Below, piece by piece: positions 1 through 64,000 of a stretch of DNA of 64,000 nt (the first letter of the stretch is position 1; each line of letters opens with the position of its first letter). A program made the translations under genes and the position numbers. Below the pieces are notes generated by a model. That model saw only the letters and a list, made by a program, of their open reading frames with translations. It did no database searches and was not told where the DNA came from. Source of the DNA: Marsupella aquatica (lineage: Eukaryota > Plantae > Marchantiophyta); NCBI GenBank assembly GCA_973895155.1, contig OZ316897.1:1390515-1454514 (forward strand), written 5' to 3'.

Positions 1-230
1 AAAGAACAGTAAGATTATAATTCAGCTCGGAAAGTGAGGAAGCGGGATATCACTCGATGAGCAAATTGACAGACAAAGCACGTGATGCCCCGTTTACTTG
101 GCATGACTCCTACGAAGAGCCATCTTCCACTGAGGAACAGAGTAGAGATGCAAAAACAGAGGAAGCTCAAGATAATCTTCAAGAGCGAGAAATTGAGAAA
201 TAAACGATGGCCAACGAAGCTTCAAAGTAC

Positions 231-378
231 CTAGAGCGATGGGGTAGCCCACACCAAGTCCGATTCCACAACCGACCCCAAAGCCAGTCATGAGCTGCCC
301 AATTTTCAGAGTGAAAGTATTTCTCGCTTGGGCGCTCATAGTTGCTGAGTTGCTCATCAATGGAAGAATGCTCTCCAT
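231..378 (-). CDS. Probable first coding exon of a host gene (Gly-rich conserved plant-type protein); gene continues off the left edge
   Basis: Translation ..FTLKIGQLMTGFGVGCGIGLGVGYPIALG is followed by a GT donor (CTAG|GTACTT at 230 on minus). The start could be the ATG at 378, 357 or 339. Confidence 0.55.
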
Positions 379-1346
379 TAATCACAGTGAATTCAGCTGC
401 GCCTCATTCTGCTCAGTCGTCTTGAGGATTCAACTTCTTTCAAAATAGACTACAGACAGAAAACAGGATTGCTGCTGGGCATAGGACTTGGGCCCAGAGC
501 ACAGTCCCACACCAATCCAATCCCACCGCTTGCAACGTAATTTCGAGAACACAAGGAGGAGGCAAGGCAAGGCTTGTTTCGGGCTGTTTCCCTTCTTTCT
601 TTTTACTAGCCCCTACTACCCCTTCGTCCCTTTTTTTTTTCTCGTTTTACTAGCCAATGCTACCTCTTCTTTGAACCTAGTAGGCAACAATAAAATCAAG
701 AACTATAATACAAGGTTGCGCCTTTTTATGCAGCGGTAGTCATTCAAAGCGGTCGTCTTTCAAAAATACAGTGCCAAGAAAAGAAGTAACCAATAAACAG
801 AAGGGATAAAACCAAAAGCAAATTAAATATAGTGTGAACCAAAAAGTACAGTAAATCTTTTCACACAAACAGTAATCAATTGGTGTACACAAAAAACAAA
901 AAATGTAACTAACCCTCTTGCATGCACTTTTCACACAAATAATGGTGGGAACAAAAGACAAGAATGTACCTAACCCAGTTGTATGCAAGAGTATCATAAG
1001 TGATATATACCATATCCTCTAAAAATGGATATGGTATTATTTACAAACTCAAGAAAAAATGGGAACAATCCTAGGTCTTAAGTAAAAATTTGTTTTTCTG
1101 TAAATGTAGGATCCATCCATATCTCTATTAATCTGGATTACCTCTGCCCAAGCTACCCATAACCTACCTCAACCCAACCAAGATAAAAAATTAAAAAATT
1201 GAATATTATTAAAAAATAATTATTCAAATTGAGACTTAAAGAATTGGATAAGAACTTTAAAGTTTGAAAAAACTTGAGTATTAATAATGTATATATGATA
1301 TTAATTTCTCAAAAAATTTAAAATTTAAAATATTTTTTTCTATCAC

Positions 1347-3700
1347 TTGGTTGTGCTTGGACTCTGTGTTGCGGTGACTATTATCTCAGCCTCCAATTTC
1401 TATGTGCAGTGCACGAGTTGTTGCACACCACCACAACAACTCTACCTTGCCTTGACATATTTTTCTCATCTCGCCATTTTTTCTGACATTGACATTTTAT
1501 CTCATGACAATTTTTTCTCACCCTCAACATCGTTTAGGTCTTTGATATATTTTCTCACCTGACTTGACATCTTTTCTCACCTTGACATCATTATCTCACC
1601 ACAACATCTTTCCCTCATCCTCGACATATTTTCTCTCCTCAACGTTCTTTTCTCACCTCGCCATGTTTTTTCTCTCCTCAACATCACCTCGACTTCTTTG
1701 TCTCACCTCAACATCTCTTTATGTCATTGACATTTGTTTTCACCTGACCTATTTCTCAACTTCACATTTTTATCTCACCACAACATCTTTCCCTCACCCT
1801 CAACATCTTTTCCTCATCTTTACATATTTTTCTCACATCGCCATCTTTTCTCTCCTTGACATAGTTTTTGCTCTACTTCTTTTTCTTAGCTCAACATCTC
1901 TTTTTCTCATCAACATCTTTGTTCACCTCCACATCTTTTTCTCACCTCCACTTCTTTTTCTCACTTCAACTTCTTTTTCTCACCTCAACATATTTCTCTC
2001 ACCACACCATCTTTTGTGCAACTTTTGTCTTAACAACGTCTTTTGTACTTAACAACAACTTTTCTCTTAACGGCAACTTTTCTCTTAACGGCAACTTGGG
2101 CAACGTGGCATTTCTTTTCTTAAGGACATATTGGGTGCCACAACATCTTGGGTGACACAATATCATTTTTCTTAAGTGCATCTTGGGTGTCACAACATTT
2201 TTCTTCTCAACAACATCTTGGGTGACACGATATATGTTTTCTTCATTAATGACACATTGGGTGACACAACATTTTTTTTCTTCATGACATCTTTAGTTGG
2301 GCGACACTAAATCTTCTTTCTTAACGACATCTTGGGTGACACCACATCTTTTTTTTCTTAACGGCATCTTGGGCGACACAACATATTTGTTCTTAATGAC
2401 ATCAAGGGTGGCACAACATCTTTTTGTCTTAACGACATCTTAGAGGACACGGCATCTTGGGCGACACGACATCTTTTGTGCAACGCACGGGTATTGAGCT
2501 ATAAAGCATGATTTATATGATTTATAAATATCATTCTATATTCACTAGTTTCATTCTTTAAATATTAATGAAATATGATAAAAAATAATAATGATTCATG
2601 TTATATATAATATGCTATCAAGTATGTGTATATTGTCTTTACATGCACATATACTCTCATTCATGTCATACATAATTTATTATAATGTCTTTGCACTTCT
2701 TTGTTGCATGCACATTTCTTTTGGTGGGGCCCTAGAGTCACGGGTTAGAGGCTTCCCCTTCGAGCTTTATAAGTGACATAACACACTCCATGCCATTGTG
2801 GCATAGAGTAGACCTGAGATTTACAACAGTACAACTGTCTTCTACAAAGAGAGTTTTCTACCTAGGACATCTCAAAGCTTTCATGATGGCCTTGGGCAAT
2901 TGCTTTTTCTTTGCGGCAGGGTTATTAAACTTTTTTTTCACTAGCATCTAAGGTGACTATTGGTCATGGCAAAAAATTATGGAATATAATTTTGGTAGCA
3001 CATATATTACTTTTTTGTAACCTAACCTAGTGGTTAACGTCCATCAAGTTTTAAGATTTGAGACCCCCTATTTATGAGAGTCCACACTCATGTGACTTTA
3101 ATTAAGGTGACTAGGTTGAAGTATGCACAAAAGGGTTCCCCATATTGTCTCTATTCATAAGCATTATCAAATTATCAAAATTTGTTCTTATGAGAGAAAT
3201 TAAGACCTACGGTTTCAGAGTAGATCTTGAATTATAGTATGAATTGCGCATTGCATAAAAGATGTCAAGGAAAAGATGGTGATAAGAGAAAGAGATGTTG
3301 AGGTGAGAAAAGATGTTGAGGATAGAAAAGATGACGAGGTGAGAATGTACGTCGAGATGAGGGAAAGATTGAAGAATAGATGTCAAAGGGAGAAAAGATG
3401 TTGAGGGTGAAGGAAAGTTATTGTGGTGAGATAAAGATGTCAAGGTGAGAACAAGGTAACTTGGTAAGATGTCAAAGTGAAAAATATGTCTAGATGAGAA
3501 AAGATGTCAAGCCAAGTGAAAAAGGTTGCCAAAGAAAGAAAAAAGGTTGACGATGAGAAAAATACGTAGTGATGAGATAAAGATGTGAAGGCAAAGTAAA
3601 GTTGTTGCGGTGGTGTTGCTGTTCAATAACTTGTGCATTGCACATAGAAATTGGAGACTCGAGATAAACATCATAACATCATAGAACCCAAGAAACAAAG
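1347..3700. repeat. Degenerate long inverted repeat (foldback-like) built from low-complexity TTCTCACCTCAACATC-type units
   Basis: 1382-1460 (TATCTCAGCCTCCAATTTCTATGTGCAGTGCAC..) is the approximate reverse complement of 3585-3666. CT-rich units at 1450-2030 are mirrored by GA-rich units at 3260-3590. Further ACATCTTGGGTGACAC tandem units lie at 2130-2480. Confidence 0.65.
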
Positions 3701-6700
3701 CTTGGATGGACTGGAAGGTTGTCTCCCATCATCTTCATGCATTGTGACACATAAATTGAGCAGTTTACACCTAATGATGACATAATCTAGATAATAAATG
3801 TTTTCATTGACTGTTTACCTACATTTTAATTACGAAGTATGTGTGCACCTTGGAGTGAATTGAAAACATGCATGGAATGGACTGAAATTTTACATTTAAC
3901 TTCTATTCAAAAAAAATTAGTATTTTCGCAACGGCAAAGTACTCGAAGTGCTTATTGTAACAAGAGGAGTGAGCGCTCATTGAAAAACATAATTTCTTGG
4001 AGCTCCGCAGTGAAAAAATTACTTAAAGTGCTCTTTGTGACAACAACAATGCTCTCTGGAAAATAGGATTTCTCAACAATACTCCTTAGAATAAAGTCTG
4101 AGATAGCTTTGCAGCAGCAAAATAAGTCAAAACCCTCCGTGTCACAAGAGTGGCATTCTATGAAAAATATGATTCCTAAAAATGTTTTGCAAATTAAAAT
4201 GTACTTTAGCTTTGCATTGGCAAAATTACTATAGTCTAGTAACAAGAACAATACTCTAGTTTCCTTGGTGTAAATTGTTCTATGATCTGGTTCATGGGTT
4301 GTTTGCTTCCCATTTTTGGGGGGTTTTTGCAGTCCATTATAAATAGTATTCTTGAATAAAATTGAGTTCAGCTTGTTTTTTGTAGTAAGTGAAGGAACTA
4401 CTTGAGGTGCTATGAGTAAAATGTGAAGTGGTCTGCACATAGTTTCATTGACCATAAAGGCTAGCTAAGGTGCTCAAACACCTGAATGTACCTTAATTTT
4501 TGTCTTTTTTATTGAACTCTAAAAACATGGCTAGAGTACTATCTGGAGGGAAAAGGATAATATATAAGAGAATAAAACCCCCAAATAAAGCAAAGCTTGC
4601 AATCACGACTCTTATGGTAAGTGACATGATATCTTTTGGACATAAGTGATCATGAAATCACAGACAAAATTTGTGTTGAGCATAGACGACATTCACAACG
4701 GCAAGTCCATGAACCATCCAACGCACAAGAGTCGACACAGAGGAATACGTGGTTCACATCCACATGAGGCTACGTCCACGGGAACACACAAGAGCTTTAC
4801 TACACTCTAGGATACCAAGCATCCATAACACAAGCTCTCCCTCTCTCTCAACTAGCTCCATAACAATAAGTCTAAGTTCCACCCATGGTCTGGCATCAGC
4901 CCTGGTTATATGCACAACAGCACTACCGCTAACATTAGCTAAGTCCTAACCGGAGTTAGACTAACTGTGGTTAGCTCATGAGTCACAAGATTAGAACAAT
5001 ATAACAATTTGTTGGATAGAAATTAATGATAACCTGACAGGGTAGTATGGAGAGAAGTGTAAAGAACAACATTCAAGCATATATTTGTGCATTAATCCAG
5101 TCCATCAAAGTTTGGCTTGTCCATGGGGCCTTCATGGACAATGTATCATAAGTTCTAGAAACCCAAACTTTAAGTTATAGAACCCAAGCTATAAACATTT
5201 TATATATTTTATTTATATTCAAGTTTATCCAATTCAAAGTCTATCAAAATAAGCTCATATCCAATTCTTTACATTTCAAGTTTAATTAATTTTAACTAAT
5301 TTTCATTTAATTTCTCATCTCCGTCAAGTTTGGGCAGGCTAGGGACAGCTTGGACATAGGCAATTGAAATTAGAAAGGGTTTGGATATGTGGTGCCAGAA
5401 GAAGAAATTTTTAATGGAAGGCTACAACTGGTTCTTGCTTTTCTTGAGTTTTTAAAGGGACAAAAAAGACACCCGTGATAGAGTATTATAGAGGTAGGTA
5501 AATATATAAATAAGAGTTGGGGTTCCATTTTAGTGTGTTGTGGCAGAATTGGGGTGAGTTGACTCTTATTTAGGCAGTTACTCTTATTTAACTTACCCAA
5601 TACTAATGAATCCGAAATTGTAATATGATTGCATTGGTCATAACTAAAATGCTTAAGTGGTGTCACATGAAGGGAAAAATTATTATTTGTAACTTATTAT
5701 GCAAGTCGTTAAAGTAGTCGTTAAAGTAGTTATAGTAGAGTTGACCGAGGAGAAGCACGCTATTGGATTGGAATGCTGAACAACGTCGGAGATGAAGATG
5801 GAAATGCTGAACAAGGCAGGAGATGAAGAAAGTGGACTGCTAGCTCGCGGGTCGATATATGCCAAGCGGAAAATTGAATGTTGAATGGCACATTGGTGCG
5901 CTAGGTGAGACGACGTTCTCTAAAAGAGGAAACGGAGCTTGTCAGTTGTCATATGATGAAACCCCGTGAGTGAACACGAATCGTAATGCTATTCGTTAGG
6001 TGATTCCTGGATCTGGGTGGAGATCTGGATACTTCCTGAGTGCGCTGCTTGTTTTGCCGAAAGACACGGAGGTTGTTGATTGCAATCCAAATGGCGTTCA
6101 TTTGATCACTTCTGTATTTTACCTGAAAGTCATCGTTTCAAATGGCGTGACCCATCTTCTAATCACAAGGCAATGCATAAATTCACAGCACAGAAAACTG
6201 TCAATGAACAACGTTAAATCTAGGAATTGTTCAGCTGTAGAAAATTGAGCTGCAACTGAATTTGGAGATCTGAGCTCTAGCCCATTAGTGAATGACTCTG
6301 AATGCAATCTCTACAGGGACATAGATTATTTGGAGCTACGCAGAGGACTTGCAGAACGCCGTAATAGAAGAAAATTTCTGTAATTTTTGATGTGGCCCAC
6401 ATGCCGTTGCTTTGAGCCCACTGCCACCTGGATCTGAAGTGAGGTCGATCGCTACGGTGAAGGCATGATAATTGACACACCTGGTCCCAGTACTGCCGTG
6501 ATTGTCGCGAACGCACTCTTTGATATGAGACGGAATAGATGAGATTTGCTTCTCCCTGCTTCTGTGCAATCTCTATGGATTAGCTTCTGTGCAGTCTCTG
6601 TGGATTACAAATTGTTTTCGCCCGGGAGAGCGGACTTAAGATACAAAGAAGGATGAAATGATGTTACTCGTGGTTGTTCTGTCTCCTTGTTATTTTCATC

Positions 6701-8177
6701 GACTACGGTAGTCAAATCCCGATTCCCCATCTGCACCTCTTTTTTGCTCACGGAGCTTCATGCTACGCGAGAGTGTCTTCACTTCACTTTACTCTAGTGT
6801 ATGTTGTGACCTTGATCACCGCAGCTTGGAACTGGAATGCTATCATTACCGGAAGTATGGTCGAAAGTTCATACGTTCCTTCCAATAATTGATACCCTGT
6901 TCGTCATCAATCCAGTTTGGAGCTGTGCTATCCATTTTTGGGATCGTGCAATGATGGACTCCAGCTGGGATATGATCTGTGAGTGGAATGGGGATGGATG
7001 GTACAAGGCGACTTCCAGTAAAACGGGGACAGGAGCGGTATTCTGTTCAGTCCACTTGGCAGCTGAGATCCCATCTTAGTAAAGGGTTGTGGAACAACTT
7101 CAACGGGAAGTTGGCTGACTTGGCTCGGTGGTAGCAGCACTGTCGTTCAGTAGTACTGTTGTCAGTTCACCTTGAATCTGGAATCCCACGTGTCAGGATT
7201 GTGCAACGTCTTCCCTGGGAAAGTGGGTGAGGCAATGGGTACACGGTCGATCAGTCTACTTTGAAGCTGACATCCCAAAGACGACGAGGATTGTGAAATG
7301 CTGCACTCAAGATTCAGAGTGCGTCTTAAACTTGCACAGTAGATGCAGTAATTTTCAGTGAGGGGAAGCTGGCACGGTGAAGCTGTTGTCCTTCCCGCGT
7401 TCAGGATTGTGGACAAGCTGGCACGGTGAAGCTGGTGACCTTCCCGGGTTCAGGTGTGTGGACTGCTGGGCGACTGGTGGGAATGTGCGAAAGTGGTTGA
7501 GGCGGGACACGGCAGGAGACGGTGTGGTTTGGTCGCCTTCAAATTGCAACTGCTGAGACGCACTCGAGACATGACCCCTCCACCTCCACTTTTGCACTAA
7601 GCACTGCAACAGGGCAGGGAATTTCGGTGGCGGAGAGAGTAGTTTTGATTCGTCAAATCGTTGCTCTTCTTCAGGCAGGCAGATAAGAATGTGTCCGGGG
7701 AATGTGTGTTTTCGATTCGACGTCTCGTTTCACATTAGGAAGGTCTGAGTGCCGTGTGTGTGGTACTCTCGTTTGTGGCCTTCGGTTGTAACGATTATCT
7801 GGACTTCATAGCCTCGCTATGAATGGCCGTTGCTCGGAGGAAGCGGAGCTGTAGGAAAGTACACTTCATCGCTGCCGCTGACGCGTTGACTCTCCGAGAC
7901 TAGTACATTACAAATCATTGTCGGAGCCACGGAATGCGAGCTGAGAGGAAGCTCTGCTGGTCTCGACAAATGCACAGCAGATCAGTTTTCTTCGCCTCGG
8001 CGTTCATGGTTCTTAGGCAGTGGAACCCTGGCCCGTCAGGGTAATAAATCTCCCGTCCCAGCGAGCTGACAAGTTTCTCTACGAGTATGATTTTGGACTT
8101 GAAGAACTTTTCTGATTGCAGAGGGAACAATATTAGAAGCCTTGTCTCCACTGTGGGAGGCATCCGCTGCACCTGAA

Positions 8178-8760
8178 ATGGCTTTTCTCATTGACTTGGT
8201 TTCGTACGCCATATCCCAGCTGCTCAGCTATGCAATACTGGCAGTTTTTGGTGTCCCCGCAATTCTGGCGTTCAACTTACTGAAGCAGTCGTCCACGGTC
8301 TTCCGCACGTTGTGGACTCTCTTGTCAACTCCATAGCAAACATTGTCGTGACTACCATTTCCAATACGGCGAGCCTTTTTTACTACACCATCAAAGGCTT
8401 CGTCTTCAACATTCTGGTTACGGTACTGTATGGTCTTATAAGGCATCTTCTGAGGGCTGTCTTCGAGTTAGCATCTCTCATAGCATCATTAGTCTCGAAC
8501 GCCGGGTGAATGACGAGCTGATCTTCGTACAAAGTCTGGAAAAACTCATCTGAAGCCATCGATGGCTTTATCCAGAAAATGTAGCACACTGTTTCGATCG
8601 ACTTTTCTTATGGGAACACTGATACTCGATCCGGCAAGAAGTTGAACTCGCTCAATTGGCCCAATCTTGCTGCTAGAGGTTCTAAGCGAAGAGGAAAACT
8701 TTCCAAGAGGATGATTATGAACAGACACTACTGTTATATGTAGGGTCTACTGAATATCTC
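8178..8760 (+). pseudogene. Possible frameshifted remnant of a hydrophobic/membrane protein gene
   Basis: Overlapping hydrophobic ORFs 8142-8336 and 8312-8509 (MAFLIDLVSYAIS..; DSLVNSIANIVVT..). No recognisable motif. Confidence 0.2.
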
Positions 8761-11700
8761 GAAGAACATTGACTTTGGGGATCTCTTGGCTTGCGTGAGG
8801 ATATTGACTGCTGGCCTATGAGCGAGGCAGTTGAACGGATGAGCTTTCAATCGTCCCTTCACGAGATGGAAGAACTCATCAATGTGATTCTGCTGGGTCC
8901 AGAGCGTGAGCACATACAGTGGCAAATTGAAGTTTGGTAGGGGACATTCGAACAAATCAAATCGTGGTTTTCTCTTTCTTCATGGGTCGAAGTTGAGATC
9001 TTGCTGCGCCATTACCACTGATCAGCCTTCCCTCCAGCGACAGGATCAAGGTTTGGGGATTCGGAAAAAAAACGAGGCAGAGAAGCAGATTCTGAACAGG
9101 GTTTTGGTCAACTTGCAAGCAATGACATTCTTTGAAGGTCCCTCTTAAATGGAGGCAAAATACTTCATTTACACATTAGCTTCGTTCAAACATGTCCTTG
9201 CAACGAATCCCCTAGACAGGAAGTGGCAGTGGATGTGCCATGTAGAAAATCAGTAAAGACTGTAGATGATTTTGGACGCTTGAGTCTCAGTTTCTTGAGT
9301 CACAGTCTCGAGTCTCAATCCTCAGTGTGCAGTATTATGTGTGATTTCATGTGACATGAAATTAGAGTGACACCAGAGATAATGTGAGTCACATTATTTT
9401 ATGTGAGATGTAAAATTTGAACGGCTACTCAATTAGTGTGACTATCATTAATTGGGGTGGACAGTGCTTTGTAGCATATCAAAATGTATAGGATTGAGGG
9501 CATATGGTCTCCTTTATAGGTTATGTGGCTACCCAATATTCACCCCCGTAAGGAAAATTGTATAATCGGAAAGGAGACCTTATGGATTTGATTGTACTTT
9601 CAAGTCCTGTGCTCACGTGTGGTTGGACCTCCTGACATTTCTTTCTATTATTTTTGTCACTCTCTGCTTTGCACCAAGACCATATAGCTTATAATGAGAT
9701 ATATGGTCCCAACCGTCACTTTGTCCCCAGAGCACGGCGATAGTCCTGGTCTAAGTTTCATGCTAGACTGTTGATCGCACTTCATTAGAAATGTACCACT
9801 ATGAAAGGAAATGGTTACCTGGTAGCTGTCCCGCTCCCATTGTGGAACTGTCTCCTCTCACCACACCACCATCTTCTACACTCTACCCTGCACCAGATAT
9901 TTCTCACAAGAGCATTGTGTCCATCTCTTACATTCTGATGGACTGAGTATATATAGCATGTTCATCCTACTACATGCCTATTTCGACTTATCTGAAAATT
10001 GAAATGAGGAGACATTTTACTTTTAACCCTAATTTATGAAAAAATAAGTATTGAAAGAATGATTATAAAAAAGTTAATGAAAAAATTACACACCTTTTTA
10101 AAAGTGAGAAAAATACAATATTACATGTGCATTAATTGAAAGATATTACAGTAGTTAATGTACCTGTAAAAGTACAACACTTTATGATTCAAAAAGAGAA
10201 GAGCGTGAACTACTTAACTTTGTTTTTTTTATTTAATTTTCTGCTCTATGTGGGGCTCTTTATTTAGGTTCCACCTGTTCATCAATAAACCACTAACAAT
10301 GTAATTCCTATGACCAATGGTATATAAGGTGCACTCATCAATGAATAGTGTACTAGTTGCTTGGTTGAAGGGTCGAACCTATGCCCCTCAAAATGTTTAG
10401 GGAACCTAATAAAAACTATGCCCCTTAGAATGTTAAAGAACCTATGCCACTCAAAAAACATGTAAGGGACCTAATAAAAACTAAGTAAATTTAAAAATTT
10501 AAGGGGGCTGTCAAAAATGACTAAATTCTAAATAATACATGACTAAAACATGGATTAGGCCAAATTAACATAAAATACATTTCAATTAAAGTGAATGAGA
10601 CAAGATAACCAAAGAGTGTTCCACCATATAGCAGCCTCAATCTCCATCCAGGACCAAGGAGATCAATCTCCATCCAGGACCAAGGGCAAGTTGTGCTACA
10701 GTTTGCATTATGCCCTCACCACTAAATGGAATTGAAATATTCATGAACTGTAACATATCAGTATGAGCTAACTTAAAGCAATAATGAAAAGGGCTTAATC
10801 CAAATTTAGTTTGAAATGGGGTTGACGTGGCAATGTTGCACTTGTTTAGGGGCAGGCTACTCAAAGCTGGTATCTTTACACCAAGTCCATTTGGTGCGGA
10901 CATTTGATAGAGAGAAGTGCCAGATTTGTTGTTTTGTATTGTTTTAGTAGTCATGGAAAAGAAAGCCCTGGCTTGTTTGAGTAGGTATCAGAGCCCAGAA
11001 TGCACTAGAAACAAGGGTGTTAGGACTCTGCTCTTGTGTCCATTCAACAGAGCGTTGATGGCAAATTTACCTTTCTGCTTCAGTTTTTGATTTGTTCCCA
11101 TGAGTTAGTTTGGCATCTTGTGATGCCAATGAAAACTCCTGATGCTCCGACTTTTTTCATGAACAAAGCTGGAGTGTCATTTCTTGTTCTAGAAATGGGT
11201 CCCAGGCCAGAAATCTTTTTAAATGAACTATGACAGTTACAAATCCCTTCAGTTGAATGAAAGAGCCAAATTTGCAAATGATTGGACCACACTTGGGGGT
11301 GCTCCAAAAGGTTAGACAAAATAAGCACTCCACATCCGCATATACTTGGGCTCAGTCCTTGCCATGTATGATTGGTAGATTGGTAGACATGTACCTGAAT
11401 GGCCCCCCGGAGTGCTTGTAAATAATTAGCCATTTCCACTCATTGTAGAGTCCAAGCTTAATCCATAGGGGATAAAAACAAGGCAATGGGCCCAGTGCCT
11501 TGTCAAGCCACACTAAGTCAAAAATCTTCAATAGTGGGGGAAAGGGGGCTATTTGTACTCCCACACTTAAGTTAATAGAGGGTGTCAATGTTAAACCAGG
11601 GGAACATTTCATGGGCAAGCCTTGTTTGCCATAGAGAGTTTGACTATCAAACTGGCAAAAAGGTCAAGAGGGAGCAAAACATTGTTTGGCCAATTATTGA

Positions 11701-12899
11701 CGATGGGCAGGCCTTGGTTTGCAACAGAGTGCTTGCATTGATGCAAAGTACTCCCGAAAACTATGACACTTTTGCCGATTTATTTGAGGCACTTAGAAGT
11801 CTTAGAGAAGTCTCAAACTTTGCCAGCATAGAGATTATATGTATTAGTGGAGTACCCTGGAAAAGTTTCACTTCATTCTGGTGTATAGTTTAGAAGTTAA
11901 AATTCAGACAAAGTCATTGTTTATTAGTTAGCACAATCACTGACGCTTTTCAAAGCATCTGCCAGAACATTGATGCTTTAAGAAGCGTCCATTGCATTTT
12001 CAAAGTTTCCAGCGACATCCATTTTTGACACTTTAATTTCTTTTCATCTTTTCTAGGATTATCTTTTTAGGTGTTTGAGGTCTGAAAAGGCATGTCTTTT
12101 CAGTTCCTTCTTGTGTTAGAATTCTAATCCTATAAGACCCCTTAGAATATCTGTTTTTAGGGGGGGACAAAATTTTATTCAATAATCAGATTTCTGGATA
12201 GGTTCCACCTTCCATTTCAACAAGAAGGTCTTGTATAGAAGTAAAGCACGTGTTTATAAATTTGTGAATGAATTCAGGAGATTCCTTTTGGTGACTGAGT
12301 TTGATCACAAGCTTCTGAGATTCCCATCGAATTCACGACTAGGCTTGCTCGATGTGACGAGATTAGCTAGCTAATTCAATGATAGATTTGAATTGGAAGG
12401 AGGAAATTCCATTTTCAGAGTATCAAAGTACTGTTGTTTTACTTTGGCATATGTATTATAGTTTGATTTGAATTGCTGACAATCAAACCATATTGACAAC
12501 ATTTTAATATATATCTCAGTAAAACCAACCAGAAATGTACTATGGGTTTGATGAGCAAAAGATTCTTTTATTTCACATCTTTATGATCCCAAAAGGAGAG
12601 TCAGTGAATTTGTTATGATAATTTAATTTTGTCTATACTAAAACCATAGTCCTTTCCAAAGGGGTGGCAATAGCAAATTAAAACAAATATAATCACAGAT
12701 TAAACTTCTTTTTGATCCATAACTCAAGGGTTATTTTTTCCTTGTGTCTTTTGTTAATTTTATCCTTTTCAGAAGTTTGACAATTATAGAGCAAGAGCTC
12801 AGATAAACTACTCAAAACTATTAATTCATTCAATTCATTCCAAATCTGTTCTTAAAGGGACTGAATTTTGAGTTTAATGAGGTATATTGTTACTTTATG

Positions 12900-13847
12900 T
12901 TCTTTTGGTCATACGACACATTGATCCGTGTCGATATTCCTTTTCAAGATGTTTGCAAAGCACCAGTGTACAAGTGCTTGCACGGGAAGTAGGCTCTTTC
13001 CATGGACTCCATGTACATGAAATTCTTGGAGGAGCAACTTGGGAAAGCACATATCTGTACGCAATGTATTGAAGTTTGCCCCCTGTAAGTGTTGTTCATC
13101 ATGAGCCTCACGCCTATAGCATTCCCTATTTCAATTCTCCTCATTGATGTGCACACAATTGCCTCAGTCTTAGCATTACAGATACATGTGGCAACGTACT
13201 TGGAGGTGTCTGACCTCCTTTGCCTTGCCTTGCCTTGTCATTGTGTCAAGTACCACGCTTGTCAGGCATTGATCTATCCGCTCTGGGTATGTGACATTCA
13301 AATCCATTATGCCCACCATTATGATGTCGCCATCACTCACCAATTCATTCATAACATCTTCACCAAAAATAACCTCCACTCCATTGTTGTGAAGGAAGGG
13401 GCCGGACCTCTTTTTTTGAAAGACTAGTTCCACGAGAGACAGGAAGCTTTGAAGGTAATGGTGGTAAAACACCAGGAATGAATGACAAAAAGGATTTTGT
13501 GCAACAGTGGTTGTTTGGGCAAAACCAATACGGATATGGAACATCTGGTTTGTTAAATTTACTCCCAGGTAGCCAATAGATACCAACAACGCCTAATCCA
13601 CTTATATTTACTCGTGCCTCTCTAATAAATTGAGCATACTCCCTGTTCCTTGCCTTTGAATGCACCTGACTCTTACCAATTGTTGAGATGCAAGCCAAAA
13701 AGAACATGCCTCGAACCAAATCACTTTCATGAACATGTTTGGGGTTCCACAATGATGACATCTAGTTTGCCCGAGCCACGAGACAACAGATCCAAAACTT
13801 CAACATCCGGAATTTTCAAGTTTGCATCCATCTTTGGGGCCCGACCT
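12900..13847 (-). pseudogene. Degraded C-terminal fragment of an older related MULE transposase (SWIM zinc finger)
   Basis: VQICAFPSCSSKNF..YFPCKHLY (12944-13156), YWFCPNNHC and LNVTYPERID align with VQICIFPCCSCEDF..FMPCKHLY, VWFCPTRDC and INIDVFPEKID of ORF 14482-15777. Confidence 0.7.
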
Positions 13848-14110
13848 CCGTGACAGGAAACAGGAAACAGTGATGATCATAACAGGAAAAATAGTTGAAC
13901 AAAACAGGAGAAATGGTAATATCATTGAGAAAAAACGGCTTAATTTTGGACCAAACCAAAGAAGTCAAATTCAACATCAACTCAAAAAGATGGGGAAAAT
14001 GACAATTATCGGAAGATGCCTTTACTAGCGCTTAGTCCTAACCAAGCGTTTGATACCGTTACAAAATATCACTAACAAAATACCCGCTCACCATCTACCG
14101 GAATGATCAG
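13848..14110 (+). repeat. Left terminal inverted repeat of the MULE
   Basis: CCGTGACAGGAAACA..GAACAAAACAGGAGA..TAATTTTGGAC..TTTACTAGCGC..TAACAAAAT..GAATGATCA matches the reverse complement of 25264-25530 block by block. Confidence 0.85.
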
Positions 14111-14481
14111 AGGATAACGGTTTCTAAGGCAAGAAAAGGTCATCCTCGAGAATGCATGCGAAAGAAATCCACACGTTCAGACCTAGACTACAAACTGAAA
14201 CCAAGTAAGGAAATGAAGTCTAGCGCCGGGCGCTAACAAAATTGAAGTCCAAGTGACGATTGAATACAAAGAAATCTCCGTTACCCGTACAATGAAATTT
14301 ACACATCCGTAAAATTGTAAAAACAAATTAAGTGTTTTGTGCAACCCACAAAAGATTGAGCCGTGTTGAAAAGCAACCAAAGGTTGTTTACTAGCGCCGG
14401 GCGCTAACCAAAACAAAGTTACCGTTACGAAACGACAAGTCCTACATACCCGTTGAACGTAAACTAGAATACTAAACCTTC

Positions 14482-17400
14482 CTATAAACCATCAGCATTC
14501 TGCCTCCCTAGAATATAATGCAGTTCCGCAATGGTAAGAATCGGTTGGCTTGGGAGGATATTGTCCACAGGATCAAGCTTGCAGATAACTTTGTAAACCC
14601 AGTACAAGTGTTTACATGGCATGAAAGGTTTCCCTCGAGAATGTCGACGAAAGAAATCTTCACAAGAGCAACAAGGGAAAATGCAAATCTGCACCCAGTA
14701 AGTATTTGCAGTTCGTAAATGTGCATGTGTGCGTATCTGGAATCGTTTCCCGTATGAATTTCCCGATGAAACTTCCATAGTTTTGATCAAAGTCATTGTT
14801 TCTTTCGTTGCTGATTCAATCCTTGTACGATATTCCTGAGTGAGATTTGATCTGGAGCTCATTGCACGCCCGCTTCTCGTTCGAAAACGGATGTTGACTT
14901 GTGCAAGATCGATCTTTTCAGGGAAAACGTCAATGTTGATTCTCAGTTCAAATGGAGAAGGACAACGTGAAATAGCACCTCCTCTCGAGACTTCAATGCC
15001 CTGCTCGTTAAGGAAATTCAACTCCAAACTTGAAAGATGAGTGCCTTTCTGTACTGGCAAAAAGTCTGGGCAAGTAGGGAGGTTCACAATACCTCGACGA
15101 GGGCGGCTCTTCCAGCAATCACGAGTGGGGCAGAACCAGACAAGCTCTGTATGGTGTTCACCTCTGAATAAGCGGTAACCTTTGACGACTATTCCGACAA
15201 CCCCTGCATTTGAAGGATATCCGACCTTCTTAATTTGATTACGACACTCATCTCGATCACAACTTCCAGACAACGTCCCATTACACTGTGGTCCAGCACC
15301 GTGTCTGGAAACTCTCCGCAAATGCCATGACCCCGGTACAGTGTCCACTTCAAAAAGCGAAGTGTCTACAGGAATGAATGGAGTGGTGTTCGGAACACTT
15401 TCTGGAACTTCGGAAGATTGAGTGACATGATGGGAAACTGGAGAGCCACTTTCAGACAAATCAATAACTGGATTCGAAGGAGGAGTTCTAAGTATCAGAA
15501 TGTGCTCAAACTTGGCTGAGGTCAAATTTCTCCTCTTGCAACCTCGGGTGTTTGGCGTAGTTATGAGAACTATGTCATGTCGATGGGAGTCTTGTGGAGA
15601 GACATTCCCGGTCGCCGGACCTTTTCTTTTCACAGACTTCGTCACAAAATCCCCATTCAATGGAGAATCCCTCTCCAAATCAAATTCTGCTGCATTTGCG
15701 AGTAACATATTAGAGGCTTCTTCAAAGAGTTTCGGGGACCCTGCCTGGTCAGCCGAACGAAAAGCCAATTCAAACACTGTAGGACCGGTACCCCGATGGA
15801 GCCCTTCACGATATGCTGTATAGGCTGCTATTTGTGAATTGCTCTGTTGTGATCGGTCTTACATCCTTCGAACAAACCAACTGTTTTCTTTCCCTGCCAT
15901 GCTTTCATGATTCCGTGAACAGCTTCAGAACCAGTGCAATTGGGAATCATCCCCCCTTCAAGTGCACTTTTGCTCTGAAAAAGAGTTTTGTCAAATTCAG
16001 TAAAATATATCAAATAAAAAAGTGGAACTTCAAAATGGGCGGACAAAAGGTATGAATGTTTTCATAATCATTGTGAACATTGAAGAAGCTATCAAGCTAT
16101 TCGTTAGCGCCCGGCGCTGGCAAAAACATCAGTAAATATCACAATTACAGAAGGAATATTAATACTAGCGCCAGGCGCTAGTATACATTGACTCACCAAA
16201 CTATGAAATTTCCCCACTGTCGCCACCTCACAACCCACCATGCGATCCATCCTTGCAACATTCTAAGTTTCCCAGGAATACAATTTCCAGATCTCCACCA
16301 TGAATCAATCTCTCGTGAAACCCTGTAGGCTTCCAAAAATGAAGCGGCATTCCGCAACTTGTCCCAAAGGATTCTATGTTCAACACATTTTTCTTCAAGT
16401 ACTCTTTCGATAGAGTGCCGATGCAAAGACTGATAAAAGTGGAATGCATCCGATCGCTCTCTCTCCGGGTTTGGATGGCCGTCAAAGAAGACATTCCTAA
16501 CCGCTATCCATCCCGCCTGAGCGTTATCCGCCATGAAACCATGGATTTCCACACCGTTTAAACCGTTCTCCAAAGCGACTTCGATCATCAACCTCCAAGC
16601 TTTCTCAAGCGATGCAGTGTCCTCTGCTTTGAGTTCACAAGTAAATATTGTGCACAAAGCTCAATAGTTATGGTCATACACATGTGCACTAAAAGTACTC
16701 CATTCTTTGGACATCCTTTTCATCACGTCAAAGCTCACCCATGCTCCTTCTAGAGGCCCCCCTTTCTTCATCTGACGCAGTAAATCTACTCCCGATCCAT
16801 GACCTTTGATAGTCATTTTGAAAATATGCGCTCTATCACCTTTACAGCCCTGCCCAGGAAGAAGATATCTTTGGAGAAATGGAAACGTAACATTCTTCTG
16901 CATGCGAACCAGATATTCCAAATCACCTCGACCAACCTGATCTTTGCGAACGCTCTTAAATAACGCAGAAAACTTCTGAGGCGTTGAAACGAGCATAAGT
17001 GATTTCCAGATTTCTGATTCTTCTAGCTTTGAAATGTCATCCACAGACTCACCTACGGCATCCATTAAAGATCCAGTGATCTCATTTTTCAAAACGCACG
17101 ATGTAGAAGAAGGAGACTTCTCATGCTGTCTCCGTATTTCTTGTATTGCTATTTTCTCAGCACTTCTAGACCAGACCTTCCGACATGGATGGTTGTGCAC
17201 TCCTATATGGATTGCAAGTCGTGACATGTGTTTTGCAGTGTCATTTTTGATCAAAACTTGCGGGTACATATAAAACATTTTTGCTGGACAAGACTCAACA
17301 CAAAATGGAACTTGAAGGCAATAGCGACAAACAATTCCTCCAGCATCGATAAACCTCCCAGGACAATGCTGACCAGAGAGCTTGGGGATCCCATCCCATC

Positions 17401-18226
17401 TATTACAGTTTTTGACTTGAGTCCTGGTGTAAAACTCACATGCTCTATTTTGGCATTCGAGAGAACCACTACAGCTTACTTTCCCAAACTCCCACATCTT
17501 CTTCGGAATGACATTAGCAGAAGTAGGAAGGATTCTAGTCCAAAGGTAGCAGTCCTTGCATCGATCCATGTTTCGCAGACGATCCCCTTTCGAGCCAACA
17601 CCTTGAACAGGTGGAAGCTCAAATATGGTATTCCCATTGTACTCTACAGGTAAGCATTCAACCTGTTTGTGAATGAATGCCTCGGACCTAACAAAGCGCG
17701 CTAACTCACTTTGTCTAGTTGACTTCAACAAGGCATCAAGTGTGCTTCTTCTGTACACAACCAGAACAGGATGAGTTAGAGTGTCTCCATCAGCAGACTC
17801 CTCCGACGGAATCAATACAGGGGGTACCTGGGGCGTCAACAAACTGGTACTTCCGCCCTCCTTATTGACCTCACCGCCCCTTGAGATTGGTGGAGAACCC
17901 TCAGAGCATTCAGCGTCGGACGTAAGGTCAATCACATCATGAGCGACCTGGTTACTCTCCACTTTGACATGAACGATGTCCCTTAGTTGAATGAAAATCA
18001 AGTACTCCACGCCATATTCGAGATTCCAAACAACATCCTCCGCTTCAGTATCAAAATGAGCGGGCCCATCGTTCAAAGTTCTGATACTCAAAATATGTTT
18101 TCTCGTCACCCCAAATCTTCCACACAGGTAATTATCACTAACACGTTTCTTGGTTTCGGAAATCGACACAGGGATCGTCACAACGTCACCTGTATTCGGA
18201 CACGTTATTCCAATAATGCGAGACAT
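14482..18226 (-). pseudogene. MULE transposase (N-terminal Cys/His Zn domain, DDE core, C-terminal SWIM), disrupted
   Basis: Motifs: HIGVHNHP; first D in VSFDVMKR; second D in FMADNAQA; DAFH at the CxxH position; E in NCTGSEAVHG; SWIM CSCEDF..PCKHL. In-frame stop at 16661-16663, intron ~15975-16196 (phase unresolved), frameshift ~15835. Confidence 0.8.
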
Positions 18227-19460
18227 TCTAACTCCCCAAAGATAACCGACTACATAAAATAATGATACATGGTAAGATCAATCTAGATTGTATGATTGAG
18301 GGTTTCTTCTAAATCCAAGTCTCAAAAGGAAAGAGCCGTCTAGCGGTTATAGGATCCGTTGGGTACGGATTTTCTTACCGTTCAAGAAACGACAAAACCA
18401 TCGATTCTGTGGAAAGTTACTGTTAAATTAATGGTTTTGACGTTGTAACCAACGGGGTAATATAGTAGCGCCAGGCGCTAGCATTGTCCACATCTGAAAT
18501 AGCCCCAAAAATGAACAACAAAAGAAAAGATCATCGACCATTTTGGTTACTGACACAGGTTAAAAATCCTACGATAGGTTTCGGGTTTGCTTGGAAATAT
18601 ATTGGGTTTCCTTGGAAATACCCCCTTATTTATGTCAGACGACAATATTACCCTTTGCTAATATTAAAATCGATCCATTTGAGCTCGATTACAAGCTATC
18701 ATAATAATAGCGCCAGGCGCTATCATACAAGTCATAAAATTGTCAAGATGTACTCGCACATTATTTATAGAAACTTACACATTTTGGGTCCAAACATATA
18801 CCATTTTTCATGTGTCTCGTTACTAGCGTCGGGCGCTATTATTGAAATCTATACATTTGAGCCATATTTGACACTAAAAGAAAATAGCGCCTGGGACTTT
18901 CGTAAACTTTATAGAAACAGAATCCGTTTATTACAAAACCTTTCACGCTTTAGTCCATTCATTCGCTTGATTTTTTAGTACAATGTTACTAGCGCCAGAC
19001 GCTATTATTAAAATACATCATTTTAAGATATATTTTAGTCTAGCATAATAATAGCGCCAGGCGCTAATATTAGATCGAAGTAGAATACTCAGATAAACGG
19101 TCTTTTTAAACGGTAACTTTGACCGTTTATCGTTACAATTTATAACGAATTCTTGGATAAATATATTCACGAGTACCTATAACTAGTTAAAATGTGACAA
19201 GTGTCAACCTTTAGTAGGTCTGCTTTTGGATGCTCGTGCTTTTCGATGAGTACTTGTGATACATGTCGGTCTGCCACAGGGTATATCAGATAAGATCTTT
19301 TCGCAATAGTGTCTTCCTTGATCGTTAGAACGGCCTCTGTGCACGTTTAGGATCATTGTCGATCATTCGTCCATATCGGTACAGCACCACAAGAAACGTT
19401 GCATCACGCAAGAAGCACGTTGCAGTGCTGGTTCCCCGTGTGTATGCATCTTAAACAAAC

Positions 19461-22400
19461 ATGGAGAATCATTCTCCTGGCCATTCTGAAACATCTGAGT
19501 CCTCATTCTCCGGATCAGTTTATACTCGGAGAGTCACTCGTTCGTCTGCGTCAAACTCTTTGCGAAACATTAGTCAGGCGATTCCAAAGCCAAAACGAGG
19601 CATCATGGAGTCTTACGGAGATTTTGCGATGGAGGACGGGGGCGAGGGAGTCCTCTCCATGGATGCTGTGATCAAGAAATACGCAATGTCGTTTGGAGTC
19701 GATTTCAGAGGGGAGAAGAAAGAGCCACCGCGTATCCCTCTTTGTCGGCTTGTTCACATGGAAATCGTTTGGACCTTGCAAAAAAATAGTGCATCTATCA
19801 ATAAGCTCAAGGATTCGTTTCGGAGCTCTGGGTACAACTCTTCAATTGGGATGCGGTTTTACGTACAGCCCACGGATTCAGAAGGAGTCGTTCAATTCTG
19901 CACGCCTGAAATTGGGAGACCTGGGATGCTGTTTGGGTTGCCCAGAACGACTTGTTTGAAGCAGAATGTGCTACTGATCCAGATTTCCATATTCTGAAGG
20001 ATAAGATGTTCAGTGTTTTTGACGGGAATCATCGACTCTACTCGTGGACCCAAGTAACAAATGAGAATCCAGACAATATCAATTACCATCCGCGTGTTCA
20101 ATGCACTGTTTTTAAGGGAGATCGAGGTTCTCTAGTTGAGCTTGAATCGGCTATGCACACGGTGAACCAATAAGTATTCCTCAAGTTGCATAAACGCTAT
20201 TGAATTTGGTCGATTGCGCTTGATTTTTGCAAGGTTAGTTAGCGCCAGGCGCTAATATTTTCCATTATATCTTACAGGTTAGGGCAAGCTGTGGTGGAAC
20301 CATCATGGATTCTCGATGCCGATAGAATCAATAGGATTTTAACTCACGACTTGGAGGCCTACAAGCCGATCATCGGCCCCGGAAGCTTCAAGCGATTTCA
20401 AACTGTTCGTGCCAAAACAAGAAAGGGGTCTTGGTATACCAAGCAGATGCCATTGGAAGCATTGGTTTACATCTTGTGTGAAAACAAGATTAAGTCATAT
20501 TCACTTCAATTTAAGCTTGACTTGGCTGCTGCGGCAAGTCAAGGTCGCCCGTGGTCGTCTGAAGAGACTGGTAAGCGGTATGCTGCCATGATGAAGGAGG
20601 CAACGAAGGAGTGGAGCATAAAGACATCCAAGATTACCCCCTGATAAGCCCAGAGTTTGGTGATTTTCTGTCAACTTGTGCAGAAATGTACATTCTTACG
20701 GAGAGGAACAAACGAGAAAAGAAGCCGGACTCTGTAGTATGTACAATGGACCGCGCGCGTCTATTCACTGCTGTCTCCTACTTGGATCCACAACTGCGCT
20801 GTACTCTTCTTGTCGCTCACTGTACACCCGAGCTCAGAAAACAATTTTACCATCCCCCGAGTGTGAATGATGACCCTGTTAAACAGTGGTGTCATACATG
20901 GCACATGTGGAGTTTGGTGGAAGGAATTGCAATTGCAATTTTACAGACATCTCTTTCGCAAGTCCAGTCGATCCTACCTGCTGATCGTCTAACGCTAGGA
21001 GGAGTGGAGACGTTTGAAGCATTGGTCTTGAACATCACTAATGATTTCAAGACATACGGTGAAACAATGAAGGCGAAGTTTTTTAGCACAATTTGGCAAT
21101 CCAAGTACGGAGACAAGGAAGACTATACCATTCGCAACCAGAAGCGAGCCAAGAGATATCTGTATCGCTTCTACATGGCCATGGAGACCAGTTCTCCAGA
21201 GTATTTTTGGGCTTACCCTCTTGCATTCCAGAAATGGTCCGTTCTAGAGGGGGATGCTTCTAGCGAAGTTTACTCAATGTACCCTGCCGAAGGGGACGTT
21301 CCACCACGTGAAATTTCATTGTGGGAGATAACCCACTGTCCATGGTATCTTGACACAGATAAGTGGGACACCCCTTTCGATGAAGCTGAAAAGGATGCAT
21401 TTCTGAAATTATCAAAGTCTTTAGTGCCTCGGAAAGTTCTCTCTGAAATGAAACAAGGTTTATCGGAAGATGTAGATGCCTCGGCGAGCAAGCTGCAGAA
21501 ACATTGCGAAACAGAAGTTTTGCATGTAGACAAGAGTCGAAAACCCCGAGCGAAAGCAAAAGTAGACACTGGAGTAACCAGCCCATCAACGAGATCTGGG
21601 AAGAAACGTGAGATTCTTCTATTTTTCATTGGCATTCAGTATTTTCACTTCACTAGTTTGGATATTTAGGTGACTTTTTGTTAAGCACCACATATGTTGG
21701 TGTGCCTTTATTGCTTGATTTTTGTGCAGTTTGGTTAGCGCCCGACGCTTGTGTTATTTTCCAGTGGCATTCTGTATTGTTTTGACGAGCGCTGCAGATC
21801 AAGATGTCTATTTGGTTAGCACCCGGGAGTGAAATTTGGTTAGCACCCGGCGCTGGTGTTATGTGGACCGTAATCTTGGAAACTTTTGTATCTTTTTCTA
21901 GGTGGACGGAAATCGGATGGAGAAGAAACACAAGATGCAAAGACGACTGTCACTCCTGGAGTCTTTGAAGCTGATACGGGGGAACAAGATGTCCCTGATG
22001 AACAGACTCCTCCCAACACGGAGAAGATGGTGCGACCTGCAGATGCCACCAGCACAAAGAAAAAGAAAAAGAAATCTTCGAATCATGGATTTTCCTCTCG
22101 GGATTCGGTCGCTTCTAGTGGTGTTCAACGAGATGTTGGACAGTTCAAGTCTAAGACTTCTAGGCATGTTTTTGTTGAGTCCAGTGTAATGGACTTCTTT
22201 GAGAGTGTGTTCACGAAAGAGCAGAAACCAGCTTGGGTGTCAAATGTGGAGAAGTGGGTGAAAGACCTAGTCTTGCTTGGTCTAAGGGAGAAAGGAGTCA
22301 TAAGAGGAGGAAAGATAAGATCATTTGGAGTTGATGCTGGATTCGTTTACCTCCCAACTGGACTGCGTCCATCCCTTTTAGAGAAGAAGTCTCCAAAATG

Positions 22401-23761
22401 GAATTCCCCAGATCACAGAATTGTTGGTTCATTCTTTTGCGCAATGGACCCCTTTCTAGCAGATGATGGTATATTGGCCATTTTGCATACTGGCGAGTAT
22501 GATCAGATCTCGCAGGTCATTGCCGCGAGCCAGGATTCTCAAAAGTTTCAGTGTGTGAAAACCCTGAACGTGGTTATGGGAGTTCCAATGTACATGGCCC
22601 GAAATGATTGCCAGGTAAATTCTCTCACTCTTCGTGATGTCCTTTGTTAGCGTCGAGCGCTAGCTAAAAATGTTTTCATTACCCTTTGTTAGCGCCTGGC
22701 GCTATCCAAATTTCATTGTTATGCCGTGATTTGAATGATTTTCTGGTTGGATCGTCGGCATCTTAACAATGGACTTTGTTGGGATTTCACAGGTTTTCAC
22801 ATTGAGATTGGATCTGTTCAGTCGTGTTTTGTCAAAGGTTAAGGTTCCAAAGGACCCCAAGTTTCGACCCCTCTCTGCAACTGAAGATCCTTCTATCACT
22901 AACCTTATTGGTCTCCCGAGTGTGAAGAAGGATCCAACTCCTTCAGCAGCGTTTGCTGGCAATGGACGCTTGTCCGTTGGGTTCATGCAATCTGTGTTAG
23001 AGTTAATCACTCGTCCGGGTGACATTGTCATGGACTGGACTGTGGGTTCGGGAAGTACATTTGTTGCTGGTGACTATTGTGGACGTTTTATTCTTGGTAT
23101 AGAAAACCGAAAAGAGTTTGTTGAGATTGCGGAAAAGACATGGATGGATTTATTGATTCCAAAGGATGTCAGTTCCTCATCTCCCGCTAAAGATGTGGGA
23201 AGAAAACAAAAAGATAAAGTTCGTTCTATCTTAAATTTTGACTCTGAAGATGAAGAGGATGGAGATGCTGTTGGAGATGATGCTTTAGGAGGACAAGGAG
23301 AGGAAAATGACGGAGACGAGAAGGAGAGGCATACGACGGAAGAAACAGAAGATTCAGATTCTTCTGAGTAATGCCCGTAAGCTACTTCACTTTACATTAT
23401 CGATTCTGTTACTATCCCATTTTCATTTTCAATTCTAATATGGTTCCGTTCCTCTTCCAGATCAGAGTGGAATCTTCAAGAACGTTTTAATCTTCGGAGG
23501 AAATCCTCGAGAAAAGTTCTCATTTCTCCTCAGAAGCCTTTCGTTTTGCCATCGTATGCAGAATATGCTGCCCGAAAAGAAGAACAGAGGAGAACCCTTA
23601 CTTGGGAGAGTAAGGGCTTAAGGTTAAGAAGAGGTTCAGATAGGAAATTCATCCATCAGCCTTTACTCAACGATGGACCTAGAAGCGAATTTATAGATGA
23701 CGAAGCTGAGTCTACGGATAGGTCTGGCAGTAGCGAGTCCGAGTCTTCTGACTTGGAATAG
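19461..23761 (+). pseudogene. Multi-exon ParB/Srx-like domain + beta-class N4/N6 DNA methyltransferase-like fusion (cargo gene), disrupted
   Basis: Exons ~19461-20169, 20278-21607, 21902-22614, 22792-23367 and 23461-23761, joined by GT-AG introns that keep frame (first donor mutated to ATAAGT). Frameshifts at ~19910 and ~20630. ParB-like: RIPLCRL..INKLKDSFRSSGY..FSVFDGNHRL. MTase: ELITRPGDIVMDWTVGSGSTFVAGDYCGRFILGIENRKEFVEIA. Confidence 0.8.
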
Positions 23762-24061
23762 GTTGAATGGGAATTTCTAAGGTTTTCTTTGGAACCTTGT
23801 ACTAGCGCCCGACGCTATTAAACAGGGTGTTCGGATCTGAGACTTTAAATGAGTTAGACGCACCGGGAGTCTCTTGCCTGAGTGCATATTTGTGCAGATA
23901 TCAGAAATGCATGTACTCGTACAGTTGTACGGTGAATAATTATACCTTCAGTCTGTATGTATTTTGGTTTGTGGTTGATATGATCGTTTGGACTCTCTCA
24001 AAGTGTAGTATTTGTTGAACTTCGGGATTGGTCAACTTCGAGTTTGTTCAACCCTAAACGG

Positions 24062-24190
24062 ATTTCTCCCTTTCATTTCTGTGACGCGCCGACTCACCTC
24101 TTCGCTTCGTTTTGTTTGTGCACTGCCCAGACTCACCTCTTCCCTTCATTTCATTTCTGGTCTGCCCGGACTCACCTCTTCTCTTCTCCC
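24062..24190 (+). repeat. Short tandem repeat, ~40 bp period (GACTCACCTCTTC core, 3 copies)
   Basis: Direct inspection; lies just upstream of ORF 24223. Confidence 0.7.
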
Positions 24191-24222
24191 TGAGTTTTGC
24201 ATCCGTTGTTTTCATCGACTGA

Positions 24223-24633
24223 ATGGATAAGGGAAAGCAAATAGCGAAATCGGAGAGTTGCAACCCGCCAAAGGCGATGGTTTGGAGGTCGATTAGAGAT
24301 CCGGGTTTAGATTTGACTCCATCTTTTACACAGTGCCCGGAGACGTCGACCGAGAGGAACAGGTTGTGGCTGGCCGCGGATGAGGGTATTAGCCACAGAA
24401 CTGGACACCTTCCATCGCGTGATCCTTCGCCTCCACTTCCTTTCCGAGAGAGGTTCTCTGTTCACGACCCTGATCCTTCGAATGTGTATCGGGTGGAAAG
24501 GACAGCTTTTTTCAGAGACATCCAAGCAGACACCGGACGTGTGAGCTTTTCAGATTCGAACATCCCGAACGACCGGAGTCGGAGTCGCTATCCCGGACCT
24601 CAATTTTTTCTAGATCGAGAGGATGGGTTTTGA
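24223..24633 (+). CDS. Possible third small MULE ORF (136 aa, unknown function)
   Basis: ATG-initiated open frame MDKGKQIA.. inside the TIRs; no known motif. Confidence 0.3.
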   Translation: MDKGKQIAKSESCNPPKAMVWRSIRDPGLDLTPSFTQCPETSTERNRLWLAADEGISHRTGHLPSRDPSPPLPFRERFSVHDPDPSNVYRVERTAFFRDIQADTGRVSFSDSNIPNDRSRSRYPGPQFFLDREDGF

Positions 24634-25263
24634 CAGGATGAGGATAGGTTCAAAGTTGGGTTGGACGACGACTGCTTGTCTTCTACTTCCTAGAGAGTGT
24701 GGATTTCTTCTCGACGCTAGCGCCTGGCGCTAGCTTTCATCTCATCGTTGGAGTCGTTCATGAGTTTGATTCATGTCATCTTTTTGAATGGGGGCTCCGG
24801 TTCGGCCGAGTTAGCTTTATTGCTCCTTCCATTTTGTTATCGCATTAGGTTTATTGAGTATGTTATTAGGGTTATTTCTTTTTCTCGAAGGTTATGGACT
24901 TTAATTATCTTCTGGATATCAATGTAATTTCAAGTAGCGCGTGTTGCTAGCACCTGGCGCTACTATTATATGTTCTATTCTCCTCCACAATTATATAAAC
25001 CCGCCTCTATACAATTGTTTCTTTCATCTCTCTTTTTTCTAGTGTCCTCCAAATATGCTGCGAATACTATGCGTGGCTATTTTATTGTTTAAATTGGTTG
25101 TTTCCTGTTACTGGAATCGGGTCCCTGTCAGATGGAAAGCCCTGTGACAAAATGATCTTTAAGCTTGATCCGATGTATTCGGTCTTACCGAGCCAGCCAA
25201 TTGTGAATGTCGGAGAACTCCAGTTCATCTTAGGAAGGGAGAATCTGCATGGTTAATAGGAAT

Positions 25264-25530
25264 TTTGATCATTCGACGATACGTTGAATGAACATTTTGT
25301 TAATGTTGTTTTGAACGGCAACAAACTCTTTGTTAGCGCTTGGCGCTAGTAAAACTTTTCTTTCCATAATTGCTATAGAGAACTCTAAACATATTGGAGT
25401 TCCTATTGAAATTGGCCTCCTTTTTTGTCCAAAATTATGTCATCTTTTGTGTATGCTAGTACCAAATCTCCTGTTTTGTTCCTCTCTTTTTCTTGTTATG
25501 ATTGTTACTGTTTTATGTTTCCTGTCACGG
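25264..25530 (-). repeat. Right terminal inverted repeat of the MULE
   Basis: Ends ..TGTTTCCTGTCACGG and is colinear with the left TIR over ~260 bp. Confidence 0.85.
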
Positions 25531-28177
25531 GGAAAAACCTCCATCTTTGCAATCCTCCTGAACTTCCTCTTCTTTGGTCTGGTTACCAAACCAATGTCAG
25601 TCCAATGGGAATCTTCTACTACAACATGATGGCTAGCAGTGACCTTCTCGCGTTTCATAGGAACCATTTTGAATCTACATCTCCGCTAAGTGGGGTCTGC
25701 AGACAAGAACTCATGCAAGTGTGGTTCCCGGTGTGGTTGAGTTACAACGGTGTCCAATTTAGGAAAGAAAGATTTAACATTCCCAACGTCAGTAGCATCT
25801 TAAATTCAAAGTTCAAACAAGCTTGGTCCCCGTTGTTGGGGAAATCTTTAGTTCTTGGGAAGCACCGAGCTCTTGTTTTTCCTATTTGGAAGAAACTTTT
25901 CCAAAGTACGTCTTTTCTCACCTCACATTATCCTTGCGATCCCCTTTGTCAATCAATTTCCCTCACCATTATCCTCTAAAATATCTCTCACAGCCTTTGT
26001 CCCACTCTATGATAAGCGGCTTCCTCACACTAAGCCTCAAATTGGCCTATCCTCTTTCCAGATAACTTACTTCTCAAGTCAAGTCATGGATTATAATTTC
26101 CAACAAATCCTACAATTAGATAAGTCAATTATAGAAAACAAAGACTATGATCTTAAGATTTGCCATAGATGATATAATCACAAGCTCTGGCATCCTAAGC
26201 ATAACATTGTATCTTTCATCTCCATACTTTCTAACTAAAATATCTCTACAATCAACCTTCTTACGACATACCACTCTAATGTCAAAATATAAAGGAAAAT
26301 CAGACACATTATTAGGAAGCCTATTCAAATCTAACTTTGATACAATTTTTATTTTTTATTTTTTATTTTTTTAATTTAAAACCCGCGAAAACCCACGCGA
26401 AGGGGGGCCAAAAGCCATACAAGGCAAAGAACAAAGCCAAAAAGAACAAAAAATGGAGGGCCAGTTTCGTCCAAAACTCTAGGTCAAAGAGGACCAATAA
26501 AAAATATCAGACCGCTGCCAAGCGACCCAAGATAAGAGTTTAACTATAGAGCCTAGCATCTGAGCGCGTGATCCATCTCAACTTTTCCATACCTACTAAT
26601 TCTTTAATCCTGAGAATTCTAGTATGTTTTCTGCTAGGGCCGGAGGCTTCACAAATACCATGAAGAGAATCTAGAAGTTCAAACAAGACCAGGTTCATGT
26701 TGAAGATACGAGTCTGTCTAGAGTTGAAAACTTGTTCGTTCCTAGCCAGCCATAGAGTCCACATTGTGTGGAAAATCATGAAGATTTTGAGGGATTTATG
26801 GGCTCCCTGGTGACCTCGTAGTACCAGAGTGGCAAAAAGATCATCTTGTTGCCAGTTGAGAGTGCCTGTAAACGTTTGGCCAACCAAAGACCAGCAGCGT
26901 TGAGCAAAAGAGCAGGAAAGAAAAAGATGTGGGATCGTCTCCAAAACATTGGAGCAAAGCAAACAGTGGCCGTCTCCTTTCCCAATCCTCGCAGCTCTGA
27001 CTCCGGTGAAAAGACCTTGTGCTATTATTCTCCAGAGAAAGGTGCGAGCTTTGAGAGGAAGATCAGTTGACCATAGAGAGATCCAGAGCTTGTTCCATTG
27101 CCGTTCAGAGCGTGAATGGCCCCAAATTCCGTTGAGCCTGATAAAGTCTGAGCCTTTAGGTCTCAATAGATGGTACATCCGTGCATTGGGCAGATAGAAT
27201 TTTTCCATCCGCTCCTCCTTGTCCGACCAGCGCCATTGTGTGGCTCTAGACCTGAGAGGGCCTCGAACATCTGAAATGCCCTGGATTTTCCGGATGAAAA
27301 GCAGACACAACTCCCGAATCCACCACTCAAAACCTCTGATACGTGATAGTTTGTCTGTGTAGTAATGTAAGATCACGAGATGTTCACCCTGAAGATCTGC
27401 TATTTTCCTGATACCTATTCTCCCCAATAGCTTAATCATAGAACAGAGAGAAGGATCATCCAGCTGCTAAAAGCTTTCAAAACATCTAAGTACGTCCTCA
27501 ATGCTCCACCAGCTGGCGACACTAGATGCTTCCGGGGAGAAAATAAGATGAGAACGCAGTGATTCCCAAGCCTTCCACAGACCTCCTATGTAGTGAAGAC
27601 GACCAAAGGAACGAGGATAACTGAGTAATAAAAGATCTGAAAGAGAGTAATTGTTGCGCCGAATGTGTTTCTGATTCCTCCATTTTGCCAAACGTAGATT
27701 CGCTTCAAATAGGGAAGACCATTCAGACTGCTTTGTATCCAGTGCTCGAGTAAACCATTGGCATAGAAGCGCATCTGAATGGCTTCTAAAATCTTTGAAG
27801 CCGAGACCGCCATCAATTTTGGGTCTGGCCATCGTTTGCCAGGCAACCAGAGGAATCTTTCTGCCGCCAGCAGCATTGTAGCCCCAAAGGAAGTCTCGAC
27901 ATAAGGCAACCATCGATTTAGCTAGTGAGCTGGGGCTGCGCAAAAACATCATGTGATAAATGGGTATCGCTTGTAGCACATGTTTAATGAGAATAGTGCG
28001 TCCTGTAAACGATAGAAATCGAGTGGCCCAGCTAGAAAGTCTAGCACTGAGCTTGTCAAGACAGAATTTGTGAAGACGGGAGGCTGTTAAGCCCCATCCC
28101 AGAGGTGCACCCAGATAATGCTGAATTTTGCCAGGAAGGCTAATTTTGCATCCAGTGTTCGAAAGCCATTCTGGAAC

Positions 28178-31100
28178 TGTGACGCCGCCGGTACGGCGGT
28201 TAATGAGTGATTCAGTCTAACTGCGCTCGGCACGCGCGTTAGGTGGGTCTTAGGCCGCTATTATTAGCATAATGACAGTATTTAGGTAATCATTAGGAGT
28301 AGGACATCATTAGGCAATAAGGGGGACTTCAGGTTCGGGCTGGCGGCGGGTCGCTATTCGCACACCCGGGTTACGAGCGTGGAGGGGCCCCTCCCTCGGG
28401 TCCGTATAACGAACTTAAGGAAGCGGCCACTGACGCACGCTGACTCAGACCGGCGGAGTGGCCGGTACACCACAAGCGTGAGCGGTTCAACCTATGGGCG
28501 TCGAGGAGACGTCGGGGATCGACAAGCCCTCAAAGTATAAAAGGGGAGCCAACCCTTTGTAGTGCACCAGTCCATCAGTCCGCGCGCCAGCTTCGACCCC
28601 AGCTCTCTCGTTCTCTCTAGGTCGCCACTACTATCTCCTCTGAATGTCGCACACGATCCTCTCCAGCTCGGCCATTCGATTCTGGACGCAGTTCCTATCT
28701 ACCGGAAGGCACTTGGCCGATTCATTGAAACACGCCAACCCACGCCGATACGAGATCGAACGCGAATACGAGAGAGCCATCCGCCTAGCAGGACGACACC
28801 ACTACGTCCTTAACTTTGACTACCCGTCTCAGAGCGAGCTTTACCGACCAGCTGAGGTATCTGGGTACTTCTTCAACGGAGACAAATATATCGGGTTCTG
28901 GGAAGCATTGCTTCGGCTTCCGGACGAGGTCTTCAATATCCCGGGTACAATCGACCCTGCAATGACATCACTTCGACCACATCCCTGCCCAGGTTCGGGC
29001 GGTCATTAACGGCGAGTCCAGTACCAACCGTTCGACAAGGGCGTCCGCACTCGCTTCGGAGAACTTCTACCAGCACCTACAGAGCTTCATGGGAACTCGG
29101 CCATCAACCAACATGACCAACTCAGCCGGACCCGTACCCGTACCGGTACCCGTGCCCATGCAACCTCAGCTTCAGCTTCAGCCTCAGCCGCAGCCTAGCC
29201 AAACCCCCCCACCTATCACCCAGCCAGCACAGGTACGCTCCGTCATCAACGCTGTGGATCTTAGCGATGACGACGAGGCTACCCCACCCTTGACCAGGCG
29301 GCCCAGAGGAACAAGCGCTCGGGGGGCCGACACTATATCGTCCCCACCCCCTGCTCTGACCCCAGGAGCGGCCCCAGCAGACAACATGGTGACCGTGGCC
29401 GCCCCGGGCCCGTTACCAACCGCAGTGGCACTCCCCAGGCCCGATCGGGAGGATGGGGAAGTATCACCTTCCCCGAGTCAGTCACGGGGAAAGAAGAGGA
29501 AGGAATCCGCCAGTGCATCCGGGTTACCGTTGGCCACGGTAGCCGTAGCCAAGGTAACGATGCATCGCGTGGGGGAAAACGTTCACAGCAACATCCTCCA
29601 TCCCAAGCATGCGGTGTACCTGAAGACTCAGGGATTTGAGCACCTCGCCTCTCTCCCCTGGAACACTTGCAGGTACTACGGGGAGGACATGACAGAATTC
29701 GTCAAGAATTATGACGACGTACGTCAACAGACTCGGCTGCGGGGAAGGAATATGTCCCTCACAGAAGAACGGCTCAAGATGATCTTCGGGTTACCCGAAG
29801 GTGACCATCGAGTCGAATCACGGGCTCCCGGGGGCAAGGGGGCCAAGTACCAATCTTCAAGTTTTCCCTCAGAGGGGTCAGTAGACAACGGGTTCGTGAT
29901 GAGGACCTGCCTCATGCCCGAGATAGCTGAGCGGCTGGAGTTCCAGAGGTACGCTCTCCACATGATGGAACCCCGGGGGGAGATCTCCGCCGCCCAAGTC
30001 ATCCAGGTCGAGAACTATCGACCTAGGAAATGGGCGTCATACTTCGCTAAGAAATTCCATGAAGAGATGGAGCGGCGAAGGAAGACGCTGTACATTGGCG
30101 GGAAGGCGTATTTCGCTAGCCACATCGAAATCATTCTTGAGTGGTACGCCCGGTTTGATCGACGAACCCTTCCCCGCATCAACGTTACAAAGCTGGTCCC
30201 AGCTAGGTGGGTTTTTCCGGCATTGGAGAGACGGCCCCAACCCGAGGCCCGAAGTCCAGTGGACACACCAGCTTCACCCACCCCACCTCTACAAATAGCT
30301 GTAATCGTAACCGAGGAGGCGCCGGAGGGGTCGGTCGTCGCAACCGTTGATGCGACCCAACTAGCCGGGCTAAGTACAGAAGTTGGTACGGCAGAGGTCT
30401 TACCCGAACCCGGGTCTCCCAAGGACCCGCCGGTGGCAATTCCGGAGAACCGGACATCGCTGCAGGAGGACACTCCAGCCCCTTCCAACGTTATGTCCCC
30501 AGGGTTGGATGTCACTGCCCCGGCCCCTGCGCGTGTTGCTGTCTGCCCGTGCCCAAATCCGGACAGGCACAACTTGGACCACCCGGAACTCTTCGTACAG
30601 GGTACATTTCTGAACGGGCTTCTGGGAGATTTCTCTCATCAAATTGCCCGGGATACCGGGGAGTTCATGGCCCGGAAGGTAGCCTGTTTCTTCAATCAGG
30701 AGTTGGTTGCCGCCGTAAAGGCAGGTCGGGCCCAGTCGGAGGCCCTTCAGAGGATAGAGCGGTACCGGGTGGAGTCCGTGTACCTAAAGAACGAAGTGGC
30801 GGCTCAAGAGGCTGAGCTTCTGCAACTACGACCCAAGGTTGCAGCCGCCGATGAGTTGTTATCAAAGGCGTACGCTCTTACCGCCCTAGCCGAACAGGCC
30901 AAAGCTGGGAACGAGGCCGAGATTACACGACTCCGGAACCAGATTGACAGTTTGAAGAAACAAGCTATCACCTGGCAGAAAGACCTGGAGGAGGCCGAGG
31001 AGCGAGCCCAGCGGGACGCGACGGAGATAGCCACGCTGCAGGCCGAGATGGCGCGGCTCCAAACCGAGGCCGAGAAGCAGGACCAGCTGGCGAGTAAACT

Positions 31101-32187
31101 GACGAGCGACGCCCAGCAGCTGGAGGAGGCATGTCAGGAGGCAGCAGAGGAGACGGACGCGGCGAGGCGAGAGAACGAATCTCTGCTGGACCAGGTCCAG
31201 CTCCTCAAAGCGGACAATGACAGGCTTCGAAGGCAGCGGGATGGCCGTTCCCATTCAGGCGGCTCTGGCAAGCGTGCCAGGCATTAGCGGTGGAGTAGGA
31301 ATAGATTAGGATTAGGATTGGCTTAGTCAGGGTCTTGGGACAGGCACCTGCCTTAGGTACAGCAGCGCTGCCCTGCTGTCCAGCCTGCGTAGATTAGGAT
31401 CTTCTAATAAGACACAGCCGTTTTCCGGCCTGACTGTCAGCTTAGTTAGGACCTTGGTCAGCGAATCTTCGGCGGGAGGACACCCCGTTCCTCGGCTCTT
31501 AGTATTTAGTGCACCCCTCGGTAGAGGCAAGAGGGGGGTTTTTAGTTTCAGAGTCGGACATCCGCGGGACACGCGGGGAGTCCCGACCTCTGGGAATGAC
31601 AGAGTACCAAGGGGAGGGGGTAGGACTAAGCTCACCGGGCGAGTGCGGAGCCGGGCTCCGTTGTAGTGTGCACCCTTGGCCTTGAACCTGTGCATTCCAG
31701 GGCTGTCGTGTCAACTAAGTGTACGCATATGTTCCCTTTGTAGTAAAATCCTTTCCCATCATTTTTCCTTCGTGTAAATCGAGATTGTATGCATGTGTGC
31801 GCATATGTGTGTGGGTTTCTCGTATATGGGTGGCAGCGCCGGGCCGAACGCACTACTCGAGACGTGCACAGGGTGCAGCCTGCGGGTAAGTGGTTGCGAG
31901 CACGGGTTGAGGACCTGTATCATCGAATCCGGATCGAAGGCGGACAGCACGAAGGCTTAGAAGCCCTTAAGCCGGGGTCGATCCTGCTATCGACTAAGGT
32001 ACGTTCCGGCGGCGGAACACAAACCATACCTAGGAGGTGTCCGTATTTAGCAGTATGCGCACTTAGCGCTAGTTTACGAGAATAAGGTGCATTACGTGCT
32101 TCCCTTCCTGCCCGAACCCTCAGATTTACGAGGGATGTGCCCGTCTAAGCTGAAGTCTGAGTTAAGGCCGAAGCCTACGACGTGACA
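28178..32187 (+). mobile_element. Giant solo LTR, family A copy 1 (4010 bp), containing a large ORF
   Basis: TGTGACG...CGTGACA termini and 5-bp TSD GGAAC (28173-28177 / 32188-32192). Near-identical to 39975-43973. No gag/pol. Confidence 0.9.
28644..31287 (+). CDS. LTR-encoded protein, family A (~880 aa reconstructed): plant-transposon-protein-like domain, Pro-rich linker, coiled coil
   Basis: ORFs 28644-29009 and 29089-31287 are joined in copy A2; here a +1 frameshift occurs at ~28958. TATA-like GTATAAAAG lies at ~28535. Confidence 0.75.
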
Positions 32188-32299
32188 GGAACATTTTCTG
32201 AAGTCAGGGGAATCACCGTCGATTTGCGAGATTTATGACTTTGATACATTTACGGGTTGTCTATTAAAATCCATCTAATATAAAATAAAATAGTTATAT

Positions 32300-33950
32300 T
32301 TCATTCATTTCCATAAACAACAATCAGGTATACAAATGGTGCATTGCTATTCATAACTGTTTCCATTAACTCAAACCCAAAATGATAAAGAAGATGCATT
32401 CTCATGGTATGCTTGCTAAGATAGTGAATTCTAATTAAGAAAGGATTGACAAATGACACAGCAAGTGGGGGATAAACTCTAGGTACTCAATTTATCATAT
32501 TATTCATTACAAGCACACTAGATTGATCTCAAGACTAATAAACATAAAACATAAAATATTTCTAAGGCCAACAATCAAGTTAGTACCCAAGCATAGATGT
32601 AAATAATAAACAAGACATGTGCACAAGAGGGGAAGAGTTCCTTACAATGTTGTGAGTCCAACATGATAGATCAAACAATGCGAATGACGAGAGTGTGCTC
32701 CTCTTCACTTTATTTATAGTGCCCTTTTGTGCTTTCCAAGAGGGCATGGATCGATGCCTAGACCCTTGGATGAAAGCCAAGTGAAAAGCATCAAACACCT
32801 ATAAGTGTGCTAGAACTATTCATAGTTGGTGGAACTACTGTGCGTAGTTGGTGGAATTATTACGCGTAATTGGTGGAACTACTATGCGTAATTGGTGGAA
32901 CTACTATGCGTAGTTGGTGGAACTACTATGCGTAGTTGGTGGAATTACTATGCATAGTTGGTAAAACTACTATGCATAAATGGTGGAACTACTGTGTATC
33001 ATTGTAGAATGTACACACTGCATATAGAATGTAATATATATGCTTTAATAGTACTACTATGAAGCTTTTAAGTAAAACCTTTTTCACATAAACTCAAATA
33101 ACACAATATGGATTCTAGCCTTCTAAAGGGAATCTCCACGACATATCACCCCCACTAAACCTGTGCAGCCTCCAATCTGCACCAACCTTATGACCTAGCT
33201 TCAAAGTCCTCTACATCACTCAAATCGTACACATTTTGTAAATAAAATTTCAAATGTTGTTTGAAAAGCTTAACCCTCTTGCCTGCATAAGGAACTTGAT
33301 GAATTGCTCCATCTAACTCTCGAACTGTGTATGTTGCATTTGGGTAAATAGTAACAACCATAAATGGCCCTCTCCATCTTCTCATAAACTTAGTTTTTAT
33401 CGAATGTTGTTGCTCCAACCCTCCTTCTGCAATAAGAACCCAATCTCCTTATTTGATTTGAATAGGTCTCAATCGATGAGTCTTATCAAATCTGACCTTA
33501 TTCTTCTCTCGTGCTTGCTTCACTTTCTCCATTGCAATGTCAATCTTTTCTAGAGTTGTTTGGAAATGTTCCATCCTCCTTGCAAGTAGCTCTTCATGTC
33601 ATATCTGATCTTCCCAGTCAACTGTCCTCCAACTAAAAACATTCTCCTCTAATGGCATTAAAGGTAGATGCCCACTCACTAATTCTGCCGGTGCATATCG
33701 TGTCACCAAACTACAAGTCATTATATTTGCTAATAGATCTAAAGGTAGTAAGTCTAGCCATCTTGATGCCTTTCCCTTGCATGATTTGACTAAGGCATTA
33801 ACAATTGGTGGATTACCTCTCTCACTCTTGCCGTTTGCTTCTGGATTGTAAGATGTAGTTAGCTTTAAGCGGATATGAAATTTCTTGAAGAATGCATTTG
33901 CCTCTTTGCTATCTAACTCTCCACAGTCAGCTCTCATGCACGACACATTT
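32300..33950 (-). mobile_element. Degraded Ty3/gypsy remnant: integrase 3' part, PPT and LTR
   Basis: TTSYNPEANGKSERGN and WRGPFMV integrase motifs. Purine tract GTGGGGGTGATA followed by TGTCGTGG at 33143 on minus. Left boundary is approximate. Confidence 0.75.
32810..33000. repeat. 22-bp tandem repeat TAGTTGGTGGAACTACTATGCG (~8 copies)
   Basis: Direct inspection; lies within the probable LTR of the old minus-strand gypsy remnant. Confidence 0.9.
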
Positions 33951-35394
33951 TAGATACCACTCTCGCTCATCTCCATCGCCTTTGGATTCAATAGAAGTGG
34001 ACAACCCTTCTTCTCTCTCCTCATTAATCATGAAATCCCCTACCTTCAAACCAAATCCCCGGTTAATGATCTTATTATCATAAGAGAAGCCATGATGTAT
34101 CCCAAATCCACACTGGAAATGGTAGTCACTAGGCCTTCAACTTTATACATTAGACGTTAAAGTCATTGTACCACTTTATGCCAATAATACCGCACTTTCA
34201 GGCTTAGAATTGGGCTGTACATCAAACGTTAAAGTACCTATATACTTTATGCCAAGAACACCATTCTGGACAACGTGCGTACCGTATAGTCATAGAATCT
34301 AGACCGTACATATAACTATAACTATACCTCAAAGAAGGTACCTATTTGCTAGTGGCCGCCAAAAAGGTACAAATTCTGCACATCTACAAGGTACCTATTT
34401 TCCAGCAGGCACCAAGGTACATCTACAAACTCTAGGGATCTGGTCAATTCTCCAAGATTCCATCTGGCCCTGCCTAAAACATTATTTCTTCTTTTATTGT
34501 GCAACTTATAATCCCCTCTGCAAAATTTCCTGACTTGGAGGATGAAGTTTAGGGTCTCTAACACGTAGTTGCATTTTTCTGGCTCTGTCGGCAAGTCTAT
34601 TTGTTCCATTGAAAGGTCATTTTTGCAGAATAATTCATATTTGGCAAGCCTCTCCGTGGTGGGTTAAGGACTTCCTAGGTTGTCGAGTGTTATTTACTGT
34701 TCATCCTAAGTCATTCTTGGTGGGGGTCTCCAAGATTTTGAGGTGGATTCTCATTGACTTTTACCTAGAATCCTAGTCGGTGAGGATCTTTGACATGCGG
34801 TTGCGCTATCTAACGAGCCTCTCTATGGTGGATTAGGGACACTTGGGGCCCATCTAACATTTCCTCACTCCGAGTGTCATTTAGTTTTCACCCTAAATTA
34901 TTCTCGGCGGGGGTCTCCGGGGTGGACTCGGATAATTTGGGGCAAGAGTATTTGTACTTGGCGAGTGTCTCCAAAATGGTTTTGGTTCTCTTGGTGCCCA
35001 TGATCTGTTATTTCCTAGTCATATTGTTGTTACCTTTTGACCATTAGTCATACTCGGCGAGCCTCTCTGAAATGGATTTGGGCCTTGTCAAGGATGGTAG
35101 ATCTATATGGACATTGTCGTTCTTTTACAAACATGCAATCCATACAAAATATGATTGTACATGCAAGCATTGAAAAGTTCTATATGGTCAGGCCTTGTAT
35201 GCTCTTTTGGATCCATCATTGTATTTTGGCGAGGGTCTCTGACATTGGATGTGGGATAGAACCAATTTGGCTCCTTCATTTGAAACGGAATACCCTTAAT
35301 TTCATCTCGGAGAGGGCCTCTAAGAGACACTGTGTAAGTTGTAGCTAACCTTTAAAACTGTCAAGAGGGTCGACAAGTTGTGTCGTCTGGCCAA

Positions 35395-35870
35395 AGTAAG
35401 CCCACCACTCCATCTCAAAGAGGGTCTCCGAGAGGCTAGGTCTCATCTAGCAACCTTTTTGACCCAAGAGGTGGTCTAGGATAACTGTTGTTTGGCCACT
35501 TGGGGCACACAGCTCCATCTCAAAGAGGGTCTCTGAGAGACTGGGTCGCAATCTTGCTTCCTTTCCACCCAAGACGCGATTGACAATTTCTGTAGTCTGG
35601 TCGTTTGGGCCACACCACTCCATCTCAAAGAGGGTCTCCGAGAGGCTAGGTCTCATCTAGCAACCTTTTTGACCCAAGAGGCGGTCTAGGATAACTGTTG
35701 TCTGGCCACTTGGGGGACACAGCTCCATCTCAAAGAGGGTCTCTGAGAGACTAGGTTGCAATCTTGCTTCCTTTCCACCCAAGACGTGATTGACAATTTC
35801 TACCGTCTGGTCGTTTGGGCCACACCACTCCATCTCAAAGAGGGTCTCTGAGCAACTAGGTTGTGATCTC
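35395..35870. repeat. Tandem repeat, 105-bp units in a 210-bp higher-order pair
   Basis: CTCCATCTCAAAGAGGGTCTC recurs at ~35408, 35513, 35618, 35723 and 35828; alternate units are near-identical. Confidence 0.9.
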
Positions 35871-35885
35871 CCTTACCGGGCATAC

Positions 35886-38813
35886 TGTGATGCCTAGCTA
35901 GGAATCACTGGGCTAGTTTAAAGTGGAAAAGGGAAGAGTACCCTAGAAACACATTAGTATAGTTACAAAAATAAGGAAAATATAAACAATTAAGGGTGAC
36001 TATGGAACCCGAGCCGAGGCTGGAAGTAAGGACGCCAGGGGAGAGAACACAATTAGGGTTAGGGCACGCTAAGTGCCGGTGGCTAGGGGTCACGACTGAA
36101 AGACAGACGCCGAGGAGAAGAGGGGTAAGGACCGCTCGCGAGGAGTTGTGGCTCATTTGCAGGCACAAACTGGGCAGACGACTACGGGCGGCCAACTACT
36201 GTCAACTGCTTAGGCAGGTACTCAGGGTGGAAGTAGATACCAACTATCAACTCGAGAAGGGTATGAGCAACGTCAATCAAGCGGCACATTTTTGGGGATG
36301 CCTGTTCGAACGGGCAACTGGGTACATTGGGACTTACAAGGACGAAGAATCGGAGAGAGCAGCAGGAGAACGGCAGGAGCTCGCTCGATTGTGGGAGCTG
36401 CAGAAAGCTGCCTTCTTAGGAGAACTCATCAAGGCCGAATTCTTGTGGACTCCTACCGGTAACGAGCTAGACGACCTGCTGTTTTGTGAAAACAAAGTTG
36501 TCGGCATCCGCGAAGCCATCAAACGCTGCAACGACATACACTGGGAGTTGAAGGGTAGCACAGAGGGGTGGACAAAGGCAACCGTGCTAGGAGAGATGTG
36601 TGGGGAATTGGTGCTCAGCATCTTTGGGGAGGAGTTGGAGCAGGGACCCTTTTTCCAGAGGGAGATGTTGGAGAAACGCCAATTAGAAGAAGCGATGGCC
36701 TTGGAAAGAAGCAAGAAGGACGAGGTCATCCGTCGGCTTAGGGCAAGGGAAGCCAAAATCGAAGATCTGAGGGCGGCCAGGAAAGCCCAAGATGAGCTGC
36801 GGATTAAGCGGCATGAGCTAAATATCATGCAGGGCCAATTAGATACCGCACAGTCAGATAATCGGATTATCAAGAATAAACTGCCGCGGACCCAAGGAGA
36901 GTTGGCCGATGCGATCAAGGAGCGGGAGAAGTGGAAGCGAGAACTAAGGGATGTAGAGGAGGCCCACATAACAGCCAACAACCGGGCCATGGTAGAGACC
37001 CAGAGAAGGGAAAGGGCGTTGAAGGGGGAGCTCAAGGATATCCGCGGAGCCCTTGAGCAGAAGGAGGCCGAGTTAGGGAAATCCTATCAAGGGATTATTG
37101 CGTTGCAACAGGAGCTTGCGTCCCTGACGGCCAGCTTCAAGGCCGACCTACGGGAGAAAGACGACCAGCTCGACCAGACTTATGCCAAGATGAATAAAAT
37201 GGAGTCTGTGGTCGTAACGGAGCTCGACAAAGAACTAAGAGCAACCCAGGAGGAGAGGGCTACCTTGAAAAAGGAATTGAAGGAAGCCCATAGGGAGCTG
37301 GAGGAATCCCAGAAAGAACTGGAGGAGGCACGCAAGGACCTGGACGAGGTGCAGGAGGAGTTGGAGGAAAGCACGCGGAGGCTGGAGAACTTACAACGAT
37401 GAGCCGACAACCAAACGGAGCGGCTGAAGAAACAAGCCGCATTATTTAAGTGCTTGGCTTCATCAGGCCCAACTCCAATTGGGGCAACCAAGCTACCAGG
37501 AGTGGTACTGACCGAAGGACAAGCCGCGCCACTTGCACCAGTGCCGGAAGTAAGTGGGAAGGGGAAGGGACCAGCTGCCGAACCAGAGAAGAAGAAGAAG
37601 CAGAAAACTTCTGGGTCAAGGAGTAATGCGGCTCCACAGGCCGAGGTGACCGAGGAGGTAAACCCAGCACCGACCCCAGGCAGGGTCACGGCAGAGGATC
37701 CAACTACCCTAGAAGAAGGGGATGCCAAGGCCTAGGCTCAGGCCGAAGCCGTGGCTGATGCCAAAACCGATGTTGAGGCCGAAGCCGGGGGTGGACCCAG
37801 TCAGGCCGATGAAGAGCTGACTCGGTCAAGGGCAGGTAATCTGTCAGTAGACGGGCCAACGGCAGTGGCTGAGGAGGAAACTTTGGGGGCGTCCACTGAG
37901 GAACAGACACTGCTACCATGACGGTGGTGGGGGGCCGCTTCTTTCAAGGAGGGCGGACGTGGAGGGAGGAGGCGTGAGTGGGCAGGGCGGGCTCAGATCT
38001 CTAAGTTTAGGATTAGGATCAGGACCAAGAGGCGGCCCTGACACTTAGCTTAGTGGGATTGCGGTTCCACTGGTAAGAGCAACACTTGTACTTCTGCCTT
38101 GCTGTACATAGGTAGATTCAGTTAGGTAGATTAGGCTTACGCTACAAAGAATTAGGCAGATCCACTACCAGGATAAATACCTGGGCAGCGGGGAGCTCAG
38201 GGCCTCTTCCTTAGCAAGTTTTTAGTTGCACCAGCCGGGCTGGGATCAAATAGTAAGAGAAGCTCTCGGTTAGTCATACAATGACCCTTGTATATATTCA
38301 TGTTTCCTCATGCCTAAGAACTGAATAGAGTTGGCCTCACGGCTTAGTTTGCAGAGCTTGTGTATGAGATGTACTGTTTGTATGACAAGTGCATGGTATG
38401 ACTCAGTGAGAAGGAGTCATTTTGCTATTTGTGTGTTGCATTAACTTGTGTGAAGAGTGCCCACATCAAAGGAAAGTAAGCAAGGGAGTGAGAGTTGGAT
38501 GTGTCGAGCTGAGAGAGGTCTTAGCGGCTTAACCAAGCCTATTGGGGATCATTCCGGCGGCGGAATCCAAACATACCTAAACAGAAGGAGGGGAAGACAA
38601 GGGAAGGCCTAGATTAGGCCGGCTATGTATCTCATGACCCGATGAAGGATCTGTCCAGTATATGTGTGTAAAAGGTTAATAGTAGTAGAGGAAGAAGTTA
38701 GCAGCGTTCCATGCCGCTAAGCCGCAAAAACGGCCTCGCCAAGCGCAAAACCTGCGGGAATCGGCTTGTGCTGGGGGGTTTCTTGGGTTTAGGGAGCCAT
38801 GGGGCGCACCACA
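35886..38813 (+). repeat. 5' LTR of element B (2928 bp, internally deleted)
   Basis: TGTGATG...CACCACA. Near-identical to 60353 onward except that it lacks 61067-62809. Confidence 0.9.
36002..37921 (+). pseudogene. LTR-encoded ORF of family B, 5' LTR copy (in-frame deletion, premature stops)
   Basis: ORFs 35996-37402 and 37454-37735 share one frame. The stops at 37400 and 37733 are sense codons in the 3' LTR copy. Long coiled coil. Confidence 0.75.
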
Positions 38814-38817
38814 TTTT

Positions 38818-38835
38818 TGGTGCTAGATGGAGGGG
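38818..38835 (+). promoter_or_regulatory. Primer-binding site (tRNA identity not assigned)
   Basis: TGGTGCTAGATGGAGGGG begins 4 nt after the LTR ..CA end; TGG is complementary to tRNA CCA. Confidence 0.7.
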
Positions 38836-39974
38836 GCATTTCTTAAGCCGTGAGATATGAAGTTAGGAAAGAAGCGTAGGTAATGACTGAACCTACGCCA
38901 AGGGAGGAAAGAGCGATTCAACGGGAGAGAGCTCGTCTGCAGCAGCTCGTCAGGTGGCATGATACACAGCGACTGAGAGGGGCAGAAAGAGCTGGTAGCT
39001 CCGAAGCTGGGAGTGGCGTCGAAAAAGAGATACCAGAAGAAGAGTCGGTAGGAAGAAACGAGTACCCAACCGACATGGGGGAACCCGAGGCACAGCCAGA
39101 CGATAGGCCAGGGACCAGACTGAGCCAACGGTCGCGCATTCATTACAAGGCGTTTCATGGGAGAGGAGATGAGGATCCGGACGAATGGTTGGATGATTTC
39201 GAAGGAACCACTACAGCAAATGGAGAATCGGCCATCAAGATGCAGATTCTTCCCGGCCTGTTCAAGGGTGAGCCTAGGCCTTGGTACAGAGCATTGAATG
39301 TGGAAGATCAAGCCATCTGGAATATCTTCAAAACACTATTTGTTAAGGAGTTTCAACCCATTGGAACTTTAGAGTTAGCAGTGCTGAAGTTGGGACGACT
39401 TCGGTTCAAGGAGAACAGATCCTTCAGGAAGTTCTTGCAACGCTTTCAAAAGTTGGTAAGACGTACAAAGACCAATGCCTCTGAAGGTATGCAACTTCAA
39501 TGGTTAGTGAATGCTTTGCCACAGAAGATGAGTTTTGCAATAAGGAAGGAGAACCCAGAGACTTTAGCCGAGGCAATTAAAGATATTCAATTATACATTA
39601 ATGTAGATATCACAAGCCGGAAGAAACAGCTTAAGTCTGAGAGTTCCTCATCGGAGGAAGGATCACCCCATAAGAAAAAGGATAAGAAAAAGAAACACTC
39701 TAAGAAGTCAAGAAGTGATAACTCAAGCTCGGATAGTGGAGGTAGCAAGAGTGAGTCATCTTCTAGTTCTAAAGAAGACAAAACTAGGAAAAGGAAGGGC
39801 AGAAGAAGAGGGAAGACGAAAGTCAATCTGGAGGCTAAACCACCAGATAACATCGTAGCCCTTACCGAGCAGCTTAAAGCTATAATAGCAGAGGTGAAGC
39901 CGAAGAAGAAGGTAGTGCAGGAGGATAGCTCTGTATGGTGTGCCTTATGTTATAAAACCGGACACCATAAAGAT

Positions 39975-42900
39975 TGTGACGCCACCGGTACGGCGGTTAA
40001 TGAGTGATTCAGTCTAACTGCGCTCGGCACGCGCGTTAGGTGTGTCTTAGGCCACTATTATTAGCATAACGACAGTATTTAGGTAATCATTAGGGGTAGG
40101 ACATCATTAGGCAATAAGGGGGACTTCAGGTTTGGATTGGCGGCGGGTCGCTATTCGCACACCCGGGTTACGAGCGTGGAGGGGCCCCTCCCTCGGGTCC
40201 GTATAACGAACTTAAGGAAGCGGCCACTGACGCACGCTGACTCAGACCGGCGGAGTGGCCGGTACACCACAAGCGTGAGCGGTTCAGCCTATGGGCGTTG
40301 AGGAGATGTCGGGGGATCGACAAGCCCTCAAAGTATAAAAGGGAAGCCAACCCTTTGTAGTGCACCAGTCCATCAGTCCACGCGCCAGCTTCGACCCCAG
40401 CTCTCTCGTTCTCTCTAGGTCGCCACTACTATCTCCTCTGAATGTCGCACACGATCCTCTCCAGCTCGGCCATTCGATTCTGGACGCAGTTCCTATCTAC
40501 CGGAAGGCACTTGGCCGATTCATTGAAACACGCCAACCCGCGCCGATACGAAATCAAATGCGAGTACGAGAGAGCCATCCGCCTAGCAGGACGACACCAC
40601 TACATCCTTAACTTTGACTACCCGTCTCAGAGCAAGCTTTACCGACCAACAGAGGTATCTGGGTACTTCTTCAACGGAGACAAATATATCGGTTTCTGGG
40701 AAGCATTGCTTCGGCTTCCGGACAAGGTCTTCAATATCCCGGGTACAATCGACCTGCAGCGACATCACTTCGACCACATCCCTGCCCAGGTTCGGGCTGT
40801 CATTAACAGCGAGTCCAGTACCAACCGTTTGACAAGGGCGTCCGCACTCGCTTCGGAGAACTTCTACCAGCACCTGCAGAGCTTCATGGGAACTTGGCCA
40901 TCAACCAACATGACCAACTCAGCCGTGCCCGTACCCATACCCGTGCCCATGCAACCCCAGCCTCAACCTCAGGCTCAGCTTCAGCTTCAGCCTCAGCCGC
41001 AGCCTAGCCAAACCCCACCACCTATCGCCCAGCCAGCACAGGTACGCTCCGTCATCAACGCTGTGGATCTTAGCGATGACGACAAAGCTACCCCACCCTT
41101 GACCAAACGGCCCAGAAGAACAAGCGCTCGGGGGGCCGACACTATATCGTCCCCACCCCCTGCTCTGACCCCAGGAGCGGCCCCGGCAGACAACATGGTG
41201 ACCGTGGCCGCCCCGGGCCCGTTACTAACGACAGTGGCACTACCCAAGCCCGATCGGGAGGATGGGGAAGTGTCACCTTCCCCAAGCCAGTCACGGGGAA
41301 AGAAGAGGAAGGAATCCGCCACTGCATCCGGGTTACCGTTGGCCACGGTAGCCGTAGCCAAGGTGACGATGCACCGCATGGGGGAAAACGTTCACAACAA
41401 CATCCTCCATCCTAAGCATGCGGTGTACCTGAAGACTCAGGGATTTGAGCACCTCACCTCTCTCCCCTGGAACACTTGCAGGTACTACGGGGAGGACATG
41501 ACAGAATTCGTCAAGAATTATGACGACGTACGTCAACAGACTCGGCTGCGGGGAAGAAATATGTCCCTCACAGAAGAACGGCTCAAGATGATCTTCGGGT
41601 TACCCGAAGGTGACCATCGAGTCGAATCACGGGCTCCCGGGGGCAAGGGAGCCAAGTACCAATCTTCAAGTTTTCCCTTAGAGGGAGCAGTAGACAACGG
41701 GTTTGTGATAATGACCTGCCTCATGCCCGAGATAGCTGAGCGGCTGGAGTTCCAAAGGTACGCTCTCCACATGATGGAACCCCGGGGGGAGATCTCCGCC
41801 GCCCAGGTTATCCAGGTCGAGAACTATCGACCTAGGAAATGGGCGTCGTACTTCGCTAAGAAATTCCATGAAGAGATGGAGCGGCGAAGGAAGATGCTGT
41901 ACATTGGCGGGAAGGCGTATTTCGCTAGCCACATCAAAATCATTCTTGAATGGTACGCCCGGTTTGATCGACGAACCCTTCCCCGCATCAACGTTACAAA
42001 GCTGGTCCCAGCTAGGTGGGTTTTTCCGGCATTGGAGAGACGGCCCCAACCCAGCGGCCCGAAGTCCAGCGGACACGCCAGCTTCACCCACCCCACCTCC
42101 ACAAGTAGCTGTAGTCGTAACCAAGGAGGCGCCGGATGGGTCGGTTGTCGCAACCGTTGATGCGACCCAACTAGCCGGGCTAAGTACAGAAGTTGGTACG
42201 GCAGAGGTCTTACCCGAGCCCGGGTCTCCCAAGGACCCACCGGTGGCAATTCCGGAGAACCGAACATTGCTGCAGGAGAACACTCCAGCCCCTTCCAACG
42301 TTATGTCCCCAGGGCTGGACGTCACTGCCCCGGCCCCCGCGCGTGTTGATGTTTGCCCGTGCCCAAATCCGGACAGGCACAACTTGGACCACCCGGAACT
42401 CTTCGTGCAGGGTACGTTTCTGAACGGGCTTCTGGGAGATTTCTCTCATCAAATTGCCCGGGATACCGGGGAGTTCATGGCCCGGAAGGTAGCCTGTTTC
42501 TTCAATCAGGAGTTGGTTGCCGTAGTAAAGGCAGGTCGGGCCCAGTCGGAGGCCCTTCAGAGGATAGAGCGGTACCGGGTGGAGTCCGTGTACCTTAAGA
42601 ATGAAGTGGCGGCTCAAGAGGCTGAGCTTCTACAACTACGACCCAAGGTTGCAGCCGCCGATGAGTTGTTAGCAAAGGCGCACGCTCTTACCGCCCTAGC
42701 CGAACAGGCCAAAGCTGGGAACGAGGCCGAGATTACACGACTCCGGAACCAGATTGACAGTTTGAAAAATCAAGCTGTCACCTGGCAGAAAGACCTGGAG
42801 GAGGCCGAGGAACGAGCCCAGCGGGACACGGCGGAGATAGCCACGCTGTAGGCCGAGATGGCGCGGCTCCAAACCGAGGCCGAGAAGCAGGACCAGCTGG

Positions 42901-43973
42901 TGGGTAAACTGACGAGCGACGCCCAGCAGCTGGAGGAGGCATGTTAGGAGGCAGCAGAGGAGACGGACGCAGCGAGGCGAGAGAACGAATCTCTGCTGGA
43001 CCAGGTCCAGCTCCTCAAAGCGGACAATGATAGGCTTCGAAGGCAGCGGGATGGCCGTTCCCATTTGGGCGGCATTAGCGGCAGGGTAGGAATAGATTAG
43101 GATTAGGATTGGCTTAGTCAGGGTCTTGGGACAGGCACCTGCCTTAGGTACAGCAGCGCTGCCATGCTGTCCAGCCTGCGTAGATTAGGATCTCCTAATA
43201 AGACACAGCCGTTTTCCGGCCTGACTGTCTGCTTAGTTAGGACCTTAGTCAGCAAATCTTCGGCGAGAGGACACCCCGTCCCTCGGCTCTTAGTATTTAG
43301 TGCACCCCTCGGTAGAGGCAGGGGGGGTTTTTAGTTTCAGAGTTGGACATCCGCGGTATATACCGGGAGTCCCGACCTCTGGGAATGAAAAAGTACCAAG
43401 GGGGGGGTAGGACTAAGCTCGTCGGGCGAGTGCGGAGCCGGGCTCCGTTGTAGTGTGCACCCTCGGCCTTGAACCTGTTCATTCCAGGGCTGTCGGGTCA
43501 ACTAAGTGTACGCATATGTTCCCTTTGTAGTAAAATCCTTTCCCATCATTTTCCTTCGTGTAAATCGAGATTGTATGCATGTGTGCGCATATGTGTGTGG
43601 GTTTCTCGTATATGGGTGGCAGCGCCAGGCCGAACGCACTACCCGAGACGTGCACAGGGTGCAGCCTACGGATAAGTGGTTGCGAGCACGGGTTGAGGAC
43701 CTGTATCATCGAATCCGGATTGAAGGCGGACAGCACGAAGGCTTAGAAGCCCTTAAGCCGGGGTCGATCCTGCTATCGACTAAGGTACGTTCCGGCGGCG
43801 GAACACAAACCATACCTAGGAGGTGTCCGTATTTAGCAGTATGCGCACTTAGCGCTAGTTTACGAGAATAAGGTGCATTACGTGCTTCCCTTCCTGCCCG
43901 AACCCTCAGATTTACGAGGGATGTGCCCGTCTAAGCTGAAGTCTGAGTTAAGGCCAAAGCCGACGACGTGACA
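39975..43973 (+). mobile_element. Giant solo LTR, family A copy 2 (3999 bp)
   Basis: TGTGACG...CGTGACA termini and TSD AAGAT (39970-39974 / 43974-43978). Confidence 0.9.
40442..43078 (+). pseudogene. LTR-encoded protein, family A copy 2 (frameshift ~42052, CAG>TAG stops at 42849 and 42944)
   Basis: Alignment to 28644-31287. Confidence 0.8.
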
Positions 43974-45597
43974 AAGATGCATGTCCTAAGCTCAATACTA
44001 GTCATGTTCGGCATGTGGCTGAAGTCAGACCATGTCAGGGAGAAGTAGAATATTTTCTAGGAGATGCCGCTGATAGTGTTTTCGGCATCAGTGAGACTGG
44101 AGCACGAGACCTATCCAACCGACCTGCATCTCTCTGGTCTGGATTAAGGAACAATCCAAGAGAGATGTATCCTCGGATTATTCAGAATCCGTCAGTACCT
44201 CCTAGGCCAAATGTGCAAAGATTTGCGGCATGCTATAACTGTGGTCAACCTGGCCATTTTGCTAGAGAATGCCCGAATGCACGCAAACAAGGTGATGGAC
44301 AGCCAGCTCAGCTATGTATGGGATGCCGACAGGAGGGTCACATGCTAGGACAATGTCCTACTTGGTTGGCAGGATTGGCCGCAAATCATAAGCTCTTGCC
44401 GGTCAAGGTCTTGCCGCCAGGTACTACCCCCGGAGGAGTTCAAATCAACCACATCGAGCTTGGATGGCAAGTGGATGCCAAGGCAGAGTTTGGACCATCT
44501 GATGATGAGACCGAGGCCCTATCAACATTTTCAGAAGAGGATATGGATCATGATTGCTACCGGGTCTCTACTCGATCCACCAGAAGGAAGGAAAGATGGG
44601 ATGGGCTGGCCAAAAATAAAGGGAAGGATAAGGAAGAGAAGATTGACTCTTCGTCAACATCAACGGAAGGAGAAGGAAAGGCGCCGGCAACACAGGTAAG
44701 CCATGAGCTCAACAGTGACCCCAATCCTTCACAAGACAGCGATTTCAATTGAGATCACCCAAAGTTGTTCTACCCATCTATCACGGCTAGTGTTAAGGAA
44801 CAGCTGCAAGAATTAGAAACCCTGGAGAACACTGAAGCCATAGCCAAGGATGTGGAACGAGCAAAAGCACTGTTTGCTTCGGAGGATCCAACAGCTGTGG
44901 AAATCAGCGTGAAGCAACAGGCCAAAGTCGAGATAAAGACACTGCCAGAAGAGAAGCCGATAGTTCCCTATGACCTGGCTAAAGATGTGCTAGAATCTAG
45001 AGTCTCGGCAATAGTTGGTCAACTATTGAAAAATAGCCCGTACTTCCGGAAGCAGTTAAGAAAGGCGATTCTTGGCAAATCGAGATTACCCAAAGTAGCA
45101 ACCAGATCCGATGTGCTGATGATAGAAGAAGATCAAGGAGCCCCAGCATTACCATTAATGATTCAAGGAGAATTATTACTTCGGGTACCCATCGATGGAG
45201 GATCAGGGGTATGTATTATGATTGATTCAACAGCAAAGGGGTGGGGTCTAACACCAGAGATGACTGGAAGAGTGTTGAACATGGCCAATGGGTATCAGGT
45301 CATTCCCACGGGAGTATTAACGGGCATCAAGACAGAGATAGGAGGTATCTTTTTTCCTTGAAAGAGAGATCATTTTATAAATTTTGATGTTCCCCCGCGA
45401 AAAACCCCACGGGAAGGGCGAACAAAGAAGGCCCAAAACGGCCAGACAACAGACCCCGCCACAGGGCAGTCCCCACTAGTGTAGGGGCAGACCAAGGGCA
45501 CAGGATCAACAAGCACAAAAAAGCACAGGGAAAAAGAACCGCATCTACCCCCTACTCATCACATGGGCTACGAGTCACATCACAAACAACCAGCCAG

Positions 45598-48500
45598 TCA
45601 CATCCCAGTGATGATGCAACCGCCGCCAAAAGAGAGGCAACCCCTACGTCTCTCATCAATCCAGGTTTTGGCCCTAAGAAGTCTGGTGCATTTCCTACCC
45701 GGAAGAGAACGGCGACTAACCGCATACAGATTCTCAGCCGCCTCAGTAAGAACCAGGCCCAAATCAAATGAGCGTCTGCCATGTAAATGGAACATATGTG
45801 TGTTCCGCCCCATCCAAAGTCGCCATAGAATCTGATGCAAAACAAAAAGTTGTGCAACTTGTTTCTCATCTTTCCCACAAGCAGCCTCCAGCAAGACATT
45901 CAGACCTTGTCCGAATGGCATACCCAATCCACTAAGAAAGGCCTGACATATGCTCCAGCTTCTAACTGCATGTGTACATCTGAAAAAAATATGGGGAATA
46001 GTCTCCAATACCCCGCAGCAAAGTTTGCAGTCTCCATTGCTTACATCGATTCTGAGCGCACGCTCTCCAGAGAAAAGACCCCCTACAATAATCCTCCATA
46101 TAAAGGTCTTGCCTCTGACTGGCAAATCAGAGCTCCATAGCTTGGTCCATCCCACATTCCAAACCAGCTCCGGTTGGGAGAGAGACCAAATCCTGTTCAG
46201 CCTCTCATGAGTAGAGGTTTTGGGTCTCAAAAAATCATATACTCGACAGTTCTCAATCCTGAAGTTCCTCAGACCAACTCCCGCATTGTCACTCCAGCGC
46301 CATTGCTTGGCATACAGGAAGTATTCAGTACAACAGAAATCTGTGCTCCACAGACGCTCCAAGAACGACCTGGCCAACAGCCGATGCTCAGCCGAAATAC
46401 TTCGAATGTTGTGCCATCTCAAAGGAAGGTCCTTCCAGCATCCGTCCTCCGTCGACCATCCATCCCCAACAGTCCTCATTCCCAGTCTGCCACAAATCGC
46501 AGCAATAGTCGTAATTGTCGCATTGGGCAGCGAATTGAAGCCAACCATGCATCTAAGAGTGTCAGAGATGCTCCACCTCGCTGGCGGTCCCATTCGTCCA
46601 GGTTCAAATGAAAGATGAGCCCTAACCAGTTCCCAACTCTTCCACAAACCTGTCGTGTAAGGTAGACCACTAAATGAACGAGGTGAACAGAGTAAGAGCT
46701 GGTCTTGGAAGGAATAGGCATTTCTTCTAATAACCTTATAGTTCATCCATCCCATCAACGATAAGTTTGCTGCCAACATCCGAGACCATTCCAGCTCCGG
46801 GAAGTTAAGTGCCTTAGTGAACCATTGTGAAAGAAGAGCATCAGAGTGGCTGCAAAAATCCCTGAATCCAAGTCCACCCTCCACCCTTGGACGTGCCATC
46901 CTATCCCAAGCCACCAGAGGAATTTTCTTGCCTCCAACCGCATTGTAACCCCATAAAAAGTCTCTGCTGAGAGCAATTACCTTCTTTGCTAATCCAGCAA
47001 AGGCTTTGCAGTACATAACATGATAAATAGGGATAGCAAGCAAGACTTGCTTCACAAGCAGGGAACGTCCGGTGAAAGAGAGTAATTTGTTTGACCATGC
47101 TGACAGCCTAGACCTGATCTTGTCGAGGCAGAACTTGTGGAGTTGCTCCGTAAGCAGCCCCACGCCCAATGGAGCACCAAGGTACTTCTGAATCTCCCCT
47201 CTCCCGCTAATAAGGCAACCTGTTTTTCTTAGCCACTCTGGTACAATCTCCATAGCCAAGGGAATCACCACTGATTTCTCCAAATTCAGCTTCGCACCGG
47301 TGGCTGTCTCATAGCATTCCAGGGCAGTTTTTGTATCCTCAAAATCCTGTTCTGTAGCCGGGATAAACATCCCCATGTCATCCGCAAAGAGTCTATAGCA
47401 GATCTTGAAATCCTCCGTAATCTGCAAACCATTTAATCGTCCTCCTTCCATCTCCGCAGCAAGAAAATCCATGAGTGGCTGAGTGGAAATCACAAACAGC
47501 AGCGGCGACAGGGGGCAGCCCTGTCGAACACCACGCTTCAGCTCAAAGGAGTTAGAGAGGAAGCCATTCACCAGAGCACGAGAAGAAGCCTGTGCCGACA
47601 ACGCTTTTACTAGCATAATAAATCGTCCACTAATCCCTAACAAGTGCATGCAATCCCAAATGTACTCATGACAAACTTTGTCAAACGCCTTTTCAAAATC
47701 AAGCTTCAGGAACAAGGCTTCTCTCTTCCGGTTGTGCACCCAATCACATGTAAGCCAAGCAAGAGAGATGTTCTCCAGAATATGTCGCCCCAGGATAAAT
47801 CCAGTCTGTTGGGGGCTAATGATCCTGTTAAGAATAGGTTTCAACCGCAGCGCAAGGATCTTTGCAATCAGCTTGTAAATCGTGTTTAACATGGTTAATG
47901 GTCTCCAATCTTTTAAAAAGCGCTTATCAGGTTTCTTAGGTATAAATTTAATTATCCCCTCACAAATTCCAGCATCTAGAGCCCCAGAAAGCCAATATTC
48001 CTGAATCATATCCACCAGGTCTTGTCCCAGAAATCCCCAACAAGCTCTGTAGACCTCAGCAGTCAATCCATCTGGGCCAGGGGATTTGTCATTCGGTAGT
48101 AGCCACAACACATCCTTTATCTCTTGGTAGGTTGGTAGCCTGTCCATCTGAAGGATCTCCTCTCCAGAAAGCGCAAATTGAGTATTCCTCAGCAATCTTG
48201 CTCTGGCAGCTCTCCTCACCGCCGTCTCGTCCACTGTAGAGGCAGCAGGTGAGTACAGGTTCACACAAAAATCTTCAACTTCTTTAAGGATTAACCGGGG
48301 GTCCGAGATAGATCTACCGTCCCTCCCGATCAGAGAAGTCATCGCTTCACGAGATCGCTTAGCTTTCACAGTGGCAAAGAAGAATTTAGTCGATTCATCT
48401 CCCTCACCTAACCACTTTATTCTGGCTAGCCTGCGACCCCTGTGAGCTTCCTCTATCTCCGTTGCATGTAGAGTATCTTCTGCCTCCATATAATCTGCAA

Positions 48501-49524
48501 TATCAACTTCTGAGTGAGCTTCTAAAATGGCCAACTTGAGCGAACGAAGTCGTGCCCGAAGAAAAGCCATCTCCACCTCCGCCGTCCTTGGTTTGGCTTG
48601 AATAGTTTTGTATGTGTGGCGCATTTTCCAGCTCCCATTTCGAAAACTTCTGAGAGGCTCTACACAGTCCCCACGTCCCTCCACCCAGGCCTCTTCAAGC
48701 AGTAGCAAATCCTCTCTGCACCGCAAAAGCGCCGGGTTTGCCATAAACAGTCTCACTTTCCCTTTCTCATTCATCTCTTCTTCCCCTGCAAGCTTAACAC
48801 TTAGTAACACAGGGTCGTGATCCGACAGCGCAGAACCTCCCTCATGTAGAAGCTCCACTACCTCATTCAACCACCATCCCATTTCACTTAAGTAGAACCT
48901 GTCGAGCCTAGATTGTACTATCTCCCCATTCTTGTTTCTTCTCCACGTGAAAGGAGGGCCCACTGCACCACCTATGATCTCCCAAGCATCGATCAAATTG
49001 AATCTCATTTTAAAGAATCTCCAGAATTCCGCCTCCCTTCCTCGAATCAATGGTGAATTGCCCGTGGAGTCAGTTCTGCGTTCCGTCATGTTAAAATCAC
49101 CACATACAATCCAGTCATTATGAGGGAGCAAAGTTTTCAGGTCATTCCAAAGTAGAGCCCTTAATCGTGCAGAGTTGGGGGCGTAGATACTAGCAATCCC
49201 AAAACTCCCGGATCCCGCCTCCACCTCCACCCATACCGCCCTGCCCAAGTCCAACACCCCCATTCGCACCACCTTCAGCTCTGGGTGTACCAGTAGCGCG
49301 GTTCCACCCCGTCCATCGTCTGGTGCTGCAGAGAAATGCTGATACGTAGGAAGAATTGCCCTGAGAGCCATGTCGAGTCGAAATTGATCCCCTTTCACTT
49401 CTTGTAATGCTAGAATTCCAAGGGGAGTCTTCAGCGATCTCACCCAATTTTTAACCACATGTTTACGATTTGGCTCACACAGGCCGCAGACATTCCACGA
49501 TGCTAATCTTAAAGTGCCTTCCAT
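45598..49524 (-). CDS. L1 ORF2: AP endonuclease, reverse transcriptase, zf-RVT (1308 aa)
   Basis: Motifs SWNVCGL, LQE, GDFN, SRLDRFY, SDHDPV; KSPGPDG, LDFEKAFD, RQGCPLSP, LFADD; CKLC..ETIPHIFFRC. Confidence 0.97.
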   Translation of the reverse strand: MEGTLRLASWNVCGLCEPNRKHVVKNWVRSLKTPLGILALQEVKGDQFRLDMALRAILPTYQHFSAAPDDGRGGTALLVHPELKVVRMGVLDLGRAVWVEVEAGSGSFGIASIYAPNSARLRALLWNDLKTLLPHNDWIVCGDFNMTERRTDSTGNSPLIRGREAEFWRFFKMRFNLIDAWEIIGGAVGPPFTWRRNKNGEIVQSRLDRFYLSEMGWWLNEVVELLHEGGSALSDHDPVLLSVKLAGEEEMNEKGKVRLFMANPALLRCREDLLLLEEAWVEGRGDCVEPLRSFRNGSWKMRHTYKTIQAKPRTAEVEMAFLRARLRSLKLAILEAHSEVDIADYMEAEDTLHATEIEEAHRGRRLARIKWLGEGDESTKFFFATVKAKRSREAMTSLIGRDGRSISDPRLILKEVEDFCVNLYSPAASTVDETAVRRAARARLLRNTQFALSGEEILQMDRLPTYQEIKDVLWLLPNDKSPGPDGLTAEVYRACWGFLGQDLVDMIQEYWLSGALDAGICEGIIKFIPKKPDKRFLKDWRPLTMLNTIYKLIAKILALRLKPILNRIISPQQTGFILGRHILENISLAWLTCDWVHNRKREALFLKLDFEKAFDKVCHEYIWDCMHLLGISGRFIMLVKALSAQASSRALVNGFLSNSFELKRGVRQGCPLSPLLFVISTQPLMDFLAAEMEGGRLNGLQITEDFKICYRLFADDMGMFIPATEQDFEDTKTALECYETATGAKLNLEKSVVIPLAMEIVPEWLRKTGCLISGRGEIQKYLGAPLGVGLLTEQLHKFCLDKIRSRLSAWSNKLLSFTGRSLLVKQVLLAIPIYHVMYCKAFAGLAKKVIALSRDFLWGYNAVGGKKIPLVAWDRMARPRVEGGLGFRDFCSHSDALLSQWFTKALNFPELEWSRMLAANLSLMGWMNYKVIRRNAYSFQDQLLLCSPRSFSGLPYTTGLWKSWELVRAHLSFEPGRMGPPARWSISDTLRCMVGFNSLPNATITTIAAICGRLGMRTVGDGWSTEDGCWKDLPLRWHNIRSISAEHRLLARSFLERLWSTDFCCTEYFLYAKQWRWSDNAGVGLRNFRIENCRVYDFLRPKTSTHERLNRIWSLSQPELVWNVGWTKLWSSDLPVRGKTFIWRIIVGGLFSGERALRIDVSNGDCKLCCGVLETIPHIFFRCTHAVRSWSICQAFLSGLGMPFGQGLNVLLEAACGKDEKQVAQLFVLHQILWRLWMGRNTHMFHLHGRRSFDLGLVLTEAAENLYAVSRRSLPGRKCTRLLRAKTWIDERRRGCLSFGGGCIITGM

Positions 49525-49584
49525 CCTCCCACTCAGCCTTGCTTAATTCATGGCACAGCACCGCTCCCCTTGGTGACAAGGAGT

Positions 49585-51678
49585 TCACAACCTATTTCTC
49601 CCTCCCGGAGACATCCCCGCTCCCAGGTGTCCCGTGGGTCCACTTATGTATCCACTTAAAGAGCGAGCAGGCGAGACTCTAACTCGCAAAATAGTCTCCA
49701 TCTTCTCCCTACCACGCAGGGCAGACAATTGGCCCACCGTCTCCCCCTCGTTCGAACTCCGAGAAGGAATTCCCTCTCCCTCTGCATCAGACATGAAACC
49801 ACGTGAGAACCTTAGAGATCTTTGCTTCTTTGCTTCTCCTTTGGCTTTCTCAGTCTTATCATTAGGGGGGGTACGCAGCTCTTGCTTCCTAGCTCTGGCC
49901 TTGAATTTACTATGGGAGATATACGCTTCATACTCAGACATCTCAGCATCCGATTCCTCATGAAAGGAGAAGGTCTCGTCTCCTCCAGCACACAGATTGG
50001 AAGTAGGGGTACATCCTGCCATCCCGATCGGAGCCACAGTGAGGGAAAGAGCCGGCCCAAAGCAGGGCGCATTCGCGTCCAAAGGAGGGTCCCTGTCAAA
50101 CTCATTCCTCAGCATATCAGATGGGTGATCCAATCTAATCATTTCAGACTGTAACGCAGCTATCTCCGTAGGGGGGCACAAGTCACTTACACCCACATCC
50201 ACGTTTGTAGTGATGCTCAAAGGGTCCTTGTCTACTTGCTGCACCGTGTCCTTGTCACGAGCCACTGTCTCTAAGGGCACAGGATTAAGCAATAACTCCA
50301 CCTGCTCGCTATCATCTTCAACCGATACAGTCACCGGCCTTGGTGGGGGCACCTTAGCAGCACGAAACAACGCTCTAGCCTCAGTATTAGCCTCTGCTCT
50401 TCGGATTTCCTCGGGGTCAGCCTCCGAGTGGCGCTCATCGTCCTTCTCTTCTGGTGGGTCAACTTCCTTATGAGTCTTATCTGCCGTCTCTAAATTCTCT
50501 TGGCAGTTGCGCGCCAGGTGTCCTCTTTGGTTGCACCTAAAGCAATGATAAGGAATGTTTTTAAATGTCACTGGTTGCCAGATTACAATGTCAGCTCTGA
50601 TTCGAATCCTTACACTAGCCGGTACTTCCCGATCCATATCCCAGAGGATACAAGCTTGGTCGTGGGGGTACGAGCTAAATTCATTTCCCTGAATGTAATA
50701 TAGAAGGGTGCCCAGCGAGCTCGCGATTCTTCTTCTACATCCTTCTAAGGCAAGGTCTCGAAAGGGAATCTCGATCCAAACAGGAAGCTTAGTGAAGCTC
50801 TCACACTTCACATCGAATGTAGGATCCCAAGGGAAGGTGTAGACAAAGCGACGCTCCATAAACCAAGGCGCAAAGCTGAGCGCCAGGTCCCTGTGATCAG
50901 GGTTCTCAAACACAACCATGTAAAAATTCTTCCCGACAAATTTGACTTGTAAAATAGGCCAGTTCCCCTGACTCATCATCATGTCCTCCACCCAGGCCCT
51001 GAATTCTGAAAGGAGAGGCGTTCTACCCGTGAAATAGCAAATCAGAGCACAATTGTATAGTTGTCTCACATTTCTTGCAGCCTCTGGAAAATTCCATTCT
51101 ACATCCGCGTATAACTTCTTATCAAGATTGCCCTTCGATCTGAGGGCAATGTTTCGTAGGATTCTAATACATTCTTCTGATTCATCCTCCTCAGGAGCAA
51201 ACTTCTTCACTCCAGCATCATCTCTTGGCCGCTCCCTATCCTCCAGTGTCTCCCCCGCTCCAGCATCACAGCTATTCCGCCCAGTGTCCAAGTCCGTCCG
51301 AGTTCCCCCCAGCCCATTCACGGTACTTGGTAAGTCAATGTCCATCCCTGAGTAAGATCCAGATTGCGCCCCCGTACGAATCCCTCCACCTCCCTTATCA
51401 TTGTGCCGGATAGCTGCAATGCCAATCAAGGAAGTGCCTCTCAGGTCATTTCCTACTGAACGCGCATCTTGCGCTGAGAAGATCCTCTCAGACTCCCTGT
51501 TTTCCCCCTGCAGATCAGTCGCGCACCCATTCACAGCTCCATTAGCCGTTCCGTTCCCATTGCCATCGCTAATTGTCTCCGGGAGAGCCATAGTCACACG
51601 GGCAGCACGACTTCCCTCAGGGCGGCCTCCCCTGGCATTCCTCCGTCCCGAAGGTCCATAGTAATCAATGTCTCCCAT
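49585..51678 (-). CDS. L1 ORF1: DUF4283/RRM-like domain + CCHC knuckle (697 aa)
   Basis: GKNFYMVVF..APWFM..PWDP..LPVWIEIP and CFRCNQRGHLARNC. Confidence 0.92.
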   Translation of the reverse strand: MGDIDYYGPSGRRNARGGRPEGSRAARVTMALPETISDGNGNGTANGAVNGCATDLQGENRESERIFSAQDARSVGNDLRGTSLIGIAAIRHNDKGGGGIRTGAQSGSYSGMDIDLPSTVNGLGGTRTDLDTGRNSCDAGAGETLEDRERPRDDAGVKKFAPEEDESEECIRILRNIALRSKGNLDKKLYADVEWNFPEAARNVRQLYNCALICYFTGRTPLLSEFRAWVEDMMMSQGNWPILQVKFVGKNFYMVVFENPDHRDLALSFAPWFMERRFVYTFPWDPTFDVKCESFTKLPVWIEIPFRDLALEGCRRRIASSLGTLLYYIQGNEFSSYPHDQACILWDMDREVPASVRIRIRADIVIWQPVTFKNIPYHCFRCNQRGHLARNCQENLETADKTHKEVDPPEEKDDERHSEADPEEIRRAEANTEARALFRAAKVPPPRPVTVSVEDDSEQVELLLNPVPLETVARDKDTVQQVDKDPLSITTNVDVGVSDLCPPTEIAALQSEMIRLDHPSDMLRNEFDRDPPLDANAPCFGPALSLTVAPIGMAGCTPTSNLCAGGDETFSFHEESDAEMSEYEAYISHSKFKARARKQELRTPPNDKTEKAKGEAKKQRSLRFSRGFMSDAEGEGIPSRSSNEGETVGQLSALRGREKMETILRVRVSPARSLSGYISGPTGHLGAGMSPGGRNRL

Positions 51679-52822
51679 CGTCGCTCAACCGAAGAATGAA
51701 CCAACAATAAGAAAAACAGCTAGTGCCTTCCCGAGCTTACCTGTTTCAGTCGTAATAAATTTCCACCTTCACTCCATCTCAATTCTGATCTTTTGGAACG
51801 ACAGCAACGCCCAAAAGGTATACTCCTCCGTGGTCCCAGTCCTCCCGCGTCCACAAACAAGTACGCCCTCCTTTCCTCCGTTGAGTTAGACGGCCCTCAC
51901 TTTAGCTAGCCAGTTCACTTCTTTGATTAGGCTCCCGGCTCCGTCTTCCGGCCACAATCCACCACTCGCCCCTTCCATTTGCCGCCGCCAAGCAAAATAG
52001 GACAAGGCCACTACCATTCCACTAATTCAGTCGAATTCCTTCCGCAGCTCGCCTCCAGTCCCAAATACGTAAATGCCAATCCCCTCCATACAGACAATCT
52101 TACTTTCGGTTGGTGGCAGTCACGATGTACTTCGGTTGGTGGCAGTCACGATGTACTCGATCTGCTAGCTTTCCCAGATCAAACAATTGGCCTCCCCTCT
52201 ATTCTCAGTTAACGATTTCTCTCACCCAAATCTCAACGGCTTCCCCCGACAATAGAGAGGAAGAAAAGCAAACTCTTCCGCCAGCATGCACAACCTCTCT
52301 CTTCCCACCCTGATTTTGTCGCGCACTGTAGCCACATTCCCCGACCAGCTTTAGACTAAAGTTTACGACTTTTCCACAGCGCTCTGCTTCAAATGTGCAA
52401 TGTAGCACACCAGCCCAACCCGCTCAGCTTCCCCTCTGATGAATAACAATTTAGTATACTCCTAGCCTGCACACGAAGAAGAGGAAAAATCCTCCCGCAA
52501 GCCATCCACTTCCGTGCCCACTCCCTCCCGTGTCCGGTGACACAAGGTCCAACGCCCTTCTACCGCGCACAAACCTCGCACAAACCACCCGAAAACCTAA
52601 TAAAACTCACTAGCCGTCCCAAGCAATGCGATGACGATCGCAAGCAAGATTAGATTCATTCGCAGGAGGTGTCTCTCGTGTTCCAAATTCTTCCCCCTCG
52701 GGAAGCATAGCCCACACTCGATCCAAGCCTGGGAGAATCCAAGCTCCCAAGAGCAAGCACAAGTCAAAGCCACCTTTGCACCCTCGAAGTTCCTCAGTTC
52801 AAATTCAGGAGGTATCTTTTTT

Positions 52823-55067
52823 AGCATTAACTATGTAGTAATGAAGCCGGTAAATCCTACGTCATTCCGACTGTTGATTGGTAGGCCATGGCTATACCTA
52901 GCCAAGGTAATAGAGGATTGGGGTAAGAAGGAGTTCACTTTTGGGACCCCTTCTATCACGGTATCCTGGGATACCAAGGATGACCGCCGAAGAAGCATCA
53001 GGGAGGTAGACGGGTACGACAGTGGACTGGAATCAGCCGATGAGGTACGATGGTAGAATGCCTCGCTGACCAAACCGAAGAAAGTGTCTTTGGACCAGAG
53101 GTATCCCCCAGCGGACTATGGCAAGAACCTATGGAAGGTGACTTGGAGGATTGTGACGATGAAGCTAAGGACTGCTTTGCCATAGAGTCCACCTTTTTAG
53201 CTTCAATTCCGGAGGAAGCACAAGAGGTAAGCCAGTTGGAAACAACTAGGTGGGGAGCTATACCCGAGACGGTGGATTTTCCTCAGGCGTTGTGGCAGAG
53301 CCGACAAGATCCACAACGCCATCTATCATCGGCAAGGAGTTAAAAACCAAGGGATTGGCATACAAGCCGATTACAATGGCAGAACAAATCGAGGCCCTAG
53401 TAGAAGCCGGGAGAGCACAGCGGCCTGACCCTCAAGAGGAAGAGACGGATGAAATGCATAGACACAATCCCGAGCCGAGGCAGGAAGAAAAGCCGACTAC
53501 CAATTCAAAACCAGATAGACCGGCAAGGGGACAATCTGGGGACACCAAGGAAGAAACCGACTCGGCTAGTACTGCCGAGATTCCAGTCTATGGAGGTATG
53601 AGACTGGAGAGGTTGGAGGCCGGGTTGGACCCAAATTTGAAGAAGCAGATTAATATGATCCAAGCACGGCAATACCGGAAGCTCAACTTAGGAGAAGGAA
53701 GGGAACTGAACTTGGGGCGGGACCTAGCACCTGAGCTGGAGAAAGAGATCAGTGAATTACTAATTGAATTTCAAGATGTGTTCGCATGGAGTCATCAAGA
53801 TCTGAAAGGAGTAGACCCAAAACTGGGAGAACACCAAATTGATCTCATGTTAGGAGCCAAATCATTTCGACAACCGATTCGAAGGATGAACCCTAAGTAT
53901 TCCCTGATGGTCAAAACAGAAATTGACAAACTAGTGGAAGCCGGATTCATCACTCCAGTCCTGCATTCAGACTGGGTGTCTCCAATTGTGATAGTTCCCA
54001 AGAAAACTGGACCCGATGGTAAACCCAAGATCCGGCTTTGTCAGGATTACAGGAAGCTGAATGAAGCAACGTTAAAAGACCATTTTCCTTTACCCTTTAC
54101 TGATATGGTACTAGACATGGTAGCCAGTCATGATCTATATTCATTCATGGATATGGGTACTCTGGTTATAACCAAATCAGGATTAGGCAGGAGGACCAAA
54201 TCAAGACAGCCTTCATCACGGAATGGGGGATCTATGTCTTCAATCATATGCCGTTTGGACTCTGTAACGCACCAGCTATGTTTCAACGATTGATGGTGAA
54301 CATTTTCCATGATTACTTGAGAAAGTTCATGCAAATCTTCATTGATGACTTTGCAATATTCGGGAAGGCATCGAAACATGCTAAATATCTAAGGAAGACC
54401 TTCATGAGATGCAGAGAGGTAGGTCTCAAGTTACACCCCGATAAATGTTTCTTTGGAGTAACAGAGGGGGTACTACTAGGTCACAAGGTATCAAAGAAAG
54501 GCATTGAAATTGAAAAAGGTAAGCTAGCAGTATGGCTAGATATCATGCAACCTAAGAACATAAAAGATGTAAGATCCTTCTTGGGGTGCATTGGTTATTA
54601 TCGCCGCTTCATCAAGGATTTTGCCAAGCTAGCTTTACCATTAACCAACATGCTCAAGGCAGGTGCAGACTTCGAACCCACACCAGAACGAGTAACGGCA
54701 GTGGTGGAATTGAAGCAGATGTTAGTAGAGGCCCCAGTCATGATAGCACCAGACTGGAACAAGGATTTTCATGTCTTTGTAGATGTCTCAGGCTTCTGTA
54801 TCGGCTCAGTACTAAGTCAGTTGGATGAGAAAGGGAGGGACCATCCCATATACTTTGCAAGCTGTCAGCTTGCCGATGCAGAACGGAACTACTCCACCAC
54901 AGAAAGAGAAGCATTAGGAGTCATTTATTCATGTCAAAAGTTTAGGCATTATTTGCTAGGGTACAAGGTAATCTTTCATACCGATCATGAAAGTTTGAAG
55001 TACCTAGTAAATAAGCCGGACCTTACAGGCAGGGTAGCAAGATGGATTTTGCTATTACAGGAGTTTG
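52823..55067 (+). pseudogene. pol: pol of element B: end of protease, RT and RNase H (frameshifted)
   Basis: LLIGRPWL; WVSPIVIVPKK..RLCQDYRKLN; MPFGLCNAPA; FIDD; DVSGFCIG..NYSTTERE..TDHESL. A 2-nt insertion at ~54152 breaks FMD-GYSGYNQI. Confidence 0.93.
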
Positions 55068-58000
55068 TGTGACATGGGTAACGTGTCACTTGACCAAACC
55101 CAGGTCGTAGATTAGGACTTATACGGTCATTAGGACCGTAGCCATAGCGTAGAATAGCACGTATAGCCGTCAAGTTGCCATTATGATTAGATTAGGAGTA
55201 GGTTAAGATAACTGAATAATTACGAGTTCAGGAAAGGGATTATTATGCACGACCGAGGTACGGTGGCGGCAGCGGAGTAAAAATCAGTTAGAAGAATCAC
55301 GCTTGGACCGAGGCGCCGACTTCAGCTCGTTATCAATGACCAAACGGCCTGACCTTCTCACGCTCGGGCTCATCCTGGCACCCCCATAAGAGAGGAGCCG
55401 ATGGCACTGCGGGCCATTCGCTCATATTTACCTTTTTGGAATTCGTGGACGCTGCCATCCGCTCGCCTTTTTTATTGAATCCAGTCGACCTTTACGAGGA
55501 GATTATCGAGGGAGAAGAGCGGAATGTGGCGAGATTTAGTCAGGATGAGCGAGGCCTCCGCGAAAAAGGACCAGTCAGGTGGGAACGCAGACGCAACGAA
55601 CCGGACTACGAGGTTAGTATGACCCTCACAGCCTTGGGATTTTGGACCTTGTTTGGCGAGGTAGGTGCTAAGTTCTCCGAGACTTACTGGTACTCTTGCC
55701 CCGAGAAAGCCGCTTACAAACGAAGGTACGCAAAGCTGGTAACCAAGGTAGCACTGGTTAATTGCAAAAGGACAGCCATCACCAGGGATTCTAGCTACAA
55801 CGAGCTGTGAGACTACATCACCGAACTATATCTCAACGAGGAAGGGCTTAGATCGGTAGCAGAGGCGATTCTTGAGGTTCCAGCTAAGTTCTTTAAGCTG
55901 AAGGGCAACCAGCGGCTTACTCAAGCGGAGTCCGACAAGATTCCGGGGTACCTAGACCAGCAGATCGCAGCCAAAAAGCGCCAAGAAGACATCAGCAGAC
56001 AACGGGAAGCGGCGCGTAATCTCACGTTTCTCGAGGAAAGCTCCAACGCCTTCAACTGGGATATGGCTACCCCAGTGCCTCAACCGATGACCACCGGAGT
56101 ACCGCCGAACCAGTCCCAAGTCCGTCCAGTAATCAACACGGAGTGTTTTTCGGGTTCTGAGCGAGCTAGTCTGCAACTCGAACAGCGTCCTCATAAGCGG
56201 CCAAGGACTACGACGGCCCCCGAGCCAACAACACGGGCCGACGCCGCACCTGCACCTGCCCCGGCAAACCCCCCGACCAACCAGACCCGACGGCCCCCGG
56301 ATAACTCGAAGTCCAACTTATTATAGGTAATCCGCGTCCCCGAGGTAGTCTGGATCGCGATCAAGAAACTTGAACATGCGGACTATCTCAAGGAGCATCA
56401 GTTGGAGCGGTTCACCCACTTGCTATGGAGGCCGTGCGCCGCCGGGCCGAAGGAGATTTGTGAGTTCATCTCCAATTTCGACACTGATGCGTCGACCACC
56501 AAGGTTTCGAGGCAGGCCTTATCACTCACGGAGCATCGGTTAACGCAAATTTTCTGCCTACCAACCGGGCCGGTGCCGGTGGAAATCCGAATTCGGGATA
56601 AGGAGTATACGCCGCGGCACTTCAAACCCGAGGGTAAGACGGACAACGGATACAAGCAGGGGGCGTGCACCAACTTAACCTGTATGGAGCGGCTTAACTT
56701 CATACGGACTACCCTACACATGATTGAGCCACGATCTGAGATTTCCCTCTACACGATCGTGCAGGTGGAACAGTACAAACGACAAAACTGGGCCCAATTC
56801 TTCTACCAAAGATTCTCGGGGGAGCTGAAGCGGGCTCAGGGTGGTATGGCTATTGGAGGGAAGACTTACTTGGGAAGTCATGTCGCCATTATCCTCGCCT
56901 GGTACAAGGCACGGCGGGAGGCCAGAGGAAAGAATATGGCCACCTCAGCCCCGGGTAATGTCACCCCCGCCCCAAAGGAGGCAACCCCGACTACGCGGAC
57001 TACCGTCCCTCGGGCAAACCCCGAGCCGGAAGCCCCGACTAATACTCCGCAACCGCCCCCTGTGGAAATTCCACCGCCTCCTTCTGTTGAGCCTCCGCTA
57101 CCTGCAGTACAACCACCCCCAATCCCTCCACCACCTAAAGAAACCTTCCCCTCCCCAGTGCTGACTACGGAGGAGCTCATTGCCCCTGCCGAGGAACCAC
57201 CGGTACCCGAGAGGATGGAGGACTACCAAGTAGCCCCGGGGACCATGGCCTACGACCTGGTCCAGAAGTTTAGCCAGACTATGTCTGGGGAGCTGGCGAC
57301 ATACATCGGACAACAAGTCTCGGCGTACTTCCAGCCAGCCTTCTTCATGTTAGAGCACCAACCACGGATCGTCAGCCGCTTGGAAGAAGAACTCATGGCG
57401 AAGGGGAATGAGATCGGGCGTCTCCAGATGATGGTAGAGCACCTCGAGGAGGAGGCAACGACCCACCGCGAGGATTTAGTCCGCACTGTCGAACAGAGGG
57501 ACGGACTAACCCAGGAGTTAAGCGGAGCGCAGGCCGAACTCAAGAAGCTGGACGACACCGTGCTTCAATTACGCTCAGAATCTTCGGCTTGGGTTACCAG
57601 CCTGACCGACCTCAACAAACAATTCCTGTAGGCAGCACAGCAGGTGGCTGGTCTCTCCGCCGAACGAGATAAATTGCTAGCGCAGGACCAGGTCCATCGC
57701 GACGCCATCGACCAGCTCAACTTGGAGGTGGCGCGGCTCCAGACTGAAGCCGATGAAGCTGCAAACGAGGCGGAGGAAGCAGTACGGGACAACAAGGCTT
57801 TGCAGGACCGCGTCACCCTGCTCGTCCTCCAGCAGGGAAAACCTGGGCCCACCTCTGATCAAGGCGGCTCGAGGTCTCGCCCCGACAAGGGGACCAGCCC
57901 TGGTCCAACCACTGCACACACGTAAGGGGTGGTTAGCGAAGGGTAGAAGCAGGCGCCGCGCGAGGCGGTTAAGTCAGCGGCATCTTTTGGTTAGGCGTAA

Positions 58001-58908
58001 CGATAGAATGACTGTCATTAGGCGCCGATTAGCGGCAGTAGGAAGAATTAGGGCCGGTCAGTTAGGATCAGCCAACGTAGGATGGAGTCCATCAACGGAC
58101 TAGAGTTTGTCAGTAGGCTTGGCCGCTGCCATTCCGGTTGGCACACTCATAGTCGACGGTCAACCGGTCAGTGCAGCGCGACCAGTAGTCAGCAGATAGT
58201 TAGTCAGTAGGTAGTACCCCGGAAGGTAGTATCCTCCGGTTCTCTTCCGCTATGGGTATTTAGGCTTCCCCTTCCACGATGGAAAGGGGGGAGAAGGCTT
58301 AGTTATCTCAGCAGAAGAAAGGCGAGGCACGAGGAGTCCCGGCCTGAGTAGGGTCAGAGCGCACCAAGGAGTGAGAGCCAGAGTCGAGCTTGCTGGGCAA
58401 GTGCGAGGCAGGGCCTCGTAGAGACTGGGCATCGACTGCCGTTGGGCCTGCTGACCCCCTTTGAAGTCGAGTCAACCATGTAAACTGATGCTTCGCTGAG
58501 TAAATGTAGTCTTTTTCCCCCTAATGTTTCTGAGAGTAACTGGTGTTGTGTGTATGCTTTGTCTGGGCAAAGGCGCCATTTTAAGGGACGTACCGGGTGT
58601 GGACTAATGGTAGGGATTGCCACTCATTGCATGTCACAAGGTCCTGTCACGTCGATGGCTTGAAAAGCCCCAAGTCGGGAGTTAGTCCGCGTCACTAACT
58701 GAGGGAATATTCCAGCGGTGGAAAATAAATATACCTATGTCAAGTACGAATTATGCGAGTGTTATACCAGTAAGTATATCGGCTTAGCCCGACTTAGGGC
58801 TATTGAAGGTCACTACACACCTCCTTGCCCGAACCCTCACCCCTACTGGTGGTCGAGGTCGCACCACGACACTAACCTGGATTTAAGGCCCAGGTTAGGG
58901 GTGCGACA
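55068..58908 (+). mobile_element. Giant solo LTR, family C (3841 bp), containing a homologous large ORF
   Basis: TGTGACA...GCGACA termini and TSD GTTTG (55063-55067 / 58909-58913). The host frame LLLQEF|DYELKIKPGK is restored on removal. Confidence 0.9.
55436..57925 (+). pseudogene. LTR-encoded protein, family C (in-frame stops at 55808, 56324 and 57629)
   Basis: ORFs 55436, 56063, 56402 and 57644 share one frame. LTEHRLTQIFCLP..DNGY..ERLNF..HMIEPRSEIS..IGGKTYLGSHVAIILAWY aligns with family A. Confidence 0.8.
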
Positions 58909-58913
58909 GTTTG

Positions 58914-60364
58914 ACTACGAGCTAAAAATCAAGCCGGGAAAGCTACACGCCAATGCCGACTTCTTTTCAAGGATCACAGGTGAACCAGCCACGGATTGCA
59001 TCGATGATCGATTCCCCGACGAGGAGCTATTTGTTGTGGAAATAACTGATACATGGTACCCGGAGATTTTGCAATTTCTCAGCACGTCCAGATTACAACC
59101 AGGGCTAACCCAAGAACAAGCCGCAGTCTTCCTGCGGAAGGTCAGACAGTATCAGTACATTAAGGGTGTGCTACACAGGTATGGAATCAGCGACACTATC
59201 CAAAGGTGTTTAGAAGAGGAAGAGATAAAACGAGTCTTACGGGCTATGCATGGAGAAGAGGCCGGAGGACATTTTTCTCTAGTAACCATGTCTAAAAAGA
59301 TATTAAATGCCGGTTACTGATGGCCCACCTTTCACAAGGATGTCTATCAGTTCATCAAACAATGTGATCCTTGTCAGCGAGCAGGAGGACCAAGGGCGTC
59401 TACAAGACATCCACTGCACCCTATTCTACCTCTGGCACCATTTGAGAAGTGGGGTATTGATTACATTGGACTACTGAAACCATTAACCCATCCTCAAAGA
59501 AACAAGTACATAATCCTGGCCATGGATTATGCAACTAGGTGGGTGGAGGCTAGGCCGACAACGAAGGATGATGCAATTACTACAGCTTGATTTATGTATG
59601 AGCAGATCTTCACCAGGTATGGAGCACCCCTAGAATTAGTTAGTGATAGAGGAACCCATTTTCTGAATGATATAATTAGTCGTTTAAATGAGCAGTATTT
59701 AGTTAGACATAGGCCTACCACTCCTTACCACCCAAAGGCAAATGGATTGACAGAACAAGCCAATGGGATTATAGGAAAGATATTGAACAAGACAGTAGCT
59801 CAAAACAAACTTGATTGGGATGATAAATTGTTTGCTGCCGTTTTTGCTTACAATTTAGCCTATAAATCCACTACCGGTCATACACCCTTTTTCTTAACCT
59901 TTGGACAGGAAGCTCTGGTACCCATGCAACTTGAGATACCAACATTTCAAGTTACCATTGAGGAAAGAGTCTCTGAGGAGGGAAGCCTGAAAGAACGAGA
60001 ATATAGATTAGAAGCTTTAGAGGAGGCAAGAATGATTTCAGCCGAGAGAGTAGAATATAGACAGAATATCATGAAGCAGCAGTATGATAAAAAGTTGAAA
60101 GTAGTTAGTATTCACACAGGAGACCTTGTATTACTTTATGACAGTAGGTATAGTAAGTTTCCAGGGAAGCTTTACACTCGCTGGCTAGGACCTTTCAGGG
60201 TATCAAAGAAGTTCCCCAATGGCTCGGTACAATTGGCCAACATTACCGGAGAGGTGTACCCAATTTGTATTCACTACGACCGCCTCAAGAAATACTATAT
60301 GGACGAAGATGAAGTTGTTTGCGAGGACGCTTCACAATTAAGTGGGGAGCTATGTGATGCCTAG
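58914..60364 (+). pseudogene. Integrase of element B (stops at 59318 and 59588)
   Basis: HHCC (MHGEEAGGH..CDPC), WGID, LVSDRGTHF, YHPKANGLTE and WLGPF motifs. Confidence 0.93.
60339..60349 (+). promoter_or_regulatory. Polypurine tract
   Basis: AAGTGGGGAG lies just before the TG start of the 3' LTR. Confidence 0.7.
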
Positions 60365-63300
60365 CCAGGAATCACTGGGCTAGTTTAAAGTGGAAAAGGG
60401 AAGAGTACCCTAGAAACACATTAGTATAGTTACAAAAATAAGGAAAATATAAACAATTAAGGGTGACTATGGAACCCGAGCCAAGGCCGGAAGTGAGGAC
60501 GCCAGGGGAGAGAACACAATTAGGGTTAGGGCACGCTAAGTGCCGGCGGCTAGGGGTCACGACCAAAAGACAAACGCCGAGGAGAAGAGGGGTAAGGACC
60601 GCTCGCGAGGAGTTGTGGCTCATTTGCAGGCACGAACTGGGCAGACGACTACGGGCGGCCAACTACTGTCAACTGCTTAGGCAGGTACTCAGGGTGGAAG
60701 CAGATACCAACTATCAACTCAAGAAGGGTATGAGCAACATCAATCAAGCGGCACATTTTTGGGGATGCCTGTTCGAATGGGCAACTGGGTACATTGGGAC
60801 TTACAAGGACAAAGAATCGGAGAGAGCAGCAAGAGAACGGCAGGAGCTCGCTCAATTGTGGGAGCTGCAGAAAGCTGCCTTCTTAGGAGGAGAACTCATC
60901 AAGGCCGAATTCTTGTGGACTCCTATCGGTAACGAGCTAGACGACCTGCTGTTTTGCAAAAACAGAGTCGTCGGCATCCGCAAAGCCATCAAACGCTGCA
61001 ACAACATACACTGGGAGTTGAAGGGTAGCACAGAGGGGTGGACAAAGGCAACCGTGCTAGGAGAGACATCCACGGCAGCCGAGATGAAGAGAAAGGGAAA
61101 CAACAACGAAGGGGCCACCCTGGCAAAAAGAACGAGGTCGGTGGCACCAAAGAAACCAGCCGAACAGCAGAGTAGGAGAGAGAGAGAAGCCAAGGAGGAG
61201 GAGGTTGACCCCATCAACGTCGTTCCAACGAGAGATGACACCTGGAAAGGATGGGCGGCGATCCTCCCCGAGGAGGTCCAATTATACTTTGCAAGGGAGG
61301 AGGATGCATGCTTTACGGCTATGCAGACTCGGAAATATCAGGGCTTCATGGCCGGATCCGGCTTGGAAGCCTTCGTAAGGTTACCGTGGCTGAAGCCGGA
61401 GGTACCGAATTCAGACTTCCTTGAATTCGTGGGATCATGGGAGTCCGAGACCAATTCCACATAGGTGTATGGGAAGGATTTCTATCTCACTCCCCAGGTG
61501 ATTGCATAAGTGTTTGGCTTGCCAATGGGCAATAAGACCAAGGTAGATACCAGGAAGACCTTGCCAGACACGGAGTTCAGGTCGTTTCCAGGGCCTTCAA
61601 CAAAGAATGGCTTCTTCCGTAACACCTGCACCAACCCGCATATAGGTGAGATGATCGATTTCTTGCGGGTGACCATGCATTGCAACTAGCCAAGACCAGA
61701 GATCGGCAAGGCACAGGTCTATCTGGCAGAGAGGCCAGACCCAAACCGGGACTACAACGGTTACCTCCTCACTCAACTAAAGAAGATCTTGAAGGAGGAA
61801 CAGCTGGTGATCGGCAAGGGAAGCATGTCCCGGCTTGGCTATCACATGCCGCTATTGTGTCGGTATGCCCAAAGTAAGACCTTTGCCCCGGTACTTCCTC
61901 TACAGGCAAGGGCACCCGAGGAGGTTCCGTAACAAAGGCCGGCAACAGAGAAACCCAACCCGCCCGACAGTCTTACAATCGAGCAGGTGTTTAGGCCAAG
62001 GACGGAGGACTTGCCGATGTAGCAACCAGGCATGCAGAACCTGCTGAAATTGCTGGAGAGAGAAAAGAGAACAGCAACGGCAACGGCAACAATACAAAAC
62101 ACTGCTCCAGAGGTTGGCCTAAACCGGCTTACAAAGGAAAACCCCTTTACTGGAGTCAAGGAGAGAAGGAGGCCGGAACATGAGCCGGGAGTCCGGATGT
62201 ATGTAGGAGCCTCTAGTCCCGAAGCCGAGGAGAAGCAGGCCGTAGCTCCCGGCCACGACAAGGAGAACAAGAGATCAACACGGGAGCCGGAGGAGGAACC
62301 AAGACCGATGAGAGGTGAAGCCGTGTTCACAACAAAACCAGGAGAACGGCGGGAGAAGCCGGTAGTCCAAACCGAGGAGGAGGTGGTGGACTACAGCAAT
62401 GATGACTCCGGCTACGGGTCGGATCATCATGTTCCAGGAGTAAGGACCTGTGGTCGCTTCATCCCCACGCTCCCAAGAGTAGTCCGAGGGGACCCCAACC
62501 AGCAGAGTAGCCCCGAGTCTCCCCCACCAGAGATTGCTCCCCCGAGCTTTGACGGCATAAAACAGACGGCACAGGAATTTCAAGAGCGACTTAGGGAGGA
62601 TGAGAAAGCGGCCCTAGCTAGGGAGAAGGATTTACCAGGAGGAGATTGGCCGGAGGACATCATGCGGCTTGCCGAAAAAAGAAGCAACCCTCTTGCCACC
62701 ATAGAAGAAATACGCAAGACAGCTTGGGAGCAGAGGCCGCGATGGATGATGCCGATGACTTCTACTTCCTCCACCTATGCTAAAGATAGAGCCATGGAGT
62801 ACGGGGAGATGTGTGGGGAATTGGCGCTCAGCATCTTTGGGGAGGAGTTGGAGCAGGGACCCTTTTTCCAGAGGGAGATGTTGGACAAACGCCAATTAGA
62901 AGAAGCGATGGCCTTGGAAAGAAGCAAGAAGGAGGAGGTCATCCGTCGGCTTAGGGCAAGGGAAGCCAAAATTGAAGATCTGAGGGCGGCCAGGAAAGCC
63001 CAAGATGAGCTGTGGATTAAGCGGCATGAGCTAAATATCATGCAGGGCCAGTTAGATACCGCACAGTCAGATAACCGGATTATCAAGAATAAACTGCCGC
63101 GGACCCAAGGAGAGTTGGCCGATGCGATCAAGGAGCGGGAGAAGTGGAAGCGAGAACTAAGGGATGTAGAGGAGGCCCACATAACAGCCAACAACCGGGC
63201 CATGGTAGAGACCCAGAGAAGGGAAAGGGCGTTGAAGGGGGAGCTCAAGGATATCCGCGGAGCCCTTGAGCAGAAGGAGGCCGAGTTAGGGAAATCCTAT

Positions 63301-64000
63301 CAAGGGATTATTGCGTTGCAACAGGAGCTTGCGTCCCTGACGGCCAGCTTCAAGGCCGACCTACGGGAGAAAGACGACCAGCTCGACCAGACTTATGCCA
63401 AGATGAATAAAATGGAGTCTGTGGTCGTAACGGAGCTCGACAAAGAACTAAGAGCAACCCAGGAGGAGAGGGCTACCTTGAAAAAGGAATTGAAGGAAGC
63501 CCACAGGGAGCTGGAGGAATCCCAGAAAGAACTGGAGGAGGCACGCAAGGACCTGGACGAGGTGCAGGAGGAGTTGGAGGAAAGCACACGGAGGCTGGAG
63601 AACTTACAACGACGAGCCAACAACCAAACGGAGCGACTGAAGAAACAAGCCGCATTATTTAAGTGCTTGGCTTCATCAGGCCCAACTCCAATTGGGGCAA
63701 CCAAGCTACCAGGAGTGGTACTGACCAAAGGACAAGCCGCGCCACTTGCACCAGTGCCGGAAGTAAGTGGGAAGGGGAAGGGACCAGCTGCCGAACCAGA
63801 GAAGAAGAAGAAGCGGAAAACTTATGGGTCAAGGAGTAATGCGGCTCCACAGGCCGAGGTGACCAAGGAGGTAAACCCAGCACCGACCCCAGGCAGGGTC
63901 ACGGCAGAGGATCCAACTACCCTAGAAGAAGGGGATGCCGAGGCCTTGGCTCAAGCCGAAGCCGTGGCTGATGCCAAAACCGATGTCGAGGCCAAAGCCG
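60353..64000 (+). repeat. 3' LTR of element B (incomplete in window; ~4.7 kb predicted)
   Basis: Starts TGTGATGCC as at 35886 and includes an extra 1743 bp. Confidence 0.9.
60469..64000 (+). pseudogene. LTR-encoded protein, family B, undeleted copy (~1200 aa reconstructed, several stops)
   Basis: GLEAFVRLPW..FLEFVGSW..GKDFYLTPQVIA*VFGLP..KNGFFRNTC..EMIDFLRVTMH..PRPEIGKAQV aligns with the family A/C domain. C-terminal coiled coil. Confidence 0.78.

What the first reader, a model, noticed from the sequence alone, without database searches (positions are those of the whole stretch)
28178..64000. Giant protein-coding LTRs in three gypsy families
Seen: element B's two LTRs (bounded by PBS and PPT) both contain a long ORF. 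Three 3.8-4.0 kb TG..CA units with 5-bp TSDs contain ORFs with the same domain (LPW..EF..LT...IFGLP..NG[FY]..C..E..F.R..[LM]H..PR.EI), then a Pro-rich linker and a coiled coil. Established: extra ORFs of plant Athila/Tat elements normally lie in the internal region, and LTR-encoded genes are known mainly from retroviruses (MMTV sag, nef overlap). Inference: a lineage in which an ~850-1200 aa accessory gene lives wholly within the LTR, is duplicated at each insertion and survives solo-LTR formation. Protein conservation across families with little DNA similarity implies selection.
Basis: partly seen in the sequence, partly recalled or inferred. Interest (0 to 1): 0.88.

Follow-up and report, generated by a model that had tools for sequence, protein, structure and literature searches.

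The report
Retrotransposon LTRs carrying a whole gene
Three plant retrotransposon families carry a large, conserved protein gene inside their 3.8-4.7 kb terminal repeats, and its core domain is predicted to fold like a known transposon anti-silencing protein, so each repeat likely encodes its own activator.

The parts
28178..32187 (+). Unit A1: likely solo LTR of family A, 4010 bp, inserted in a minus-strand LINE remnant; TSD GGAAC
   Evidence: empty-site joint 28172->32188 seen in contigs of 2 of 4 runs laid
28536..28542 (+). TATA-like box (LTR position +359), followed by a CT-rich leader; the first ATG after it opens the gene
   Evidence: promoter function inferred
28644..31287 (+). Accessory gene in A1, ~880 codons: N-terminal domain, Pro/Gln linker, central domain (29548-30160), Pro-rich linker, coiled coil; frame broken once near 28955
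31739..31830 (+). T-rich/TGTA cluster ~435 nt before the LTR end; same position in C (422) and B (441); candidate 3'-end processing region
   Evidence: function inferred
32004..32032 (+). Conserved LTR-end motif (short hairpin plus AAA..ATACCTA) shared by A1, A2 (43790), C (58710) and B's 5' LTR (38552), 184-262 nt from the 3' end
35886..38813 (+). Element B 5' LTR, 2928 bp; lacks the equivalent of 61067-62809 (1743 bp, in frame), which holds the central domain
38818..38835 (+). PBS of element B (starts TGG, 4 nt after the LTR end)
   Evidence: no long complement in the LTRs, so not self-priming; tRNA identity not tested
38883..45355 (+). B gag (capsid, zinc knuckle) and protease region, interrupted by A2
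   Evidence: Pfam PF03732 E 1.6e-08, PF00098 E 1.4e-09; protease assignment by eye
39975..43973 (+). Unit A2: likely solo LTR of family A inside B gag; gene from ATG 40442, frame broken near 42053 and by two stops; TSD AAGAT
45356..52806 (-). L1-type LINE inserted in B with a 16-bp target duplication; two open frames (699 and 1314 aa)
52823..60364 (+). B pol: RT, one RNase H, integrase; interrupted by C between RNase H and integrase; no second RNase H or chromodomain found
   Evidence: Pfam RVT_1 E 4.2e-18, RT_RNaseH E 1.2e-35, rve E 0.0022 (below cut-off)
55068..58908 (+). Unit C: likely solo LTR of family C, 3841 bp; TSD GTTTG
55619..57925 (+). Accessory gene in C, 768 codons in one frame with three in-frame stops
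60340..60352 (+). Polypurine tract of B directly before the 3' LTR
60353..64000 (+). Element B 3' LTR (cut by the window end; full length ~4674 bp estimated from the 5' LTR)
60730..64000 (+). Accessory gene in B's 3' LTR, ~1130 codons in one frame with five in-frame stops; central domain ~61280-61900; start codon chosen by alignment (an earlier ATG lies at 60469)

Best explanation
These are giant Ty3/gypsy LTRs that each contain a conserved ~770-1130-codon gene, whose product is likely a nuclear DNA-binding protein of the PMD/VANC fold that would help the element escape host silencing. Shown: the gene lies between B's LTR boundaries; it has evolved under purifying selection in family A; it is conserved across three families that share almost no DNA similarity. 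Inferred: A1, A2 and C are solo LTRs left by recombination between LTRs. Inferred: the gene is transcribed from the TATA-like site upstream and can end at the T-rich tract ~430 nt before the LTR end, so each LTR, solo copies included, would be a complete transcription unit. My split on placement is R 50%, U3 with its own promoter 35%, U5 15%. Predicted: the central domain binds DNA, the coiled coil oligomerises, and the target would be short motifs in the LTR's own non-coding flanks (TTAGG-rich clusters are the candidate), giving family-specific de-repression in trans.
Confidence: 0.5

Rival explanations
1. The gene is a real LTR-borne accessory gene, but the protein acts on RNA or particles: for example it suppresses polyadenylation in the 5' LTR, aids export of the unusually built genomic RNA, or scaffolds the particle through its coiled coil.
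For: A gene placed upstream of the PBS with a likely 3'-end signal after it creates a read-through problem that an accessory protein could solve. TTAGG clusters are strand-biased. A conserved hairpin motif sits near the LTR end.
Against: The only structural match is a DNA-bound protein. The hairpin regions do not fold better than shuffles (z -0.83 to 0.11).
Confidence: 0.25
2. The protein is a chromatin tether that steers integration (for example into other retroelements or centromeric chromatin) rather than an anti-silencing factor.
For: All three solo-like units here sit inside other retroelements. B has no chromodomain hit after integrase. The fold is predicted to bind DNA.
Against: Nesting is expected by chance in a repeat-rich region. 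No interaction with integrase was tested.
Confidence: 0.1
3. A and C are not solo LTRs of autonomous elements but separately mobile units (non-autonomous, or moved by an integrase-like transposase with TGT..ACA ends) that happen to share the gene with B's LTR.
For: All three copies in the window are single units with their own TSD. The loose-end rows shown for unit A gave no PBS- or PPT-like flank (24 rows shown, 865 not shown).
Against: They share with B's true LTR the gene, its orientation, ~0.9-1.0 kb of 3' non-coding sequence, the T-rich tract position and the end motif. They encode no transposase and have only 6-8 of 12 inverted terminal bases.
Confidence: 0.1
4. The frames are passive captured or decaying sequence, or B's repeats are independent insertions.
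For: Every copy in the window is broken. B's right-hand TSD lies outside the window.
Against: Purifying selection in A against a neutral B pair (Fisher P 0.047). PBS and PPT sit exactly at the repeat boundaries. Protein is conserved without DNA similarity. Intact relatives exist.
Confidence: 0.04

Closest known systems
PMD-plus-coiled-coil extra ORFs of Tat/Ogre Ty3/gypsy elements (PMC4408406 passages; PMD in 57% of Ogre elements, PMC6317226 passages; PMD-A clades, PMC5418596 passages)
   Same: Non-chromovirus gypsy host; an extra gene with a PMD-like fold followed by a coiled coil; in Tat lineage IV it is sense and 5' of gag.
   Different: Here the gene lies inside the LTR and is therefore duplicated; no Pfam PMD hit; an extra N-terminal domain; B has no additional RNase H; relatives named so far are liverwort, while PMC4408406 found no eORF in moss Tat-like elements and dates the first to gymnosperms.
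VANC21 / VANC anti-silencing proteins of VANDAL Mutator-like DNA transposons (PDB 9LNJ; PMC5735166 passages)
   Different: Retrotransposon rather than DNA transposon; 9-11% identity; no DUF1985/DUF287 Pfam hit; no tandem arrays; binding and demethylation untested; VANC described as dicot-specific (PMC13547354 passages).
MAIN/MAIL1/MAIL2 PMD-C host proteins (bioRxiv 2024.09.27.615353 passages)
   Same: Reported to share the VANC fold and to oppose Polycomb silencing at DNA motifs; PRC2 represses transposons in bryophytes (bioRxiv 2022.10.24.513474, abstract).
   Different: Host genes; not compared directly here (no sequence or structure was on hand).
Athila env-like and other additional ORFs of plant LTR retrotransposons (PMC7264820, first third read; Retrosat2 ORF0, PMC3485330 passages)
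   Same: Family-wide extra gene in sense orientation; LTRs over 3 kb are known (Retrosat2; up to about 5 kb in PMC6317226).
   Different: Those genes are described in the internal region or upstream of gag; env-like ones have transmembrane domains, absent here.
LTR-encoded genes of complex retroviruses: MMTV sag, HIV nef (recalled, not from a call)
   Same: A protein gene inside the LTR, copied to both ends.
   Different: Far larger here (about 60-70% of a 3.8-4.7 kb LTR), unrelated protein, plant retrotransposon.

Membership tests
Ty3/gypsy LTR retrotransposon (element B) | gag then RT-RNase H-integrase order | tested here: met
   integrase core hit below Pfam cut-off in a broken frame
Ty3/gypsy LTR retrotransposon (element B) | Direct TG..CA repeats with PBS after the first and PPT before the second | tested here: met
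Ty3/gypsy LTR retrotransposon (element B) | Matching TSD around the whole element | not testable with these tools
   3' end lies beyond the window; no genome held
Solo LTR (A1, A2, C) | Single TG..CA unit with its own 5-bp TSD, no PBS/PPT flank | tested here: met
   3 of 3
Solo LTR (A1, A2, C) | The same sequence forms both ends of a full-length element | tested here: inconclusive
   Contig loose ends for A uninformative; indirect support from features shared with B's LTR
Tat clade (incl. Ogre, Retand) | Additional (archaeal-type) RNase H | tested here: not met
Athila clade / non-chromovirus | RT/RH/INT phylogenetic placement | not tested
   No reference set on hand; Athila-like RT motifs are recalled only; no chromodomain hit
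PMD (PF10536) / DUF1985 (PF09331) / Transposase_32 (PF20167) / Athila ORF1 (PF03078) | Pfam profile match at the curated cut-off | tested here: not met
PMD/VANC structural superfamily | Same fold as the VANC21 DNA-binding region | tested here: inconclusive
VANC-type anti-silencing system | Target motifs in tandem arrays in non-coding regions | tested here: inconclusive
   Dispersed TTAGG clusters enriched; no tandem arrays; true target unknown
VANC-type anti-silencing system | Sequence-specific DNA binding and loss of silencing marks | not testable with these tools
   needs experiment
env-like ORF | Transmembrane segment; location between pol and PPT | tested here: not met
   Highest 19-residue hydropathy 0.85-1.26 in five proteins; gene is downstream of the PPT

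The most novel reading that the evidence does not exclude
A liverwort lineage of LTR retrotransposons whose LTR is a self-contained anti-silencing module: promoter, a VANC-like sequence-specific DNA-binding gene, poly(A) signal and the protein's own target sites, all duplicated at every insertion and left working in solo LTRs. It would be a VANC-like defence-evasion system in a retrotransposon and would place the PMD/VANC fold in gypsy elements well before angiosperms.
Probability: 0.3. Interest if true: 0.92.

Novelty: new variant of a known kind. Interest (0 to 1): 0.76.

Why it matters
Plant LTRs are treated as non-coding, and solo-LTR formation as the host's way of disarming an element. 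Here solo LTRs would keep a full gene that could act in trans on the whole family. The function of extra genes in Athila/Tat-type elements is a long-standing open question; a VANC-like fold plus candidate motifs in the same 4 kb makes it directly testable in a liverwort model. It bears on whether genic PMD proteins came from gypsy elements or the reverse, a question left open in PMC5418596. It also warns annotators: gene models such as the Calypogeia fissa 'unnamed protein products' may be LTR-derived (context not checked). If the gene lies in R or U5, reverse transcription needs a ~3.6 kb strong-stop DNA and gag must be reached past a 2.3-3.4 kb first cistron.

Tried and rejected
No genome is held for this window, so full-length A and C and B's far TSD could not be sought. 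Word-based protein searches were nearly blank (none; 4 hits); the full HMMER scan found the family. Two metagenome locus scans confirmed no locus, so no relative's DNA context was obtained. No RNA holder was listed among 10 runs; this is no evidence on expression. Contigs were laid on unit A1 only; the C/B region has no such data. The first fold from 3 sequences was unusable (pLDDT 47.9) and was not searched. Sequence searches of the PDB gave nothing below E 0.66. The viral structure library gave no credible match (best TM 0.22). The wide VIA-align search never ran, so a better structural match is not excluded. The bacterial promoter scan is irrelevant here. The end-motif hairpin and the LTR/PBS hairpin are not more stable than shuffles. 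Self-priming rejected: longest PBS complement in the LTRs is 6 nt. Splicing rejected as the cause of B's 5' LTR deletion: ends are not GT..AG and show microhomology. Plain Nei-Gojobori ratios (0.28-0.34) overstate selection under the strong transition bias and were replaced by the spectrum-matched test. Alignment A4 used 39 of the 43 hits plus P0045 and P0053; P0003, P0021, P0026 and P0036 were left out as short or redundant. One search used a C end 20 bp too far; corrected. The VANC21 structure paper (Tanaka et al. 2026, cited in PMC13547354) is not held.

Full report
Anatomy. Self-comparison of the window gives two long repeat pairs in the finding's range: 28178-32187 with 39975-43973 (95.3%), and 35886-37787 with two blocks of 60353-64000 (96.4% and 98.2%). 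The second pair encloses a TGG-starting PBS, gag, RT, one RNase H, integrase and a purine tract: element B. Three later insertions interrupt it: A2 in gag, an L1-type LINE with a 16-bp duplication, and C between RNase H and integrase. A1 sits outside B in a LINE remnant. A1, A2 and C each run TG..CA with an exact 5-bp TSD. B's 3' LTR is cut by the window and no genome is held.

The gene. Each unit carries one long frame: ~880 codons in A, 768 in C and ~1130 in B, about 60-70% of the LTR. C and B's 3' LTR are broken only by in-frame stops (3 and 5). A1 and A2 are each broken by a different single-base frameshift, and their other indels inside the main frame are 6 and 18 bp apart from a 19-bp loss at A2's end. 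B's 5' LTR lacks 1743 bp in frame, including the central domain. Sensitive blastn finds only a 35-bp match between A and C and a 29-bp match between A and B, yet the A and C central domains are 40% identical.

Relatives. A scan of 1.84 billion representatives found 43 relatives at E<=0.001. Of 20 clusters looked up, 9 are Calypogeia fissa 'unnamed protein product', 9 are unnamed Logan records and 2 are 'hypothetical protein'; the host is therefore likely a liverwort or close non-seed plant (inference). P0045 (906 aa) and P0052 (787 aa) are uninterrupted, with the same layout; P0045 matches A's N-terminal, central and coiled-coil parts and B's central domain (E 4.6e-13). Profiles built only from non-window relatives hit the central domain in A1, A2, C and B's 3' LTR, and the N-terminal domain in A1, A2 and C but not significantly in B. 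The DNA context of these relatives is unknown.

Selection, with an internal control. Each observed change was redistributed to random sites of the same base and CpG class. A1 vs A2: 50 synonymous and 49 non-synonymous, 31.1 synonymous expected, 0 of 5000 simulations as high, adjusted omega 0.45 (central domain 0.35, P 0.01; N-domain and coiled coil alone not significant). B's two LTRs: 10 and 23, 10.1 expected, omega 1.01. Independent insertions thus record selection during transposition, while B's pair records only decay after one insertion, as sister LTRs should. This rests on one pair each.

Are A and C LTRs? They share with B's LTR the gene and its orientation, a 0.9-1.0 kb 3' non-coding part, a T-rich TGTA cluster 422-441 nt from the end, and a motif 184-262 nt from the end found at these four places only in the window (0.27 expected by chance; pattern chosen after the fact). 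Contigs of four runs cover unit A1 from end to end in three runs (26 of 30 bins in the fourth); in two runs the summed depth is about a thousand times that of the empty-site joint, and unrelated flanks abut 28178. Depth is not a copy number, but the gene is a regular part of an abundant family. No PBS-bearing flank was seen in the rows shown.

Likely working. In A a TATA-like box at +359 is followed by a CT-rich leader, and the gene's ATG is the first one after it; no canonical TATAWA follows the gene in A or C, though B has a TATATA there. With the T-rich tract after the stop, each LTR looks like a complete transcription unit (inferred). TTAGG is the top 5-mer in the non-coding parts of A and B and second in C: 30 observed against about 7.8 expected, reverse complement 3, and none in the A and C frames. 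I commit to a VANC-like activator or anti-silencing factor acting on its own LTR (0.5); RNA-level or tethering roles remain. Against a strict VANC analogy: no tandem arrays and the same motif in all three families.

Known context. Papers seen as passages: PMC6317226 (also section 9), PMC4408406, PMC5418596, PMC5735166, PMC13547354, PMC3485330, PMC11963269, PMC11728184, PMC10508981, PMC13468544, PMC12885004, bioRxiv 2024.09.27.615353; abstract and outline: bioRxiv 2022.10.24.513474; first third of PMC7264820. They describe extra ORFs in the internal region, PMD-plus-coiled-coil ORFs in Tat lineages, and structural likeness of VANC and MAIN. Ten full-text searches listed no paper that, by title, abstract start or passages read, reports a full gene inside a plant LTR. 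[quoted passage not shown] Two earlier scan notes report LTR-borne frames in fungal gypsy elements (unchecked).

Verdict. A real feature: LTR location is shown for B and inferred for A and C; selection is shown for A; the fold is probable; the function is a hypothesis. New variant of a known kind, interest 0.76.

Noticed in passing
window 13848-25530: Inverted repeats (13848-14594 with 25147-25530, 67-73%) enclose minus-strand frames with a SWIM-like Cys/His motif (by eye) and plus-strand frames, one hitting Pfam N6_N4_Mtase (22739-23368, E 1.3e-08). Looks like a ~11.7 kb DNA transposon carrying a prokaryote-type DNA methylase-like gene.
   Followed up: partly
window 45356-52806 (-): L1-type LINE with both frames open (699 aa DUF4283/zinc knuckle; 1314 aa endonuclease-RT-zf-RVT) and a 16-bp target duplication; likely a young insertion.
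   Followed up: partly
window 32004, 38552, 43790, 58710: The tail of the conserved LTR-end motif (ATACCTA) reads as a splice-donor-like AG/GTAT on the opposite strand and could pair with the TTAGG repeats; role unexplained.
   Followed up: no
window 28178-32187, 39975-43973, 55068-58908: CpG observed/expected is 0.86-0.90 in A and C against 0.53-0.68 in B, the LINE and the left part of the window; fits low methylation history or simply high GC and youth.
   Followed up: partly
window 31196 and 31375: Contigs join these positions back to the LTR start (28177-28181), suggesting family A inserts into its own LTR near the end of the gene.
   Followed up: no
window 35403-35861 and 32815-32993: Tandem arrays (105/210-bp and 22-bp units) in the flank left of element B; outside the LTRs.
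   Followed up: no
window 38802-38823: The last bases of B's 5' LTR can pair with the start of the PBS; the PBS resembles a tRNA-Asn type (recalled, not tested).
   Followed up: partly
window 1381-3667: Inverted, degenerate 18-19-bp and 35-bp tandem arrays at 1.4-2.4 kb and 3.3-3.7 kb, possibly the ends of a foldback-type element.
   Followed up: no
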